The notes under the pieces: generated by a model
Seen by the model: only the letters and a program-made list of their open reading frames with translations
What the model was told of the DNA's origin: nothing
The model's database searches: none
Made by a program: the position numbers and the translations under genes
Shown: positions 1 through 58,994 of the stretch, piece after piece
Layout: the number at the start of each line of letters is the position of its first letter
Position numbering within the stretch: the stretch's first letter is position 1
Source of the DNA: a virus
Taxonomy: Duplodnaviria; Caudoviricetes
Reading direction: 5' to 3' (one strand)
Length of the DNA: 58,994 nt
IMG/VR virus record: IMGVR_UViG_3300045778_000157
Coordinates: 1-58,994 of that record

Positions 1-134
1 CCGCGCCAAGGTGAACCGCCCTCGTCATTACGACGTGGGGATGGTCACCGCGAGGGCCGGAGCCTCGGTTGCGGCGGGGGTGGACGGAGCCTCGGCGGGA
101 TCGACAGGCTCGGCGGCGGGGGCGGGTTCGGAGG
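1..134. repeat. Terminal direct repeat, left copy (circular overlap)
   Basis: 1-134 matches 58879-58994 except for 18 extra bp (between ctcggcgg repeats at 91-98 and 109-116) present only in this copy. Confidence 0.95.
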
Positions 135-393
135 GGGCGGACGGAGCCGCGGGGGCCGCATCGACGGAATGCGCCTCGATGAAGGCGTCAGCAGCGGCCT
201 GGAACGAGTCCAGCTTGGCGGAGACGTCGGAGAGGACGGACTGCGCGGCCTCCGAGAAGATCGATTCGGCGGTGGCTTCGGCGCCGGAAAGAGCGGCCGC
301 GGCGTGGGCCGTGCCGAGGGCCACAACGGCGTCCAGGCTGGCCTCGAACTTGGCGATCTTGGCCGAGATATCGGCGAGGGTGATGGTGGACAT
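28..393 (-). CDS. Ala/Pro-rich hypothetical late protein
   Basis: 121-aa ORF with upstream RBS (gaagggaaga), in late-operon orientation, translationally coupled to the next gene across the junction. Confidence 0.7.
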   Translation of the reverse strand: MSTITLADISAKIAKFEASLDAVVALGTAHAAAALSGAEATAESIFSEAAQSVLSDVSAKLDSFQAAADAFIEAHSVDAAPAAPSAPSEPAPAAEPVDPAEAPSTPAATEAPALAVTIPTS

Positions 394-454
394 GGTCTCT
401 TCCCTTCTGAAGGAGCGTGTAGACGGTTCTTGAACCGAGAGTCTTTTCTAGCAC

Positions 455-1039
455 TCAGGCGTTCGAAGGCCAAGCCGCGCCATCCACGTCGGCGACGGAG
501 GCTATCGAACCGCCCATGACCCCGCCGATGACGGCGGCGAGGGCGTTGAACGAGGCTTGCACGTGCGCGACCGCCGCGTTGGAGATCTGCACGATCTGCG
601 CCGCGTTCACGGTGGTGGTGGTGCCGTCGTTGTTGAGCCACGTGGACGAGTAGGCCGGATTCTGCGCCGCCAGGAGGTAGAGGCCGAGATAGTTGGTGAG
701 CGACGAGGCGGTGGTGGACACCCACACGTTCCTCGCCGCCTGTCCCGCGGGGGCGAGGTTGAGGTTGAACCCGCCCGTCTGCACGTTGCCCTCCACCCAT
801 TCCGCGTAGGCGATGAGGTCGGCGGGCATGGCCGCTTCGGGGGCGACGAGCGGGCGCGTGTCGGGAACCGCCCTGCCGTCTGCGCGCGGCGGCGGCGCGG
901 CCCCGATGCGCGCCATCGCGGGCATGTTCTGGCACGGGATGACGGAAACCCCCGCGCCGTAGGTGGACGCCGGAACCTTCTGCGACACGTCGAGGACGGC
1001 CAGCACGATGCCGCTCTTGCAATAGAGAAGGTTGAGCAT
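455..1039 (-). CDS. Tail fibre assembly-like protein (DUF4376-like), paralog 2
   Basis: 194 aa, aligns end to end with 1049..1633 (NLLYC..., ...AAWPSNA); lies just downstream of the tail fibre gene. Confidence 0.6.
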   Translation of the reverse strand: MLNLLYCKSGIVLAVLDVSQKVPASTYGAGVSVIPCQNMPAMARIGAAPPPRADGRAVPDTRPLVAPEAAMPADLIAYAEWVEGNVQTGGFNLNLAPAGQAARNVWVSTTASSLTNYLGLYLLAAQNPAYSSTWLNNDGTTTTVNAAQIVQISNAAVAHVQASFNALAAVIGGVMGGSIASVADVDGAAWPSNA

Positions 1040-1048
1040 CGCGGTTCC

Positions 1049-1633
1049 TTACGCGTTGGACGGCCAAGCCGCCGCGTCGATCTCGGCGAGGGTGGTGACG
1101 GTTCCCGCCGCGATGGCCGCGTTCACCGCCGCGAGGGTTCCGAACGACGCCTGGACGAGCCCAGAGGCCGAGGTGGCGACGGTGGCGATCTGCGCGGCGG
1201 TGAGCGTGAGGCTCGTCCCGTCCGCGTTCACCCAGTTCGTCGTGTAGGCCGCGTTGCCCGCCGCCAGAAGGTAGAGGCCCGTGTAGTTCGTCAGGTCGCC
1301 CTGCGTGGTGTTCACGCGGACGTTCTGCGCGGGCGCGCCGGAGGCCGCGACGTTCACCGTGAGGCCTCCCTGAGCCGCCACGGACTGCCGATAGGAGGCG
1401 TAGGACGAAAGTTCCGCCTCCGTAAGGGCGGCGGGGAGGATGAACGGGCGCATGTCCGGCAATGGCCTTCCGTCCGCCCGCGCCGCAGGGGCCGTCCCGA
1501 AGCGCAGGAGCGTCGAGAGGTCGTCCCAAGGCACGATGGACACGCCGTCGCCGTAGGCCGAGGCCGGGACGCCCTGCCCCGCCTCATGCGTCGCCAGGAC
1601 GAGTCCGGCCGAGTTGCAATAGAGCAAGTTCAT
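1049..1633 (-). CDS. Tail fibre assembly-like protein (DUF4376-like), paralog 1
   Basis: 194 aa; C-terminal WVNADG...LTAAQI...TTLAEIDAAAW pattern typical of fibre-adjacent DUF4376-type proteins. Confidence 0.6.
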   Translation of the reverse strand: MNLLYCNSAGLVLATHEAGQGVPASAYGDGVSIVPWDDLSTLLRFGTAPAARADGRPLPDMRPFILPAALTEAELSSYASYRQSVAAQGGLTVNVAASGAPAQNVRVNTTQGDLTNYTGLYLLAAGNAAYTTNWVNADGTSLTLTAAQIATVATSASGLVQASFGTLAAVNAAIAAGTVTTLAEIDAAAWPSNA

Positions 1634-1643
1634 GGTTCGATCC

Positions 1644-3386
1644 TCAGTATTGGATGTAGGAGCCGCTCGAAGAGAGCGTGTTGAACGCCGGGGCCGCCTG
1701 GGCGGCGGCGCCGGTGCAGCCGCCGCCCGTCGCGTAGATGTTCGACGCGCCGAAGGCGGCGTAGCCGTTGATCCCGTTGCCGGATCCGAGGGTGTTGAGC
1801 GCGCTCATCGACCCGCAGTTCCACACGTTGAACCCGGCGAAGGCGTTTCCCGACGCGGTGGAGTAGTCCACCGAGACGCAGGCCGAGAAGTAGGCCGAGA
1901 AGCCGCAGCCGCCGTTGTTGACCGCCGAGGCGTAGTGGCAATCGATGCCGCCGAGGGCCAGAGCGGCGAATCCGTTGGTGTTGTTGCCGGAGGCGTAGAC
2001 GACGAGCGGAGTCCCGCCGAACGTCGGCTGATACGACGACATGGTGCCGCCGTCATCGACGATGAAGCCGTCCACGCCGTTGCCGTAGGCGCCGACCGTC
2101 GTGCCGAACGACATGTGCGAGTTGCCCGACGCGACGAAGCCCTGCCAGCCGTTCGCGCAGGAGAAGGTCGGGTTGTTGGCGAAGTAGATCTGCCCGCCGG
2201 ACTGGGCGACTATGCCGATGAACTGCGCGCCATGGACAGCGCAGCCGTCGATTGTCGTGATCTTCGAGCCGCCGGGACCGCCGTCAGAAATGATGAGGTG
2301 GTTCTGTGTCGATCCGTCCGAGGTGAACAGGATGTTCCTGAGGCTGACGCCTCGGATCCACACCGCCGCGCCAGCGCCGGAGAAGCGAAGCTCGGTGGCG
2401 AAGCGGCTCCTGAACATCGCCAAATTCGAGGCGGCGTCGTTGGACCTCTGCAAGGCGGAATAGCCCGTCACGGTGATATCGGTGTGCTGCACCGCCGCGC
2501 CGGACATGGGGGCGCCATTGACGAGGATGCGGTCCGAGTTCGTGTGGTTGATGTTGGTGTTGGTGTTGTAGACGAATTGCCCCGCCGCCAGCTGGAACGT
2601 CACGTAGCCGCTGTTGGTGATGGTGTAGGCCGAGAGCCAGGTGAACGCCGCGTTGAGGTCGGCGAAGTCGGCTCCGGCGCCGCCGATGGTCTTGGTGATG
2701 CCGGTGGCGATCTGGAAGCTCGTCGCCGTGATCGGCTCGATGAACGGCGCCGTCGAGGCCATGGCGATGTTCGCCGACGTGATGGTGGTCTGTCCGTTGG
2801 CGACGGTGACGAGCCAGAGCGGGACATAGCCGACGTCGGCGGCGGGCGCGACTTGGCTCCCCGTCGCGGCGGGCGTCCCGGCCTTGACCTGCATGGCGCA
2901 CACGCCCTGCCGGACGGTGGGCTGCGAGATCCCGTTGCCGCCCTGTCCCTGAAGCGCGGGGCCGGTGGGGTTCGCCGCGTTCACGTAGGACAGGAGGGCC
3001 GCGCCGCTGTCGACCTCGGAATACTGCGCCTCGATGAGGTAGACGATGCTCTGTCCGGCCGCGGCGGGCGCGGCGAGGGCGAACGTCTGCGTGGCGAGGT
3101 TCAAGCCCTGCTTGACGACGACGGTCGAATCCGTTCCGAGCGCGCCGTAGGGGTTCGCGTCCGCCACCGATTCGGCGAAGATCGCGCCCTCGCCGACCGT
3201 CACGGACATGGTGGGCGGACTCGTCGGCGCGCAGAGAAGCCCCGTGGCCTGGGTGGTGAAGGACTGCCCCTGGTTGCCGAGCAACGCCTTCGCGAGGAAC
3301 CCGAGTCCGAAGAGGTTGGCCTTGGCCTGTTTCAGGAGGGAACTCACGGGCATCTGCTGCCCGGGATACCAAAATTGACGATCCAT
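1644..3386 (-). CDS. Tail fibre/spike with probable C-terminal beta-helix
   Basis: 580 aa after the baseplate genes; N-terminal MDRQFWYPGQ...PAADVGYVPLWLVTVANGQTTI attachment region; repeated (N/G)xxNGF motifs in the C-terminus. Confidence 0.8.
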   Translation of the reverse strand: MDRQFWYPGQQMPVSSLLKQAKANLFGLGFLAKALLGNQGQSFTTQATGLLCAPTSPPTMSVTVGEGAIFAESVADANPYGALGTDSTVVVKQGLNLATQTFALAAPAAAGQSIVYLIEAQYSEVDSGAALLSYVNAANPTGPALQGQGGNGISQPTVRQGVCAMQVKAGTPAATGSQVAPAADVGYVPLWLVTVANGQTTITSANIAMASTAPFIEPITATSFQIATGITKTIGGAGADFADLNAAFTWLSAYTITNSGYVTFQLAAGQFVYNTNTNINHTNSDRILVNGAPMSGAAVQHTDITVTGYSALQRSNDAASNLAMFRSRFATELRFSGAGAAVWIRGVSLRNILFTSDGSTQNHLIISDGGPGGSKITTIDGCAVHGAQFIGIVAQSGGQIYFANNPTFSCANGWQGFVASGNSHMSFGTTVGAYGNGVDGFIVDDGGTMSSYQPTFGGTPLVVYASGNNTNGFAALALGGIDCHYASAVNNGGCGFSAYFSACVSVDYSTASGNAFAGFNVWNCGSMSALNTLGSGNGINGYAAFGASNIYATGGGCTGAAAQAAPAFNTLSSSGSYIQY

Positions 3387-3404
3387 GAATCGGTTCCCCG
3401 TTTC

Positions 3405-4253
3405 TTAAGTTAGCAGAACCCACGCGACGGTTCCTGTCGGGCGCGTCATGTTGATAGCGTCGTAGATAGCATCGTCGGACACGTCCACGCTAGGCTCGTC
3501 GGGGATGAGGCCGAAGGCGAAACCCTCCACGGCTTGCAGCGTCGTCGGCGCGGTGTTGCCGTCCGCGATGTCGAGGCCGTTCACGAACGAATCCACCGCC
3601 ACCGTCTGCTCCGACTGCGGCTCCGTGGCGTTGGCCGTGTCCACCCCGAATATCAGTGAATCGACGGCCGGAACCTGATCGACGAGATACACCGTGGCGT
3701 CGCCTTCGATGGAGCCGAGCGCGACGGATCCGGAGAAGTCGCCGTCCGCGATCAGCCCGCCGAACCCTGGCAAGCCCGTCTGCGGGCGGTTGGCCGAAAT
3801 CAGGCACTGGTGGTTCAACGCCACGTCGCCCGCGATCGAGAAGTCGCAGTAGAACCCCGCGTCGAGCCCGCCGGAGAACTGCGCGTCCCACAGTTCGAAG
3901 ATCGTGGGGGAAATTCCCGTGATGTTCTCGATGACGGAGGCCATGCCGCGCTTCGTCACGCGCTCCTGGATCAGGTTCGCCAGAATGACGGCGCGGAATC
4001 CGGCGTCGGACTGCCCCTGCGCCCGCTGGACGCGGCGCCCGAAGAAGTCGAGGGCCACGAGGTCGAGCCAGAAGCCAGTTGCGGTGCGGATGCGCGATTG
4101 CGTCTTCGCGTCGGTCAGCGCGTCCACCACGCCGCCGATGGCCGCTTCCGGCCCCGCGAGGAAGGCGCGGAGGTTCGGCGCGTCGGCGGGGATGGGAAAC
4201 CACCCCTTCGGCATGAGGCTCCACAGCCTCTCATGGAACGTCATGTAGCCCAT
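3405..4253 (-). CDS. Baseplate wedge protein (P2 gpI/Mu gp48-like position)
   Basis: Start inferred at MGYMTF, overlapping the baseplate J stop; TATGFWLDLVALDFFG...SDAGFRAVI motif. Confidence 0.7.
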   Translation of the reverse strand: MGYMTFHERLWSLMPKGWFPIPADAPNLRAFLAGPEAAIGGVVDALTDAKTQSRIRTATGFWLDLVALDFFGRRVQRAQGQSDAGFRAVILANLIQERVTKRGMASVIENITGISPTIFELWDAQFSGGLDAGFYCDFSIAGDVALNHQCLISANRPQTGLPGFGGLIADGDFSGSVALGSIEGDATVYLVDQVPAVDSLIFGVDTANATEPQSEQTVAVDSFVNGLDIADGNTAPTTLQAVEGFAFGLIPDEPSVDVSDDAIYDAINMTRPTGTVAWVLLT

Positions 4254-5392
4254 CAGGACACCGCCACCATGGAGGTCGTGGTCTTGAGCGTCTGCGAGGG
4301 GACCGCCGCGACGTTCGCCGCCTCGCCGTTCACGCCGTTGACCGTCAGGTCCATCACGCCAGTGACGCCAGGGACGGCCCGCGCCGCCGTGTAGACGTCG
4401 CCCCACGCGCAGCCCGCGCCGAGGCCGAGGCCGTTCACGTATTTCGCCACGGCGGCGGCGACGTTGGCGCACACGGTGGAGTGGACGAAGCCCGTGGCGT
4501 TGGTGACGATCATGGCGACGTTGAGAAGCCGCGTCGTCGGGCCGATGACGGCGCATCGCACCGTGAGCGGGCGCACCGTCTGCACCGCGGCCATCACGTT
4601 GTCGAGGTAGGATTGGCTCGGCGAACCCGTTGCGTCGTCGGCGACGACGTAGAAGAACCCCGGGCACCACACCCCGTCCACGGAGTAGTTTTCGACCACG
4701 AAATACTGGAGGCCGTTGAGGTTGGTGGCCGAGTCGAGCGCGTATTGGAGGCCGAACAGGTCGCCCCGCGACAGGCCGATGATGTATTGCTGGAACCGCG
4801 TCCTGAAGTCGGCGTCCGACTCGGCGTCGGCACCTCCCGTGAACGCCGCCGCGTTCGTCACCTGATCCGCCCCGGGGACGGACTGGTAGAGGCTCGTCAC
4901 GGTTCCGGCGACGACGTTGGAGGACGCCGCCGGAACGAGCGCGGCGGCGGGAACGACGAGGGTTCCGACTCCCGGAACGAAGGCGTATCCCGCCCCCGTC
5001 CAGTTCGCGTTGGACGGGTCGGCGGTGACGGCGAACTGGACGCCCTGCGCGGTCTGCACGATTGAGCCGACAGGGACGAGCGGCTGCGACGAGTTCACGG
5101 CGAAGCGGGTGAACGTCAGTTGCCCAGTCGAGGCGAATCCGGCGATGCGGGTGAGGCCGAAGTCGGCCATCCATGAATCGAGATCCCCGGCCTTAGACGT
5201 CGCGGCCCGCGTCGTCGCCAGCAAGGCCCATATCTGGGCGTAGAGCCACAGGGCGACTCCGGCGACGGCCTCGGCGAAGGCGCGCAGCACGGAGCCGACC
5301 GAGAAGTCGAGGACGACGTTGGCGGAGTCCTGAGCCGCCGCCGTCTGATCGGACACGATGGTGTCGAAGGTCTTCGGGGTGAGGTTCGCCAT
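4253..5392 (-). CDS. Baseplate J-like protein
   Basis: 379 aa; GSVLRAFAEA, DLDSWMADFGLTR, FTGGADAESDADFRTR motifs. Confidence 0.9.
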   Translation of the reverse strand: MANLTPKTFDTIVSDQTAAAQDSANVVLDFSVGSVLRAFAEAVAGVALWLYAQIWALLATTRAATSKAGDLDSWMADFGLTRIAGFASTGQLTFTRFAVNSSQPLVPVGSIVQTAQGVQFAVTADPSNANWTGAGYAFVPGVGTLVVPAAALVPAASSNVVAGTVTSLYQSVPGADQVTNAAAFTGGADAESDADFRTRFQQYIIGLSRGDLFGLQYALDSATNLNGLQYFVVENYSVDGVWCPGFFYVVADDATGSPSQSYLDNVMAAVQTVRPLTVRCAVIGPTTRLLNVAMIVTNATGFVHSTVCANVAAAVAKYVNGLGLGAGCAWGDVYTAARAVPGVTGVMDLTVNGVNGEAANVAAVPSQTLKTTTSMVAVS

Positions 5393-5401
5393 CGTGGTTC
5401 C

Positions 5402-5767
5402 TTACTGCGTCGCGTCGAACGAGAGGGTCTTCTGCTTGCCCGTGCCTGAATCGTAATAGAGGATGGTGCAGGACACCCCGTTGAGTATCTGCGTAACCGT
5501 AATTTTCGGGGGAGGCGAGGCCGCGACGGAAGCCTCCTGCTTGATCTGCGCCCGGATGAACGAGGCCACCACAGAGACGGCGTAGGGCTTGCCGACCATC
5601 TGCGGAACCCCCGCGCCGTAGGTGAGGTGCCACAGGTAGCCCTTCACCGCCGTGAGAAGCCGCCGGATGATTCTTTGGCGCCCGAGGTCCACGCCGTCGT
5701 TGGTGAGCAAGTCGTTGGTCGCGGACAGTTGCAAGTCCTGTCCGAATTCGTGGGAAAGGTCGGGCAT
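5402..5767 (-). CDS. Baseplate wedge/sheath initiator (gp25/GP46-like)
   Basis: 121 aa between spike and baseplate J; QRIIRRLLT...YLWHLTYGAG motif. Confidence 0.75.
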   Translation of the reverse strand: MPDLSHEFGQDLQLSATNDLLTNDGVDLGRQRIIRRLLTAVKGYLWHLTYGAGVPQMVGKPYAVSVVASFIRAQIKQEASVAASPPPKITVTQILNGVSCTILYYDSGTGKQKTLSFDATQ

Positions 5768-5771
5768 CGCG

Positions 5772-6395
5772 TCATCCGCTGGTGAAAAGTTGCGTCGAGT
5801 CCGTGTCGTCCGACAGCCTCACCGCGATGCTAGCACCCGCCCCGCCGATCCGCACCGTTCCGCCCCCATGGTGCGTCTGAAACCCCGTCTCGTCCGTGGT
5901 CACCACGCCGCCCGCCGTGAACGACGCGCCGGCGCCGGACGTGTGCGCCACGACGATGTTCGAGCCGTCTATCGTCACGGAGCCAGCGGCAGAGTTGGAG
6001 ACGGTGATTTTCCCGTCCTTGTCCATGAAGATCTGCGCTCCGCCGGCGCCCCTCATCGCGCCCTCTCCCGCTTCGAGGCCCATCGGCGTGTCCTCGTCGG
6101 AGTGGACCCAGTGCGTGACGTGCCACGATTCGGGGTCGCCTTCCTGCCCGACGAGCATCGCCTGATCGCCGATGCGCGGCGCCATGGACAGCCCGCACCC
6201 CTTGCCGGCTGACGGCGCGCCGACGTGGACCCACCCAGTCGGGACGCTCTTCGGCATGAGGTTGAACTTCGCCGAGTGGGTGGTTTTATCCCACGACGTG
6301 ACGATGCCGAGCGTCGGGCGCGGCGTCATTTCGCTCACGACGAGTTCCACCTGGGCGCGCACGTAGTTCCAAAAGGTTTCGAGGCCTTGCATCAC
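5772..6395 (-). CDS. Baseplate central spike (gpV-like)
   Basis: OB-fold-like N-terminus (GIVTSWD...TGWV...PRIGDQA) followed by beta-rich repeats. Confidence 0.8.
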   Translation of the reverse strand: MMQGLETFWNYVRAQVELVVSEMTPRPTLGIVTSWDKTTHSAKFNLMPKSVPTGWVHVGAPSAGKGCGLSMAPRIGDQAMLVGQEGDPESWHVTHWVHSDEDTPMGLEAGEGAMRGAGGAQIFMDKDGKITVSNSAAGSVTIDGSNIVVAHTSGAGASFTAGGVVTTDETGFQTHHGGGTVRIGGAGASIAVRLSDDTDSTQLFTSG

Positions 6396-7444
6396 GTCTG
6401 CTTCCTCCCGGGCTTCTGGTTCTTCGCCTCGATGGACATGCGGAGGCCGTCGCCGACCGAGAACGCTACGGAGTCGATGTAATAGGTGCTGTCCACCGTT
6501 CCGGCGCCGACGAGCTTAAGCCGCATCTGCGGCGAGATCGTCAGGTCGCCCACCATGGACAGGCTGATCCCGTTCTCGTGGCGGGCGAGTTTCTTGGCGT
6601 TCTTCTTCGCCCGCTTGTCCGCCTGTTGCTGCGTGAGGTTCGGCACGTGCTCCTCGTGCACCGCCTCGTTGCCGTCGCCCGACACCGTGGACGAGGAATC
6701 GACCTGCTTCTTCTGCTTCGAGTGCCACGAATGGACCTTGGCCGTCACCGTCTTTCCGGCGCCGAGTTCCTTCTTCACGGTGAGGTCCATGAAGTCGCCA
6801 CGCGCCATCGAAAGCGGCGTCGGCGCCTGATAGCGCACCACGTAAAGCGGATCCTTGTCGTCGTCGGCGTTCTTGAAATAGAGCGTGTCGCCCGACAGCC
6901 ACGCGTCCACGCCCTCTTCCTCGGCGAGGCGTTGGACGAGGTGCCAGTCGGACTTGCCGTTGGGCTGCACCACCTGATCGATGTGGTGGATTTTTCCCGC
7001 CACGGAGGACGTGTCGGCGCCCGCGTCGAACTGGACTTGCCAGCCGTGTTTCGCGGCGATTTCCGACACCACCTGGCGCGAGGTGTGGTTCGGATACTGC
7101 GTGTCGGAACGGCTCTCGATGGCCTTTTTGTCGTTGTTGCGCGCCGAAATTGAGGCCGTCTGCGCGAGGAACTTGAGTTCGATGCTGTCGATCGGCACCG
7201 ACAGCATCCGCCGCGTGTTCCGCCCGTCCGACAGGACGAGGGTCGCCTTGTTCTTCGACGTCAGGGCGTTCCACCAATCGGCGTTCACCTTCTCGCCCCA
7301 GTGCAGCGGGCACTCGGCGGAGAGCGAGTCGCTTGAGGCGAGTTTCGACAGGGTGCAGGAGGCCGAGCCGCACGGGATCTTCTCGCCGATGACTTCCAGC
7401 CACGCCGTGATGATGCGCGAGGTGTTACTTGAAGGCGCCGCCAT
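6392..7444 (-). CDS. Baseplate hub / late control D-like protein
   Basis: 350 aa; SDWHLVQRLAEEEG...GDTLYF and YYIDSVAFS motifs; synteny. Confidence 0.8.
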   Translation of the reverse strand: MAAPSSNTSRIITAWLEVIGEKIPCGSASCTLSKLASSDSLSAECPLHWGEKVNADWWNALTSKNKATLVLSDGRNTRRMLSVPIDSIELKFLAQTASISARNNDKKAIESRSDTQYPNHTSRQVVSEIAAKHGWQVQFDAGADTSSVAGKIHHIDQVVQPNGKSDWHLVQRLAEEEGVDAWLSGDTLYFKNADDDKDPLYVVRYQAPTPLSMARGDFMDLTVKKELGAGKTVTAKVHSWHSKQKKQVDSSSTVSGDGNEAVHEEHVPNLTQQQADKRAKKNAKKLARHENGISLSMVGDLTISPQMRLKLVGAGTVDSTYYIDSVAFSVGDGLRMSIEAKNQKPGRKQT

Positions 7445-7661
7445 TGGACACAGACCTCTTCTGCGGGATGATGAGTGTTACCGTTCCCGCGATCCATGGG
7501 TCGACGAAGCCGGAGGCCGTCATGCCGTTCACCACGGACGGGTTCGCCTTGGCGATCCTGTCCCATTGCGTCGCGTCTCCGAGGTGGTCCGCCGCCACCT
7601 GGAAGAGCGACGTGTTGGAGACGGTGACGACGAGGGTCGGGGTGGCCGTCTGGATCGTCAT
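7425..7661 (-). CDS. LysM/tail X-like small baseplate protein
   Basis: Start inferred at MTIQT; SLFQVAADHLGDATQWDRIAKAN...TLIIP motif. Confidence 0.75.
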   Translation of the reverse strand: MTIQTATPTLVVTVSNTSLFQVAADHLGDATQWDRIAKANPSVVNGMTASGFVDPWIAGTVTLIIPQKRSVSNGGAFK

Positions 7662-8410
7662 ATCGTGTTCTCCAACAGGTTCACCCCGATGCGGGTGACG
7701 ACGGCCCCGGCGGACAGGAGGTTCACGCCCTCCGCCATGCCGGACGGAAGGCCGCTTATCGCGGCGGCGAGGGCCAGCGAGTCGGACGGCTGCGCGATGC
7801 CGAAGGCGTAGGCCGGAGCCTCTGCCGAAGCCAGGCATTGCGCGACAAGAGCCGCCAGAGACACGCTCTGAGCGTAGAGGTCTTCAATGACGGACACGGC
7901 GGCGTTGGCGAGGCTTCCTGCGGCCGCGACGGCATCGGAAAGATCTTGGATGCCATTGAGGACGGCCTCCGTGGTTATGGGCAGTTGCTGGAGGTCGTAG
8001 ACGTCCTGCCCGACGAGCGAATCCACCGAGTCGGAACCCACGTCGTTCAAGCCGCCGTCGTCCACGACCATGACGGTGATTTTGTAGGGGATCTCGTAGG
8101 CTTTTTCCCACTCCGGCTCGAACTTGGTGACGATGACGGAGAACGACAGCCCGCCCCACAGGAGGGGAACGGCGGCGCCGGCCTTCGCCATGGCCTCGAT
8201 GGCGAGGGCGCGGTCCAACGCCTCGCCCCCCCTGAAGCGGCCCTCCCACGACACGTCGGAGCGGTCGAAGCCCATCGCGTCGGCCACGCGCAAGCCGCCG
8301 ATGAGTTGGCTCTTCGACACCTTCTGTTCGCCAGAGAACGGCCCGATCTTGGCGGGGATCTCGAAGTCGCGGAAGGCGAAGCTGCCGAGGATGAGGGTGA
8401 AGTCCGACAT
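7658..8410 (-). CDS. Tail tube initiator (GpU-like)
   Basis: 250 aa following the tape measure; LGSFAFRDFEIP...WEGRF...PLLWG pattern. Confidence 0.65.
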   Translation of the reverse strand: MSDFTLILGSFAFRDFEIPAKIGPFSGEQKVSKSQLIGGLRVADAMGFDRSDVSWEGRFRGGEALDRALAIEAMAKAGAAVPLLWGGLSFSVIVTKFEPEWEKAYEIPYKITVMVVDDGGLNDVGSDSVDSLVGQDVYDLQQLPITTEAVLNGIQDLSDAVAAAGSLANAAVSVIEDLYAQSVSLAALVAQCLASAEAPAYAFGIAQPSDSLALAAAISGLPSGMAEGVNLLSAGAVVTRIGVNLLENTI

Positions 8411-8413
8411 GGC

Positions 8414-10765
8414 TTATCCCGTCGCGTAGGCTGGAGAAGAGAAGTAGCCTTGCCCGTCCGAGCGGCCCGGGTTCGTCGGGTTCGCGACGTGGTTGCCCAT
8501 CGCCGAGGCGACCTTGCCGACGATGGCGCCCTTGTCGAGGTAGACGTTGCCCTGGAGCACGGCCTGTTTCGCGGGCGGCGGCGACGGAAGGACGACCTTC
8601 ATGCCGGACGCCGCCGCGCCGACAGCCGACTTGAACGCGGACATGAGGCTCTCTGCGGCCCTCGCGCCGACGTCGCCCCACCCCTTCGAGAACCATCCGT
8701 CGGACGCCGCCTTGGCCGCGTCCGCGCCGTCCTTCTTCGCCTGTGGGATGACGATGGCGGCGGCGGCTTTGGCCTTGGCGACGGCGCGGTCCTTCTCCTG
8801 CTGCGCGGCCAGCCTGTCCATTTCGGCCTGGTGCGCGTGCTGGTAGCCGGCGAGCCCCTTCTCGCCGGTCGGCTGCACCGCGCCGACCTTCACAAGGCCG
8901 CTCATGATCCCGTAGAGCGCGCCGGACGCCAGAGCGCCCGCGCCGAGTCCGAGAAGGACTGGAGGCGTCGCCGCGCCGATGGTCGGAAGGACCCCGAGCG
9001 TCGTCGGGGCGACGAGCGGCGCCTTCTTCAGCAGATTGTCGTTCGCGGCGTTGGGCAGGCCCTTGAGCGGGTTGATTCCGCCCGCCTTGAGAAGCGCGGC
9101 GGTGTTGGCGTCGGTCGCCAGCGTGTTGGCGGACGTCGCCGCGACGTTGGGCGCGTCCTTGCCGAACAGCGCGCCGAAGCCCTTGTAGAGCGCGACGAGT
9201 CCCACCCCTCCGACCGCGGTGGCCGCCGCAGTTTCCTTGTTGTCGAGGCCCATGCCCTTCGAGACCGACGCGATGGTCGTCAGGCCGGCGACGAGCCACC
9301 CCGCCGGCCCGAGCATGGCCAGGAGCGCGCTGGAGACGGCGATGGCGCCGAGCGCGACGAGGCCAGCGCCGATCCCGACGATGGTCTTGGCGATCTTCTC
9401 CACCTTCTCCGGGTTCTTGATCGCGTATTGCGACATGTCGCGCAGCGTCTCGGCGAGTGGCTTCAGCACCTTGTCGATCATCGGCTCAACGAGGGTGAGT
9501 CCGACGGAGGCCTGCAAGTCCTCCCACTTCTTTGAAACGCGGTCGCGCCACACCTGGGCGTCCTTCTCGCGCAGCCTGTCGGTGGCGTCTCCGGCTCCGG
9601 CGATGTTCTGCGCGCCGCGGTTCAACATGCGGTTGCCGTTCGGCAACAGGCCTTCGTCGAAGCCCTTCCACTGCGACTTCTGCGCGCCCCACGCGTCGGC
9701 GATGGCCTTCGCCATCTGCTCAGCGTCCTGGATGTTGACGGCGACGTGGTGCGCCTTTCCGTTCTTGCCGACGACGTCTATTCCGTCGCGCGAAAGCTTG
9801 TCGCGGAAGTCGTTCATCCACTTGGTCGGATCGTGCCTGAAAACCTCCGCCTCGAACGCCGACCCGGTCACGAAGTCCCTCTTTGCCTTCCCCGTGTCGG
9901 GATCGATCAGGCGGTTTTCGTGCTTCTGTATCCCCATGCGCTCCATAGCCGCCGCCATGTCCATGTTCGACGTGCGGCCGGCGTAGATGTTCTTGTACAT
10001 CATCGCAAGCGTGTTGCCCGCGCTGGTTCCCATGCCGCCGTTGGCCCACTCCATAAGGTTGCTGGCGACGAAGCTCTGGCCGTTCTTGTCGACGTCCCAA
10101 CCCTGCGCCGCCGCGCCCGCGCCCTTGACCACGGCCAGGAGCCTCATGCCGGAGGCGTTGTCGCCGAGCGCGGAAACGGTCTTGCGATACTTGTCCGCCA
10201 GCATCGCCGACTGCTCGGCGTCGCCGCCCGTAACGAGGTCGAAGGCGCGGGCCGCAGCCGCGATGTTCTTGCGGTCGAGAACCTTGTCGTTCTTGCCCTT
10301 TTCCGGCTTCACGAACGACATGACGTTGGAAAGGTTGTTGAACGCCGGCAGGAGGCGCGCAGACTCCGGCATGTCCTGAAACACCTTGTAGAGGTCTTTC
10401 AGCGTCTCGATGTTGCCCTCGAACGTCGAGTTCATGTTGCGTCCGGCCTCGGAATAGGCGGCGGTCTTGGCGATGGCCATGTCCATCGCCGCCGAGGCCT
10501 TCGGAAGCTGGTTCTCAAGCTGGTTCTGCACGTGGGCCAGCTTCTCGCCGTGCTCCTCGATGTGGCCCATCACCTTCAGCGTCTCGACGCCGAGCGCGAT
10601 CGATGCCGCGCCGCCGATCATGAGGGCCTTGTGGAACGAGGCGAAGCCCTTCTCCACCTCGCCCTGGAGGCGTTTGATGCCGAGGAGGTCGGCCGCGATG
10701 ACGGCGAGGCCTTTGGAGGCCCCGTTCGCCAGCGTGATCTCCATGCCGATTTCATAGACGGACAT
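8414..10765 (-). CDS. Tape measure protein
   Basis: 783 aa, Ala/Gly-rich and helical with hydrophobic segments; downstream of the tail chaperones. Confidence 0.85.
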   Translation of the reverse strand: MSVYEIGMEITLANGASKGLAVIAADLLGIKRLQGEVEKGFASFHKALMIGGAASIALGVETLKVMGHIEEHGEKLAHVQNQLENQLPKASAAMDMAIAKTAAYSEAGRNMNSTFEGNIETLKDLYKVFQDMPESARLLPAFNNLSNVMSFVKPEKGKNDKVLDRKNIAAAARAFDLVTGGDAEQSAMLADKYRKTVSALGDNASGMRLLAVVKGAGAAAQGWDVDKNGQSFVASNLMEWANGGMGTSAGNTLAMMYKNIYAGRTSNMDMAAAMERMGIQKHENRLIDPDTGKAKRDFVTGSAFEAEVFRHDPTKWMNDFRDKLSRDGIDVVGKNGKAHHVAVNIQDAEQMAKAIADAWGAQKSQWKGFDEGLLPNGNRMLNRGAQNIAGAGDATDRLREKDAQVWRDRVSKKWEDLQASVGLTLVEPMIDKVLKPLAETLRDMSQYAIKNPEKVEKIAKTIVGIGAGLVALGAIAVSSALLAMLGPAGWLVAGLTTIASVSKGMGLDNKETAAATAVGGVGLVALYKGFGALFGKDAPNVAATSANTLATDANTAALLKAGGINPLKGLPNAANDNLLKKAPLVAPTTLGVLPTIGAATPPVLLGLGAGALASGALYGIMSGLVKVGAVQPTGEKGLAGYQHAHQAEMDRLAAQQEKDRAVAKAKAAAAIVIPQAKKDGADAAKAASDGWFSKGWGDVGARAAESLMSAFKSAVGAAASGMKVVLPSPPPAKQAVLQGNVYLDKGAIVGKVASAMGNHVANPTNPGRSDGQGYFSSPAYATG

Positions 10766-10771
10766 GCTGCC

Positions 10772-11263
10772 TCACTTGCTGATCGGGATGTGGGTGCCGG
10801 AACCCGTCCACCCGTGGAAGCCGTTGCGCTGATACTTGCTTGAGAGGACGCCGTGGATGTGCCGCCCTGTGACGGCCACCACCTCCTTTTCCTTGTGGAC
10901 GGCGGCGATGCCGAGAACGGAGCGCGCCGGAAGGTTCCGCGACGTCCCGAGTTCGTGATACACCGCAAGCATGTTGTTCGAGCCGACCTCGGCCTTGGTG
11001 GAATCGAAGGTGCGTTCGTAGGAGTCGCGCATTTCGCCCGTCTCCAGCAGCGGGGTGTTGCCGTTGGCCTTGCGGGCGATGGTCTCGTCCTTCAAGTCCT
11101 CCCACGCCTTGAACGGCCCGGCGCCGCCCTGCTGGACCCCGGGCAGCGTCTTCACCTCTTCGAGGACGATGGCGGAGGCCAGATCGAGAGCCTCTTTGTT
11201 CGCAAGAGGCATCTGGACCGCGATAGCCATGAGGTGCGCCGCCATGCCTTCCAAGGTGAACAC
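10772..11263 (-). CDS. Virion morphogenesis / tail completion protein (Mu gpG/HK97 gp10-like)
   Basis: PLLETGEMRDS and AVYHELGTSRNLPARSVLG motifs. Confidence 0.8.
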   Translation of the reverse strand: MFTLEGMAAHLMAIAVQMPLANKEALDLASAIVLEEVKTLPGVQQGGAGPFKAWEDLKDETIARKANGNTPLLETGEMRDSYERTFDSTKAEVGSNNMLAVYHELGTSRNLPARSVLGIAAVHKEKEVVAVTGRHIHGVLSSKYQRNGFHGWTGSGTHIPISK

Positions 11264-11265
11264 CG

Positions 11266-11454
11266 CTAACTCCCCTTCTTCTCCACCCAGTCCATCTTAT
11301 CGAGGTCGAAATCCATGCCGGAGTTCTGTTCGCCGAGGACGATCATGTGGGCCATGAGTTCCCACGTCTCCATGTCCTCGGCCCGCTCGTATGGGACCCC
11401 GTGATCCGCGCAGTAGCACAACATGCGGAACTCGGAGTCCTCGATTAGTTTTTT
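11266..11454 (-). CDS. -1 frameshift extension of the tail assembly chaperone
   Basis: Slippery A AAA AAC at 11448-11454; the -1 frame reads LIEDSEFRMLCYCADHGVPYERAEDM...DKMDWVEKKGS* to 11266. Confidence 0.75.
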   Translation of the reverse strand, partial: KKLIEDSEFRMLCYCADHGVPYERAEDMETWELMAHMIVLGEQNSGMDFDLDKMDWVEKKGS

Positions 11455-11771
11455 GTGGCTTCCTTCTCGTCCTCGCCGACCGAGGAAAAGGCCGCGTCGT
11501 AGGCCTCGGAAATGGTGCCGATGGTGTCGTTGTCGTCGTCGAACTGTTCGACGAGAGCCTCAAGCTGCGTCACGTTCTGCGGGAACGCCTGGGGGGTTCC
11601 GTCGATGGCCTTGACGGCCACCACCATCGTGGCGATGCCCGAATAGGCGAAGTTGCGGACGTTGTCCGCGCCCAACAGGCGCAGGAGGGCCATGCGCTTG
11701 GCGCCGCGAATCTTCGCCAGCGTCAGGGTGCGCCCGTCCTTCAGTTCAACCGTGGTTTCCTTGCCAGCCAT
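11445..11771 (-). CDS. Tail assembly chaperone (short form)
   Basis: Start inferred at MAGKETT; lies between tube and tape measure; ends ACA AAA AAC TAA. Confidence 0.8.
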   Translation of the reverse strand: MAGKETTVELKDGRTLTLAKIRGAKRMALLRLLGADNVRNFAYSGIATMVVAVKAIDGTPQAFPQNVTQLEALVEQFDDDNDTIGTISEAYDAAFSSVGEDEKEATKN

Positions 11772-11854
11772 GTCCAAATCCCTCCTGCGAAAAAGGGGCG
11801 GGATGAACCGCCCCCTCCAATCCGAATAGCCCCACTCCGCGCCCTTTGGAAAGG

Positions 11855-12304
11855 TCAGATGAGGCGGACCCTGCGCGAGGCCTTGCCGGACACCTTGAAG
11901 GTCACCAAGGACGTCGCCTTGATGTTGCCGAGGTCGCTCGGCTTCAGGGCCACGCCGCGGAACTGGTAGACGGAGATCGAGCCGTCCGATTCGCGGATGG
12001 TCTCGTTCACCGTCACGTTCTTGATGGTGCCGCCGCCGTAATAGGCCGCGTCGTTGGCGGCGACCCACCGCTCGAAGAACGGGCTGTCGCGATCCATCGT
12101 CCACGACAGTTCGTAGCCCTTGGGGACCACGCCGTAGCGGATATCGCCGTCGATGCCGTTCGATTCGAGGTCGGCGGTGAGGGCCTTCGCGTCGAAGTCG
12201 GTGATGTTGCCGAAGCGCAGCACGTCGCCCGTCGAATCGACGAGGTCAATCGAGTAGTCCTTGCCGAGGGTAAAGACGCCATACCCCGTGTCGATTCCAG
12301 CCAT
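11855..12304 (-). CDS. Tail tube protein
   Basis: 149 aa, beta-rich, immediately after the sheath gene. Confidence 0.8.
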   Translation of the reverse strand: MAGIDTGYGVFTLGKDYSIDLVDSTGDVLRFGNITDFDAKALTADLESNGIDGDIRYGVVPKGYELSWTMDRDSPFFERWVAANDAAYYGGGTIKNVTVNETIRESDGSISVYQFRGVALKPSDLGNIKATSLVTFKVSGKASRRVRLI

Positions 12305-12330
12305 GTTCCCGTTCCTTCTCTTGTCCTGTC

Positions 12331-12355
12331 AAAGGCGGGCGGTTTCCCGCCCGCC
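12331..12355 (-). terminator. Stem-loop / weak intrinsic terminator between sheath and tube
   Basis: ggcgggcgg-tttc-ccgcccgcc 9-bp stem followed by only TTT on the minus strand. Confidence 0.4.
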
Positions 12356-12360
12356 CGTGG

Positions 12361-13926
12361 TTACGCCGCGAGGCTGAAAGTCTGCGAGGGATCGACCACC
12401 GCGACCGTCTGTCCCGCCTCAAGCGACAGGATGAAGAAGCGCGTGACGGACAGGTAGGTGACCTGGGCGTAGGCGTTCTCGTAGCCGAGCGCGGTGAGGG
12501 CCGGGTTGTTGTTGCCGTCGTCGAGTTCGGTGGCGAAGGGCAGCGAGCCGTCCGCCGTGCCGATCATGCCCGCCGTCTCCAGCGCGGCGAAGAACGCGTC
12601 GAGGGTGGCCTTGGCCTTCCTGCGCTGCCCCGACGATTGCAGGGTGCCGACATACTTGCCGAGCCCGCCGTTGAGCGTCGAACAGATGAACGACGTCATC
12701 CGCGTCCAGTTGTCGCCGTTCACCGCCGCGTTGGACGAGGCGTTGAGGCCAGTCGCGCCGCCGAAGTGGTTCCCGCCGGGGCAGGGGTAAATGATCGCGT
12801 CGAGGCCGTTGGTGTTGAGAATCGTGAGGTCGGCGTTCGAGTAGGCGAGGCCGGAGTTGCTAGTCTGCGTGGCGACGACGGCGCCGAACTGCTTGTTGAG
12901 CGAGGATTCCTGCGGCGCGAGGATGCCGAACTGCCCGAGGAAGTGGGCGGCGGGCGAGACGAGGCGCATCGGTACCTGGTTGTAGGTGTCGTTCCAGTAG
13001 GCCCAGTCGCCGAGGACGACCTTCAGCCACGGGGTGTCGATGCCCGCCGTGTTCTTCGCGGCGACGGCGGCGGTGATGGACTGTCCCGCGGGGCCGACCA
13101 CGATGCCGTAGGAGGCCTCTGACAGGGCGTAGGAGGCCTGTGAGGCCCAGGTGGTGGTGCCGGTGACGTCGGCGAGGGTGAAGGCGGTGCAGCCCTTCCC
13201 GCGCAGGGTGTAGAGGCCGGTGCGCGGCGAACCGTCCGTGCCGAGCAACACGCCCTCGATCTGGGCCTGGGTGAGGCCGGAGAAGGCGGCGCCGTCCGTG
13301 CCGCCCGTGAAGGCGAGGGAGGCGGAGGCGGGAACGGCGTCGGTGCCGTTCCCGGCGATGTTGTCGAACACCTCCTGCTGGGAGCCGAGGGTGACGACGA
13401 CGCGCACCGTGTTCGGCTTGGTTCCGGCGACGACGGCGAAGCCGAGCGCGTTGCCGAGCGAACCGGTGTATTTCGCGGCGACGATGAGGCTGCCGGAATC
13501 GACCGACGCCACGACGAGGTTCGAGGACGAGCGGATCTGCGAAATGCCGTTGTTCACCGCGTTGGCGACGGCGTTGGCGAAGGAGGCGGCGATGGAGGCC
13601 GCGACGAGGGTCGCCGTGGCGGCGGTGTCGGTGCCGTCGGAGACGCGGACGCCGTAGGCCACCGAGCCGCCCTGCTGGAGCGCGACGACGAGGTGGGTCG
13701 ACAGGTCGTATTGGCGCAGCGCGGGCTTGCCGAACATGAGGCCGATGTTGCCCGGGTTGCCGACCGGCATCGGCGAGTTCACCGGACCCCACGAGGCCAC
13801 GCCGACCGCGCCGACGATGTTCGACGGGACGCCGTTCAACAGAAGCTGCTGCGGGATGAGGACGATGTAGAGGCCCGGGACGGACAGGGCGGTGGTGTTC
13901 AACAGCCCCTGCATGAAAAGGTTCAT
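12361..13926 (-). CDS. Contractile tail sheath protein
   Basis: 521 aa; VPGLYI, VGVASWGPVNSP, FTGGTDG, ELDDGNN motifs. Confidence 0.9.
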   Translation of the reverse strand: MNLFMQGLLNTTALSVPGLYIVLIPQQLLLNGVPSNIVGAVGVASWGPVNSPMPVGNPGNIGLMFGKPALRQYDLSTHLVVALQQGGSVAYGVRVSDGTDTAATATLVAASIAASFANAVANAVNNGISQIRSSSNLVVASVDSGSLIVAAKYTGSLGNALGFAVVAGTKPNTVRVVVTLGSQQEVFDNIAGNGTDAVPASASLAFTGGTDGAAFSGLTQAQIEGVLLGTDGSPRTGLYTLRGKGCTAFTLADVTGTTTWASQASYALSEASYGIVVGPAGQSITAAVAAKNTAGIDTPWLKVVLGDWAYWNDTYNQVPMRLVSPAAHFLGQFGILAPQESSLNKQFGAVVATQTSNSGLAYSNADLTILNTNGLDAIIYPCPGGNHFGGATGLNASSNAAVNGDNWTRMTSFICSTLNGGLGKYVGTLQSSGQRRKAKATLDAFFAALETAGMIGTADGSLPFATELDDGNNNPALTALGYENAYAQVTYLSVTRFFILSLEAGQTVAVVDPSQTFSLAA

Positions 13927-13938
13927 CGCGCTAGTTCC

Positions 13939-14124
13939 TTACTTGGTGGCCGCAGGAGCGGCGGGGGTGACGGGAGCGGGAGTCGGCGCGGGCCTGTCCT
14001 TGACCGGAACCACGAACCGCCTGTGGCTGGCGAGGACCGAGGCCTCGTCGGCGGCGGCGACCTGTTGGCCGCGCCTGTAGTTGCCGAAGGGGTTTACAAC
14101 GATGAGAGCCATTTTCGTCCTCAT
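13939..14124 (-). CDS. Small hypothetical protein preceding the sheath
   Basis: 61-aa ORF coupled to the upstream stop; LIVVNPFGNYRRGQQV. Confidence 0.55.
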   Translation of the reverse strand: MRTKMALIVVNPFGNYRRGQQVAAADEASVLASHRRFVVPVKDRPAPTPAPVTPAAPAATK

Positions 14125-14918
14125 GAACCGGGCGTCTGATTCTGAAAGTTGACAATGCCCACGCCAGGGACCGTTTGCAACACAACGTCGGGATACTCGA
14201 CCCAATAGCGGAAGTCGCGGCGATAGATGCCGTCCTTCTGTTCGAGGTCCACGTTCATGGAGCGCGAGTAGCGGATTTTTCCCGCCGTGCCGTCCGCCAG
14301 CCGCAGGAACGTCGCGGCGCGCAGGGGCGTCCCGATGGCCTTGGCGACGGCCACGCGCAGCGGGTCGCTCGGCGCCCACACCGTCACGATGAACTCGCGC
14401 TCGGTGCGCCCGACTTCCTCCGCCGTCACGCCGATGGTGGACACCGCCAGCCGCCCGTCCGCGAGGTGCTGCAACAGGAACGAGTCGGCCGATGCCACCG
14501 CGCCTTGGATCTGCGCCGCAAGCCTCCCCACGAGGGTGGCGAGGGTGTCGCCCGAGTCCGCGATCACGGCGTAGACCACGCCGCGCAGCGAATAGCCTAT
14601 CGCCTGTCCCGACGACAGGACGCCCGACAGCGTGGCGGTGTCGCCGCTCACCGTCCACGCCAGCGTCGAGGTCGGCGCGACCATCACCTCTTCGTCGCGC
14701 CCGTAGATCGTCATGTCGCGCTCGACCCCCTCGGCGTTGAACACCGAGACGTTCACCGCGCCGCGCTTCAAGTCCTTGTCGAGTTCCGCCGCGATGGGCC
14801 ACCCGCGATAGACCTTGGCGGGCGCGGCGACGGCGGACGGCTGCGACGGGCCGTCGGGGTAGAGCAACAGGGCCACGGCGTCCACCAGGGCCATTTCGAC
14901 GTCGTAGATATCCGCCAT
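14121..14918 (-). CDS. Neck/tail terminator-like protein
   Basis: 265 aa; KVYRGWP motif; synteny between head closure and sheath. Confidence 0.6.
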   Translation of the reverse strand: MADIYDVEMALVDAVALLLYPDGPSQPSAVAAPAKVYRGWPIAAELDKDLKRGAVNVSVFNAEGVERDMTIYGRDEEVMVAPTSTLAWTVSGDTATLSGVLSSGQAIGYSLRGVVYAVIADSGDTLATLVGRLAAQIQGAVASADSFLLQHLADGRLAVSTIGVTAEEVGRTEREFIVTVWAPSDPLRVAVAKAIGTPLRAATFLRLADGTAGKIRYSRSMNVDLEQKDGIYRRDFRYWVEYPDVVLQTVPGVGIVNFQNQTPGS

Positions 14919-15020
14919 GTCACTCGCCTCCCCAGTCGCCGTCGCCCCACGGCTTTAGGCCGACCTTCCTGTTCGCCAGCGTGTGGGTGCTGTCGCTGAG
15001 GACGCGCAGGACGCCTTTTC

Positions 15021-15377
15021 TCATGCCGTGAGCCTCTCGCAGCGCAGCTTCCACCCGAGGAAGTTCGGGTATTCGTTGAGGACGGAGAACACGCGGCCAA
15101 GGTCGTCGGTGAGCCTGTCGCCGCGCTGGAGACCTCCGGCGGGAATCCTCCCCTTCGGGATGAGGATCTTCCACTCGCCCTTGCGCTCGTCTGTGGGGAG
15201 GTTCTCGCGGTTGCCCATGGACCCCTGCCCCGATTCCTGGATCGAGGCGGGGACGGCGCGGAACAGCGTGGCGTCGGTGGTCTTGGACTGCCCGCGATAG
15301 GCCTCCACGCGCCCGACCGCGTTGCCCGACACGGTGCGGACGACGTCGATGCGCCTGTCGTAGGGGCCGATGCTCAT
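15021..15377 (-). CDS. Head closure/stopper-like protein
   Basis: Start inferred at MSIGPYDRRIDV; GDRLTDDLGRVF; synteny. Confidence 0.6.
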   Translation of the reverse strand: MSIGPYDRRIDVVRTVSGNAVGRVEAYRGQSKTTDATLFRAVPASIQESGQGSMGNRENLPTDERKGEWKILIPKGRIPAGGLQRGDRLTDDLGRVFSVLNEYPNFLGWKLRCERLTA

Positions 15378-16354
15378 TTCCACGTCCTCACGCGATAGGG
15401 GTCGAGGATGCTCTTCGCGTCGGGGACGAGGTAGGGGGAATCCGCCCCCGCCCTGCGCGGCCCAGCGCCGCCGCCGCCCGAGCGCGCCGTGGAGCGGCGG
15501 AACTCCTGATCGCCGGCCTTGACGGAGGCCAGCGCGCCGCCAACGAACGTGTCGCCGAGTTTGTGGACCGCCGTCGCCACCATCGCCGTGGCGATCTTTA
15601 TGTTCTCGGGCAGCGTTCCCGAGGCCCATCCGGCGAGGTAGCGCACCCGCACCTCCGTGAAGTAGGCCAGCATGATTCCGGCCGGAACCCACACGCTGCC
15701 CGTGGTGACGCTCACCGACGCGCTTGCGACGTTCACGTATTCCCACAGCGCGGGGGAGCCGAAGGCCGAGAGCGTCGAGAGCATGTTCATTTCGTTGAAC
15801 ATGCCGTATTGCTGATCGCTGCGCCGCCCGTAGCCGTAGCGGCCCGCCAGCGACATGAGGCGGGCGAAGTTCGGGCGCATCACCTGGGTGACGCTGCGCC
15901 GATCCGGCATGTTGGATTCCTCTAGGATGCACAGGCCGAAGTCGAGGGTGCAGTTGGCCGCGTGTTCCGCCGAGACGCCCGAGAGGACGACGTAGGCCGC
16001 GACGCCGTTCTGCGCGTCCTGAGACGAGCACACCACCGCCGTTTCGCACGTCTCGGGGTCGCCCCTGTCGAGGACGACCACCTCGCCGATCATGTCCGTG
16101 CCGAGGACGGCGTTTCCGAGCGGCACCACGACGTTAACGCCGGGGGAAATTCCCGCCGCCGCCTTCAGGGTGCGCGACGGAACGAGCTTCGTCATCCACG
16201 CGGGGTTGCCGTCCTTGTCCACCTCGTAGGTCAGCCCCTCGGGGCGGCGGAGGTAGGAATCGACGATGGACGAGGCCTGATTGATCTCGGACTGGGTGAT
16301 GCCGTCCGGCAACCCGAAGGCCTCAATGTCCTCAACGGGGTCGAGATAGCCCAT
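15374..16354 (-). CDS. Head-tail connector/adaptor
   Basis: Start inferred at MGYLDP; ASSIVDSYLRR and VRYLAGW...PENIKIA...ILDPYR are typical of gp6-like adaptors, here with an internal insertion. Confidence 0.7.
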   Translation of the reverse strand: MGYLDPVEDIEAFGLPDGITQSEINQASSIVDSYLRRPEGLTYEVDKDGNPAWMTKLVPSRTLKAAAGISPGVNVVVPLGNAVLGTDMIGEVVVLDRGDPETCETAVVCSSQDAQNGVAAYVVLSGVSAEHAANCTLDFGLCILEESNMPDRRSVTQVMRPNFARLMSLAGRYGYGRRSDQQYGMFNEMNMLSTLSAFGSPALWEYVNVASASVSVTTGSVWVPAGIMLAYFTEVRVRYLAGWASGTLPENIKIATAMVATAVHKLGDTFVGGALASVKAGDQEFRRSTARSGGGGAGPRRAGADSPYLVPDAKSILDPYRVRTWK

Positions 16355-16356
16355 TT

Positions 16357-16602
16357 TCAGCCCTTCAGTTTGAAGCCCGCGGGAAGGATGATGCTTGAGT
16401 TCCTTCCGAGGTTGTTGGCAACCATATACCGCCCGACGGCGTCCGGCACGTGGGCCACGCCATACTCGAAGTCGATGTGGAAGTTCTTCGGCTTGCCGTC
16501 CGCGCCGAACCAGTCGGCGGGGTCTGCGGCCCTGTCCCGCCCCGGCGCGATGCTCACCGACGACATGGGACGGCCCATGTCGCATTGCCTGAAAATCCGC
16601 AT
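16357..16602 (-). CDS. Small hypothetical head-region protein
   Basis: 81-aa ORF between capsid and adaptor. Confidence 0.55.
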   Translation of the reverse strand: MRIFRQCDMGRPMSSVSIAPGRDRAADPADWFGADGKPKNFHIDFEYGVAHVPDAVGRYMVANNLGRNSSIILPAGFKLKG

Positions 16603-16640
16603 CGCCCACTCCGTTTCGAAGAACCGCCTACACGTTCCTT

Positions 16641-16690
16641 AAAACGGAAACGGCGCCGCAGCCAAGGGCCACGGCGCCGTCCTTTTCCGT
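16641..16690 (-). terminator. Intrinsic terminator after the major capsid gene
   Basis: acggcgccg...cggcgccgt stem with a T-rich tail on the minus strand. Confidence 0.55.
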
Positions 16691-16708
16691 CACCCTCGCG
16701 GGAGGGGA

Positions 16709-17839
16709 TCAGGTGGCGGAGAACACGACCACCAGCGCGTGGCCGTAGGGCGCGCCCTTGACGACGGCCGAGCCGTAGAAAATGCCCACGAACTGCCCCT
16801 GCAACCCGGCGACGAGGCCAAGCTGGAAGATGCGCGGATTCTCGTCGCCGTTCGGGTTGACGTAGGGCAGTTCGATCAGCGACTCGCTCATGATGGCGCC
16901 GATGTGGACGAAGTTCGTCCCGACCGGAACGGCGACGCCCGGAACCAGAGCCTCGAACTGCGCGACGGTGTAGCCGCCGAAGCCGAAGGACGGGATGAAC
17001 GGATCGGAGACGATGGGCAGGACGCCCGCGACCGTCTGGAGCCCGTCAACCTGGACACCCGCGACGAAGGTGGTCTTGTTGAAGTGGTAGGCCGCGGCCT
17101 TGGCTTCCTGATCGATGAGGTCGGCCAGGAGGGTCGCGCAGAAGAAGATCGAGGGCTTCGACTTGAACTGCACGTTGGCGTGGATCTTGGCGACGGCGGT
17201 CTTCACGCCGTCGATGATGGAGGCGCCGCCGAGCTTGTTGATGGTGACGACGTTGCCGGACGCGGGCGAGGTGTTGCCCGTGACAAGCTGCTGGATGACG
17301 CCGACCCATTCGATCGTGGTCGGGGCGGCGAGGGAGGTGTCGCTGCCGAGCCAGAACATTTCGGCGTTCTTGACCGTGATGGCGGAGGCGATATCGGTGA
17401 TATCCTGCGCTTCCACCTTGGAGAAGTCGCCCTGCTGCGCCGTCACTTCGACGTCGAAGTGGGAGAAGTTGGACTGCGACGTGGTGGCCTTGATCATCGC
17501 GGCCCGTTCGACGCGGACGGGGCCGCTCGGGGTCGTGGTGATGTTGCGCGGATCGGTCGCGGTGGCCGTCGCGATGGCGATCTGTTCGAAGTAGCGGTGC
17601 GGGTGGCCCGTCGCCTTCTTATAGGCGCGCTGCTCCCTCAGGCGGGCGAGGGTCGGCGAGTCGCGGCGGACGACGTCGAGGATCTCGGCCTCGTACTTGT
17701 TGATTTCGATGGCGCCGTTGCCGAGGTAGTCGGCGGCGGCGGTGAGCTTGCCGTTGGCGCCGATGACGGCCTTGCCGGCGAACAGCTTGGAGACCTCGGA
17801 CGGGTCGTTGGGGTTGAATGCGCGGGCGTCGGTGGCCAT
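16709..17839 (-). CDS. Major capsid protein (HK97 fold inferred)
   Basis: Start inferred at MATDARAF; 376 aa; follows protease/scaffold and precedes a terminator; VDGLQTVAGVLPIVSDPFIP. Confidence 0.8.
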   Translation of the reverse strand: MATDARAFNPNDPSEVSKLFAGKAVIGANGKLTAAADYLGNGAIEINKYEAEILDVVRRDSPTLARLREQRAYKKATGHPHRYFEQIAIATATATDPRNITTTPSGPVRVERAAMIKATTSQSNFSHFDVEVTAQQGDFSKVEAQDITDIASAITVKNAEMFWLGSDTSLAAPTTIEWVGVIQQLVTGNTSPASGNVVTINKLGGASIIDGVKTAVAKIHANVQFKSKPSIFFCATLLADLIDQEAKAAAYHFNKTTFVAGVQVDGLQTVAGVLPIVSDPFIPSFGFGGYTVAQFEALVPGVAVPVGTNFVHIGAIMSESLIELPYVNPNGDENPRIFQLGLVAGLQGQFVGIFYGSAVVKGAPYGHALVVVFSAT

Positions 17840-17923
17840 TGGTGTAAGTCCTCTTTCTCGCCCTACGGGCTTCCTGGGTTTCCCTCTCCGCCGCAAGGAC
17901 GACGGAGAGAATTCTTCGAACGA

Positions 17924-19255
17924 TCAGGCTTCAGCCTCGGCCTGGATGGCTTCGACGGCCTTCTCGATCTGTCGCTTGGCAGTGATACGCGCAGCCGGAT
18001 CGTTTGCACCAGCTTCCTTCAAGATGTTCGAAATCCGCTCGTCGGACAGTCCTGCCTTCGCCTCGTCCCGGGTGAACTTGAACTTGTCGAGAGCCGCCAT
18101 GAAGCCCGGGTTGAGGGTCTTGCGCTCGGGCTGCGGCGAGTGTTCGCGGACGCGGGCCGTCAGGTCGCCGATCTTGGTTTCGTAGGCCGAGATCTTGTCG
18201 GCGTGGTCCTTCTCGGCCTTCTCGGCGGCGGCGAGCTTGTCCGACAGTTCCTTGGTGGCGTCCTCGACGGCCTTGGCCGTCAGGGTCTTCACGTCCGCGT
18301 CGGCGGCGCGCAGCGGCCAGTCGTGGTCGCGGTGGATCTGCGGGAAAATGCCCGCCGCGCTCTGCGAACGCATGTCCTTGGCGAGGCCGCGGGCCAGCAC
18401 GGCGTGGCCGCGGGAGGCATGGGTGCCGACCCCGTCGCCTTCCATGGCGTCGGCGGCGGCTTCGAGCGCGATGGCGTGGGGTTCGACCTGCTTGGCGATC
18501 TTGTCGTTGGCTTCAAGCTTTTCGTCGGCCGCGGCCTTGAGGGTGGCGAGTTCGGCCTGAAGCGTCGTGGCCTGCGCCTGGAGGGCGGAGGTGGCGGCGG
18601 CGACCTGTTCGGCCACCAGCTTGGCGAGTTCGTCCTTGTCCATGTCGAATACGTCCTTTTCTTCGGATGCCTTGAGCGAGGTTTTCTTGTAGGCCGCTGC
18701 CTTGGCCTTGAGGATGGCCGCGCCCATGAAGGTGAGTTCGGTGAGGTGGCGGACTCCGCCGACCATTTTGCTCTTCCAGTCCTGCGCCTCGAACGAGAAG
18801 CCGAGCGAGTCCTGCAAGCCCTTGACGGCCTCGGCCACCTTCGGGAAGTCCGAGGCGTAGATGAAGCCGCGAATGCGGTAGTCGTCGCCGTCCACGAAGC
18901 CTTCCGTGATCACGCCGACCTTGCGTTGCGCGTCGTGGTCGGCGAGTCCCGCCGCGACGTTCACGCCCATGCCGAGCAAGGACGCGGTGGCCGCTTCGGC
19001 GACGGCCTTGGAGATCAGGACGCGCTTGCCGCCGGAGCCTCCGGGCGCGCCCTCGGACGGGGTGCCGACCTTGAACAGCACACCCTCGAACGGCATCCGG
19101 TTGGGATGGTTCGCCACGTCTGGCAGTTCGATGGCCATGGCTTCGAGGGAGGACTCCCCGGACTCCACGGCCTCGCCGCCGACGACAGGCGCGCCCGAAT
19201 CGGCGAGGTCGCCTTCGGGAACGGTGTCGAGAGGATCGGTATGCCTGTTCTTCAT
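17924..19255 (-). CDS. Prohead protease-scaffold fusion
   Basis: DHDAQRKVGVI...GFSFE protease-like N-half; coiled-coil C-half. Confidence 0.75.
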   Translation of the reverse strand: MKNRHTDPLDTVPEGDLADSGAPVVGGEAVESGESSLEAMAIELPDVANHPNRMPFEGVLFKVGTPSEGAPGGSGGKRVLISKAVAEAATASLLGMGVNVAAGLADHDAQRKVGVITEGFVDGDDYRIRGFIYASDFPKVAEAVKGLQDSLGFSFEAQDWKSKMVGGVRHLTELTFMGAAILKAKAAAYKKTSLKASEEKDVFDMDKDELAKLVAEQVAAATSALQAQATTLQAELATLKAAADEKLEANDKIAKQVEPHAIALEAAADAMEGDGVGTHASRGHAVLARGLAKDMRSQSAAGIFPQIHRDHDWPLRAADADVKTLTAKAVEDATKELSDKLAAAEKAEKDHADKISAYETKIGDLTARVREHSPQPERKTLNPGFMAALDKFKFTRDEAKAGLSDERISNILKEAGANDPAARITAKRQIEKAVEAIQAEAEA

Positions 19256-19323
19256 GCGGAAACCCTAACTGGAAGTTTCACGGGCGTAAATCACGCGGGG
19301 GGATGTTGCCCCCGCGCCGTTCG

Positions 19324-19611
19324 TCAGATGGCCGCTTCGAGGCGGGTGAGGTAGTCCACCACGGCCTTGGAGGTTGCCATGCCCTTGGCGAGGTCGATCA
19401 CCGTCCGCACGTCGTTGAGCGCGGAGTGGATGTGGTTGAGCGCGCCGTTCTCCGCCTGGGTGATGGCCCCCGAGGACAGGAGGTTGAGGACGGCTCCCCG
19501 GGCCGTCGCGGGCTGCTTAGGCGCCTGAGTCGCCGTCGTCGCCGCCGTCGTCGCCGGATTTGCCGCGCTTGCCTTTGCCGCCGCTTTTGTCGTCTGTGTC
19601 TCGTCCGCCAT
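19324..19611 (-). CDS. Hypothetical protein overlapping the portal 3' end
   Basis: 95-aa ORF with typical codon use; overlaps the low-complexity portal tail by 95 bp. Confidence 0.55.
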   Translation of the reverse strand: MADETQTTKAAAKASAANPATTAATTATQAPKQPATARGAVLNLLSSGAITQAENGALNHIHSALNDVRTVIDLAKGMATSKAVVDYLTRLEAAI

Positions 19612-20974
19612 TTTGTGTGCCTTTCTTGGGTTTCGCCTTGGACGGCTTCTTTCCGCCGCCGTCCGAGAGGTTCTCGTCGTCCACGACAGCCGCCCCTCGG
19701 GCCGCTTGCATGGCGATCTGAATGTCCGCGTAGGTGAGGTCGCAGATGGGGTTGTCGCTCGGCGCGAGGCCCATGCGCTGCCTCTGTTCGTTCGACGTCA
19801 GGACGTTGCCCTCGTAGAGCGCGGTGAAGATCTTCGCCACCACCTCGTCGATGAGTTCCAGCCCCTTGAAGCGGAACCGCAGCGAGTAGAACCCGAACTT
19901 GCGGTGCAGCACCTCGCGCGTGAAGTGCTCCGCGAACAGCTGCGCCGTGGGAACGATGGTCTGCACCCAGTCGCGCTGAAAGGCGACCTCGGCGGTGGCG
20001 CGGTTCACGTCCGCCTCGACGGAGAGGTTCATCGCCGACATGCCGAAAGAGGCCGCGATGACGCGGATCAGCATCGTCATCCACTTGAGATAGAGGGCCG
20101 CGTCTCCGCCCGGGAACAGCCGCTGCACCTTCACGCCGCCGTCCTTGCCGCCGCCGGGGAAGCCGAGGATCGGGATGGTGCCGGTGCCCTCGATCATGTC
20201 GATCCAGTATTTCCGCATCGCGGAAACCGTCTGTTCGTCCACGTCGCCGAGGTCGATCATCACCTCGGGGCGTTGGTTGCTCGTCACCTTGCCCGCGTAT
20301 TCCATCGCGCCGACGAGGCGGGCGATGTTGTCGAAGGCGATCTCCATCCACGACTTGCCGTAGCACGTCGCGGCGGACGGGTTCGGGCGGATGTAGACGA
20401 GTTCGTCGTTCCGCATGATCACGTCGTCGTCCGACGAGCCGACGTAGGGCGAGGACTGCACGGACTGCGCGTAGCGCGGCGAATCGGGGCGCCCGTCCCA
20501 TCCGGGATAGATTTTGATGGAGGTGGATTCGACGGGGAACATCCACAGCGGGCGCATGTCGTCGCCCGACGCCTGGAGTTCGATGCAAGCCGCCGAAATG
20601 CAGTATTCCTCAACGCATTGTTCGAGCAACAGCCGGAAGCTGTCGTCGTTGTTCGGGTGGTTGAAACACCACGTCGCGACCTCCATCTGGCGCGCCAGTT
20701 CCGAGTTCTCGTCCACGCCGTCGATGGGGGAGATTTCCCATTCCAGCATCGCGATGGGGTTCTTTATGGCGTTGATCGCGGCCCGCGCCATCGGGTGATG
20801 GCTGAAGTTGCGGAGGTTGCGCGGAGTCGCCTTCGGGAACGGCTTCTTGGTGTTGCCCCGCCCGCCGCCGCCGATGCGGAAGATCGCTGGATACGGCACG
20901 GTCTCGCGCTGCGGCGTGGCGGGTTTTCTCCCGCGCTTGGCCGGCTTCTTCGCGTCCTGATTTTTGGAGGCCAT
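19517..20974 (-). CDS. Portal protein
   Basis: 485 aa after TerL; ELVYIRPNP...YGKSWME, NRATAE, TSNEQRQRMGL motifs. Confidence 0.9.
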   Translation of the reverse strand: MASKNQDAKKPAKRGRKPATPQRETVPYPAIFRIGGGGRGNTKKPFPKATPRNLRNFSHHPMARAAINAIKNPIAMLEWEISPIDGVDENSELARQMEVATWCFNHPNNDDSFRLLLEQCVEEYCISAACIELQASGDDMRPLWMFPVESTSIKIYPGWDGRPDSPRYAQSVQSSPYVGSSDDDVIMRNDELVYIRPNPSAATCYGKSWMEIAFDNIARLVGAMEYAGKVTSNQRPEVMIDLGDVDEQTVSAMRKYWIDMIEGTGTIPILGFPGGGKDGGVKVQRLFPGGDAALYLKWMTMLIRVIAASFGMSAMNLSVEADVNRATAEVAFQRDWVQTIVPTAQLFAEHFTREVLHRKFGFYSLRFRFKGLELIDEVVAKIFTALYEGNVLTSNEQRQRMGLAPSDNPICDLTYADIQIAMQAARGAAVVDDENLSDGGGKKPSKAKPKKGTQNGGRDTDDKSGGKGKRGKSGDDGGDDGDSGA

Positions 20975-20980
20975 GAGGGG

Positions 20981-22384
20981 TCACTTCACCGTCGAGAGAA
21001 TCAGCTTGCGCGGGCGCATCGTCGAGAGCCTGTGGAAGGATTCGGACGTCGCATCTACGGCGTCATCATGCTTTGCCTCGGGAAAAGCTTCAAGGGCGGC
21101 TATCCATGCCGCGTTCCACGGCCCGCGCAGCACCAGCACGTTGCCGTGTTCCGCCTGGGCGGAGAAGCCCTGGAAGCGCGTCACCTTGTCGCCCTGCCCC
21201 GACATGACGCGGAAGCGCACGTTGAAGCCCGCGAGTTCGCGGGAATATTCCACCACCTGTCCCTTGCCGGCCTGTCCCGGATCCTGCGGGATGGAGATCA
21301 TCACCTCGTGGCCGTCGTATTCGGCGGTGGCCTTCACCTCGGCCATCACCCCTGCGGGCGTGTCGCGACAGGCCACGGCGTCCACCACGACATACTGCCC
21401 GTTGGTGAGACGGCCCATGAGGACGCCCCACGTCCAGTCGGGGTCGTTGTTCTCGGTCTTCGGCGTGGCCGCGAGATCCCATCCGCGACACCACTCCACC
21501 ACGTCGGCGGGGATCACGTCGATGAACTTCACCCAGCTGCGCTTGAACAGGAGTCCGGCGGCGGCGCGGATCTTCCAGTTGCCGTCCAACATGCGGCCCC
21601 TGTTCACCGCGTCCATCGACAGGAGGTTGGCCTTGTATTGCGGGTTGTTCTTCAACAGGGCCGGATTGTCGGACAGCTTCGACGGGATGAACGTCACCGA
21701 GAGGATCATGTCCTTGGTGTATTCGGGGAACCTTTCGATGAGTTCGCGCTTGGTGTCGGCCCACACGATCTGTTCGCCATTCACGCGCACGAAGTAGCGG
21801 ATCCTGCCGCCGCGCTCGGGGATGGCGTAGCCGTCATCGTCGATCCACCACGCGATGAACTCGGCCACCCAGCTGTCCGCGTCGGGGTTGCACGTGGCGC
21901 GCACGTAGGGCTTGACGGGGCAAGCCGCCGTCCTGTTGCGGGCCAGAAGGTAGAAGAACGCGTAGCGGGAAAAGTGAGTCAATTCGTCGAAGCACAGGAG
22001 AACGATCTGTGAGCCCTGCCAGTCGTCCAGGGCGTTGTCGTGCTCGACGTGGCCGAACTGGATCTTGGCTCCGCCCCTGTCGGGGTCGCCCCACTTCCAC
22101 TCCATCTGCGGCGTCTGCACGAAAGCACCGCCGGTCTGCGGGTAGAGCGAGCGCGAGACGTCGACGATGGACCCCGGCTTCCGCGCGTCCTGCAAGGTGC
22201 GGCGGAAGATCACCGCGTTGAAGTAGGGCTTGGAGATCCGCCGGAGGCACTCCAGCAACAGGCCGTAGGACTTCCCGCCCCCGGCGGCACCGCCGTAGAT
22301 GACGATATCGGCGCGGCTCTCCAGGAACAGCGTCTGTTGCCCCGCCTGGGGCGTCAGGGGCTGCACGATTGGAACGGGGGCCAT
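20981..22384 (-). CDS. terL: Terminase large subunit
   Basis: YGGAAGGGKS Walker A, FDELTHF Walker B, RATCNP, WDLA and HDDAVDA nuclease motifs. Confidence 0.95.
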   Translation of the reverse strand: MAPVPIVQPLTPQAGQQTLFLESRADIVIYGGAAGGGKSYGLLLECLRRISKPYFNAVIFRRTLQDARKPGSIVDVSRSLYPQTGGAFVQTPQMEWKWGDPDRGGAKIQFGHVEHDNALDDWQGSQIVLLCFDELTHFSRYAFFYLLARNRTAACPVKPYVRATCNPDADSWVAEFIAWWIDDDGYAIPERGGRIRYFVRVNGEQIVWADTKRELIERFPEYTKDMILSVTFIPSKLSDNPALLKNNPQYKANLLSMDAVNRGRMLDGNWKIRAAAGLLFKRSWVKFIDVIPADVVEWCRGWDLAATPKTENNDPDWTWGVLMGRLTNGQYVVVDAVACRDTPAGVMAEVKATAEYDGHEVMISIPQDPGQAGKGQVVEYSRELAGFNVRFRVMSGQGDKVTRFQGFSAQAEHGNVLVLRGPWNAAWIAALEAFPEAKHDDAVDATSESFHRLSTMRPRKLILSTVK

Positions 22385-22385
22385 G

Positions 22386-22502
22386 TCAGTCCTCCGCGTC
22401 GTCCTCGCGGCGCTGGGGGCGCGTGTGGAAGTCCACCCACAGGCCTATTCCGCACCACGCGAGGGCCAGCAGGATGATGGCGAGTGAAGCGGCCTCTTTC
22501 AT
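22386..22502 (-). CDS. Small membrane peptide between terS and terL
   Basis: 38 aa with one hydrophobic helix; coupled to the terS stop. Confidence 0.45.
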   Translation of the reverse strand: MKEAASLAIILLALAWCGIGLWVDFHTRPQRREDDAED

Positions 22503-23005
22503 TCGTCCTCCTCCCCGTTCGATTCGTCGTCGCGCCCGTTCGAGGGCAGGATCACAACCGCCGTCTGGTGCAGGGGCAGCGGCGCGCCGTCCGCGCCCGT
22601 GTGCTCGTTGCGCGTCGTCTCCTTCCAGCCCATGCGGGTCTTGGCGTAGAAGATCGCGGCCTGGACCGTTCCCTTGCCGTTTTTCTTGTCGGAGGCGATG
22701 CGGATGATGTTCGCGCCCACCGCCGTGTCGCACTTGGCCTTGCCGAGCCGGATCTCCTTGGCGAAGTGCTTCTTGAACGTCGGGAGCGACACCCCGATGA
22801 TTTCGGCGACCTCTTCCTGCGAGACGGAGCCGAGCGACACCATGAGTTCCACCTGGCGCCGCTGATCGTCGGACGGCGCGAACGCCCTGCCCCTGCCCAT
22901 GCCCGGAGGGTGCTTGCCCTTCACGGGCGCGACCGCGGGCTTGGGGTAACGCTTGCGCGCCCGCTTCGCCGGGTCTTCCGCCAGGTATTCGTCCTCGTCA
23001 GCCAT
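22499..23005 (-). CDS. terS: Terminase small subunit
   Basis: HTH (QEEVAEIIGVSLPTFKKHF), AAIFYAKTRMGWKE and EHTGADGAPL motifs; upstream of terL. Confidence 0.85.
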   Translation of the reverse strand: MADEDEYLAEDPAKRARKRYPKPAVAPVKGKHPPGMGRGRAFAPSDDQRRQVELMVSLGSVSQEEVAEIIGVSLPTFKKHFAKEIRLGKAKCDTAVGANIIRIASDKKNGKGTVQAAIFYAKTRMGWKETTRNEHTGADGAPLPLHQTAVVILPSNGRDDESNGEEDE

Positions 23006-23250
23006 CCGCCTCGTCCATGAATCGACGTGGCGATCCTAGCCTCGCCGAAGAGGCTGGCGCAACTTTTCCGCCGATGATGGGGAAGCGGGAGACTGCCGAC
23101 GATGAAGCATCATTCATCAATCGAACCTAACTCGACCACACCACGGTTCTGCCACGGCGCAGAAAACGATGCAAGCCGACCCGGCGCCGCCGCTCGGCGC
23201 GCCTGTTTCTTTCGTCAGAAAGAAACAGAATACTACTGTGACTCTTAAGA

Positions 23251-23510
23251 GCAATGCGTCCGCATACGCCCATGCGAGTCATATCAAACACTTGCGCGGT
23301 CGTATCGACGCCCTATCGAGGCTCTATCGGCCTCCTATCCACCTTTTATCACACTTTCGCCACAATCCGACGCGGAAAACAGGCCTCATGCGTCGGCAAT
23401 GCGTCCGCATTAAATCCGCAATGCGTCCGCATGAACCATGTGCAGCGATATCAATTATATGGGCGGTTGTATCGGCGTCCTATCGCGATTCTTTCCGCCT
23501 CCTATCCATT
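23251..23510. repeat. Tandem non-coding units: ATGCG-nn-CGCAT palindrome, IHF-like box, 11-bp phased repeats
   Basis: Units at ~23251-23345 and ~23418-23510; TATCAAACACTTG at 23282-23294 matches WATCAANNNNTTR; tatcg/tatcc recurs every 11 bp. Confidence 0.75.
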
Positions 23511-23570
23511 CTTGGGAACCTTGATCGATATTTCTTTTGAACTTGTATCAAATAGGTTGCCAAGACGGCA

Positions 23571-23607
23571 AGAAAAAGCCGCCCGGACCTTTCGGCGCGG
23601 ACGGCGT
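23571..23607 (-). terminator. Intrinsic terminator after ORF 23630..23869
   Basis: Minus strand gccgtccg...cgggcggc followed by TTTTT. Confidence 0.6.
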
Positions 23608-23629
23608 GTGAGTCGTTGTGGGAAGAATC

Positions 23630-23869
23630 CTACTTGGCGGACAGGAAGTGCTCCACCGCTGCGGCGGTGAGGTGCGCCACGGCGTCCTTCAGGGAGACGT
23701 CGTCGGTGATGCGGCCAGTCGCCGCCATCTTGGCGAGGCCCTGGGCGATCAGCTTGCCGAACATGTCCACGCCGTCGTCGGAGATCCTCCCCTCGGCGGT
23801 GGAGAAGCGGCGGGGAAGCGGGTTGGCGAATTCGAGGCCGCCGTCGTCGGCGAGGTAGATGTTCTGCAT
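23630..23869 (-). CDS. Hypothetical protein in its own transcription unit
   Basis: 79 aa; preceded by TTGATT-N17-TAAACT, a CCAAG hairpin and an RBS; followed by a terminator. Confidence 0.7.
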   Translation of the reverse strand: MQNIYLADDGGLEFANPLPRRFSTAEGRISDDGVDMFGKLIAQGLAKMAATGRITDDVSLKDAVAHLTAAAVEHFLSAK

Positions 23870-23939
23870 GGCTGTAACTCCCTGTTCGCGGCCCCTTGGA
23901 AGGCCGATGTAGGGAGTTTAATAACTGTTGCCGCAAGAA

Positions 23940-24116
23940 TCAACGGGTCGATTCGATCTTTATTTCGGTATGCCGCACTATGAAGTCGGCGACGGCCTCC
24001 ACGTCCACCGGAAGGCCGCAGGAAGCCCACAGGCGCAGAGCCTTCATGTAGTGCGGGAGCCACCACGGCATCGTGATGGTGGCCTCAATCCCCGCGTAGT
24101 TGCTCCGGCTCGTCAT
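23940..24116 (-). CDS. Small hypothetical protein
   Basis: 58 aa from MTSRSNY with RBS gaggaa. Confidence 0.45.
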   Translation of the reverse strand: MTSRSNYAGIEATITMPWWLPHYMKALRLWASCGLPVDVEAVADFIVRHTEIKIESTR

Positions 24117-24237
24117 CGTTCCTCGCCTTTCGGGCCTTGCGCTTGCGGACCGCCCGAGCAAGCTTGGCTTCCTTGTGACGCTTCGGGCGGACGACTGCAA
24201 GGCGCCGCTGGTGAATGGGTTTCCAGTTGCCCAAGCC

Positions 24238-24492
24238 TCACCTGTCGAACAGGCGCGGGTCGCCGTTCGGGTTCGAGTTCTCCAGCACATCGGCGCGGGC
24301 CTGTTGCAGCATGACGATCACGGCAAGGGCCTCGTCGGGCGTCAGGGTGTAGCAGCCCTTGAACGCCCCCACGAAGTCGATGGAGCCGCACAGCGTCCCG
24401 CTGGCGTGGAACGGGCCGAACTCCGTCGCGGCGGAGAACGTCCTGGCGTCGTAGAGGCGCGGGCGAAGGTGGACGACTTCCGACATGTTCAA
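24238..24492 (-). CDS. Hypothetical protein
   Basis: 84-aa ORF coupled to the upstream ORF. Confidence 0.55.
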   Translation of the reverse strand: MNMSEVVHLRPRLYDARTFSAATEFGPFHASGTLCGSIDFVGAFKGCYTLTPDEALAVIVMLQQARADVLENSNPNGDPRLFDR

Positions 24493-24653
24493 CGCTCCAG
24501 TGACGCGACGGCGTGGATCAGTTCCTCGTCCACGGCCTCGTGGGCCGCCGTGGCTTCCGTGAATTCGCGGATGCGCCGCTTCATGTCCTCGGTCGCCTGG
24601 CGGACGACATCCGCCTGTTGCGCCTGCTTGCGCGCTTCGAGTTCGTCCGTCAT
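24489..24653 (-). CDS. Small coiled-coil hypothetical protein
   Basis: 54 aa from MTDELEA; ATGA overlap with the methyltransferase. Confidence 0.5.
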   Translation of the reverse strand: MTDELEARKQAQQADVVRQATEDMKRRIREFTEATAAHEAVDEELIHAVASLER

Positions 24654-25966
24654 GCCTTGCCCTTTCCAGCCTTGGCCGTCAGTCGCGCGTTCGGATTGCG
24701 CCGCGCCATCACCTCGACGAAGGTCTCGCCCGTCTCTTCCAACGTGGCAACGCCGCCCGAAAAGTTCTGCCAGCGCGTGGCGATGACGTCGACGAACACA
24801 GGGTCCTTCTCCGCAACCCTTGCGCGGCGCCCGTGCTTCTCGCAGGCGACGAGGGTCGAGCCGCTGCCGCCGAACAGGTCGAGGACGACGGCCCCGCGCT
24901 TCGACGAGTGCAATATCGCGTGTTCCGGCACGGCCACGGGCTTCTCGGTCGGGTGGTCCGTCTCGGCCTGCTTCCTGCCGATCGTCCAGGTGGACAGGGC
25001 GTGGCCCTCGGCGGGGGAGTTGAAGGTGTGCCTGCCGCGAGTGGCGTAGCAGATCAGTTCGTTGTCCCACGTCCAGTGCCGCTTCATGAGGCTCGGCATG
25101 GGGTTCTTCTTCTGCCACACGCAAGCCGAGACGTGCGAGGCCCACGTCTCCATCCACGCCCATATGCTCCCGGCGAGGTGGTGCGAGGTGCACACGTAGA
25201 CCGTTGCGTCGTCGGCGAGGTGCAGCGCGAAGGACTGCTCCACGGAGGCGAAAACGAATCCCTTGTCCCACTCGGACGCGGCGAGGTTCTTGTAGGCCTT
25301 CCGCACGTTCTTCGCCACGAGGTCGTCGCCCGAGGCGTGGTTGTATGGCGGGTCGGTGAACACCATGTCGGCCTTGTCGCCCGCCATGAGGATCGCCACC
25401 GCGCCGACGTCGGTCGAGTCGCAACAGGCGAGGCGGTGGTCGCCCAGTATCCACACGTCGCCGTCGCGCGAGATCGCGCTGTCGCCGGCGGCCGGCGTCT
25501 CGTCCTCGTCGGTCTGGCCTTCCTTGGCCTCGTCCTCGTCGGCGCCGAACAGATCCTTGAGGAAGTCGCCGTCGAGGCCGGTCAGTTCGAGGTCGAACTC
25601 CATGCCCTGCAAATCGGCGAGTTCGAGCTTCAAAAACTCGGTGTTCCAGTCCGAGCCGTTGAGCGCGATGGCGTTGTCGGCGATGACGTAGGCCCGCCGC
25701 TGCGCCTCGCTCCAGCCCCGCGCCACCATGGCGGGAACCGTGGCGATCTTCAGCTTCTTCGCCGCGAGGATGCGCCCGTGGCCGGCGATCAGGGTGTTGT
25801 CCTCGTCCACGAGGATCGGCATCGTCCAGCCGTATTCGAGGATTGACTTGGCGATGAGGTCGATTTGCGCCGGCGTGTGGGTCCGCGCGTTTCTTGCGTA
25901 GGGCAGCATGTCCACGACGCTGCGCCGCTCCACCTTGTCGGCGGGCCAAAGAACCTCATTTCCCAT
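24650..25966 (-). CDS. ParB-like N-domain fused to an N6A/N4C DNA methyltransferase (beta class)
   Basis: PYARNARTH...IAGHGRILAA...YVIADN, then DPPY, HPTEKP and DLFGGSGST. Confidence 0.92.
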   Translation of the reverse strand: MGNEVLWPADKVERRSVVDMLPYARNARTHTPAQIDLIAKSILEYGWTMPILVDEDNTLIAGHGRILAAKKLKIATVPAMVARGWSEAQRRAYVIADNAIALNGSDWNTEFLKLELADLQGMEFDLELTGLDGDFLKDLFGADEDEAKEGQTDEDETPAAGDSAISRDGDVWILGDHRLACCDSTDVGAVAILMAGDKADMVFTDPPYNHASGDDLVAKNVRKAYKNLAASEWDKGFVFASVEQSFALHLADDATVYVCTSHHLAGSIWAWMETWASHVSACVWQKKNPMPSLMKRHWTWDNELICYATRGRHTFNSPAEGHALSTWTIGRKQAETDHPTEKPVAVPEHAILHSSKRGAVVLDLFGGSGSTLVACEKHGRRARVAEKDPVFVDVIATRWQNFSGGVATLEETGETFVEVMARRNPNARLTAKAGKGKA

Positions 25967-26261
25967 GCCAGTCGTCCCTCTTCACGATTTCGGCGATCTT
26001 CTCGAACGACGAGCCGATGCGCTCCACGTGCCGCCTCATGTCACGAAGGTGCTGCCACGCGTTCACGAGGCGGCCGTGGCCCTCCATGTCGCAGATCACC
26101 ACCTCGCGTTCGTGTTCGCCGCGCCCGACGAACAGTTGGGTGGTGCCGCAGGTTTCGCGCAGGAACACGCGCTGAATCTCCCGCCCGTTGCTGTAGATGG
26201 CGACTTCCCGTTCACTCGCCTGCGTCGTCGTCATAGCCGTGGTCTCCATTGAAGCCGTCAT
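25956..26261 (-). CDS. Hypothetical protein
   Basis: ~101-aa ORF coupled to both neighbours. Confidence 0.5.
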   Translation of the reverse strand: MTASMETTAMTTTQASEREVAIYSNGREIQRVFLRETCGTTQLFVGRGEHEREVVICDMEGHGRLVNAWQHLRDMRRHVERIGSSFEKIAEIVKRDDWHGK

Positions 26262-26740
26262 CCCCGCGCACCCATCCGCCGCACCACCCCGCCGTTGTCC
26301 AGCAAGTCCTCCATGAGCCGCTCCGGCGTCAGGCCGCGCCTGGACAGCCGCAGGCCGCACTCTTCGAGGACGCGCCCCGCGTAGAGGCTGCAACAGCCGT
26401 CCGCCCTGTCGGGGAACAGGCCGAGGCCAACGCGGATCGCGTCGAGGTAGCGATAGGCCTTGCCGAGTTCCCGCGTGGCCGTGTTGTCGGCCCAGCCAGT
26501 CCAGCGCCACTCGCCGGAAACCATGTCGAACGGCACGGCGTCGACGATGGGGCGGCGCCGTACCCCGACCCCAGGCACGTCCTCATAGAGGAACGTCCCG
26601 TCGCTCTCCACCACGACGAACCCGACGTGGGAATAGGCCGAGCGCGTCACCACGCGGATGAACTGCGACAGGAGGTCGGTGCCGACGAAGAAAACGACGT
26701 CGCCGGACTGATAGGGTCTGCGGAGGGGCGAACAGAACAT
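26258..26740 (-). CDS. Permuted papain-like NlpC/P60 (YiiX/YebB-like) amidase
   Basis: GDVVFF...YSHVG (His)...LGKAY...CCSLY (Cys)...LTP order; start inferred at MFCSP. Confidence 0.75.
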   Translation of the reverse strand: MFCSPLRRPYQSGDVVFFVGTDLLSQFIRVVTRSAYSHVGFVVVESDGTFLYEDVPGVGVRRRPIVDAVPFDMVSGEWRWTGWADNTATRELGKAYRYLDAIRVGLGLFPDRADGCCSLYAGRVLEECGLRLSRRGLTPERLMEDLLDNGGVVRRMGARG

Positions 26741-26753
26741 GGGCCTTGTTCCT

Positions 26754-27122
26754 TCAGATGGACTGGTCCTTGGCCTTCGGCGGCTGGGCCGGAGCGATGT
26801 GGATGCCGCGCAACATGCGGTCTCCCCGTTCATAGCCCAGCCGCTCCGAGTCGCGAATGCCGCTCTGCCATCCCCAGTAGAGGCCCACGCAACCCATGAA
26901 GGCGAACGTGGCGAAGGCCACCGCCGCCAGCGCGAACCACGTGGCGTCGGACGGCCTCCACGGATGCTTCAAGGGCTTGGCGTAGCCCCTCCACTCGGCG
27001 ACCTCGTCCGTGGGTTCCGGCAGGTCGTCCAGGGCCTCGCGCTCCAGCCGTTCGCGCAGCTTGGCGCGGTTGTATCCGGCCACCGAGTCCTCGTCGCCGT
27101 CGTCTGGCATGTCCTGATCCAT
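26754..27122 (-). CDS. Hypothetical membrane protein
   Basis: 122 aa with one TM helix (WFALAAVAFATFAFMGCVGLYW). Confidence 0.6.
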   Translation of the reverse strand: MDQDMPDDGDEDSVAGYNRAKLRERLEREALDDLPEPTDEVAEWRGYAKPLKHPWRPSDATWFALAAVAFATFAFMGCVGLYWGWQSGIRDSERLGYERGDRMLRGIHIAPAQPPKAKDQSI

Positions 27123-27183
27123 CCCGCCCGTCCCTGACCTTGCGATACGTCCGATAACGCTCCCTTATCGGACAACAGTTTCG

Positions 27184-28578
27184 TCACTTCACGCGGTTGT
27201 GCAGAGCGGTCGGATAGCACCCCGACAACGCCTTCACGTCCTCCGCGAAGGCGTTGCGTTCCTCGGCGAGGGTCTGCACCTCCTTCACGAGGTCGGCCAA
27301 AGTGGCGCACTTGCCGTTCCGCCACCACTTGCCGTTCCGCCACCCCTTGCCGAACAGCGCGGCCTCAATGTCGCGGCGGAAGGCGTAGTTAACATCCTGC
27401 GCCACGCCGTCCACGATGAACGCCTTGATCTTGGCGATGGCGGCATTACTGACGGTTTCGACGTCGTTCACCGTCTCCATGCCGAGCGCGGCGCGCAGTT
27501 CAACCCACGCCTGATAGAACTTGCCGCCCTTCAACTTCATTGCGTCCCAATTGAAATGGGAGAAATAGCGGCCTGGCGTCAAAGGTTCGCCAGCACTATC
27601 CTCCCACCACTTGTTGAACTTGGCGATATCCTCGGCGGACGCCGCGCCAATCTCAACCGTGATGCTCTGCAACTCGCGCTCGGCCTTCAACCGCTTCATT
27701 ACGGCCACTGACGCGTCGAACACGTTTGCCCCGACCTTCCACTCGTTCGAGTCAGCGAACTCGGTGCAGAGGCATTCCTGAAGCTTCTCGAAGCCCTTCG
27801 AGTAATAGTCCTCGTTCGCCTTGAAGCTTTGCAGTGTGGACAGCGCGTTGACGAGGATGGGCGTCTCGGTGCTGTTCAAGCCCCTGTCGCGCAGCCACTT
27901 CCCGATTGCCGTGGTCTGCATGGAGAGGTTCGGAACCCTCTCATACTCTTCGGCGATCCGCAGCACCTGTCCCACCACGTCGTCCTCGCGCTCGTCCTCG
28001 CGCTGATCCACGTAGGATTGGAGACGCGACGTCACGCCTTCGAGTTTGTTACGGACGCCGGCGAGTTCCTGGAACAGTTCGCGCACCACGCGCACGGCGC
28101 CGGATCCGAGTTCCTCGCCCGCCTTGATCCGGCCGCGCAGTTCGTAGCCGATGGCCGTCAGGTCGTTCGCCGCGCCGTCGAACAGCGAGTGGAAGTGGAT
28201 CTTGAGGCGGTTGGCCTCTGTGAGTTCCGTCCGCAGTTCCACCCTCAGGCTGGTCTCGCTTCTCGCGATGGCGTCGAGGCGGGCATTCTCGGCCTTCAGT
28301 TCGGCAAGGACGCGCAGCGCGTGGTCTCCAATCGCCTCGCCGCGCTTCGGGCCACGGTCCTTGAAGCCCATGGCAAGCGTCCAGGAGAGCCGCTGCAAGG
28401 CCTCGTCGGGGCTTCCCTCAACGCCCTGTTCGACGCAGCGGCCTTCGAGTTCCGTCACCACGTCGCGCACGTGCTTGATAATGTCCAGGCGGTTGAGGTC
28501 CGCGTCGCCGATATGCTCGCACAACGCGCCGCGCAAATTCTCGAAAAACTGACGGTCGATCTTCATGCGATTAGCCAT
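27184..28578 (-). CDS. Large coiled-coil hypothetical protein
   Basis: 464-aa ORF with RBS ggaggg; visibly more A/T-ending codons than its neighbours. Confidence 0.75.
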   Translation of the reverse strand: MANRMKIDRQFFENLRGALCEHIGDADLNRLDIIKHVRDVVTELEGRCVEQGVEGSPDEALQRLSWTLAMGFKDRGPKRGEAIGDHALRVLAELKAENARLDAIARSETSLRVELRTELTEANRLKIHFHSLFDGAANDLTAIGYELRGRIKAGEELGSGAVRVVRELFQELAGVRNKLEGVTSRLQSYVDQREDEREDDVVGQVLRIAEEYERVPNLSMQTTAIGKWLRDRGLNSTETPILVNALSTLQSFKANEDYYSKGFEKLQECLCTEFADSNEWKVGANVFDASVAVMKRLKAERELQSITVEIGAASAEDIAKFNKWWEDSAGEPLTPGRYFSHFNWDAMKLKGGKFYQAWVELRAALGMETVNDVETVSNAAIAKIKAFIVDGVAQDVNYAFRRDIEAALFGKGWRNGKWWRNGKCATLADLVKEVQTLAEERNAFAEDVKALSGCYPTALHNRVK

Positions 28579-28645
28579 TTTGCCCTCCTGATTTCAACAA
28601 AACTGCAACCAATTCACGGGATAAATCCCAAAGCCCTGCTACGGA

Positions 28646-28924
28646 TCAGGCGACTTCGTTGCCCTCTTCGAGCCTCTTGCGAAAAGCGGCCACTTTATCG
28701 ACCTCCGCCTGAAGAATTCCGACGTCGTTGCTCATCATCCTCCCCACCGCCATTTTCGCGGCGATGAACCCGCTCCGCACCCCGTCCTTCGACAGGGCGA
28801 GTTGTTCTTCCGTGGCGTCGGGGTTGAACGCAAAGGCGCGCCTGTCGAGTTCGCCGGAGTTCTGCACCTCGTTGAGCCTGTCGAGGACGGACAGGATGAG
28901 TTCGTTGCGCTGCCTGTCGTTCAT
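28646..28924 (-). CDS. Hypothetical protein
   Basis: 92 aa from MNDRQRN; ATGA-coupled. Confidence 0.55.
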   Translation of the reverse strand: MNDRQRNELILSVLDRLNEVQNSGELDRRAFAFNPDATEEQLALSKDGVRSGFIAAKMAVGRMMSNDVGILQAEVDKVAAFRKRLEEGNEVA

Positions 28925-29367
28925 GCCAGTTTTCCTTTCAACGGATTGTCCACCGCGATTTCCTTCAGGGCTGATTCGATGGCCGCGAACACCCCGCGCC
29001 TGTCGAGGGCTTCGAGAAGCTTCGGCCCGCCGAGCCTGTCGAACAGGTGCGCCACGTGCATCGAGCGCACGTGTTCCTCGCCTTTGTAGACGACGCGCTC
29101 GGTCGCCTCCACGACGGGCATCCCGACCGCCAGAGCCACGGGAGGGTGCGAGGAACCGATGACGGTAAGCTTGAGGGACGCGCCCTGGACGAGCGCGATA
29201 ATGTCCGCCTCGTCCGCCGTCCACGCGCTGGTGAAGGCGTGGAGGCCGCTCTGGCCCTGATAGGGCTCGATCCTGACGGGGAGGCCCACGCACTTGCCCT
29301 GGGACTGATTCCAGTTCGGCGGCGCGCCGAGAACGGTGGTGTGGCCCTCGATCATTCCGCTCCGCAT
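28921..29367 (-). CDS. Conserved phage hypothetical protein
   Basis: LGAPPNW...CVGLPV...SAW...HPPV pattern; start inferred. Confidence 0.65.
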   Translation of the reverse strand: MRSGMIEGHTTVLGAPPNWNQSQGKCVGLPVRIEPYQGQSGLHAFTSAWTADEADIIALVQGASLKLTVIGSSHPPVALAVGMPVVEATERVVYKGEEHVRSMHVAHLFDRLGGPKLLEALDRRGVFAAIESALKEIAVDNPLKGKLA

Positions 29368-29479
29368 CTGTCCGCCTCCCGCGTGGCCTTGGCGAGGCGC
29401 CAAGCCTGTTTCACGATTTCCTTGTGGGTGTCGAACCGCGCCGCAACCTCCAACGCCGTGCCGGAGCCATCGACCCTGA

Positions 29480-29782
29480 TTATCGCCCGCCTCCGAGTTT
29501 CCGCGTCACGCACTGCTTCGACACGCCGATCTCGGCGGCGATCTTGGCGTGGGACAGGCCCGCCGCCCGCAACTCCCGCGCCTTGTCCCAATCCGCCTTG
29601 AACCTGTAGGAGTTGCCGACGCGCTCCGGCCTCGGGCCGAGGGCGATGCCGCGCACCGCGCCACGCACCGCCGTGATGGAGACGGCGAGCCGTTCGGCGA
29701 TGACGCGAAGGACGATGCCCTCGGTCCTCATCCGCCTCGCCTCTTCGTGATCGAACCGTTTCTCCACCGCGACGTCCTCCAT
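29480..29782 (-). CDS. Double HTH DNA-binding protein
   Basis: LRVIAERLAVSITAV and SHAKIAAEIGVSKQCV; start inferred. Confidence 0.65.
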   Translation of the reverse strand: MEDVAVEKRFDHEEARRMRTEGIVLRVIAERLAVSITAVRGAVRGIALGPRPERVGNSYRFKADWDKARELRAAGLSHAKIAAEIGVSKQCVTRKLGGGR

Positions 29783-29860
29783 GCCGCACCATAGGCACGG
29801 TGATTCGAACGGGTCGATCCACTTATTGAAAAAAGGTTGCCACGATTCTTCAAATAGGGC

Positions 29861-29889
29861 TTGCGAACGTCTAATATTAGGCGTATGGT
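29861..29889 (+). promoter_or_regulatory. Sigma70-like promoter with palindromic operator
   Basis: TTGCGA-N17-TATGGT; the spacer holds GTCTAATATTAGGC. Confidence 0.7.
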
Positions 29890-29937
29890 TAACAAATCGG
29901 GGGTTGCCAAGAACCGCCGCACCAAGGGAACCAGCCA

Positions 29938-30444
29938 ATGTCCACCTTCTACGTCCTCCCCACCCTCACCGTCTCCAAGGACGGAACCTTCGTCTCCCCC
30001 ATCGCGCTCGTCGTCGAAGCCGCGATCAAGGACGGCCTCGAAAAGGTCGCCAAGAACGCCAAGGCCGCTGCCGAGGCGATGAACTCCGAGACGGCGCGCC
30101 GCACCGGAGCCATCCTGATCGCCCTGTCCGCCGCCAAGTCCACCCTCTCCCTCTCGCCCGCCGACGACGAACTGAAGACCATCGTGTCCGTCCTCGAACA
30201 GGCCAAACAGGCGAACGCCGCGAAGTATTTCGACGCCGCCGCCGTCCTGTTCGTCGTCATCGCGCCAGTCGCGGTGTGGTGGCCCGAACTCGTCCTCTAC
30301 CCAGTCGGGATCGCCGCCCTCGCCGCCGTCGGCCTCGGCTCCATCCTCCTGCCGTTCGCGCTGCGCCACCCGTTCTTCTCCTACGACATGGGCCGAAGGG
30401 CTCTCAGGGGCCGCGCCAGGAAGGTGCGCGCCAACAGGGGCTGA
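29938..30444 (+). CDS. Hypothetical membrane protein (early)
   Basis: 168 aa with two C-terminal TM helices; RBS agggaa. Confidence 0.7.
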   Translation: MSTFYVLPTLTVSKDGTFVSPIALVVEAAIKDGLEKVAKNAKAAAEAMNSETARRTGAILIALSAAKSTLSLSPADDELKTIVSVLEQAKQANAAKYFDAAAVLFVVIAPVAVWWPELVLYPVGIAALAAVGLGSILLPFALRHPFFSYDMGRRALRGRARKVRANRG

Positions 30445-30470
30445 CAACGCCGCACCCGTCCACGACGCTT

Positions 30471-30500
30471 CAGGGCCGTTCACAGCGGCCCTTTTCTTTC
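30471..30500 (+). terminator. Intrinsic terminator
   Basis: agggccg-ttcacag-cggccct followed by TTTCTTT. Confidence 0.7.
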
Positions 30501-30705
30501 GCCCTTCCCGTCCTGCACCCGACGTCGAACGCCCCATCCACGGGCCGTCCTGCGCGAAAATAAACGCCATCCCCGTCCATCGCCTCGCCGCGAAAATCCG
30601 ATCCAGCTTCCTACGTTAGTCCACCCCGTGTCCTTCCGTGAAACCCACGTTTCACAAGCCTTGCCGCCGTTGCGAAAAATCTTCGCCTCCATGGTTAAAA
30701 AACCG

Positions 30706-30739
30706 TTGACACTCCCCGAAACAACGCCTAATTTTATAC
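30706..30739 (+). promoter_or_regulatory. Sigma70-like promoter with operator variant
   Basis: TTGACA-N17-TAATTT; GCCTAATTTTATAC overlaps the -10. Confidence 0.65.
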
Positions 30740-30786
30740 CATCGACGAAGATTCCACGTCGTGATTCTTGCACAAGGGAACCCGCC

Positions 30787-31011
30787 ATGTCCGCCATCCA
30801 CGTCACCTTCGAAACCAAGGTCGGGGAGCGCACCGTGCCCGCCGACTCCGCCCTCGCCCTCGCCATGGCCGTCGCCTCGCGCCACGCCCCCGCCGTCGTC
30901 GAGGTGACGGTCGGCGGCAATCCGCTGTCCGCCCTCGACCTGTCGTTCTTCCTGCTGCTGGCCCAGTCCGGCGCCGCCGCCAAGGCCGCGAAGATCCTCG
31001 CCGCCTACTGA
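30787..31011 (+). CDS. Small hypothetical protein
   Basis: 74 aa from MSAIHV with RBS agggaa. Confidence 0.6.
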   Translation: MSAIHVTFETKVGERTVPADSALALAMAVASRHAPAVVEVTVGGNPLSALDLSFFLLLAQSGAAAKAAKILAAY

Positions 31012-31064
31012 CGCCAACGGGGAGGCTCCAAGGCCTCCCCACCCGCCCCAAGGGAACAACCGCC

Positions 31065-33311
31065 ATGCCGATCCTTCTCCAGCACGACCCCGCCAAGCCG
31101 GCCTTCTTCGTCAAGTTCCCCGCGCCCTGCCCCGAGAGGGACGTGGTCAAGTCCTGTGGCTTCCGCTTCGACGGGGCCACCGCCTCGTGGGTCGGCCGCG
31201 CCGCCGACGCGGTGAGGCTGATCGCCAGGGGCGGCGTCGAGGTGGCCGAGTCCGCCGCCGATGTGCTGCGCGCCGCCCAGCGGCAAGCCGCCGAGTCCGA
31301 GCGCGCCAAGGCCGCGAACATAGCCGCCTCATTCGCCGCGACGTCCGTCGACGCCATCCCGCTCGGCGCCGGCGCCGTCGCGGCGGGCCACGACTTCCTG
31401 CCCTACCAGAAGGCGGGGATCGCCTACGCCGCCGGAAAGAAGGCGGTGCTAATCGCCGACGAAATGGGCCTTGGCAAGACGCCGCAGAGCGTCGGCATCG
31501 CCAACCTAGACCTGTCCTGCCGGAAAATCCTGATCGTCTGCCCCGCCTCGCTCAAGGGCAACTGGCGGCGCGAGTGGCTGAAGTGGGACGCCAAGGGACT
31601 CTCCGTCGCCATCGCCGAGGGGCAGAAGCCGTGGCCGTGCCTCGCCGACGTGGTGGTGGTCAACTACGATATCGTCGAACGCTTTCGGGCCGAGATCGAC
31701 GCGACACATTGGCACATGCTCGTCATGGACGAGTGCCACATGGTCAAGAACGCCAAGGCCCAGCGCACCCGCGCCGTGTTCCGCCGCCCCGAGAAGCGCG
31801 AGAAGGGCAAGCCGATGGTCCCGGGCCGCGCCGCGATCCAAGCCGACCGCGTCGTGCTGCTGACGGGAACCCCGATCCTCAACCGCCCAATCGAAATGTT
31901 CCCGATGCTGGAGCGCATCGACCCCGAAGGCCTCGGCGCCAACTTCATGGCCTTCGCCAAGCGGTATTGCGACGCCGAAATGGGCCGCTTCGGCTGGGAC
32001 TTCTCCGGCGCGTCGAACCTCGAAGAACTGCAAGAGCGGCTGCGCGGCTCGGTGATGGTGCGGCGCCTGAAGGCGGACGTGCTCACCGAACTTCCGCCCA
32101 AGCGGCGCCAGCTGATGCCGCTCGACCGCGCCGAGTCGAAGAACCTGAAGGCCGCCATCGCAGCGCTGGAGTCCGAGGACGAGGCCCACGCCACGGCCAT
32201 CGCCGAGGCCATGGCGAAGGCCGAACTCGCCAAGGCCTCCGGCGAGGACGCCTACCGCGCCGCCGCCGCCACCCTCGCCGACACGCGCAAGGTGGCGTTC
32301 GAGGACATGGCCCGCGCCCGCTACGTCCTCGCCGTCGCCAAGGCGCCCGTGGTGGCCGAGCGCATCGCCGACCTGCTGGCGGAAGACCCCGCGATGAAGA
32401 TCGTGGTGATGGCCCACCACGGCGACGTGGTCCGCGTCCTGCGCGAGAAGTTGCAGAAGTTCGGCTGCGCCGAGGTGACGGGAAAGACCCCCGTGCCGAA
32501 CCGCCAGGGCGAGTGCGACAGGTTCCAAACAGACAAGTCCTGCCGCGTGTTCCTCGGCACCATCCGCGCCGCCGGCGTCGGCCTCACCCTCACCGCCGCG
32601 CACGTCGTCGCCTTCGTCGAGTTGGACTGGGTGCCGGGCAACGTCTCTCAGGCCGAGGACAGGTGCCACCGCATCGGCCAGCGCGACTCCGTCCTCGTCT
32701 GGCACTTCGTGGTCGACGATTCGCTGGACAGCCGCATGGTGGCGACCCTCGTCGAAAAACAGTCCGTCGCCGACGCGGCGTTGAACAACCTCGACCCGTC
32801 GTCCGTGGCCGTCGCCGGGGAAGCCCCGCTCGATTCGTTCGACGTGGTCTCCGACGTCGCGGTCGCCGCAGAGGAAGCGCGCCTCGCCGCCGCCGCGGAC
32901 CACAGGGAGGGCCTCGCGGCGGACGGACGCGCCCGCATCGTCGCGGAGAGGGCGCGGAACGCCGAGCGCGCCCGCGCCGAGACAGCCCACCGCCGCGTGT
33001 CGCCGCGCGCCGCCACCATGGGCCTGTCGGGCGAACAGCTGGACAGGGAGGGCGAGGCCATGTCGCCGGCGCAGCGCGAGACCGCCATGGACGCGGTGCG
33101 CGCCCTCGCCGCCTCCGACAAGGATTTCGCCAACCTGTTGAACGACACGGGCTTCAGCAAGGCGGACGTGTTCCTCGGCCACAGCATCGCCAGGCTGCAC
33201 CCGTCCGAACTCAACGCGGCGCACCACGCCATCGCCCGCCGCCTCGTCGTCAAATACCGCCGCCAGCTGCCGGCGCACGTCGTCGATCTCGTCGCCGCCG
33301 AGGCCGCGTGA
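31065..33311 (+). CDS. SNF2-family helicase (SMARCAL1/HARP-like)
   Basis: ADEMGLGKT, DECH, LTGTP, GVGLTL, QAEDRCHRIGQ; start at MPILLQ. Confidence 0.92.
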   Translation: MPILLQHDPAKPAFFVKFPAPCPERDVVKSCGFRFDGATASWVGRAADAVRLIARGGVEVAESAADVLRAAQRQAAESERAKAANIAASFAATSVDAIPLGAGAVAAGHDFLPYQKAGIAYAAGKKAVLIADEMGLGKTPQSVGIANLDLSCRKILIVCPASLKGNWRREWLKWDAKGLSVAIAEGQKPWPCLADVVVVNYDIVERFRAEIDATHWHMLVMDECHMVKNAKAQRTRAVFRRPEKREKGKPMVPGRAAIQADRVVLLTGTPILNRPIEMFPMLERIDPEGLGANFMAFAKRYCDAEMGRFGWDFSGASNLEELQERLRGSVMVRRLKADVLTELPPKRRQLMPLDRAESKNLKAAIAALESEDEAHATAIAEAMAKAELAKASGEDAYRAAAATLADTRKVAFEDMARARYVLAVAKAPVVAERIADLLAEDPAMKIVVMAHHGDVVRVLREKLQKFGCAEVTGKTPVPNRQGECDRFQTDKSCRVFLGTIRAAGVGLTLTAAHVVAFVELDWVPGNVSQAEDRCHRIGQRDSVLVWHFVVDDSLDSRMVATLVEKQSVADAALNNLDPSSVAVAGEAPLDSFDVVSDVAVAAEEARLAAAADHREGLAADGRARIVAERARNAERARAETAHRRVSPRAATMGLSGEQLDREGEAMSPAQRETAMDAVRALAASDKDFANLLNDTGFSKADVFLGHSIARLHPSELNAAHHAIARRLVVKYRRQLPAHVVDLVAAEAA

Positions 33312-33589
33312 TGGCGCGCCACTTCGCCACGGCCACCCTCCACGACGTCGAACACCCGATCTACGTCCGGGACGACGGCTCCCTGATCTGCGATTGGCCG
33401 GACGGCGACCTCACCGACCTGTCCGCCGACGATTCGGACTCGGACGAAAGGATCGCCCGCGCCTTCCTCAACGAGGCGTTCTGCGTCGTCCGTGAAATGG
33501 ACCACTCTCTCGTCTCGCCTTACGGGCTTGAATCCGCCGTCTCCGCCCTGTGGGCCGAGGTCGTCATCACAAGGGTAGAAACACCATGA
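33311..33589 (+). CDS. Hypothetical protein
   Basis: 92 aa from MARHFA; coupled to both neighbours. Confidence 0.6.
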   Translation: MARHFATATLHDVEHPIYVRDDGSLICDWPDGDLTDLSADDSDSDERIARAFLNEAFCVVREMDHSLVSPYGLESAVSALWAEVVITRVETP

Positions 33590-35220
33590 ACTACGTCAGC
33601 GTATGCAGCGGGATCGAGGCCTGTTCGGTCGCATGGAAGAGCCTCAAGGGATGGAAGCTGTTCGGGGTGGCCGAGATCGCGCCGTTCCAGGCCAACCTCC
33701 TGAAGGCCAAGTATCCCAAGGCGATGAACTGGGGCGACTTCACGAAAATCCCGGGCCACGAGGCCGAATACGACCTTCTCGTCGGCGGCACCCCGTGCCA
33801 GTCCTACTCCGTGGCGGGCTCCCGCGGCGGCAAGGACGACCCTCGCGGCAACCTCGCCTTCGAGTTCGTCCGCCTCGCCGACCGCATCGACACGGGCCGC
33901 AAGTGGCGGAAGAAGGAGGGCGGAGCCGTGCTGTGGGAGAACGTCCCGGGCGTCCTCACCATGGATGACAACGCCTTCGGCTGCTTCGTCGCCGACCTCG
34001 CCGGCGTGGAGGAGCCCTTCGTCGGGCCGAGGAAGAAGCCGGACGGCAAGGCGCCGTCGTGGACGGACTGCGGCTTCGTCGTCGGCCCGCGCCGCGCCGT
34101 GGTCTGGCGCGTCCTCAACGCCCGCCACTTCGGGGTCGCCCAACGCCGCTCCCGCGTGTTCGTGTTCGCGGCGCCGGCCGCAAACGCCCAGGCCGTCCTC
34201 TCCACCCTCATCGAGGGCGACACCCTGCTTTGCGAGGCGCACGAACCCGCCGCCGGGGCCGAATGGGAGCGGCGCGCCAAGGGCTTCGCCCACGTGTCGC
34301 ACCAGCACGGGTGCCAGATCGTCTGCTACGCCCCGTCGAAGAAGCCGACGCTGCTGCCGCTGATCGTCGGGAGCCAGCCCGCCGACCCAGTCCGCGCCGT
34401 CCTCGCCGACGTCCTGCAAGCCGACGCGCACGCCAAATACGCCCTCTCAGCCGATGGCTGTCAGGGCGTACTCAACCGCTCGGAGCGGCGCGCCAAGTCA
34501 ATGCCTCCGCTGCTGCGCTGGGTGCTTGAGTGCCAGGCCAATGGCGTTCCCGCGCTGTCTGTCGTGCGCGCCGGAGACCCGCGCTTCGACGGCATGGCCT
34601 TCAAGCCGAACCAGTCCTCGTCCGCCCGCAGCGACGGCGTGGAGATCGGCGTCTCCCCGACGCTGGAGACGGCGAGCGGCGGCAACAACGTACCAGCCGT
34701 CCTCGAAGGATTCCGCTTCTTCAAGAGCCGCGACTTCGGAGAATATGCGGATGACGCCATCGCCTCCACGGTCATGGCGCAAGCCTCCACCCTCACCCAC
34801 CGCGCCGCCGTTGAGTCGTCAGACCTCGTCTGCACCGCCGGCGACGTCAGCGGCACCCTGTGCGCGTCCGGTGCCGGACTCGACCGCGCAGCGGGACAGG
34901 GCAACGAGGTGGATTTCATCGTCGGACAGGGCAACGAGGTGGTCTACAGGTGGCGGGTGCGGCGGCTGACGCCGACAGAGGCCGAGCGGCTCCAGGGATT
35001 CAAGGACGGGTGGACCGACGTTCCCTTCCTCGGCAAGCCCGCGTCCGACACGAGGCGTTATTCAGCGATCGGAAATTCCATGGCCGTGCCGGTCATGCGC
35101 TGGATCGGGGAGCGCATCGAGGCGCGCTACGGCGAGCATCGCGCCGTCCGCGAAAAGCCCGCCAAGCCGCCGAGGAAAATAGTGCCGACCCTGTTCGATT
35201 TCCTCGTCGAAGTCGCTTGA
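33586..35220 (+). CDS. C5-cytosine DNA methyltransferase
   Basis: SVCSGIEA, GGTPCQ, WENVPG, QRRSRVF, RRLTPTEAERLQGF, GNSMAV. Confidence 0.93.
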   Translation: MNYVSVCSGIEACSVAWKSLKGWKLFGVAEIAPFQANLLKAKYPKAMNWGDFTKIPGHEAEYDLLVGGTPCQSYSVAGSRGGKDDPRGNLAFEFVRLADRIDTGRKWRKKEGGAVLWENVPGVLTMDDNAFGCFVADLAGVEEPFVGPRKKPDGKAPSWTDCGFVVGPRRAVVWRVLNARHFGVAQRRSRVFVFAAPAANAQAVLSTLIEGDTLLCEAHEPAAGAEWERRAKGFAHVSHQHGCQIVCYAPSKKPTLLPLIVGSQPADPVRAVLADVLQADAHAKYALSADGCQGVLNRSERRAKSMPPLLRWVLECQANGVPALSVVRAGDPRFDGMAFKPNQSSSARSDGVEIGVSPTLETASGGNNVPAVLEGFRFFKSRDFGEYADDAIASTVMAQASTLTHRAAVESSDLVCTAGDVSGTLCASGAGLDRAAGQGNEVDFIVGQGNEVVYRWRVRRLTPTEAERLQGFKDGWTDVPFLGKPASDTRRYSAIGNSMAVPVMRWIGERIEARYGEHRAVREKPAKPPRKIVPTLFDFLVEVA

Positions 35221-35250
35221 CACGTGCAATATTAGAGTCTAATTTTAGAC
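35217..35250 (+). promoter_or_regulatory. Sigma70-like promoter with operator
   Basis: TTGACA-N17-TAATTT; GTCTAATTTTAGAC at 35237-35250 plus an upstream AATATTAGA half-site. Confidence 0.7.
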
Positions 35251-35279
35251 CATTGCAAGCGAACACGGGGAACACGAAC

Positions 35280-35648
35280 ATGGCGCGCACCTTCCTCAAG
35301 TCCAACGGCAACATCGACATGGGCGCCGTCCTGCGCCGCTCCTGGGAGATCGCCAAGCTCCAGGCCTCCCGCGAATACTGGGTGAAGCACACCCCCGCCA
35401 CCGTGTTCGCCAAGTTCCGCGCCGAACTGGTGTTCGTGCTGCGCGAGGCCCGCGCCGAGAAGCGCAACAGGGCCATCATCGCCAAGGCCACGGCCGAACA
35501 GGAGGCCGCGTGGGCCGCGCAGGGGCCGCTCCCCGTCCGCGTCGAGACCGAGGCCGACCGCGGCTATTCGGACGCCTGGGTGTCCTTCCAGTGCTCCACG
35601 GACGGCGCGCTGGACTATTCCAAGGCGCCGAACCGCGCCGACTTCTGA
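35280..35648 (+). CDS. Hypothetical early protein
   Basis: 122 aa from MARTFL with RBS. Confidence 0.65.
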   Translation: MARTFLKSNGNIDMGAVLRRSWEIAKLQASREYWVKHTPATVFAKFRAELVFVLREARAEKRNRAIIAKATAEQEAAWAAQGPLPVRVETEADRGYSDAWVSFQCSTDGALDYSKAPNRADF

Positions 35649-35672
35649 AACCACGAACCGAAGGAACCCACG

Positions 35673-35885
35673 ATGGGAAAACGCCACGCCGACGCCACAA
35701 CGATCAACGCGGAGACCCTCGCCGCCCTGCGCGAAAAACTCGGCCTCACCAAGGAAGGCATGGCCCGCGCCCTCGGCGTGTCGCGCCAGTCCTACTTCGA
35801 CTACGAGGACGGTACCCGCCCCGCCCCTCCCTATCTGCGCCTCGCCGCCGCCGCGCTGAAGGCCGGCCTCAAGCCCCTGGAGTGA
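35673..35885 (+). CDS. XRE-family HTH regulator
   Basis: LREKLGLTKEGMARALGVSRQSYFDYEDG. Confidence 0.85.
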   Translation: MGKRHADATTINAETLAALREKLGLTKEGMARALGVSRQSYFDYEDGTRPAPPYLRLAAAALKAGLKPLE

Positions 35886-35890
35886 GCCAC

Positions 35891-36112
35891 ATGCCCGCCA
35901 TCGAACTCGACGTGGAGGATCTCCACCGCGCCGCCTACCACCTCCACGGGACGGCGCGCCGCTACGAAACCGCCGCCGACGACAACGCCGCGTCCGGGAA
36001 CGCCGCCTATCTGAGGTCCGAGGCCGAGAGGCTGCGCGCCCTCGCCTGGGCGTTCGACGCGGCCATCGCCGACCACCTGAAGGCCATCTGCATCGAAGGG
36101 ATGAAGCCGTGA
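35891..36112 (+). CDS. Hypothetical protein
   Basis: 73 aa from MPAIEL. Confidence 0.5.
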   Translation: MPAIELDVEDLHRAAYHLHGTARRYETAADDNAASGNAAYLRSEAERLRALAWAFDAAIADHLKAICIEGMKP

Positions 36113-36717
36113 TCATGTCCTCCCGCGACCTCTCCGCCTTCCTGCGCGACATGGTGGACCTGCACGGCGGCGCGAAAAACCTCGCCAAGAGCCTGAAGGT
36201 CACCACAGCCGCCGTCGAACACTCGTCGGCCACCGGCCGGCCGAGCGCGAGCATCATGGCGCGGCTCGGCATCGGCTTCGCCAAGTCCTCCGGCGAATAC
36301 GTCATGGGCGCGCTGCCGGAGTTCTGGCACGTCACCGAAATGCCGACCTCGCGCCGCATCGCCGAACTGGAGGGCCAGAACGCCGCGCTGAGGGAGCGGA
36401 TCGCCGAACTGGAGGCGAAGGCGCGGGCGGGCGAAAATGAGCCTCCCGCGCCCGTCCTGGAGGCCCAGCCCTCCGCCGCGAGGGTGAAGCGCGCCTATCG
36501 GAGAAAGGCCGCGCCGCCGACGCCCGTCGCCGAGGCGCGTGTCGAGATTCCACCGCCCGAGTCCGTGACGCGCTTCGACGTCGCTCGGGTGGTGGGGGAG
36601 TGCGGCGGGACGGGAAAATTCTCGCGCCGCTACAAGATCTCGGAAGCCGACGTCGTCGCCGTCATCCGCAACAGGGCGAAGCCTGATTCAAGGTTCGCCA
36701 ACATCCTCGAAAACTGA
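36109..36717 (+). CDS. Hypothetical protein with HTH-like ends and a coiled coil
   Basis: GGAKNLAKSLKVT and GGTGKFSRRYKIS Cro-like segments; RIAELE repeats. Confidence 0.6.
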   Translation: MIMSSRDLSAFLRDMVDLHGGAKNLAKSLKVTTAAVEHSSATGRPSASIMARLGIGFAKSSGEYVMGALPEFWHVTEMPTSRRIAELEGQNAALRERIAELEAKARAGENEPPAPVLEAQPSAARVKRAYRRKAAPPTPVAEARVEIPPPESVTRFDVARVVGECGGTGKFSRRYKISEADVVAVIRNRAKPDSRFANILEN

Positions 36718-36730
36718 AGGGAAAACGGAC

Positions 36731-37378
36731 ATGAACCGCAAGCACAACCGCCGCGCCACCAAGGCGCCGAACGCCCCGAGACAGGCCATCCCGCCCGCCG
36801 ACTCTCGCAAGGACGGCCTGAAGGCGCAGATGAAAGCCCTGCGCGCCAAGGCCATGAAGGAAGAGGTCGCCACCTACGGCGGACGCGCCGACGGCGGCAT
36901 GGGCGCCGCGATCACGGTCGACATGGTGGACGTGAACGGCAACCTGTCTCGCTTCGGAGCGGTGGTCGGCTGGGATCTCTGCCACCCCGTGAAGCGCGAA
37001 CTCTCCGACGCCGAGAAGGAGACGCGCATCGCCCGCCAGCGCGAGTTGCTGTCCATGGCGAACAAGGACGGGCGCAGCCTGTTCGCGCCGCCGCCGCTCA
37101 CCGAAGAACAGAAGGACGTGGCGGCGAAGGTCGCCGCGCTTGTCGAGAAGGTTCAGACGCACGGCACGGCCATCGGCGCGTCCGTGGACAAGGTGGAGTC
37201 CGTCGAGACCACCGCCGGGGACGGGAGCAAGACCGTGACGCTCCACGTGTCCGATAAGCCGTCCAGGTGCGACCACGTGTTCAAGGGGTGGCGCGCCTTC
37301 GACGACGGGCGCGGCGGCGAGGCCGTCTGCGAGAAGTGCGGCGTCGGCGCCTTCGAGGCCACCGACGTTTGGGGATGA
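36731..37378 (+). CDS. Hypothetical protein with Arg-rich N-terminus and C-terminal Cys/His cluster
   Basis: MNRKHNRRA...CDHVF...CEKCG. Confidence 0.65.
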   Translation: MNRKHNRRATKAPNAPRQAIPPADSRKDGLKAQMKALRAKAMKEEVATYGGRADGGMGAAITVDMVDVNGNLSRFGAVVGWDLCHPVKRELSDAEKETRIARQRELLSMANKDGRSLFAPPPLTEEQKDVAAKVAALVEKVQTHGTAIGASVDKVESVETTAGDGSKTVTLHVSDKPSRCDHVFKGWRAFDDGRGGEAVCEKCGVGAFEATDVWG

Positions 37379-37419
37379 CGAAAAAAACGCGGCCACGCGA
37401 TCTTTTTTCGCGTGGCCGC

Positions 37420-37448
37420 TTGCAATAGTCTAATATTAGGCGTAACGT
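37420..37448 (+). promoter_or_regulatory. Sigma70-like promoter with palindromic operator
   Basis: TTGCAA-N17-TAACGT; GTCTAATATTAGGCGTA is identical to 29869-29885. Confidence 0.7.
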
Positions 37449-37493
37449 TCGAATCACGGCCTTCCAAGGGGCCGCAACACAGGGAACTCAGTC

Positions 37494-37838
37494 ATGGCCT
37501 CCTACAACCCCGCCAAGTGCTACACCCACACCGCCAGCCACGAACTCGTCGACGCCGAGGGCTACGAGTTCGAAGTCGAGGTCACCATCGACTTCGACGC
37601 CTACGCCGCCGAGCCGGACTCCTGGGACTGCCCCGGCCACGACGCGGGCGTGCACATCCTCGGGGTCTACGCCAAGCGCGTGGACGACGGCGCCGCCTAC
37701 GAACTCTCCGACGCCGAAGAGGCGGAAGTCCTCGAAGCCGTCGGTGACGCCGCCTTGCTCGACCACGCCGAGCCGGAAGAGCGCGACTGGGACGCCGTCC
37801 GCAAGGAACGCCTCGAAGAGCCGCAGCTTTACGACTGA
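37494..37838 (+). CDS. Acidic hypothetical early protein
   Basis: 114 aa, very Asp/Glu-rich; has its own promoter and terminator. Confidence 0.7.
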   Translation: MASYNPAKCYTHTASHELVDAEGYEFEVEVTIDFDAYAAEPDSWDCPGHDAGVHILGVYAKRVDDGAAYELSDAEEAEVLEAVGDAALLDHAEPEERDWDAVRKERLEEPQLYD

Positions 37839-37859
37839 GGCGCACGGCCAGGAACGACG

Positions 37860-37895
37860 AAACCCCCGAGGCGGATTCCTCGGGGGTTTTTCTTT
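37860..37895 (+). terminator. Intrinsic terminator
   Basis: aaacccccgagg-cggatt-cctcgggggttt plus a T tract. Confidence 0.8.
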
Positions 37896-37923
37896 GCCTT
37901 GCGCTCTCGGTTATGACGCTGCC

Positions 37924-38077
37924 TTGCGGCGAAACTTGGCGGGGGGCGAGACCAGAGTATCGGCCCCCCGCGTGGATCGTCAGGATTCCAAGCCGACGAT
38001 CCGGCGGCTTCGGCGAAAGGGAACATCGCAGAAGCCCGCCCGTGAACCCTTATCTCACTGCCGATCGCCTAAAGCAA
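37924..38077 (+). ncRNA. Candidate multi-stem structured RNA upstream of the recombinase
   Basis: Closing stem plus four internal hairpins and AAGGG/CCCUU loop-loop complementarity, folded by eye. Confidence 0.5.
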
Positions 38078-38173
38078 CCCTTGTCCTGCAAACAAGGTTT
38101 CCAAAAAGTTGCGGGGGGCTGGAGGAAGGCGGAATGTCGGGATATCGTAATGGACTAACGCAGGTCGAAAACC

Positions 38174-39265
38174 ATGGAACCCACCCGAACCCCCGAGACG
38201 GACGCCGCGTATCTCTTCGCGGGAAAGCGGCATCTGCGCCGCGCCAAGGCTGCGCGCCCCGACCTGACGGACTTGGACGACCTTCTGATCGCCCTCGTCG
38301 AGGACGACCTTTCGGTGCTGAAGCCGTCCACGTCGCGGCTCTACAAGGCCGAATTGCTCTCCGTGCTGCGCTGGGCCGTGGCCGAGGGGAAGCTGTCCCA
38401 GGCGGCTTCCACGGCGGCTGCGGAGCGCATCGCCCGCGCCCTGTTCGGACGTCGCGGAACCCCCGAGCGTCGGCTGGCGTCGAAGAAGGTGCGGGACGCG
38501 AGGGAGGACGAGATAACGAAGGTGCTGCACCACCTCATCCACACCTCCAGGGGCCGCACCTCCGATCAGATGGCCGTCGATGGCATCCTCCCGCTGTGGC
38601 TGATCGTCGCCCCCCGCGTCGGGCTGCGGCCAATCGAATGGACGACCGCCAGGGTCGAAGGCAAGTTCGTGGTCGTCCAGTGCGCCAAGGCCACCAACGG
38701 GCGCGGCGCGGCCAAGGTGCGGCGGGTCGACCTGTCCGCGATGGAGAAGCGGGTGCGCGAGGGAACCGCCGTGTTCTGCCGCGCCTTCCCCGCCGCCTTG
38801 GCGCGCCACGAGGGCGACTGGAAGGCGTTTCGCAAGGTCTTGGCGGAGCGCCTCGCCCGCGCCTGTCAGACGTGCGGGGTGCGGCGCCTGTCGCTCTACA
38901 CCTTCCGCCACGTCGCGCTGTCCACGTGGAAGGCCGCGGGCCTGGACAAGGAAGTGGTCGCCGCCCTCGCCGGCCACGCCTCCACCGAGACCGCCGTGCA
39001 ATACGCCCCGGGCAAGGCGGGGTGGAAGAACCAGAGCCTCCCCAAGCCGGAGTCCGCGCTCGTCAGGAGGATCGCCGAGGCCAACGGCATCGCCGGAGAC
39101 CCCGACTTCGGCGCCGACGACGACGTTTCCGCCGACGCCGCCTCCTACGATTACGACTACACGCCGGAGGCCGAACTCAACCCCGATATCGACGGGGAAG
39201 AGTTGGACTGGCGCCACGACCTTGAGGACTACGCCGCCGACGAGCCGGACGTTCCCGAAGAGTGA
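38174..39265 (+). CDS. Atypical tyrosine recombinase with acidic tail
   Basis: GLRPIE (R), AKATNG (K), LYTFRH (YxxR), LAGH (H), AVQY (Y). Confidence 0.85.
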   Translation: MEPTRTPETDAAYLFAGKRHLRRAKAARPDLTDLDDLLIALVEDDLSVLKPSTSRLYKAELLSVLRWAVAEGKLSQAASTAAAERIARALFGRRGTPERRLASKKVRDAREDEITKVLHHLIHTSRGRTSDQMAVDGILPLWLIVAPRVGLRPIEWTTARVEGKFVVVQCAKATNGRGAAKVRRVDLSAMEKRVREGTAVFCRAFPAALARHEGDWKAFRKVLAERLARACQTCGVRRLSLYTFRHVALSTWKAAGLDKEVVAALAGHASTETAVQYAPGKAGWKNQSLPKPESALVRRIAEANGIAGDPDFGADDDVSADAASYDYDYTPEAELNPDIDGEELDWRHDLEDYAADEPDVPEE

Positions 39266-39894
39266 CCGTTCCGCACGGCCATCACCGACGCCACCGGGAA
39301 GAGCGCCAGCACGGCCTGGACGAGCGGATGGGTCAATTCCCGCGCCGTCGCCAAGGGGGCGTCCTTGGCCCTCTGCGCGGGGCTGCGGAGCGGGTTCGGC
39401 GGCATCATCGGCGGCGTGTCGAGGGTGCGCGCCACGGGCGCGGTCTTCCGCTCGGCGGGGGCGGACGGGAGGTAGTCGCGCCCGCCGCAATACATCGCCT
39501 CCAACTCGTCGTCGGTCGGCGGCGGCGGGAGGTCGGCGGGCTCCTGCGGCATCGGCGGCGCGCTCTTGGCGAGGATCCACGCCCTGCACCTCCGGCCCAT
39601 GTCCGACGTCGGGCGCGCCTCGTTCTTCAGCGACTCGATTCCGAGTTCGGCGTACATCGCCGCCTTGTCGAGGCCGTGCTCCCGCAGCGAGGCGAAGATC
39701 GCCTTGCGCGTCCTGTCGTCGAGCGGCGCCTTGGCGTCGCGCTCGGCCTGGAGTTTGGCGATCAGCGAGGACGCGTCCGCCAGAGTCTCCGGCTTGCCGC
39801 CCACCTGGATCCACTGCTTGCCCAGCTGCCCCATGAGGTCGTCGAGCCACGCCAGCTGCCGTTCGGACGGCTTCTTCTCTTCGAGTCTGTTCAT
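39229..39894 (-). CDS. Hypothetical protein
   Basis: 221 aa; PSERQLAWL...ASSLIAKL N-terminus; HPLVQAVLALFP C-terminus. Confidence 0.65.
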   Translation of the reverse strand: MNRLEEKKPSERQLAWLDDLMGQLGKQWIQVGGKPETLADASSLIAKLQAERDAKAPLDDRTRKAIFASLREHGLDKAAMYAELGIESLKNEARPTSDMGRRCRAWILAKSAPPMPQEPADLPPPPTDDELEAMYCGGRDYLPSAPAERKTAPVARTLDTPPMMPPNPLRSPAQRAKDAPLATARELTHPLVQAVLALFPVASVMAVRNGHSSGTSGSSAA

Positions 39895-40313
39895 TTGGTG
39901 TTCCCTTCAAGCTGCTCCACCTTGGCGTGGAGGATCTCAATATCGGCTTCCCGTGCGGAGATTTCAAGCAACGCCTTGCCGTTGGCGATCCGCGCCCGCC
40001 CGAGAAGGGCGCGCAGTTCGCGAATGTCGCGCCGCAGCGCGGAGTTATCGTTGCGGGCCTTCTCCAGCGCGTCCGCCGCGCCCGCCTCGCGGAACACCGG
40101 GTCGCGGAACCGCTCGTATTTGCCCTCGGCGCGGTCGAACCGCACCCCGAAGGCCTCCATGATGCGGCGCGAGACCCCGATCTGCCCGTTCACGAAGCGC
40201 GAGATCTGCGCCTCCTTCACGTCGGTGATGAGGGCAAGCTGACGCTGCCCGCCGTGCCTCTCCGCCACGTCGGCGACGTGCTTGCGGAACTCGGTCTGCG
40301 ACATGAAGGCCAT
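39891..40313 (-). CDS. HTH plus coiled-coil protein
   Basis: GQRQLALITDVKEAQISRFVNG; start inferred at MAFMSQ. Confidence 0.65.
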   Translation of the reverse strand: MAFMSQTEFRKHVADVAERHGGQRQLALITDVKEAQISRFVNGQIGVSRRIMEAFGVRFDRAEGKYERFRDPVFREAGAADALEKARNDNSALRRDIRELRALLGRARIANGKALLEISAREADIEILHAKVEQLEGNTK

Positions 40314-42037
40314 CACTTGCCTCCCCTCTGCGGGATCCAGCGACCGTCCGAGGTCTTGGTCCACTTCGGCTTGTCCTTCTTCGCCTTGATCGCGCCGGCG
40401 AACTGCTGCGTCCGCGACACGCTGAACGTGCGGCACTCCGTGTCGAAGTCGAACTCCACCACGCCTGGGACGCCGCAGTTCTCCTGATCGCGGATCTTCT
40501 TCACGAACACCCCCGAAACCTTGTCCACCGTCACGTCGCCGAGGCGCGTGATGATGATGCCGAAGTCCGCCTTGTTCTGAAAAGCCGCCGTGTCCGCCAT
40601 GTCGTAGAGGGTGATATCCTCCGGCGCCTTCTCCGCGCCCGCCTTGGTCGGGTGCCCGACGAGGATCACCATGACGTTCATGCGCCGGCCCCACTTCTTC
40701 AGGGCGAGGATGGCGCGGTTGGCGTATTCCGTCATCGTCTCCTTCGCGCTCTTGCGATGCTCGATCTCGTTCCATGGGTCGACGAGGGCCACCTTGATCC
40801 CGTGCCTGATCACCGCCACGTCGAGGCGCGACAGGAGCCAGTCGAAGTCGGCCTCCTCGTCCGCGTCGTCGGACGGGGCGACGAACACGAAATGGTCGCG
40901 GGTGAAGTCCCACGCCATCTGCTTCATTTCGTCGTTCCACCGCGCCCGCGGCTCTCCGAGAGCCGTCGATCCGATGATGCCCTTGAGGATGTGCATGGAC
41001 ATTTCGCGGCTGAAGACGCCGATCTTCCACCCCTGTTCGAGCGCAAGCTGCGACACGAACTGCGTCGTCCACGCGCTCTTGCCGGCCCCCGCCAGTCCGG
41101 TGACGATGACCAGCGCGCCGAGATACGGCTTGAAGTGCGCGTCCATTTCCTTCCACCCCGACGACACGCATTCGGGCGGTTCCTCGTCCGGCATTTCGTC
41201 GAGCGTGTAGACTCCCGAAATGGGGTAGGGCCTGGCGACCTTCAGCATCGCGTCGATGCCCTCCCACCCGCGCTTCTCGAACACCTCGTTGGCGTCCTTG
41301 GCGAGGCGCATTTCGCCCGTCTTTCCGTCCTTCGCCCACACGTCCTTCGGCCACGCCACGAAGCCGCAGCGCACCCGCCCGAGGCGGCGCACCAGTTCCG
41401 CGCCGAGGCGGCGTCCCGGGGCGTCGTTGTCCGTCATGATGACGATGCGCTTGACGTTGGCGAGGCGGTCCCACGACGCGGACACGAACTTGAACGCCTT
41501 GTCGTTCTCCACGTCGATATCGTCCGCCGTGTCCGGCACGACCACCTCGTTGCCGTTCTCGTCCACCCCGGGCAGGTTCGCGCCGTTCGGCACCGACACG
41601 CACGGCCACCCCAGTTGCTTGAGGGTGAGGCAGTCGATCTCTCCCTCCACGATGGTGAGCGGCTTGGCGCCGGAGAGGACGTCGGGATGTTCGAGGTCCG
41701 CCGAGTTGAAGAACGCCGGCTTGGGCTTGGCGCGCTGGGTGAACTTCTTCCCCTTCTCGCGGTACTTCTCGGCGACGACCGCGCCCCTGTCGATGACGGG
41801 GAACACCAGCACCTTGCCGTTCGCGTCGGGGACGACCTCGAACGTCTCTTTGGGGCCGTTCTCCGTCTCCTTAAAGATGCCAGTTCCCTGCCACCTTCCG
41901 CTGAAGAGACCCGTATCCGCCGCCGTTGCGGCCTCGATCCCCCGCGTTTCCAGCCACGCGAGGTGCATTTCGGAAATCGCCTTGGCGCCCGTCGCCTTTT
42001 TCGTGCTGTTCATAGTATTTCCCTTCTTCGTAGCCAC
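40313..42037 (-). CDS. TOPRIM primase-SF4 helicase (T7 gp4/Twinkle-like) lacking a Zn finger
   Basis: VEGEIDCL, SVPNGA, DNDAPG, KDANE, TGLAGAGKS, VDPWN, HPTK; start may be 42013. Confidence 0.9.
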   Translation of the reverse strand: MATKKGNTMNSTKKATGAKAISEMHLAWLETRGIEAATAADTGLFSGRWQGTGIFKETENGPKETFEVVPDANGKVLVFPVIDRGAVVAEKYREKGKKFTQRAKPKPAFFNSADLEHPDVLSGAKPLTIVEGEIDCLTLKQLGWPCVSVPNGANLPGVDENGNEVVVPDTADDIDVENDKAFKFVSASWDRLANVKRIVIMTDNDAPGRRLGAELVRRLGRVRCGFVAWPKDVWAKDGKTGEMRLAKDANEVFEKRGWEGIDAMLKVARPYPISGVYTLDEMPDEEPPECVSSGWKEMDAHFKPYLGALVIVTGLAGAGKSAWTTQFVSQLALEQGWKIGVFSREMSMHILKGIIGSTALGEPRARWNDEMKQMAWDFTRDHFVFVAPSDDADEEADFDWLLSRLDVAVIRHGIKVALVDPWNEIEHRKSAKETMTEYANRAILALKKWGRRMNVMVILVGHPTKAGAEKAPEDITLYDMADTAAFQNKADFGIIITRLGDVTVDKVSGVFVKKIRDQENCGVPGVVEFDFDTECRTFSVSRTQQFAGAIKAKKDKPKWTKTSDGRWIPQRGGK

Positions 42038-42230
42038 AGTGGTGGCAATGGCAGACCACGCCTTCGCGGTCGATCTTCACCGCCAGAACCTTGGTGTTCT
42101 GGTTGTGTTTCTTGCGCGAGGCGGAACACGTCGGGCAGGTCGTCCGGTATTCCCCCTCGCTCGTCGACCGCATCTGCCGCGTGTCGATGCCGAGTTCGTT
42201 CAACAGTTCGGAGGCCGAGCGGATTCGCAT
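41871..42230 (-). CDS. Stand-alone primase zinc-binding domain
   Basis: CPTC...CHHCG; overlaps the primase start in another frame. Confidence 0.75.
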   Translation of the reverse strand: MRIRSASELLNELGIDTRQMRSTSEGEYRTTCPTCSASRKKHNQNTKVLAVKIDREGVVCHCHHCGYEEGKYYEQHEKGDGRQGDFRNAPRVAGNAGDRGRNGGGYGSLQRKVAGNWHL

Positions 42231-42240
42231 GGCGGTCCTC

Positions 42241-43149
42241 CTAGCGTCCGGCCGTGGGGAGGCTCGTCTTGCCCGCCCATGAGGACTGAGCGGGCCGCGT
42301 CCCGCCGCTCTTCGAGCCGTTCTGCCCCGTGGCGAGGACGGCCTCGCGCTGCTTCTTCACCACGCCCATGCACCACCCGAGCGGGTCGGCCTTGCCCTGC
42401 CTGTGGGCGTCCGCCACGATGCCGAGCAAGGCGCCCGCGTGGCTGTCTCCGCCCAGCAGCTTGAGCATCTGCCCGATGGACGAGCGCACGTTGGCGTCCG
42501 ACTTCCTACCGTCCTCCGAGAGGTAGGCGCGGCACTTGTCGCCGAACAGACGCTCCTTCGGGTCGATGCCCATCAGCCCGTCCGCCTCGGGGGAAGCCTT
42601 CGGCTGTTCCTGCGCCGAAGGGACGGCCTGGGCCTTCGCCTCCAACGCGTGAACGGGCGAAGCCGAGCCCGCCTCGTCCGCTTGCGGCGGGGCCGTATCT
42701 TTAGATACGGAATAAGGTGACTCTGACTCTGACTCTGAAACGGGCGCGCGATGCATTGCGTCCGCATCGGCGGTATCGTTGTTTTTCAACGACTTACCCC
42801 AGCGTTTCGCCGCGTTATCAGCCGCCTTTACGGCCTTTATCGAGGCCTTATCGGCCTCCTTTCCCTGTCTTTCATTGACGAAACCCGCCTCGGTGAGGAC
42901 GAAGAAGCGGGGCAGGATCTTGTCCAGCAGGGTGTGGGCCTTCCTGTGGTGGAAGTCGGCGATCTTGCTCTGCAACAGGCGGGTGAGGACGGTGCGGTCG
43001 GCGGGCAGGACGCAGCCGACGAGGTGCCAGGCGCACATGAGAAGCACCATGTAGACGCCGTGTTCCTCCGCCGTCAGGTCGAACGTGTCGGCCAGATAGT
43101 CGGTCGGATAGAGCGGCATCCACGCCATTTTCGTGGATTTGTTCGACAT
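42241..43149 (-). CDS. Replication initiator (DUF1376/YdaU-like)
   Basis: WMPLYPTDYLADTFDLTAEEHGVYMVLL...AAKRW; internal repeats typical of an embedded origin. Confidence 0.85.
   Translation of the reverse strand: MSNKSTKMAWMPLYPTDYLADTFDLTAEEHGVYMVLLMCAWHLVGCVLPADRTVLTRLLQSKIADFHHRKAHTLLDKILPRFFVLTEAGFVNERQGKEADKASIKAVKAADNAAKRWGKSLKNNDTADADAMHRAPVSESESESPYSVSKDTAPPQADEAGSASPVHALEAKAQAVPSAQEQPKASPEADGLMGIDPKERLFGDKCRAYLSEDGRKSDANVRSSIGQMLKLLGGDSHAGALLGIVADAHRQGKADPLGWCMGVVKKQREAVLATGQNGSKSGGTRPAQSSWAGKTSLPTAGR
42719..42875. repeat. Putative replication origin within the initiator gene
   Basis: 3x GACTC, TGCGTCCGCAT, IHF-like TTTCAACGACTTA and 11-bp phased tatc/tttc repeats. Confidence 0.6.
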
Positions 43150-43225
43150 TTCTTGGAACTCCCTTGGCGCGCCCCACGGGGGAATCGGGCGCGGTGTCTA
43201 AAAATTGATCGAATGGCGGAACGTG

Positions 43226-43684
43226 TCAACGACCATTTTTCGGTTTCGAAGAATCTTGATATCCGTTCTTGTGCTCCCGCCGCAGATCGTCGAGGTGCAA
43301 CATGCTGGCGACCTGTCCCGACCCCCGCGTCAGTTCCGTGGCCGTCTCGTCCGCGTCCATCCGCTCGTCCACGTAGAAGTCCACGTCGCGGATCCCCGAC
43401 GTCGAGTAGCCCTTGAGGCGCGAGTAGTGGATCCGCACCCCGAACGGCGCCACCGCCTCCCTCGCGTAGTCCGAGAACTTCGGGAGTTCCTTCTGGCGGA
43501 TGCCCAGGGCCTTCACCATCGCGAGGCTCGGCACGTCGAGCGGCCAGTGCTCCGCGAACACGGCAAGCATCCGCCATCCGCACGTCGCGAGGCGGACGAA
43601 CGCCCCGTCGATCCTGCAATCGCGGCGGTGTTCGTCCTCGAACAGTTCGATCACGGCCCCTGGGCGGCTGCTGTCGATGCTCAC
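43226..43684 (-). CDS. Hypothetical protein (possible winged helix)
   Basis: 152 aa; ATGA-coupled to the GcrA-like gene. Confidence 0.55.
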   Translation of the reverse strand: MSIDSSRPGAVIELFEDEHRRDCRIDGAFVRLATCGWRMLAVFAEHWPLDVPSLAMVKALGIRQKELPKFSDYAREAVAPFGVRIHYSRLKGYSTSGIRDVDFYVDERMDADETATELTRGSGQVASMLHLDDLRREHKNGYQDSSKPKNGR

Positions 43685-44049
43685 TTGGCCTTTCCCGTGT
43701 AGGCGATGCGGTGGTGGCTGTCGCAGTAATGCCTACCCCTGCCCGTCGTCCCGCCGCAATAGCCGAAGTCCTCCGCCCCGACGTCGCCGAGCGGCCACAT
43801 GCACGTCATGCCGAACACGGTGGATTCGATGGCGAGGGTGCCGTCGCGGGCCTCGAACAGTTCGAGGACGCGCCTGGGGAGGTTCGTCTCGACCCTGCGC
43901 GTCTTCGAGCCGTAGCGTTCGGCGAGGATGCCCGCCGCGTGGAGGGACGACACCCGACCGATCACGGCGGAGCGCGACAGGCCGACCTTCTCCGAAATGG
44001 CGGTGGCCGAAGCCCCGTCCTCGAACAGGTGGATTATTTCCTCTTCCAC
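43681..44049 (-). CDS. gcrA: GcrA-like cell-cycle regulator
   Basis: GASATAISEKVGLSRSAVIGRV N-domain; TCMWPLGD...FGYCG...YCDSHHRIAY C-domain. Confidence 0.85.
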   Translation of the reverse strand: MEEEIIHLFEDGASATAISEKVGLSRSAVIGRVSSLHAAGILAERYGSKTRRVETNLPRRVLELFEARDGTLAIESTVFGMTCMWPLGDVGAEDFGYCGGTTGRGRHYCDSHHRIAYTGKAK

Positions 44050-44086
44050 GTCGCTTCTGCCCCGCCGTTTTTTGACGGACTCCGGG

Positions 44087-44626
44087 CTAGAACTCCCAAC
44101 GAAAGGGCTCTGCCCCCTCTATCGTGTTCGGCGCGGAGATCACCACCACGCCCGCCGACTCGAACACGATGGGGCCGGAACCGGATTCTTCCAAGCCCTC
44201 GTCCTCGAAGGCCGGAGAGGCGCCCATCACCCCGCTCTCGCGCAGGATCTCCGGCTCGTCGTAGTCGGCGAAGGCCTCCACCATCGGCGAACCCTCGAAC
44301 GCGTCGTCGGGGTGCGTCTCCCCCGCTTCGATGGGCTTCGGAGCCTCGGTGAGGACGGCCGGCGACAGCTTCGGCCTGGGCAGCGTGAACCTGCCGAGCA
44401 TCGGCCACGCCACCCCCTCGGGCCAGCGTCCCGCGAAGTCCGTCACCACCGCGTCGTAGGTCTTCAGCGTGAGTCCGGCCTTCGAGTTGGGCAGGATCTT
44501 CTTGCAGAACTTCGCGTCGTTCACGCAGGAGCGGCGGCACACCGTGGCTGGCGACAGCTTCGACCACGCGGAATATCGCGAAACGATTTCAAACAGGTGC
44601 GCCTTGGCTGCGGCTTCCAACATCAT
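44087..44626 (-). CDS. Cro-like regulator of alphaproteobacterial phage type
   Basis: SPATVCRRSCVND...LTLKTYDAVVTDFAGRWPEGVAWP; heads the replication operon. Confidence 0.6.
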   Translation of the reverse strand: MMLEAAAKAHLFEIVSRYSAWSKLSPATVCRRSCVNDAKFCKKILPNSKAGLTLKTYDAVVTDFAGRWPEGVAWPMLGRFTLPRPKLSPAVLTEAPKPIEAGETHPDDAFEGSPMVEAFADYDEPEILRESGVMGASPAFEDEGLEESGSGPIVFESAGVVVISAPNTIEGAEPFRWEF

Positions 44627-44718
44627 CGAACCCCGAGAACTTTGTTAACGATTCTTGGATAGGGTGAGATTTCGCCCTCTCGCAATGAGGTTGGTGTGGG
44701 AAGGTTCCCAAGAACCGC

Positions 44719-44747
44719 TTGACGCGTTCTTCAAATCGATCCATAAC
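44719..44747 (+). promoter_or_regulatory. Sigma70-like promoter
   Basis: TTGACG-N17-CATAAC. Confidence 0.6.
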
Positions 44748-44792
44748 AACAGTTATGAAACCGCTCCAAGGCGGTTTAGAAGGGAGCATCAC

Positions 44793-46082
44793 ATGAAAAT
44801 CCTGTCGATGAAGGCCGAGAACTTCAAGCGTTTGCGGGCCGTGGAGATCACGCCCAAGTCCGCCGTGGTGGACGTGACGGGCCGCAACGCCCAGGGCAAG
44901 ACCTCGGTGCTGGACGCCATCCTCGCCGCGCTCGGCGGAGAGGGCGAGATCCAGCGCAAGCCGATCCGCGCCGGGGAGGAACAGGCCGTCATCCGCCTCG
45001 ACCTCGGCGACGTCGTGGTCACCCGCACCTTCAAGGCGAAGGAGGACGGCGACTTCACCACCTCGCTGAAGGTCGACGCGACCAACGGCGCCCGCTTCAC
45101 CTCGCCGCAGCACCTGCTGGACAGCCTCGTGGGGCCGCTGTCGTTCGACCCCCTCGCCTTCACCCGCCTCTCCGCCAAGGAACAGGCGGACGGCCTCAAG
45201 CGGCTCGTCAAGGGCTTCGACTTCGCCGCCGCCGACAAGGCGGACAAGGACGACTACGCCAAGCGCACCGACCTCAACCGCGAGGCGAAGCGGCTGCGCT
45301 CGTCCTATTCCTCCATCGTCGTTCCGGCGGACGCTCCCGCCGAGGCGGTTGACGAATCCGCGCTCGTCGCCGAACTCGAAGGCGCGGCCAAGTTCAACGG
45401 CGAACTGGACAAGCGCAAGGCGCGCCGCGTCGAGGCCAACAACCAGATCCGCGCATGGCGCCAGGACGCCGGAAACTTCAACGAGGAAGCCGACAACCTC
45501 CGCATCCGCATCGCCGAACTCGAAGAAGCGGCGAACGCCAACCGCAAGGCGGCGGACGACCTCCAAGACAAGCTGAACGCCGCCGCGCCGCTGCCGGAGG
45601 CGGTGGACGTGTCGCGGGTGGCGCAGATACTCAACGGCGCCCGCGCCGCCAACGCGGCCTTCGCCAAGTCGCAGGAGCGCGGCGAACTCGGCGCACAGGC
45701 CCACAGGGCCGAGACGGACGCGGAAGCCCTGACCAGGGCCATGGAGTCCCGCGCCAAGGCCAAGGCCGAGGCGATCAAGGCGGCGAAGCTGCCGGTGGAA
45801 GGCCTGTCGTTCGACGCGGACGGACTCACTCTCAACGGACTGCCGTTCGAACAGGCCTCCGGCGCCGAACAGCTGCGCGCCTCCATCGCCATCGCGGCCG
45901 CGCAGAACTCCAGGCTGCGGGTGCTGCGCGTGAAGGACGGGAGCCTGTTGGACGCGGACGGCAAGCGCGTCCTCATGCAGTTCGCCCAGGCGAACGACTG
46001 GCAGATCTGGATCGAATCGGTGGACGCGTCCGGCAAGATCGGCTTCGTCATCGAGGACGGCGCCGTGGCTTCGGCGAACTGA
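44793..46082 (+). CDS. SMC/Rad50-like ABC ATPase
   Basis: MKILSMKAENFK, GRNAQGKTS, coiled coil, QASGAE, KDGSLLD. Confidence 0.88.
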   Translation: MKILSMKAENFKRLRAVEITPKSAVVDVTGRNAQGKTSVLDAILAALGGEGEIQRKPIRAGEEQAVIRLDLGDVVVTRTFKAKEDGDFTTSLKVDATNGARFTSPQHLLDSLVGPLSFDPLAFTRLSAKEQADGLKRLVKGFDFAAADKADKDDYAKRTDLNREAKRLRSSYSSIVVPADAPAEAVDESALVAELEGAAKFNGELDKRKARRVEANNQIRAWRQDAGNFNEEADNLRIRIAELEEAANANRKAADDLQDKLNAAAPLPEAVDVSRVAQILNGARAANAAFAKSQERGELGAQAHRAETDAEALTRAMESRAKAKAEAIKAAKLPVEGLSFDADGLTLNGLPFEQASGAEQLRASIAIAAAQNSRLRVLRVKDGSLLDADGKRVLMQFAQANDWQIWIESVDASGKIGFVIEDGAVASAN

Positions 46083-46093
46083 TGGAGGGGAGC

Positions 46094-46348
46094 ATGAAGA
46101 GCGATCTCGTCGATCTGGAACTGGCGGTCCACCACGAAACCGAAAAGGCCGTCCACCACGAAACCGAAAAGGCCGTCCTCGTCTCGGAGACGGGCGACAG
46201 GGCCAAGGCCGTGTGGCTCCCGCTTCAGGCGTGTGAGGTGGAATACAAGCCGATCACCGGCTGCATGGTCGGAGGGCGCAAGCGTCCGTTCCGCCTTGCC
46301 ACGGTGACCATGCGCGAGTCCCTCGCCGTGGAAAAGGGACTCGCATAA
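46094..46348 (+). CDS. Conserved phage hypothetical protein with a 24-bp tandem duplication
   Basis: (VHHETEKA)x2...AVWLPL...AVEKGLA. Confidence 0.7.
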   Translation: MKSDLVDLELAVHHETEKAVHHETEKAVLVSETGDRAKAVWLPLQACEVEYKPITGCMVGGRKRPFRLATVTMRESLAVEKGLA

Positions 46349-46349
46349 A

Positions 46350-46412
46350 GGCAGAAACCTAGGGGGAGCAATCCCCCGATGGTCGCGCCGTCACGCGGCG
46401 CCCGTCGAGGCC
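46350..46412 (+). ncRNA. Type II hammerhead-like element, degenerate copy
   Basis: GAAACC...GGUC, stem I, CCGUCGA-GGCC; core deviates at U4, A6 and pair 10.1-11.1. Confidence 0.4.
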
Positions 46413-46445
46413 AAGCACGTCGGACACAAGCAAGGGGAGCCTATC

Positions 46446-46961
46446 ATGGGCATGTCGGGACTTCAGAACTGCAAACAGGGCGTCTACAACCTCTCCGAAG
46501 GCTCGGAGTGGGCGGACGTCGCGCTGGACGACGCCGCCAACGCCATCGCCGCCAAGTGGAAGGAGATCCACGACTTCGGCGGACTGGACGACGACGAGCG
46601 GCGCATCATGGTCCGCTTCGCCGAACTGTTCCACATGCCGCAGCACGTGTGGGGCCGCATCGAATGGCACTACGAGTTCGACGCGGGCGACTTCCTGTTC
46701 GCCGTGCCGCTCAACGACCGCACCCGCGACGTGACGTTCGCCGACGTCTCCCGCGTCGAGGTGCTGGACGATGAAGGGGAGACCATCGGCTACGTGGCCG
46801 GCGACCTGTTCCGCGCCGTCCAGGCCGCTCCGAGCGGCTGCGACAGGCTCAAGGAACTCGCCTCGTCCCTGCTGACCTTCCACAACACGGGATTCGACAG
46901 CGGGAAAGAGGCCGGCGCGAAGGATCTGCGTTGTAAGCTGCGGAGCCTCCTGGATATCTAG
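46446..46961 (+). CDS. Hypothetical protein
   Basis: 171-aa ORF with RBS. Confidence 0.7.
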   Translation: MGMSGLQNCKQGVYNLSEGSEWADVALDDAANAIAAKWKEIHDFGGLDDDERRIMVRFAELFHMPQHVWGRIEWHYEFDAGDFLFAVPLNDRTRDVTFADVSRVEVLDDEGETIGYVAGDLFRAVQAAPSGCDRLKELASSLLTFHNTGFDSGKEAGAKDLRCKLRSLLDI

Positions 46962-46987
46962 CTATCCGCAACATCGATGGCGCGAAA

Positions 46988-47016
46988 CCGAGGCGGGGTC
47001 GTCCCGCCTCTTTTTA
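46988..47016 (+). terminator. Intrinsic terminator
   Basis: gaggcggg-gtcgt-cccgcctc-TTTTT. Confidence 0.8.
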
Positions 47017-47050
47017 TTCAAGAATCGTTGTCATTGTCCTTAAATAACTG

Positions 47051-47079
47051 TTGACGGTTTCTCCGATCAGATTCATAAA
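47051..47079 (+). promoter_or_regulatory. Sigma70-like promoter
   Basis: TTGACG-N17-CATAAA. Confidence 0.6.
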
Positions 47080-47122
47080 TGGACCGTCGCTGCCAAGAGC
47101 GACGCAGCCAAAGGGAACCCAC

Positions 47123-47359
47123 ATGTATCTCAACGCCACCACCAACCGCTTCGGACTGCCCGTGCCGGAAGGCATGGAATACTCCAAGCTGCACCCCGCC
47201 GACCGCTGCATCCGAGACGCGGACGGCGCGACCGGCCGCGTCCGCGCCCTCGTCTGGCAGGACACCGGCGACATTTCCTTCCTCGTCTACTTCGACAACG
47301 GCGAGAATGCCGTGTGCGGATACGACGCGGTTTCCTCCACCCTCGCGCACAGGAACTGA
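47123..47359 (+). CDS. Small hypothetical protein
   Basis: 78 aa from MYLNAT with RBS agggaa. Confidence 0.6.
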   Translation: MYLNATTNRFGLPVPEGMEYSKLHPADRCIRDADGATGRVRALVWQDTGDISFLVYFDNGENAVCGYDAVSSTLAHRN

Positions 47360-47365
47360 GCCGCC

Positions 47366-48124
47366 ATGAGCAAGCCCGACCTCTTCTTCGACATTGAGAC
47401 CGGCCCGACCGACAACCAGGCCATCATCGACGCGGCCATCGCCGCCATCGAGGCGCCCGCCAACTTCAAGGACGCCGACAAGATCGCCGCCTACAAGGCG
47501 GACAAGGCCGCGTCCGTCATCGACAAGCTCGGCCTGGACGCGACCACGGGCCGCATCGTCTCGCTCGGCTGGGCGGTGAACGCGGACGAGCCTACGGCCA
47601 TCCGCTGCGCTTGCCACCGCGACGAACTGTTCCACGCGGTCGACGGCGCCCAGGTGCTGAGGAACCCGAAGTTCGCCACCACCGATTCGGCGGAGAAGGC
47701 CAACCTCGAACGCTTCTTCCGCCTCGTCGCCGAGCGTCTCGACCGCGACGACGTGGACTCCGACGAGCCGCGCATCGTTGGCCACTACGTCGGCTCGTTC
47801 GACGTCAAGTTCGTGGCGCAGCGCGCCATGATCCTCGGCGCGGCCCTCCCCGCGTGGTGGCCGATGGCCCCGAAGCCGTGGGGCAACGAGATCCTGGACA
47901 CCCGCCTCGTCTGGACGGGCGGCAACAACCAGGAGCATATGAAGCTTGACAAGCTATGCCGCGCCCTCGGCCTCCCCGGCAAGGGCGACGTCGACGGCTC
48001 CGACGTGGCGCGCCTGTTCGCCGAGCGCAAGTTCGACGAGATCCTCGCCTACAACCGAGACGACGTCGCCAAGGTGCAAGCCGTCGTCGCCCGCTTCCGC
48101 ATCGCCTACGGCGACCGCATCTGA
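47366..48124 (+). CDS. DnaQ/RNase H-like 3'-5' exonuclease (DEDDy)
   Basis: FDIET, GHYVGSFD, KLDKLC, YNRDD. Confidence 0.85.
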   Translation: MSKPDLFFDIETGPTDNQAIIDAAIAAIEAPANFKDADKIAAYKADKAASVIDKLGLDATTGRIVSLGWAVNADEPTAIRCACHRDELFHAVDGAQVLRNPKFATTDSAEKANLERFFRLVAERLDRDDVDSDEPRIVGHYVGSFDVKFVAQRAMILGAALPAWWPMAPKPWGNEILDTRLVWTGGNNQEHMKLDKLCRALGLPGKGDVDGSDVARLFAERKFDEILAYNRDDVAKVQAVVARFRIAYGDRI

Positions 48125-48138
48125 CAGGGGTTTCAGCC

Positions 48139-48870
48139 ATGTTCACCAAGGAACAGATCAAGGAACTCCAGGCGCCGTTGAGCCGCCAGAGCGTCAAGAT
48201 CCGCAGCCAGTCGGGCCGCACCCTGTCCTACATCGAAGGATGGCATGCCATCGCCGAGGCCAACAGGATCTTCGGCTTCGAGAACTGGGACCGCTCCACC
48301 GACGAACTGCGCCTCGTCTCCGAGCGCGCCCGCAAGATCGGCAAGGACGCCAAGGACGGATGGAGCGTCAGCTACATCGCCAAGGTCCGCATCACCGTCA
48401 TCGCGGGGGAGCGCGTCGTCGTCCGCGACGGCACGGGCAGCGGCCACGGCATCGACGTGGACTGCGGCCTGGCGCACGAAAGCGCGATCAAGGAAGCCGA
48501 GACGGACGCCATGAAAAGGGCGTTGATGACTTTTGGCAACCCGTTCGGCTTGGCCCTTTACGACAAGGAACAGAGCGACGTCTCGAACGAGTCCACCGCG
48601 CAGCGTCAGGAGCGCGAACAGGCCGCTGAGGCCTACGTGAAGGGCGCGGCCTCGTCCGTCGCCGCCTTCCGCGCCATCCCGCCGCTGAAGGCGTGGTGGG
48701 ACGCCCAGGGGGCCGAGCGCGTCCGCCTCGGCATCCTGAAGGGAACCCCCCACTTCGCCGTCCTGTGGGACGCGTTCGTGGCGAAGGGGTCGGCCCTGAA
48801 GGCCGCTGCCGAAGCCGCGCCCGCCGAGCCGGACGAATACGCCCAGCAGGCGCCGGAAGAGACGTTCTAA
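48139..48870 (+). CDS. Rad52/Rad22-family single-strand annealing protein
   Basis: LSYIEGW...ANRIFGFENW...GTGSG...KEAETDAMKRALMTFGNPFGLALY. Confidence 0.92.
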   Translation: MFTKEQIKELQAPLSRQSVKIRSQSGRTLSYIEGWHAIAEANRIFGFENWDRSTDELRLVSERARKIGKDAKDGWSVSYIAKVRITVIAGERVVVRDGTGSGHGIDVDCGLAHESAIKEAETDAMKRALMTFGNPFGLALYDKEQSDVSNESTAQRQEREQAAEAYVKGAASSVAAFRAIPPLKAWWDAQGAERVRLGILKGTPHFAVLWDAFVAKGSALKAAAEAAPAEPDEYAQQAPEETF

Positions 48871-48872
48871 CA

Positions 48873-48935
48873 GGCCGAAACCTAGGGGGATTCTTCCCCC
48901 GATGGTCTTGCCGTCACGCGGCAACCGACGAGGCC
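48873..48935 (+). ncRNA. Type II hammerhead ribozyme-like element (U4C core variant)
   Basis: GGCC-GAAACC-[stem III]-GGUC-[stem I]-CCGACGA-GGCC. Confidence 0.55.
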
Positions 48936-48966
48936 GTCGGAATTCCACAACACAAGGAAGCTAGTC

Positions 48967-49434
48967 ATGTCGCTCAACAAGTTCACCGCCATCGGCAACC
49001 TCGGGCGCGACCCCGAGGTCCGCAACCTCAACAACGGGAAGAAGGTCGTGTCCTTCAGCCTCGCCACCACCGACAGCTGGAAGGACAAGGCCTCGGGCGA
49101 GTGGAAGAACCACACCGAGTGGCACAACGTCGTGATCTTCAACGAGAACCTCGGCGGCGTCGCAGAGAGGTTCCTGAAGAAGGGGTCCAAGGCCTACATC
49201 GAAGGCAAGCTGAAGACCCGCAAGTTCACCGACAAGAACGGCGCCGAGCGCAGCGTCGTCGAGATCGTCATGGAGGCCTTCAACGGCGCCATCGAACTGC
49301 TGGACAAGAAGGAGGGCGGCTCGGCCCCCGCGCAGCACTCCGACGCGCCCGCCGACGACCGCTCCGCGCCCGCGCAGAAGGCGCAGCCGCAGTCCACGGG
49401 CCGCCTGGCGTCCAACGACGACATCCCGTTCTGA
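48967..49434 (+). CDS. ssb: Single-stranded DNA-binding protein
   Basis: IGNLGRDPE, TEWHNVV, C-terminal DDIPF. Confidence 0.97.
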   Translation: MSLNKFTAIGNLGRDPEVRNLNNGKKVVSFSLATTDSWKDKASGEWKNHTEWHNVVIFNENLGGVAERFLKKGSKAYIEGKLKTRKFTDKNGAERSVVEIVMEAFNGAIELLDKKEGGSAPAQHSDAPADDRSAPAQKAQPQSTGRLASNDDIPF

Positions 49435-49498
49435 CGGCCTAGCTTAAGCAACCGGAGGGGGAGCGATCCCCCTCTTCTCGATCCAAGGTAAAACGCCG

Positions 49499-49822
49499 AT
49501 GACCACAAGGGAACAATTCGAGGCGATGCCGTCGCGGGAACAGGTGGAGACGCTTGCCGCGATGCGCCGCGGCGGCGCCAAGTTCGCCGAACTGTGCGAG
49601 GTTTCCGGCCTCGCCCACAGCATCGTCCGCCGCGTCCTGCGCGCCCAGGACAAGAAGCTCGTCGGGCAGTATCTGCGCCGCCGCTACGACCACAAGGAGG
49701 CCTTCGCCATGGCCCGCGCCGGATACACCAGCCGCATGATCGGCTCGGTGTTCGGGGTGAGCCACAACGCCGTCCTCAAGACCATCCGCCGCATGGAGAG
49801 CCGCAATGTCCGCACTGCTTGA
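49499..49822 (+). CDS. Double HTH protein
   Basis: FAELCEVSGLAHSIV and TSRMIGSVFGVSHNAV. Confidence 0.65.
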   Translation: MTTREQFEAMPSREQVETLAAMRRGGAKFAELCEVSGLAHSIVRRVLRAQDKKLVGQYLRRRYDHKEAFAMARAGYTSRMIGSVFGVSHNAVLKTIRRMESRNVRTA

Positions 49823-50138
49823 AGCCGTCGAAGCCGCCGTCCTCGAAGCCGAGTCGGCCGAACTGTCGATCCGCGACGTGGACGGGCAGTCGTGCCTCGC
49901 CATCACCTTCGACTTCGGCGAGAATTCCGAGCCGTCCTGCGCCGTCCACGTCCTGTCGGTGATGAACGCGCTTCTCGTCGCGGGCGCGCTCACCGCCAAA
50001 TACGCGGGGAAGGACGGCGACGACGCGCTCTACGTCACCACCTTCTCGGCCCGCGTCGTCAAGGCGGCGAACACCGTGGCGCGCCGCGCCCTGGACTTCT
50101 CCATCGCCGACGCGACGGCCATCGCCAAGAGGACGTGA
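49806..50138 (+). CDS. Hypothetical protein
   Basis: 110-aa coupled ORF. Confidence 0.55.
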   Translation: MSALLEAVEAAVLEAESAELSIRDVDGQSCLAITFDFGENSEPSCAVHVLSVMNALLVAGALTAKYAGKDGDDALYVTTFSARVVKAANTVARRALDFSIADATAIAKRT

Positions 50139-50485
50139 TGGAACAGATCGACCTCTTCCCCGCCGACTCGGCGATGGAACACCGCTACGGGCCGGACTGG
50201 GCCGAGCGGACGCAGGACGAGGTCCGCGCAGAGGCCTTCGACGTCGGCCTGTCGCTCAAGCGCACCCCGGACGGCAAGTGGTGGGGCGGCTGGACGTTCG
50301 CCACGCCGCGCCTCTCCATCGGCAACGGGAGCGGCGCCGTCATGATCGGCCCGTTCGCTTCCCGCGCCGAAACGGTCGACGACCTCGCCAGGAGCGTCCT
50401 CCTGCGCGTCCAGCGGCGGCACAGGGTCCAAGGCGCCACGGTGGTTGGATGGCTCGTCTCCGTCCGCAACAGAACCAGGAACTGA
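50138..50485 (+). CDS. Hypothetical protein
   Basis: 115 aa from MEQIDLF; TGATG-coupled. Confidence 0.55.
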   Translation: MEQIDLFPADSAMEHRYGPDWAERTQDEVRAEAFDVGLSLKRTPDGKWWGGWTFATPRLSIGNGSGAVMIGPFASRAETVDDLARSVLLRVQRRHRVQGATVVGWLVSVRNRTRN

Positions 50486-50496
50486 GGGAGAGCGAC

Positions 50497-51183
50497 ATGC
50501 AATGGTCACCCCAACAGGCTGACGCGCTGAAGCGGGTCGGCGAGTGGCTGAAGGACAGGAGCGGCCCCCAGGTGTTCCGCCTGTTCGGCTTCGCGGGCAG
50601 CGGCAAGACCACGCTTGCCATCCACCTCGCGCAGGACGTGTGCGGCTCCGTCGTCTACGGCGCCTTCACGGGCAAGGGCGCGCTCGACCCCGCGTGGGTG
50701 ACGGGCGCCGATCAGGTTCTCGTCGGACGCAACGCCACCCGCCGCCGCTACAACCGCCGCTTGCGCGAGATCGCCGGACACGTCGGCCTGTTCCCGCAGA
50801 AGGGCGAGAAGCTCGTGTGCCTGAAGAACAGCAAGAAAAAAGGCCTGTTGAACGGCGAACTGTTCACGGCGGGATCCAACGCCCGCGACAGGAAGGGCAA
50901 GGTCCACCTGTCCGTGCTGTCCGAGGACGGGACGCCGCGCAAGGTCGTGGTGCTGCGCCAGTTCTTCGACGTCTCCGACGTGGCGGAGATCCCCTACAAG
51001 GAACGGCGCGGATCGGACGAGTTCGATTACGGCTACGCCATGACGGTCCACAAGTCGCAGGGGTCGCAATGGGACGAGGTGTGCCTGTTCGACGAGAGCG
51101 CGGCGTTCCGCGACATGTCGCACCGCTGGGCCTACACGGGGATCACCCGCGCCGCCAAGAGACTCACCGTGGTCGTCGATTAG
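50497..51183 (+). CDS. RecD/Dda-like SF1B helicase with a large internal in-frame deletion
   Basis: GFAGSGKTT and AFTGKGA join directly to DQVLVGRN...YAMTVHKSQGS...YTGITRA; no Walker B. Confidence 0.75.
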   Translation: MQWSPQQADALKRVGEWLKDRSGPQVFRLFGFAGSGKTTLAIHLAQDVCGSVVYGAFTGKGALDPAWVTGADQVLVGRNATRRRYNRRLREIAGHVGLFPQKGEKLVCLKNSKKKGLLNGELFTAGSNARDRKGKVHLSVLSEDGTPRKVVVLRQFFDVSDVAEIPYKERRGSDEFDYGYAMTVHKSQGSQWDEVCLFDESAAFRDMSHRWAYTGITRAAKRLTVVVD

Positions 51184-51192
51184 GAGGGAAAG

Positions 51193-51315
51193 ATGCTGTT
51201 CATCGCAACGTTAGCCGCCGCCGTGTTCTGCGCCGTCTACGCGCTTCTCAACGGCCTGTTCTACGCCGTCAAGGTCGCCAACAGGATTCAGTCCAGGCGG
51301 AGTCCGAAGGACTGA
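51193..51315 (+). CDS. Small membrane peptide
   Basis: 40 aa, strong RBS (ggaggga), hydrophobic N-half. Confidence 0.45.
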   Translation: MLFIATLAAAVFCAVYALLNGLFYAVKVANRIQSRRSPKD

Positions 51316-51370
51316 AGCCACACGCGCCACATCACGGCGCCGAACATGTAGAGGGCGAGGGGGGCGGGCA

Positions 51371-51847
51371 TCACGGGTGCGCCGCCCCGCTGCCGTTCCA
51401 GCCGAGGTAGTGCAGGAGTCCGGCCATGCCGAGGGCCGAGAGGACGGGGCCGATCACGGCGATGACGCGCCACGCGCCCTTGGCCTCGGCGATCTTCAGC
51501 GCGGTCTCCTGCTTGAACGTCGCCAGGTCATTGGCGAGTTCGGCGATCTTGGCGTCCCGCGCCGCGTTCTCCGTGTTGGCGCGCACCCGCTCGGCCTCGG
51601 AGGACTTGCGCTCGGTCTCGCCGTCGCGCTCCCACCTGTCGATGCGGGCGGAGACGGAGCCGATCTGCTGCGTCACCGCGTCGAGGGAGGCGAACACCCG
51701 CACCCACTTGGCGTCGTCAACCGTCCTGTCGGAGCGGAGGTCGGACACCACTTGTTTCAGGACGGCGACAGCCGCGAAGAGATTCTGTTCCGACATTTCC
51801 ATTTCCACGGTCTGCTGCCTCTGCGCGTTGCTGTTCATGTCACTCAC
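51371..51847 (-). CDS. Coiled-coil protein with C-terminal TM (lysis-cassette associated)
   Basis: 158 aa after the spanins; WRVIAVIGPVLSALGMAGLLHYL. Confidence 0.65.
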   Translation of the reverse strand: MSDMNSNAQRQQTVEMEMSEQNLFAAVAVLKQVVSDLRSDRTVDDAKWVRVFASLDAVTQQIGSVSARIDRWERDGETERKSSEAERVRANTENAARDAKIAELANDLATFKQETALKIAEAKGAWRVIAVIGPVLSALGMAGLLHYLGWNGSGAAHP

Positions 51848-52118
51848 CGTTCAAGCGCGAATGGAACGCCCCGTCGCGGACGAGCCTATCATTGGCCTTG
51901 GCAAGGCAAGCCCACGTTTCGGCATAGAGGTTCTTGGCGTCCGCCCCGACGCGTGGCCTTCCCTGCGGGCAGGGAACGGGCTTGGCGAAGTCCGTGGGTG
52001 GCCTAGGAGCCGACACGTCCAGCCCTCCGCCCGACAGGCCGCAGCCGCCTAACGTCGCCGCCAGAGAGAGCGCAAGGGGAAGGGACGCGAACCGTGCGAT
52101 AGACGATCTGCGGGGCAT
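51840..52118 (-). CDS. Outer-membrane spanin (Rz1-like lipoprotein)
   Basis: Lipobox LGGC; Pro-rich; overlaps the i-spanin. Confidence 0.7.
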   Translation of the reverse strand: MPRRSSIARFASLPLALSLAATLGGCGLSGGGLDVSAPRPPTDFAKPVPCPQGRPRVGADAKNLYAETWACLAKANDRLVRDGAFHSRLNGE

Positions 52119-52461
52119 TGGGAGTGTCCTTCTGTTGAGTCGCGGCGACGGGAGGCATGGCGACTGAGACGCGGTTCCAACGCTCGAAGTCGCGCACCGC
52201 CGTGGCGTCGGCCGATTCGGCCACCGCGTCCGCAGCGGCGTCCTTCTCCGTCTCGGCCACGGCCTTCTGCCCCCGCACCTCGGCGGCGGCGTGAATCGCC
52301 GCGTCCTTCGTCTCCACGCGGGATTCTCCGGCCTCGAACACGACGCCGAGGACGACGAGGATCAGCCCGAGGGCCACGCAGAACGCGACGAGAGGGGCAA
52401 CGGCGTTGGACAGCCACCCCGCTATTTTCGTCCACAATCCGGCGAACAGGAGCGCAAGCAT
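52003..52461 (-). CDS. Inner-membrane spanin (Rz-like)
   Basis: N-terminal TM followed by an Ala-rich helix; directly after the endolysin. Confidence 0.7.
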   Translation of the reverse strand: MLALLFAGLWTKIAGWLSNAVAPLVAFCVALGLILVVLGVVFEAGESRVETKDAAIHAAAEVRGQKAVAETEKDAAADAVAESADATAVRDFERWNRVSVAMPPVAATQQKDTPNAPQIVYRTVRVPSPCALSGGDVRRLRPVGRRAGRVGS

Positions 52462-52470
52462 GTCCGCTCC

Positions 52471-53304
52471 TTAAACCTGATCGTGGGAGAGTTTCTGCCA
52501 CCTGTCCCACACGATGCCGGAGACGATGGCGACGGACAGGGCGACGACGCCCCACGTGACGAACTGCGGGCCGAGGTGGGCGAGTCCGGCCACCCGCTGC
52601 GCCGTGTCGTGGACGGCCTGGGCCTGATCCAGCGTGTTGTTCACCGCGCCGGTCGTGCCGGAGGCCATGCCGGACACGGCGCCGATGGAGATCCCGCCCT
52701 GGAGCACGGACCCCCACGCCACCTTCGACGTCGGGAGCGGCTTGACGGGCGGCGGGTTGGACGCGGCCTGGGGCGCGCCGCCCTCGTCGTCGCGGACCTT
52801 CTCGTATTCCGCCGCGTCGAGAAGCCCGTGCGCCGCGTCGTGGCCTGACAGGAACAGGGACTTTTCCGCCCTGCGGCGGACGTAGAGGCCGTTCGAGGTC
52901 TTGCCGCGGACCTTGTCGAAGAACAGGATCGCCGACGCCGCGCCATCGTCGTCGCCGTTGTTGAAGCGGCGCAAGGCGGTGGACTTGCCGAACGCGCCGA
53001 GGCCGATGTTGTAGGCCAGCGACATGAAGGCGTCCCACTGGGTCTTCGTCGGCTGACGCTTGAGGAGCTTGACGAGGCGCGAGGCCAAGTGCGCCATGTC
53101 GTCCTGGAAGATCGCCAGGCTCTGCGCCTTCGTGATCTCGTCGCCGGGGCCGAACTTGAAGCCGCCCGCCATGTTGGTGTGGCCGCGTCCGATGGTCAGG
53201 ACTCCGGCTGGGCAGCGGTAGGCGATCAGCTTGTCGCCCTCGAAGCGGGTGTCGAGTTTCGTCAAGGCCTCGTCGAGCGGGTAGCCGTGGATGTTGTCCG
53301 ACAT
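52471..53304 (-). CDS. GH24 lysozyme endolysin with C-terminal membrane segments
   Basis: E-X8-C-X5-T (EGDKLIAYRCPAGVLT), AYNIGLGAF, GLYVRRRAEKSLF; start at MSDNIH. Confidence 0.9.
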   Translation of the reverse strand: MSDNIHGYPLDEALTKLDTRFEGDKLIAYRCPAGVLTIGRGHTNMAGGFKFGPGDEITKAQSLAIFQDDMAHLASRLVKLLKRQPTKTQWDAFMSLAYNIGLGAFGKSTALRRFNNGDDDGAASAILFFDKVRGKTSNGLYVRRRAEKSLFLSGHDAAHGLLDAAEYEKVRDDEGGAPQAASNPPPVKPLPTSKVAWGSVLQGGISIGAVSGMASGTTGAVNNTLDQAQAVHDTAQRVAGLAHLGPQFVTWGVVALSVAIVSGIVWDRWQKLSHDQV

Positions 53305-53310
53305 GGTAAA

Positions 53311-53369
53311 ATTCCCCTTCCCCTCGCAAGGATCGTTGAGACAATCCTTAGCATGAGGGAAAGGGGAAT
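53311..53369 (-). promoter_or_regulatory. Long hairpin occluding the endolysin RBS
   Basis: AUUCCCCUUUCCCUC pairs with GAGGGGAAGGGGAAU, ending 6 nt before the AUG. Confidence 0.6.
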
Positions 53370-53393
53370 GGGAGCCCCGTGGGGGGATTCCGC

Positions 53394-54860
53394 TTAGGCG
53401 AGGTTCCACGTCTCGCAGTAGACGATCCTCGTGCCGGAGTAGTAGCCGACGACGACGAGTTGGTTCGGGTTCGCCGACAGCGTGAAGGCCGAGAAGATGT
53501 TGTTCGCTCCGGCCGAGCCTGGACCGGTGTTGAACGGGATGTTGTTGGCGGCGGCGGAGGCGATTTCGCTGCCCATGCTCGCCATGTTGAGGCTGACATT
53601 CATGAGGGTCGCCGCCTGGTTGCCGACGACAGGACCGACGACGAACAGGTTGTTGGCGTTGAAGTTGGCGAACAACCCCCCGAACGCCACGGTGTTGAAG
53701 TTGCCGACCGAGTAGGTGTTGACGAGGCCGATGGTTCCAGCCGCCGTGTTGATCGTGACGAGCGCGGCCCACTTCTGCGCCGACGCGTCCGTCCACGTCA
53801 CCATCGCCGCCGTGTTGGAGAACGGAATCACGGTGAGCGAACCGCCCCACGTCCGCGCCGGAATCCGCAGATAGGCGAGAATGTCGGTGTTGTAGTCGTC
53901 GGTGTATTTCAGCTGGACGACGACGCGGTTCGTGGCGTCGGCGGGGGCGTTCATCGCCTCGACGGCGAGGGAGAACCCGCCGCCGAGATACTCTTCGGCG
54001 TAGCCGCTGGAAATGGTGGTCTGCCCCGTGATGGCGACGTTCGTCATGCCGACGCCGACCGGGCTGAAAACAGCCGTGTTGTTCCTGTCGCAGATGGACG
54101 ACCCGGCGATCTGCTCGCCGGCCGTGTATCCCTGCGCCATCGTCATCACCCACGACGAGACGCCGCAGAGGAAGCCTTGTCGGCGCCCGGTGCCGCTCGG
54201 AAAGGAGTTGTAGTTCTGGAACGCGTAGGAGCCGCCAGAGGCCCAGGACAGGACGAGTCCGACCGGATCCCACGTCAGCATCCCGGTGGCGAAGCTTCCT
54301 CCCCATCCCGACTGATAGACGACGCGCACCTGGGTCGCCGAGACAGCGACCATGGAGATCGGCGCGCCGTTTGTTGTCATGCCAGACGACGAGTTTACGC
54401 CCGTTTGCACGGTTATGGACCCGGCCAACGTCGGGTTTCCGCTGCCGTCGAGCGCGAAGCGGAACGCCTGGATCGTCAAGACGCCGTTGGTAACGCCGGT
54501 GGTTGACGACGAGGCGGCGAGGACGGCGACGGCGTTCGACCCCCACGGGCAGGCCAGCACGCCAGCGCTGACGAGGTTGGTCTGCGCGACGGCGGCGGTC
54601 GAGGCGCGGTTCTGCAAGGTGGCCGCAGTCCACGGCGTCGAGTTGGACGAGTATTTGAACGCGCCTCCGGCTGCGGGGGCCGCGTAGGCGCCTTGCGGCG
54701 GCTGGTAGACGGCGGCGGACAGCGTGGCGAGCGCGGCGGACAACGCGGCCTCAGCGGCCTCGGCGCGGGCGACCTCGGCGTCGATCCTCGCGTCGTTGGC
54801 GTTGAACTTGGTGAACCAATTGGCGCCGGTGTCTCCGGCGACGAGGGCATTTGAGGACAT
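53394..54860 (-). CDS. Fibre/receptor-binding-like protein B
   Basis: 488 aa; N-terminus shared with 54935..56416; beta-rich Asn/Thr/Gly body. Confidence 0.65.
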   Translation of the reverse strand: MSSNALVAGDTGANWFTKFNANDARIDAEVARAEAAEAALSAALATLSAAVYQPPQGAYAAPAAGGAFKYSSNSTPWTAATLQNRASTAAVAQTNLVSAGVLACPWGSNAVAVLAASSSTTGVTNGVLTIQAFRFALDGSGNPTLAGSITVQTGVNSSSGMTTNGAPISMVAVSATQVRVVYQSGWGGSFATGMLTWDPVGLVLSWASGGSYAFQNYNSFPSGTGRRQGFLCGVSSWVMTMAQGYTAGEQIAGSSICDRNNTAVFSPVGVGMTNVAITGQTTISSGYAEEYLGGGFSLAVEAMNAPADATNRVVVQLKYTDDYNTDILAYLRIPARTWGGSLTVIPFSNTAAMVTWTDASAQKWAALVTINTAAGTIGLVNTYSVGNFNTVAFGGLFANFNANNLFVVGPVVGNQAATLMNVSLNMASMGSEIASAAANNIPFNTGPGSAGANNIFSAFTLSANPNQLVVVGYYSGTRIVYCETWNLA

Positions 54861-54934
54861 GTGGCTTTCCTTTGGATCGGGTGACGATTGTTAACACGGT
54901 GCGGCGATGGCCGTCACCGTGGCGACGGGATGGC

Positions 54935-56416
54935 TCACGTCAGCGCGAACACTTCGAGCCAGAAGCCGGAGGTGGTGGCGGTGGCGTAGTAGAGGACGGC
55001 GATCTGATCGGTTCCCGTCTGCGCGTAGGAGACGACGACGGCGCCCGTGAGTCCCGCGATGCCGGAGCCTAGGGCCAGCGTGACGACGCCGGCGAACGAC
55101 CACAGGCCCGTCGAGGTGTTGAACGCGAAGTGGGCGAAGGAAACGCCCGTCGCCGTCGCCAGAACCGCCACGTAGAGATCCGTGCCGGAATAGGCGAGGG
55201 TTGCCCCGACGTTGGCCGATTCGTATTGTACGGGCGACCACGCGGCGATGGCGGACGCGCCCCACGTCGAGGCGTTCTGCACCCCGATCAGGGCGATGGT
55301 TCCAGCCGTCGCGTTCACCGCGACTGAGGCGACGTATTGGTAGCCGCTCGAATCCTTGAACAGGACGACGGCAAGCGTGGACGACAGGCAGTAGACCCCC
55401 GACACGGAGGCGCAGGAATAGCCGATGAGGCGGATGGAGGAAGTGATCGTCTCCGTCTGATCGCCGAACGACAGGAGGTCTATCGTCGGGCGCGCCGTCG
55501 CGTCCACGGCCCGCGTCGTGGAATAGGCGCGCACCGCGAGGCTGGAGCCGACCCAGTCGAACGGCTGCGCCACGTTGTTGTTGAGGAAGGCCAGCCCCCA
55601 GGTGCAGGACGACCCCCTGTCGATGGTCGAGAAGCCCGTCATGTAGCCGGTGGTCGCCCCCGCCGAGCTGTTGCTCTGGTAGGCGACGGAGGCCGAGCCG
55701 ACGAGGCAACCGCGCTTCTGGTAGCATGGGGTCTGCATGAAGTTGTTGGTCGATCCGCTCGAACCGACCGCGCCGGCCTCGCTCAACGCCCCGGCCGCGA
55801 ACGTCACAATCGCCGCCTGATAGGCGGAAAAGCCGCCGTTGTAATAGCCAGGGTTGTAGACGACCTTCATGGAGGTCGGGCTGATCGGACAGGCCGAGAT
55901 AACGCGTGGCAAGCAGTCTCCGGCCGCGTTGAGGGACGTGATCGCCACTGGGGACGGCACGTTGCAGGACGAGACGACGGACGGGACGCCGGCGGAAATC
56001 GTGACGTAGCGGGCCGTGTAGGCCGAGAGAGCGTCCTGCGTCACGCACAACACCGCGCCCGTCGTGGCCCCGAACGAATCCATCCATCCGCTGTATGCCG
56101 GTGTCGTGGACGACGTGTAGGCGGGCGCGATGACGGTGACCTTGCCCGTGGAGGTGGCTGTATGCCACGCCGTCGAGTTGAGGCCGTATGTCTGCAACCC
56201 ACCCGCCGCGGGGGTGGCGTAGGCGCCCACAGGGGGCGTGTAGCCGCCGGTGGACAGGGTCGCCATCTGCGCCTGCAAGGCCGCGATCTCCGCCTGCAAC
56301 GCCGCGTCTGCCGAGGCGCGGGTGGACGCCTCGCCGTCGAGGCGCGTGTCGTTGGCGTTGAACTTGGCGAACCAAGCTGCTCCGACGTCTCCGGCGACAA
56401 GGGCGTTGGCGGACAT
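54935..56416 (-). CDS. Fibre/receptor-binding-like protein A
   Basis: 493 aa; MSANALVAGD...KFNAND...PPxGAYAxPAAGG N-terminus shared with B. Confidence 0.65.
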   Translation of the reverse strand: MSANALVAGDVGAAWFAKFNANDTRLDGEASTRASADAALQAEIAALQAQMATLSTGGYTPPVGAYATPAAGGLQTYGLNSTAWHTATSTGKVTVIAPAYTSSTTPAYSGWMDSFGATTGAVLCVTQDALSAYTARYVTISAGVPSVVSSCNVPSPVAITSLNAAGDCLPRVISACPISPTSMKVVYNPGYYNGGFSAYQAAIVTFAAGALSEAGAVGSSGSTNNFMQTPCYQKRGCLVGSASVAYQSNSSAGATTGYMTGFSTIDRGSSCTWGLAFLNNNVAQPFDWVGSSLAVRAYSTTRAVDATARPTIDLLSFGDQTETITSSIRLIGYSCASVSGVYCLSSTLAVVLFKDSSGYQYVASVAVNATAGTIALIGVQNASTWGASAIAAWSPVQYESANVGATLAYSGTDLYVAVLATATGVSFAHFAFNTSTGLWSFAGVVTLALGSGIAGLTGAVVVSYAQTGTDQIAVLYYATATTSGFWLEVFALT

Positions 56417-56425
56417 GTGCGATCC

Positions 56426-58057
56426 TTAGACGAGGGCTGGCCATGACTGGATGGGGCCGAAGAACGGGTTGAGTGCGTAGTGTCCCGCCGAATCCACCGT
56501 GAGGGCCGATTTAGCGTTCGCCACGGTCGGGGTCGGGATCAGGTTGTTCACGTAGGTTTCCGCCGCCGTCACAGCCGCCGCCTCCGCGAGTTCGGCCCGT
56601 GCGGTCTCCGCCGTGATGGCGTTGGCGTTCGCCGTCTCGGCGGCCTCGGCGCGTGTCGTCTCGGCGGTGGTCGCCGCAAGCGCGACGCCCTGCGCCGCCG
56701 CCGCCGCGCCGGAGGCGTCGAAGTCCGTCGCCGCGTGGGTCGCCGCTGAGCCGAGGCCGAGGTTCGTGCGCGCCGTGGCCTTGTTCGTCAGTTCCGACAG
56801 GTTGTTCGCCGCGACGAGACAGCCGCCGACCGTGGTCGACAGCGTGGTGAACAGGCCTGTGGCGAAGGCTTCGGCGTTGGACTGCGCCGTGGTCGCCGAA
56901 CCCGCCGCGTCGAAGGCCGAGGTCGGATGCGTCGAGGCCGACCCTAGGGATCCGACGGCGGATGTGGTGAAGGCCTCGGCGTTGGCCTGGGCGGTGTTGG
57001 CCGCAGCCGCCGCGTAGGTCTGCGCCGACGTCAGCACCACGGCGTCCGCGTTGGCGGCGAACGTCTCGGCGGACGACAGCGCAGAAGCCGCCGTGGCGGC
57101 GATGGAGACGTTGACCGCGCCGATGGCCGAGGTGAGGTTGGACTGGACCATGGCCGTCGCAGAAGCCGCCGTGGCAGCGTTGGTGGCGACGGTGGCGGTG
57201 ATGGCGGCGAGGCCCGACGTGTCGGCGGCAAGCTGCCCCGCGATGGCCGAGATCGTCTCAAGCGTGCCGGACGAAACGCCCGTGACGAGAAGGATCTGCG
57301 CGTTGGTGTGGGCCTGGGCGTTCGAGTAGACGACGGCGTCCGCAGCCGTGGCGAACGTCTCCGCCGTGGAGATGGCCGTGGCGATCTTGGCGTTGGACAC
57401 GGCGGTGGTGTCCGCGCCGACCTGAGCCGCCGTGACGGAGTGCGGGTTCGAGGTATTCCCCTCGTGGGCCGCGAGGCTCGTCTGGATCAGCGTCACGGTG
57501 TCCGACAGCGACGACAGGGCCGCTGCCGTCGCCGCGTCCGCGAGCGTCTCGTTCACGGCGGATATGGCCGCGTTGAGAAGCGCGACGGCGCAGGCCAGGG
57601 CCGAGGTGCGGGCCGAGGCCTCGCCGGCGATGGCCGTGGCGTTCGCCGCCTCAGCCGCCGTGGCGCGGGTGGTTTCGGCCTCCACGGCGGACGCGGCCAC
57701 GGCCTCGACGTTCTCCAGCGTGGCGGCGTCCTTCGCGTCCACCTCTTCCTTGGTGTAGGCGTCGAGCGACGACAGCGTGGGCAGCGGGATGGCGGCGATG
57801 GCCGCTGCGACCTCTTCCGTGGTGGCGAGGTTCGTCGGCCTGTCGGTGATGCCATCCCACGTCGTCGTCCCGGGCAGTCCGATCGGCCCCTCGAAGAACT
57901 CCGCGAGGGCGATGGACACGGACGGCGATTGGCCGAAGCCGAAGGCTATCGGCGGCATTTCCTCCGACAGCGCGACGGTGACTCCCTCGCCGCATTCCCC
58001 GATGGAGAACGAGAAGTCGGGCGTGGTTTCGGAAAGGGCGACGACCTGATCCGTCAT
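56426..58057 (-). CDS. Ala/Thr-rich fibre-stalk-like virion protein
   Basis: WDGITDRP, HEGNTSNPHSVTAAQVGA, NNLSEL...ARTNLGL and ETTRA repeats; start inferred at MTDQV. Confidence 0.7.
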   Translation of the reverse strand: MTDQVVALSETTPDFSFSIGECGEGVTVALSEEMPPIAFGFGQSPSVSIALAEFFEGPIGLPGTTTWDGITDRPTNLATTEEVAAAIAAIPLPTLSSLDAYTKEEVDAKDAATLENVEAVAASAVEAETTRATAAEAANATAIAGEASARTSALACAVALLNAAISAVNETLADAATAAALSSLSDTVTLIQTSLAAHEGNTSNPHSVTAAQVGADTTAVSNAKIATAISTAETFATAADAVVYSNAQAHTNAQILLVTGVSSGTLETISAIAGQLAADTSGLAAITATVATNAATAASATAMVQSNLTSAIGAVNVSIAATAASALSSAETFAANADAVVLTSAQTYAAAAANTAQANAEAFTTSAVGSLGSASTHPTSAFDAAGSATTAQSNAEAFATGLFTTLSTTVGGCLVAANNLSELTNKATARTNLGLGSAATHAATDFDASGAAAAAQGVALAATTAETTRAEAAETANANAITAETARAELAEAAAVTAAETYVNNLIPTPTVANAKSALTVDSAGHYALNPFFGPIQSWPALV

Positions 58058-58419
58058 GTCGTGACTCCGATGTAGAACGGATTCTTGGCGGATTTCGGCT
58101 GTCCGTTGCTGCCCGTGAAGCGCACCTGGCACAGGAGCCAGATCGGGTCGAGCGGGTGCTTGGCGGGCCACAGGCCGGTCGCCGTCGCCGTCGCGGTGAA
58201 CGTCAGGGCGTAGTCGGTCTTCGTCGAGTCCAGCGCGTTGACGTTGAGCGCGGCCATGGCGACGGAGATCCCTCCGCCCCCGGCGATGTAGGCCTTGCGC
58301 GACTCGTCGTAGAGGGCCGCTGCCGCCGTCCACGAATCCGTGGGAAGCGTGGCCTTACCCGCGACCCCGAAGAAGTCGCCGCGACGGAACTTCACGCCGA
58401 TCCTGTTGTCCTCGTCCAT
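58054..58419 (-). CDS. Small beta-rich virion adaptor-like protein
   Basis: 121 aa; FRRGDFF...LTFTATATATGLWP...QVRF; coupled to the fibre gene. Confidence 0.55.
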   Translation of the reverse strand: MDEDNRIGVKFRRGDFFGVAGKATLPTDSWTAAAALYDESRKAYIAGGGGISVAMAALNVNALDSTKTDYALTFTATATATGLWPAKHPLDPIWLLCQVRFTGSNGQPKSAKNPFYIGVTT

Positions 58420-58486
58420 GGAACCTTCCCCTGAATCTCATGAGGACGATAGGCGAAAGGCCCGCGCCTGTCATCGGCTCGGCGCC

Positions 58487-58906
58487 CTATTCGGGGGCGC
58501 GGAAGGCGATGGCCCTGCGGAGTCCGTAGACGCCGAATCCGACCCTGTGGTTGTGGTTGCCCGACAGGAGCGTGACGGAGTCGCCGTGGACCGCCGTGAC
58601 GACGCCGATGTGGTGCGCCATCACCATCACCGCGCCTGGCGCGGGGTGGGTCGGACGGCCCCAGCGCGCCCAGTCGGAGGCCTTGTCGGACGGCATGGGG
58701 GAATATCCCGCCGCCCTCGTCCAGATCCGCATCTGCGCGGCGCACCACGGCCCCTTTTGCGGGGTGTGGTTGCCCTTGCCTATGTCGCGTTTCGCAACGG
58801 AGACGATGGCGGAGGCCTGAAGCTGAGGCCTCGCGCCCGTCGTCTCGCATCCGGCCAGCGCGACGGTCGCGAGGATCGCCGCGCCAAGGTGAACCGCCCT
58901 CGTCAT
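58487..58906 (-). CDS. Lipoprotein with NlpC/P60/CHAP-like peptidase domain
   Basis: Lipobox LAGC; PWCAA (Cys), ASDWARWG, HIG (His), LSGN. Confidence 0.75.
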   Translation of the reverse strand: MTRAVHLGAAILATVALAGCETTGARPQLQASAIVSVAKRDIGKGNHTPQKGPWCAAQMRIWTRAAGYSPMPSDKASDWARWGRPTHPAPGAVMVMAHHIGVVTAVHGDSVTLLSGNHNHRVGFGVYGLRRAIAFRAPE

Positions 58907-58994
58907 TACGACGTGGGGATGGTCACCGCGAGGGCCGGAGCCTCGGTTGCGGCGGGGGTGGACGGAGCCTCGGCGGCGGGGGCGGGTTCGGAGG
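58879..58994. repeat. Terminal direct repeat, right copy
   Basis: Identical to the contig start apart from an 18-bp deletion; the stop of ORF 28..393 overlaps the ATG of ORF 58487..58906 (TAATG) across the junction. Confidence 0.95.

Follow-up and report, generated by a model that had tools for sequence, protein, structure and literature searches.

A CCAAG-loop hairpin family at the heads of at least seven gene units in an uncultivated 59-kb phage

In an uncultivated 59-kb phage, at least seven gene units are headed by hairpins that share a CCAAG loop on otherwise unrelated stems (Table 1). These CCAAG-loop hairpins are a real signal that belongs to no named family, and the common loop probably marks the messages for one common regulator. 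The window, i.e. the whole record of 58,994 nt, has a CheckV completeness estimate of 66 %. A preliminary description of this DNA had listed six of the stem-loops, all of which were recovered in both position and stem, and a seventh member (h7) has been added. Each of the seven is followed after approximately 3–10 nt by a Shine-Dalgarno sequence of the form A(A)GGGA(A/G) and then a start codon, so that the placement upstream of an AGGGA-type ribosome-binding site holds for all of the original six and also for h7. The -10 box of a predicted sigma70-like promoter ends 5–10 nt before the hairpin in six of the seven cases, namely the five for which such a box had been proposed and h7; h3 is the sole intercistronic member. 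The proposal that a constant loop carried by variable stems denotes an RNA recognition element stands at its core, but a phage-wide distribution is not supported, as the seven sites are confined to 23.9–47.1 kb. Its assignment to early transcripts is only partly right, being doubtful for h1, whose small unit directly precedes the cos-like region and the terminase genes.

Table 1. Hairpins, predicted promoters and intrinsic terminators in the 58,994-nt window (bits, covariance model score; P, predicted promoter; t, intrinsic terminator)
Feature	Position	Strand	Sequence	Context	Score
h1	23889-23906	-	CGGCCT TCCAAG GGGCCG	AGGGAG 5 nt on, then ATG at 23869 (79-aa ORF)	23.6 bits
h2	29898-29919	+	CGGGGGTT GCCAAG AACCGCCG, one G-G mismatch	AAGGGAA 4 nt on, then ATG at 29938 (168-aa ORF)	23.5 bits
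h3	31019-31040	+	GGGGAGGC TCCAAG GCCTCCCC	74-aa ORF stop 7 nt upstream; AAGGGAA 9 nt downstream, then ATG at 31065 (SNF2-type helicase)	26.1 bits
h4	37457-37474	+	CGGCCT TCCAAG GGGCCG (stem identical to h1)	AGGGAA 6 nt on, then ATG at 37494 (114-aa acidic ORFan)	24.7 bits
h5	44758-44777	+	AAACCGC TCCAAG GCGGTTT	AAGGGAG 2 nt on, then ATG at 44793 (SbcC-like AAA ATPase)	25.3 bits
h6	47085-47104	+	CGTCGCT GCCAAG AGCGACG	AAAGGGAA 5 nt on, then ATG at 47123 (78-aa ORF), followed by 252-aa, Rad52-like and SSB-like genes	25.0 bits
h7	39915-39932	-	CTCCAC GCCAAG GTGGAG	Within 3' end of 140-aa ORF; AAGGGAA 7 nt on, then ATG at 39894 (221-aa ORF)	23.0 bits
Look-alike	29969-29984	+	CCGTC TCCAAG GACGG	In 168-aa CDS, 31 nt past ATG	13.3 bits
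Weaker variant	42083-42102	-	ACCAAG or CCCAAG loop		
Weaker variant	48140-48155	+	ACCAAG or CCCAAG loop		
Weaker variant	44703-44716	+	ACCAAG or CCCAAG loop		
Non-CCAAG 5' hairpin	30743-30761			-10 end at 30734	
Non-CCAAG 5' hairpin	43168-43193			-10 end at 43201	
P1	23915-23943	-	TTGATT-17-TAAACT	-10 end 8 nt before h1	
P2	29861-29889	+	TTGCGA-17-TATGGT	-10 end 8 nt before h2	
P4	37420-37448	+	TTGCAA-17-TAACGT	-10 end 8 nt before h4; read by eye, below promoter-scan threshold	
h7 internal promoter (predicted)	39939-39967	-	TTGAAA-17-GATATT	-10 end 6 nt before h7	
P5	44719-44747	+	TTGACG-17-CATAAC	-10 end 10 nt before h5	
P6	47051-47079	+	TTGACG-17-CATAAA	-10 end 5 nt before h6	
t1	23578-23605	-	Stem, then UUUUUCUU	After 79-aa gene	z -2.7
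t2	30472-30492	+		End of P2 unit	
t4	37859-37890	+		End of P4 unit	z -5.9
t5	46990-47010	+		End of P5 unit	

The stems comprise 6–8 pairs, and their sequence is free provided that pairing is kept. The hexaloop K-C-C-A-A-G is invariant, being TCCAAG or GCCAAG in all seven members, and is closed by a pyrimidine–purine pair, which is U-G in h1 and h4; as these two hairpins are identical, the number of independent stems is six rather than seven. In the stem alignment, 91.8 % of the stem cells pair, and pairing falls to 43–59 % when the alignment register is slid. Double-sided changes are found at all seven stem pairs, a pair count equalled in 34 of 500 shuffles, and none of the 500 equalled the alignment in the number of paired cells, of doubly changed cells or of further pair types, or in covariation score. 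When the covariance model was run over the genome, the seven members scored 23.0–26.1 bits and the next match 19.2 bits. The minimum-energy fold contains the hairpin in six of the seven leaders, with the AGGGA sequence mostly unpaired. Stems and promoters form a mosaic, in which h1 and h4 have the same stem with different promoters and P2 and P4 the same promoter/operator with different stems, which argues for selection on the element and against simple duplication.

A chance origin of the family is excluded. A GC-rich genome with frequent GCC-AAG (Ala-Lys) codons could in principle generate such hairpins through composition, and the KCCAAG hexamer does occur at 151 sites, three times the shuffled expectation (53 ± 7), mostly as GCC-AAG codons, with 107 sites in sense CDS. 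The hairpin located inside a coding sequence (29969-29984) also fits this account, as approximately 1.6 such look-alikes are expected (151 sites x 1 %). For the seven canonical members, however, the shuffles and positional tests leave chance with a negligible probability. KCCAAG with at least five contiguous flanking pairs occurs seven times, compared with a mean of 0.47 and a maximum of 3 in 300 dinucleotide shuffles, while at least six flanking pairs are found six times, compared with 0.17 and a maximum of 2 in 300 such shuffles. TCCAAG ranks first among all hexamers for stem flanking (5 of 27 occurrences; binomial 7.9e-6). The genome contains 1220 hexaloop hairpins, 22 of which lie on the sense strand 8–40 nt upstream of a start; KCCAAG accounts for six of these 22, and six of the seven KCCAAG hairpins are found there (hypergeometric 1.1e-10), a count that leaves out h2 (internal mismatch). 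All seven canonical members are in sense, none is in antisense and there is a single in-CDS look-alike.

The family is missing from every control set, namely the loci of relatives, a Rhizobium phage, five alphaproteobacterial genomes and the IMG/VR matches. It is absent from 160 loci of the nearest relatives, which share about 50 % protein identity, and from the Rhizobium phage searched; the collections searched contain no relative closer than approximately 50–55 % protein identity. In related loci, 484 kb yielded 7 NCCAAG hairpins and 1.35 Mb yielded 22, and none of them is in a start context. In the five alphaproteobacterial genomes (26.8 Mb), for each of which 150 candidates were scored, at least four matches reached at least 23 bits. 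Among matches to the linear motif, a stem of at least five pairs accompanies 0 of 121 in 120 IMG/VR loci and 4 of 4 in this phage. A search of Rfam over the whole genome gave no match at gathering score, in agreement with the earlier description, which had recognised no named family; at E up to 1, four sub-threshold matches were obtained in 29780-31120, none of which falls on h2 or h3.

The distance from the -10 box to the loop is variable (12–17 nt). The P2 spacer carries a CTAATATTAG palindrome, and the same operator is found in the P4 spacer, while the promoter of h7 is one of just two consensus promoter matches in 23000-42900. No promoter was found upstream of h3. Two more promoters are followed by 5' hairpins whose loops, of 9 and 12 nt, are unrelated to CCAAG. 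In RNA-library data, several assembled contigs already begin before the start predicted for the P4 unit. Four of the seven units have a strong intrinsic terminator at their end (t1, t2, t4 and t5), and more genes lie beyond these terminators, including terminase/late genes, the integrase gene and the next operon. Cos-like repeats and then terS are located beyond t1, the integrase gene (38174-39265) comes after t4, and t2 and t5 are followed by promoters of their own; downstream of h7, no terminator was seen. The CCAAG hairpins themselves were considered as intrinsic terminators and rejected, since none of the seven appeared in terminator scans and the U-tract that marks such terminators is absent after the stems, the tails being C/A-rich (cgaac, cacc, acccgcccc, caacac, ag, cagcc, cagcttg).

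The explanation proposed here, to which we assign an even chance, is that the hairpins are cis-acting 5'-leader stem-loops of at least seven phage messages, whose common loop is read by one factor. Judging by promoter geometry, the hairpin would start approximately 0–3 nt from the transcript 5' end in six of the seven cases, and in that position it would cap the message and may shield it against 5'-end-dependent decay. The two promoters with other-loop hairpins suggest that capping is a general design in this phage, although for h3, which has no promoter, a 5'-cap role would be inapplicable unless the RNA is processed. Because the stems have fully diverged while five loop bases have stayed unchanged, the loop is presumably read in a sequence-specific manner by one partner, for which an RNA-binding protein of phage or host origin is the likeliest candidate, and a single loop-reading partner would tie the units into one regulon. 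Among its possible actions, we rank first the possibility that an elongation or antitermination factor is loaded as the leader emerges, following the logic of boxB/N or LoaP, since strong intrinsic terminators with genes beyond them close four units; control of translation by the same bound factor would rank second. Readthrough would not be required everywhere, given the separate promoters that follow t2 and t5 and the lack of a visible terminator after h7. A more specific form of this explanation, which is put forward tentatively and is rather doubtful, is an undescribed regulon in which a loop-specific factor other than N, Q or NusG would load on the first 20 nt of at least six transcripts and on one intercistronic site, allowing readthrough of terminator-bounded units into late/terminase genes and the integrase gene. 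If true, a boxB-like switch would have arisen independently in a temperate phage of alphaproteobacterial type.

Among 40 proteins scanned against PHROGs and Pfam, none matched an N, Q, other antiterminator or RNA-binding family, N proteins being short and fast-diverging. The NusG N-terminal domain (PF02357) was not detected in six frames of the record, with a control search matching 11 of 14 reference genomes, and the NusG-like protein of Rhizobium phage RHph_TM3_3_3 as query also gave no match in the record. Candidates for an N-family protein are encoded by a 49-aa ORF with 35 % K/R (24085-24234) and a 215-aa ORF with a basic N-terminus (36731-37378). The boxA-like sequence CGCTCTTTA, with up to one mismatch, gave 5 matches compared with 6.0 expected and none in the hairpin-bearing leaders, the consensus being an enterobacterial one.

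Lambdoid nut sites are, like the elements described here, short leader or intercistronic hairpins that occur in several copies per phage, and their specificity resides in the loop rather than the stem, as is proposed here. Nut sites follow early promoters and precede intrinsic terminators; in the present phage, predicted promoters come before six of the hairpins and intrinsic terminators close four of the units. The boxB hairpin of nut sites, which N binds through its arginine-rich motif, has a GNRA-like pentaloop (or a phi21-type loop), whereas the loop here is KCCAAG. The present sites also differ in having no boxA-like element and no N-like gene among the proteins scanned, and in that seven copies stand at the very 5' end, close up to a Shine-Dalgarno sequence in each case, in an alphaproteobacterial-type phage. 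HK022 put is likewise a cis-acting RNA just past early promoters, present in two copies with covarying stems; it is, however, a two-stem element of approximately 65–70 nt that acts without a protein, in contrast to the single hairpin of 18–22 nt found here. Stabilisers at the 5' terminus, such as ompA-type leaders that protect from RppH and RNase E, are not known to need a particular loop, whereas this family has an invariant loop and includes an intercistronic member. A small leader RNA hairpin with a defined loop is likewise known from the dfn and mln operons, where LoaP, a NusG paralog, needs it to read through a downstream intrinsic terminator (PMC12691694). That hairpin carries a UNCG tetraloop, and the paralog is encoded in the operon itself (PMC12691694), whereas no NusG N-terminal domain was detected in six frames of the present record. 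The Start-Associated Sequences (SAS) and Extended SAS (ESAS) of Cluster K mycobacteriophages are similarly phage-specific repeats just upstream of start codons, present in a subset of non-structural genes, in a single orientation and missing from the host, with no function assigned (PMC3203893). In SAS, conservation covers a linear sequence of 13 bp in which the Shine-Dalgarno sequence is contained, and ESAS has conserved 17-bp arms around a variable spacer, for which its authors had no support for RNA pairing (PMC3203893), whereas the arms here vary at every pair yet still pair, and it is the spacer, i.e. the loop, that is conserved.

The loop could instead act on translation, with a late or lysogeny-specific protein binding it 3–10 nt upstream of the Shine-Dalgarno sequence, within the 30S footprint, and switching all seven genes off or on together. 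T4 RegA, Mu Com and the coat proteins of RNA phages are translation switches that act on their targets. This possibility accords with the position of all seven hairpins relative to the AGGGA-type sequence, including promoterless h3 and in-ORF h7, and with an alternative pairing of the h4 3' arm with codons 2–3, which would enclose the start region. We nevertheless consider it unlikely, as the Shine-Dalgarno sequence and AUG lie outside the hairpin and are free in six of the seven folds, about nine other genes with an AGGGA-type sequence lack a hairpin, and no candidate repressor was recognised; moreover, in leaders of just ~40 nt, closeness to the Shine-Dalgarno sequence follows from closeness to the 5' end. 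That 5'-end position, with six hairpins starting at predicted +1 to +3, would also suit a plain stabiliser or RBS insulator with no trans-acting partner, which would block 5'-end-dependent decay and keep upstream RNA off the ribosome site, the loop being common through descent or folding preference. The two promoter-associated hairpins with unrelated loops are consistent with such a role, as are the terminator hairpins of four units, which would leave both mRNA ends structured. However, the same two hairpins indicate that capping needs no loop identity, and change at every stem position against five loop bases invariant in all seven members is difficult to account for without selection on loop sequence, which makes a purely structural role quite improbable; KCCAAG is not known as one of the extra-stable tetraloop types.

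Recognition may also be envisaged at the DNA level, by a protein or through an extruded cruciform in the initially transcribed region, with CCAAG as a DNA spacer. Although six of the sites adjoin promoters and the phage has genes for several HTH proteins, a GcrA-like regulator and DNA methyltransferases, we consider this highly improbable: the loop lies at no fixed distance from the -10 box, h3 has no promoter, and orientation follows the gene in all seven cases. Duplex binders, furthermore, read conserved arms and not a 6-bp spacer within arbitrary arms, and the T-G pair of h1 and h4 is a mismatch on the opposite strand.

Through loop-specific leader hairpins, phages such as lambda gain a hold on the transcription of their hosts and reprogram it, and boxB/N tethering is a standard tool derived from such hairpins. 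Nearly all known examples are enterobacterial or from Firmicutes, and the present phage adds seven copies of a hairpin with a new loop, in an alphaproteobacterial setting of the GcrA/CcrM type. One loop on six unrelated stems represents a natural mutagenesis series that defines what the partner must read, and the CCAAG hairpins are a ready bait for that partner. If it controls readthrough, this would explain how late and integration genes are coordinated across many small promoter–terminator units; if the hairpins are stabilisers only, they would provide a compact, portable 5'-leader design for GC-rich hosts.

Seven leader hairpins with a common KCCAAG hexaloop form a real and statistically robust, unnamed family in a single orphan phage. 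The coordinates and stems of the six stem-loops in the preliminary description (h1 to h6) were all found again in the sequence, and a scan for KCCAAG between complementary arms added two hairpins. One of these has the full architecture and is counted as the seventh member (h7); it lies within the last codons of a preceding 140-aa ORF and is followed 7 nt further on by AAGGGAA and then by an ATG at 39894. The other is a look-alike in a coding sequence, and about 1.6 such in-CDS hairpins are expected by chance (151 loop words at a 1% stem rate). Two of the weaker variants with other first loop letters, those at 42083-42102 and 48140-48155, fall within or straddle coding sequence and were left out of the family count. 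Since h1 and h4 have identical stems, the family comprises six independent stems rather than seven.

Positions of the hairpins, transcription units, shared words and genes discussed in the text
Feature	Position	Strand	Remarks
h1	23889-23906	minus	KCCAAG loop
h2	29898-29919	plus	KCCAAG loop
h3	31019-31040	plus	KCCAAG loop
h4	37457-37474	plus	KCCAAG loop
h5	44758-44777	plus	KCCAAG loop
h6	47085-47104	plus	KCCAAG loop
h7	39915-39932	minus	CTCCAC GCCAAG GTGGAG
Look-alike hairpin	29969-29984		inside 168-aa CDS
Weaker variants	42083-42102	minus	ACCAAG or CCCAAG loops
	48140-48155	plus	
	44703-44716	plus	
Non-canonical hairpin	30743-30761	plus	CGACG aagattcca CGTCG; loop AAGATTCCA; promoter TTGACA-17-TAATTT, -10 end 30734
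Non-canonical hairpin	43168-43193	minus	CGCGCCC gattcccccgtg GGGCGCG; loop GATTCCCCCGTG; promoter TTGACA-17-AATTTT, -10 end 43201
Unit P1-h1-79 aa, terminator t1	23605-23578	minus	beyond: 550-nt non-coding repeat stretch, terS, terL, portal
Unit P2-h2-168 aa, terminator t2	30472-30492		beyond: further promoter, 74-aa ORF, h3, helicase
Unit P4-h4-114 aa, terminator t4	37859-37890		beyond: integrase gene
Unit P5-h5-ATPase...171 aa, terminator t5	46990-47010		beyond: P6-h6
17-mer of P2 and P4 spacers	29869-29885, 37428-37444	plus	GTCTAATATTAGGCGTA
Word in or beside P1, P5, P6	23920-23928	minus	AACAGTTAT
	44750-44758	plus	
	47043-47051	plus	inverted
cos/pac-like stretch	23010-23560		~550 nt, between t1 and terS
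Terminase small and large subunits (terS, terL), portal	19.5-23.0 kb	minus	
Integrase	38174-39265		
Methyltransferase fused to ParB	24650-25966		
Second DNA methyltransferase	33586-35220		
GcrA cell-cycle-regulator domain protein, 122 aa	43681-44049	minus	PF07750, E 3.5e-17
SNF2-type helicase, primase/helicase, SbcC-like AAA ATPase, Rad52-like gene			recognised genes
49-aa ORF	24085-24234	minus	between methyltransferase operon and P1
215-aa ORF	36731-37378		
Zinc-finger ORF	42010-42230	minus	
HTH proteins	39891-40313	minus	
	36115-36717	plus	

The KCCAAG word occurs 151 times in the genome. Shuffling predicts a third of that number; the excess comes from GCC-AAG, a frequent codon pair, and the count alone proves nothing. 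The initial proposal of a fixed loop on varying stems held up once the stem was included: hairpins with at least five contiguous pairs number 7, against a mean of 0.47 and a maximum of 3 in 300 dinucleotide shuffles, and those with at least six pairs number 6 (shuffle mean 0.17, maximum 2). TCCAAG lies within a stem in 5 of its 27 occurrences, which ranks it first among all hexamers (binomial 7.9e-6), while 22 of 1220 hexaloop hairpins precede a sense start by 8-40 nt, six of them with a KCCAAG loop (hypergeometric 1.1e-10). When the seven 22-nt cores were aligned, 91.8% of the stem cells were paired, as compared with 43-59% in slid registers, and all seven pairs showed changes on both sides; the score of the aligned cores was equalled in none of 500 shuffles and the count of seven changed pairs in 34 of 500. 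A covariance model scored the members at 23.0-26.1 bits and the next best site at 19.2 bits. The probability that chance produced these hairpins is negligible.

The loop is enclosed by a pyrimidine-purine closing pair on a stem of 6-8 pairs, followed by a C/A-rich spacer of 2-9 nt, the word A(A)GGGA(A/G), a further 5-9 nt and an ATG. In one alphaproteobacterium, a Methylobacterium that is not known to be the host, the 16S sequence ends in the 3' tail CACCTCCTTTCT, which makes AAGGGA an ordinary Shine-Dalgarno sequence there; about nine other phage genes carry it without a hairpin. The hairpin is part of the minimum-energy structure in six of seven leaders, with AGGGA mostly unpaired, and the 3' arm of h4 can instead pair with codons 2-3 in a competing fold.

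Five predicted sigma70-like promoters, numbered after their hairpins, were correctly placed at the outset, their -10 boxes ending 5-10 nt short of the stem (P1, P2, P5 and P6 come from a promoter scan, P4 was read by eye). With h7, six of seven hairpins have a promoter-like site of the form TTGNNN-17-(A/T-rich hexamer); h3 has none and is placed between the stop of the 74-aa ORF and the helicase start. The same stem (h1, h4) stands behind different promoters, and P2 and P4 share promoter and spacer palindrome before different stems, so the elements are more than plain copies of a single promoter cassette. Parts of the region are present in three metatranscriptome runs and one DNA run, as low-depth assembled contigs that show neither transcript start nor strand nor level; three contigs have their first base 25-75 nt upstream of the start predicted for P4, which counts neither for nor against it. 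The description of these transcripts as early is unproven, and doubtful in the case of h1, whose unit precedes the cos/pac-like stretch and the terminase genes.

The 17-mer shared by the P2 and P4 spacers contains the palindrome CTAATATTAG and resembles an operator through which one repressor would control two small promoter-gene-terminator units, which encode a membrane-like ORF of 168 aa and an acidic ORF of 114 aa. The word common to P1, P5 and P6 is possibly a second operator class. Two further predicted promoters start with hairpins of other loops, both containing GATTCC; these may form another loop class, smaller than the first and bearing a GANTC site; a predicted promoter with its -10 end at 35245 has no hairpin.

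The pairing stems and fixed loop letters make it most likely that the element is recognised in folded, single-stranded form on the sense strand; a site acting at the DNA level, close to the predicted promoters, is very improbable. In E. coli leaders, 5'-terminal stem-loops block 5'-end-dependent decay, and hairpins at a predicted 5' end would fit such a role, the two non-canonical cases suggesting that this phage makes general use of the 5' hairpin design. However, since five loop bases are constant on six unrelated stems and capping needs no particular loop, a sequence-specific reader is needed, and stabilisation alone, with no partner, is unlikely. Translational control is a rather unlikely explanation in its own right; an operator of this kind is favoured by the steady distance of 3-10 nt between hairpin and Shine-Dalgarno sequence, at h3 and h7 too. 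The reading of the hairpins as leader stem-loops whose common loop serves one sequence-specific reader has an evenly balanced case. Within it, a readthrough or elongation role for a bound protein is put forward tentatively. Strong intrinsic terminators close four hairpin-led units, and a readthrough switch is favoured by this layout of short units bounded by terminators, beyond which lie late genes, the integrase or the next operon. The closest analogues of such a switch are boxB/N and the LoaP hairpin (PMC12691694). By analogy, the family would work like known loop-specific leader hairpins; it does not qualify as a member of any class compared (nut/boxB, LoaP-type, put, SAS/ESAS, terminators).

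The loop would most simply be read by a protein. 16S rRNA is unlikely, as CTTGG is absent from one Methylobacterium 16S, and so is an antisense loop, the sole CTTGG-loop hairpins being the reverse strands of family members. As a stand-by Shine-Dalgarno sequence only AAGG (5/7) could pair with CACCTCCTTTCT, leaving the invariant CC unexplained; the stems are too short for an RNase III site, and the arms are not conserved as in a REP/MITE-type repeat. No N or Q family match was found among the 40 proteins scanned, no NusG match in six frames of the record, and no boxA-like word near the hairpins. The 49-aa ORF, with 17 K/R (35%), no family match and a GC3 of 0.72, below that of other genes, may encode a small peptide that binds nucleic acid, or may not be a real gene. 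For the 215-aa ORF, a further candidate binder, ESM Atlas look-alikes scored below 0.8 and the model is poor.

NCCAAG hairpins (stem >=5) number 7 in 80 IMG/VR loci around ATPase homologues (484 kb) and 22 in 80 bacterial or MAG loci (1.35 Mb). Their density is ~1.5 per 100 kb, whereas the phage has ~17 in the same length, and in the tails listed none of them is followed by the Shine-Dalgarno-start arrangement. No recurrent hairpin or loop appeared in the 70 nt upstream of the homologues in the 73 of 80 IMG/VR loci read, nor a repeated loop family upstream of starts in the first 50 kb of Rhizobium phage RHph_TM3_3_3. The pattern TCCAAGG...AGGGA...ATG has at least 121 matches in 120 IMG/VR loci, none with a stem >=5 among the matches listed, whereas all four in this phage have one. 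The covariance model gave at least four matches at >=23 bits in five alphaproteobacterial genomes (26.8 Mb), a lower bound, as 150 first-look candidates were scored per genome. Exact-word scans of IMG/VR with the h1/h4 18-mer and the P2/P4 17-mer each returned two unrelated chance matches; Rfam had no match to the hairpins, and a literature search on the loop as a hexaloop yielded only unrelated papers.

The window, whose 58,994 bases make up the entire record of one virus (66% complete by CheckV estimate, without end repeats, 66% G+C), appears to be a temperate phage that infects an alphaproteobacterium. Its nearest relatives share only ~50-55% protein identity: the terminase kin are Rhizobium phages (TerL best identity 55%) and the ATPase kin prophages of Methylobacterium, Methylorubrum, a Rhodospirillaceae MAG and Terricaulis (best non-self protein 54% identical), while the best helicase match is ~40% identical. 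Megablast of 29000-49000 against phages gave a single 144-nt match, and no relative close enough for cross-genome covariation was found. The AAA ATPase as single query in IMG/VR and the SNF2 helicase against metagenome contigs had no match, and the 114-aa protein matched only itself. The GcrA-domain protein and the two methyltransferases, one fused to ParB, point to a host with a CcrM/GcrA system; GANTC sites number 185 against 183 expected, without overall enrichment.

The stretch between t1 and terS, likely a cos/pac or terminase-binding region, contains clustered CCTATC/TATCG words and three copies of the 15-mer GCAATGCGTCCGCAT, which is itself an inverted repeat and is absent from the rest of the genome. 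GGTT(N)CAAGAA(CC) words recur at 430-445(-), as CGGTT CAAG AACCG in front of gene 28-393, and at 23505-23520(-) in the cos-like region, as GGTTCCCAAGAA; they resemble h2 (GGTT GCCAAG AACC) and the variant at 44703-44716. Between t2 and the 74-aa gene, ~340 nt (30445-30786) hold no convincing ORF, GC3 being low in all frames, and the minus strand carries the hairpin TTGTGAAAC gtgg GTTTCACGG. The small zinc-finger ORF, with a CxxC...CxxC motif of primase type by eye, encloses the ACCAAG-loop hairpin 42083-42102 and ends in ATGA overlapping the primase/helicase start; the zinc-binding domain therefore seems separately encoded. The two HTH proteins share a weak YdaS/Cro-like N-terminus and a coiled-coil-like stretch, and may be paralogous regulators.

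Follow-up and report, generated by a model that had tools for sequence, protein, structure and literature searches.

Paralogous type II hammerhead-like elements with variant cores bracket a gene block in a phage recombination operon

Background

Type II hammerhead ribozymes of prophages have been described as flanking single genes or small gene blocks, and as cleaving (Perreault 2011, PMC3088659). Three such elements from Desulfovibrio vulgaris were reported to be active in vivo by cyPhyRNA-seq (PMC8782182). Position U4 belongs to the uridine turn; for changes there, low activity has been reported (PMC3088659, PMC9901934), including for single mutants in the CUGA turn (Roberts 2023, PMC9901934). 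A viroid variant carrying U4C (Ambros and Flores 1998, cited in PMC3088659) was reported to lose much of its activity in vitro while retaining enough in vivo for infectivity, and an A6C variant from bacteriophage Bcep176 to cleave at <0.1 per min (PMC3088659).

Two elements of the window, i.e. the whole stretch of 58,994 bases of viral DNA analysed here, were compared with these systems. With the bacterial and prophage type II hammerheads (PMC3088659; RF02276) they share an open stem II, capped stems I and III, GAAA, the A15.1-U16.1 pair and C17, as well as an intergenic location in a phage operon and the presence of several copies flanking genes or short blocks. They differ by a C at position 4 in both copies, by A6U and a 10.1-11.1 mismatch in copy 1, by the lack of the pseudoknot that joins loop I to the 3' tail in the published type II consensus, and by a long stem III with a nearly invariant module (CCUAGGGG...CCCCGAUGG). 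The core substitution is identical to that of the viroid hammerhead, but the viroid replicates in plants, whereas the window elements lie in phage mRNA, and several phage contigs share the change. The Bcep176 hammerhead resembles copy 1 in being intergenic and substituted at A6; in copy 1, U4C and the broken 10.1-11.1 pair come on top of A6U, so that it is expected to be more defective than the A6C hammerhead of Bcep176. The D. vulgaris hammerheads, also of type II and near phage-like genes, are comparable by type and setting.

Results

Two paralogous intergenic elements of 63 bases, each with three stems, were located on the + strand of a phage recombination operon, at 46350-46412 (copy 1) and 48873-48935 (copy 2). 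Copy 2 consists, in order, of GGCC (3' strand of stem II, 48873-48876), GAAA (48877-48880), CC-UA-GGGGGA(UUCU)UCCCCC-GAU-GG and UC (stem III, 48880-48906, and the predicted C17, C48907), stem I UUGCCG(UCACG)CGGCAA (48908-48924), the core CCGACGA (48925-48931) and GGCC (5' strand of stem II, 48932-48935), with predicted cleavage between 48907 and 48908. The layout of copy 1 is the same: GGCA instead of GGCC (46350-46353), GAAA (46354-46357), stem III with a GCAA loop (46357-46383), C17 at C46384, stem I (46385-46401), the core CCGUCGA with U4C and A6U (46402-46408), and the 5' strand of stem II (46409-46412). Its stem I, GCGCCG/CGGCGC, differs from that of copy 2 by two compensatory pairs. The copies are 83% identical across 110 nt, with identity mostly within the 63-nt element, and the 25-base stem III pattern occurred twice in the window and never in 100 dinucleotide shuffles.

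Both copies start 2-3 nt 3' of a stop codon (TAA 46346-46348, with 1 nt between stop and copy 1, and TAA 48868-48870) and end 31-33 nt 5' of the next ATG (46446 and 48967). A preliminary description of this DNA had given the same layout, compensatory stem I pairs included, and had placed each copy directly after a stop and about 30 nt before the next ATG; the sequences are exactly as described, and the stops and start codons bear out the placement.

The surrounding genes listed here are on the + strand. The stop preceding copy 1 belongs to ORF 45455-46348, whose match to phrog_8389 is confined to residues 212-296; as phrog_1499 is matched by the entire length of the overlapping ORF 44655-46082, the real start of this small gene is placed near 46080 (46079-46348, start approximate). 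Downstream of copy 1, the 171-aa ORF171 (46446-46961) gave no match in Pfam and PHROG searches. The 3'-5' exonuclease gene (47366-48124; Pfam DNA_pol_B_exo2, 7e-18; phrog_403) is followed by a Rad52-family single-strand annealing recombinase (47956-48870; Pfam Rad52_Rad22, 3.9e-36), which probably starts further downstream than 47956 because its ORF overlaps the exonuclease gene. Copy 2 then separates the recombinase from ssb (48967-49434; Pfam SSB, 1.4e-31; phrog_44, 1.4e-41). The two elements therefore bracket a block of four genes (ORF171, ORF96, the exonuclease and the Rad52 recombinase) in a polycistronic operon.

A covariance model, R1, was built from 21 relatives with canonical cores, taken from viral contigs other than the window and from two genome contigs of cyanobacteria, and including no window sequence. 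It matched copy 2 with 73.1 bits (E 5e-20) and copy 1 with 63.3 bits (E 5e-17), the next best match among the 58,994 bases scoring 11.5 bits with filters off. All helices were in register in both copies, and all 20 model pairs were formed in copy 2. Both have the three-way junction order of a type II hammerhead (capped stems I and III, open stem II), together with GAAA, the A15.1-U16.1 pair and C17. The call of type II hammerhead-like elements made beforehand thus holds for these two sites and for no other in the window, and the caveats attached to it could be read directly in the sequences and the alignment: the CUGANGA core is replaced by CCGACGA (U4C) in copy 2 and by CCGUCGA (U4C and A6U) in copy 1, and the G10.1-C11.1 pair, G-C in copy 2, is a G/A mismatch in copy 1, flagged in the R1 alignment. 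All other core positions of copy 2 are intact (GAAA, G5, G8, A9, A15.1-U16.1, C17). These data show that both elements are true relatives of type II hammerheads, paralogous members of a phage-borne hammerhead subgroup in the type II permutation.

The Rfam comparison that had been proposed as a check was negative. At gathering thresholds no family was matched anywhere in the window, at E<=10 the region 46200-49100 gave only four unrelated weak matches, and searches of the record with RF02276, RF00163 and RF00008 placed none on the elements, RF02276 giving none at E<=10 on either copy. However, the canonical relatives themselves reached at best 29.8, 28.1 and 20.6 bits with RF02276 (Hammerhead_II), like the window copies below its gathering score of 37 bits, and the L058 region was not matched. 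Since canonical relatives are equally missed, the result is uninformative and was not counted against the hammerhead assignment; current Rfam hammerhead models miss the whole subgroup defined by this stem III.

Pairing is strongly conserved in this subgroup. Of the cells in the 21-sequence alignment, 95.7% are paired; shuffles reach 70.6%, and sliding the 3' partners leaves 35-45%. Double-change cells numbered 100, against 28.6 in shuffles. For 85 distinct model matches the values were 94.8% against 67.2%, with 386 double-change cells against 123, and covariation was present in all helices. G-U pairs, such as the U-G that closes stem I in 14 of the 21 sequences, point to RNA-level structure on the + strand. 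Among 63 full type II elements, GAAA was present in every one and GUC at the cleavage site in 60. The hallmark of the subgroup, the long stem III with its internal-loop module, is common to the type I and type II permutations. Members often form arrays, with up to eight elements in about 3.7 kb.

The elements have no gene association. Genes 3' of the relatives lacked a Pfam family in 55 of 60 cases, and none of the 60 encoded SSB. At 80 loci with Rad52 relatives (46-72% identity), model matches at E<=1 were absent, so the elements do not move together with the recombinase. Copy 2 with its leader had no blastn match in the phage collection. A scan of genome contigs returned 26 stretches, of which only L018, L033 and L028 were relatives; most were an unrelated hairpin just 5' of rplN in Rhodobacterales and other alphaproteobacteria, and a few others were chance matches. 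A viral scan for U4C cores gave chance matches, with no model match in 80 loci among the matches listed.

Core variation was tallied over the 63 full type II elements. CUGANGA was found in 52 and a U3/A8 covariation, which is a known variation of the hammerhead core, in six; CCGANGA occurred in four (copy 2, two elements in L049 and one in L050) and CCGUCGA in copy 1 only. A type I relative, L106, also has the core CCGACGA. Beyond the window copies, U4C was thus carried by four elements with intact helices, in three unrelated contig lineages (L049, L050/L054 and L106) that have no other similarity with the window. Like the window copies with their two stem I pairs, the L049 paralogues differ from each other by compensatory changes: U-A replaces C-G at 15.2-16.2, and their stem I sequences are different. 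Taken singly, each of the other core positions deviates in at most one of the 63 elements, and A6U was seen only in copy 1. Given its recurrence with intact helices in three unrelated lineages, U4C looks tolerated; it could also recur as a common transition mutation in decaying copies. The core substitution should slow cleavage in both copies, and copy 1 looks crippled. Among the papers searched, neither the stem III module nor phage U4C hammerheads were described; this subgroup or such variants may already figure in Dataset S1 or in Figures S6 and S7 of Perreault 2011.

With RNAfold, the two 63-mers had z scores of -3.0 and -2.5. The copy 2 63-mer has the hammerhead three-way junction as its minimum free energy (MFE) structure. 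In the MFE structure of the copy 1 63-mer, CCGUC, the strand with A6U, is paired to GAUGG from the stem III base and no three-way junction is formed. Between loop I and the 3' tail, Watson-Crick complementarity extended over at most 3 bp in copy 1 and 2 bp in copy 2, no better than with shuffled tails, and just 10 of the 36 family members had at least 4 bp. A tertiary contact of the usual stabilising kind, which might offset a core defect, is therefore not visible.

A competing hairpin appears when the sequence downstream of copy 2 is included. At 48925-48940 (+), CCGACG (core positions 3-8) pairs over six perfect base pairs, across an AGGC loop, with CGUCGG, which consists of the last base of stem II and a GUCGG tail; this hairpin is in the MFE of the extended sequence, and the fold containing it is predicted to be 2.3 kcal/mol more stable than the hammerhead-constrained fold. 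It had been proposed that a downstream CGUCGG competes for the core strand in both copies. The pairing is perfect in copy 2; in copy 1 the GUCGG tail (46419-46423, +, 6 nt past stem II) pairs with the core with one U-U mismatch. The idea of competition gains support from the family: a core-to-tail complement of 5 bp within 16 nt of stem II was found in 7 of 36 distinct members against a shuffled-tail mean of 1.48, a number reached in 1 of 2000 tail shuffles, and the hairpin fold is favoured by 2-4.4 kcal/mol in L008, L038, L116, both L173 elements and copy 2. Position 4 faces a G of the tail in the window (copy 2) and an A in canonical relatives, a covariation that amounts to a single event, the window itself.

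Discussion

The interpretation we lean towards, with little more than even confidence and from sequence comparison, is that copy 2 acts as a slow or partly gated ribozyme separating the recombinase and ssb messages, that copy 1 is probably inactive, and that both are phage hammerhead paralogues. Copy 2, whose sole deviation is U4C, would still self-cleave after C48907, slowly. Cleavage would leave a recombinase message ending in the stem III hairpin and an ssb message that carries a 5'-OH and opens with two hairpins, stem I and core-to-tail. The latter, being transcribed last, may compete with stem II and either limit cleavage or render it irreversible. Copy 1, with U4C, A6U and G-A at 10.1-11.1, would be catalytically dead or nearly so and is probably kept as a structured leader. 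RNA-library contigs identical to the window covered the ssb segment (48919-49438 in run X1 and 48986-49431 in run X6), which is weak evidence as contigs cannot show RNA ends; among the contigs of four RNA libraries, none covered or bridged either predicted cleavage site and none lay on copy 1, so that they are silent on cleavage.

A less probable alternative, which nevertheless deserves attention, is that both copies are catalytically dead hammerhead descendants which persist as structured intergenic RNA, either retained or still to be eroded. The upstream message would then have stem III as a protective hairpin at its 3' end, and stem I with the core-to-tail hairpin would be a structured 5' leader affecting stability or translation of the downstream gene. 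The U4C change in both copies, the two further lesions of copy 1 and the low activity reported for CUGA-turn mutations (PMC3088659, PMC9901934) are consistent with this, as are the missing loop I-tail pseudoknot, the non-hammerhead MFE fold obtained once the tail is included and the absence of a three-way junction from the copy 1 63-mer (CCGUC/GAUGG). However, the remaining core of copy 2 is entirely intact, and U4C recurs in three unrelated lineages with covarying helices, whereas other single positions deviate at most once in 63. To our knowledge, the complete hammerhead fold has no non-catalytic role. The viroid U4C variant, moreover, was reported to be functional in vivo (PMC3088659).

A bolder proposal, to which we give a rather low probability, assigns two roles to the core strand, which would supply the uridine turn for catalysis and also form, with the tail just past stem II, a conserved 'off' hairpin (CNGACG, loop AGNC, CGUCNG). 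Position 4 would covary with the tail base, and U4C would have been selected instead of arising by decay: by slowing catalysis and strengthening the off state, it may render processing partial and tunable and thereby set the balance between recombinase and SSB messages. In elements devoid of the pseudoknot normally seen, the invariant stem III module would be a new kind of peripheral element that makes weakened cores workable.

Full competence of both copies in their natural context, with efficient cutting at both ends of the four-gene block because the core changes are offset by the stem III module or by host conditions, appears improbable. The helices are kept in both copies, with the two compensatory stem I pairs, active hammerhead arrays flanking gene blocks are a known prophage arrangement (PMC3088659), and the relatives form arrays; but copy 1 joins U4C, an A6U seen in no other of the 63 elements and the 10.1-11.1 G-A mismatch, and A6C alone gave <0.1 per min in a phage hammerhead (PMC3088659). 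It is very improbable that the elements resemble hammerheads by chance or are a repeat acting at the DNA level, for example as a site for recombination or protein binding, the lack of an Rfam hammerhead match being outweighed by E values of about 1e-17 to 1e-20 with the canonical-relative model, by the absence of the stem III pattern from shuffles, by helices kept through G-U pairs and compensatory changes that are sensible only in + strand RNA, and by an orientation that always agrees with the flanking genes.

Conclusion

Gene-flanking hammerheads of prophages are known; as to their purpose, and to what core variants mean, the present locus and its relatives constitute a compact test set, with a recurrent U4C in kept helices and a hairpin base that tracks position 4, in which copy 1, with its two extra lesions, can provide the negative control within the locus. 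Cleavage by copy 2 would make U4C a recurrent working variant outside viroids, and the core-to-tail hairpin a candidate for a built-in limiter of ribozyme processing in phage operons.

Genomic context of the two elements

The two type II hammerhead-like elements lie on the plus strand of a linear IMG/VR record of 58,994 bases, whose estimated completeness is about 66%. Copy 1 (46350-46412) is located between a small gene ending at 46348 and ORF171 (46446-46961), both taken from the ORF listing as was ORF96 (47079-47369), while copy 2 (48873-48935) separates an annotated Rad52-family recombinase ending at 48870 from ssb (48967-49434). An SbcC-like ATPase (44655-46082, full-length phrog_1499 match) lies upstream, an annotated 3'-5' exonuclease (47366-48124) lies between ORF96 and the recombinase, and all genes are on the plus strand; the two copies therefore bracket a four-gene block of about 2.5 kb. 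Long ORFs overlap in different frames at 44655-46082 and 45455-46348, as do the start of the Rad52 ORF and the end of the exonuclease gene (47956-48124); in both cases, PHROG matches indicate that the true downstream genes begin later than the longest ORFs suggest.

Both sequences matched exactly those of the preliminary description, and their placement between stop codon and ATG was as described there, each element starting 2-3 nt past a TAA and ending 31-33 nt before an ATG. The copies were indeed alike (83% identity over 110 nt, concentrated in the 63-nt element), and a 25-base pattern combining GAAA, stem III and GGUC had two matches in the window and none in 100 shuffles. The core departures reported earlier were also present: U4C in both copies, accompanied in copy 1 by A6U and a G-A mismatch at 10.1-11.1. 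The minimum free energy fold of the 63 nt of copy 1 lacks the junction, since its altered CCGUC strand is taken up in pairing with GAUGG at the base of stem III.

Seven public runs, including five RNA libraries, contained part of the window. Contigs identical to the window in the four RNA runs examined cover parts of the operon, those of X1 (48919-49438, depth 12.2) and X6 (48986-49431) being essentially the ssb segment. Such contigs carry no information on RNA ends, and RNA libraries may contain DNA; all they establish is the occurrence of the phage sequence in these libraries.

Relatives and hammerhead identity

Scans of viral contigs with the stem III pattern returned 8 stretches, or 39 with a looser version; with genome loci and the window, these amounted to 37 distinct matches, 33 of which had GAAA directly before them. 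With a metagenome scan (at least 120 stretches) included, the total rose to at least 137 distinct matches, at least 59 of them with GAAA in front. In most GAAA-preceded matches, stem III is followed by UC, then by a stem I hairpin that covaries, then by a canonical CUGANGA, and finally by a strand able to pair with the four bases in front of GAAA; judging from sequence, these are canonical type II hammerheads. Among the matches listed, 78 lacked GAAA; a script assigned helices to 18 of these, and none of the 18 had a CUGANGA-like heptamer, which serves as a negative control.

In an alignment of 21 canonical relatives that left out the window (A2), pairing was kept in 95.7% of cells, versus 70.6% after shuffling and 35-45% with slid partners, and double changes affected 100 cells versus 28.6 in shuffles. 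The covariance model R1, built from A2 and run with filters off over the entire 58,994-base window, retrieved copy 2 (48871-48938) at 73.1 bits (E 4.9e-20) and copy 1 (46348-46415) at 63.3 bits (E 5.1e-17), these E-values being rough because calibration was shortened; the third-best score was 11.5 bits. The type II hammerhead call is therefore backed by homology. Across 55 sources, R1 gave 88 matches, 85 of them distinct (A3), with 94.8% paired cells versus 67.2% in shuffles, in an alignment that leans towards the R1 structure because it was fitted to it.

The proposed Rfam check was negative: no hammerhead appeared at E<=10 around the elements, and canonical relatives were missed as well. No Rfam family reached its gathering score anywhere in the window, and RF02276, RF00163 and RF00008 had no match on the elements. 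For canonical relatives, the best RF02276 scores were 29.8, 28.1 and 20.6 bits, all below the 37-bit threshold, and the L058 region had no match. These misses are likely due to the long stem III and absent pseudoknot. Loop I and the tail can form just 2-3 bp in the window copies, and at least 4 bp in only 10 of 36 family members.

The stem III module CCUAGGGG...CCCCGAUGG, which has a UA/GAU internal loop, is nearly invariant among the relatives (L003-L173) and both window copies, and is common to type I and type II permutations (examples: L043:747-832, L046:9684-9735, L096:1515-1594, L154:5135-5195). On paper, this loop presumably resembles the 11-nt GAAA tetraloop receptor. Candidate "core-less" elements were rejected as such, being type I hammerheads with the same stem III and with CUGANGA and a stem II hairpin upstream. 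One type I relative (L047:651-714) has GGCA preceding GAAA, hence a C-A mismatch at 10.1-11.1, and shares A at position 11.1 with copy 1. Provirus L006 carries a type III hammerhead (RF00008 38 bits, under the threshold of 48.5) beside two type II subgroup elements (8015-8071, 8283-8350, 9885-9952). L007:2308-2362, the same element as L028 (Leptolyngbya sp. PCC 7375), has GAAA, the stem III module and UC, and the CUGANGA strand is absent on both sides; it appears to be a truncated element directly upstream of a gene. A conserved hairpin immediately upstream of the rplN ribosome-binding site in Rhodobacterales and other alphaproteobacteria (L011-L017, L020, L021, L023-L025, L027, L029-L031, L034, L035) was discarded as a chance match to the first pattern and not a hammerhead; it reads GAAACC, two variable bases, GGGGG, loop, CCCCC, three variable bases, GGUC, and might act in the ribosomal protein operon as a leader or as a processing hairpin.

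Many contigs contain arrays of R1 matches (five in L173, four in L003, three in L049). On the minus strand of L058 (401-4142), eight predicted type II hammerheads occupy about 3.7 kb, with one small ORF without Pfam family between each neighbouring pair. The arrangement is that of the prophage hammerheads treated in the relevant passages of Perreault 2011 (PMC3088659), which flank single genes or short blocks and whose tandem arrays were seen to cleave.

Core variation and possible activity

Among the 63 full type II elements within the 85 distinct R1 matches, the core was CUGANGA in 52, UUGAN(N)AA (the known U3/A8 covariation) in six, CCGANGA in four (copy 2, two in contig L049, one in L050, also in L054) and CCGUCGA in copy 1. 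With an extra base at 7, the U3/A8 form reads UUGAAYAA in L049:6142-6216, L115:290-354, L145:102-166 and L165:2222-2286. A type I element of L106 also has CCGACGA. U4C is the sole single-position core change found more than once. Outside the element itself, L049, L050/L054 and L106 had no similarity to the window, and their neighbour genes encode unrelated hypothetical proteins. Every helix is kept in U4C carriers, and compensatory changes between U4C-sharing paralogues suggest that the fold stayed under selection once U4C had arisen. In the passages of Perreault 2011 (PMC3088659) on core variants, U4C causes a large loss of activity in vitro, though enough remains in vivo for a viroid, and an A6C phage variant cleaves at <0.1 per min; the part of Roberts 2023 (PMC9901934) on CUGA-turn single mutants reports low activity.

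On balance, we lean towards copy 2 as a putative slow or gated ribozyme together with an essentially dead copy 1. That both copies are non-catalytic relics is possible but less probable; the lowered activity of U4C speaks for it, and the recurrence of U4C with intact helices speaks against it. Full activity of both, for which the kept helices speak, is unlikely: copy 1 carries two core changes and a broken pair. Elements unrelated to hammerheads, missed as they are by Rfam, are scarcely credible beside the R1 scores.

The arrangement is already known in kind, phage type II hammerheads having been found flanking gene blocks, and the subgroup or phage U4C variants may already be listed in the Perreault 2011 supplements. 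The window elements are variants with a U4C core, a conserved stem III module, a core-to-tail hairpin and no pseudoknot. As anticipated, the downstream CGUCGG can pair with the core strand, which in copy 2 is CCGACG (core positions 3-8), closing a four-base loop. CUGACG with a tail complement forms the same architecture in L003, L038 and L116, and L048 and L173 contain one and two 5-bp versions, respectively. The hairpin was present in seven of 36 distinct members versus a shuffled-tail mean of 1.48, seven being reached in one of 2000 shuffles. The tail base facing position 4 is A with a U core and G with the C core of the window, a covariation that represents a single event. Predicted folding energies favour the hairpin fold over the hammerhead-constrained fold by 2-4.4 kcal/mol in hairpin-bearing members (2.3 in copy 2). 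Since the tail is transcribed last, the putative ribozyme could fold first, and a core-to-tail hairpin formed later could limit how far cleavage proceeds or hold the 3' product in a locked state.
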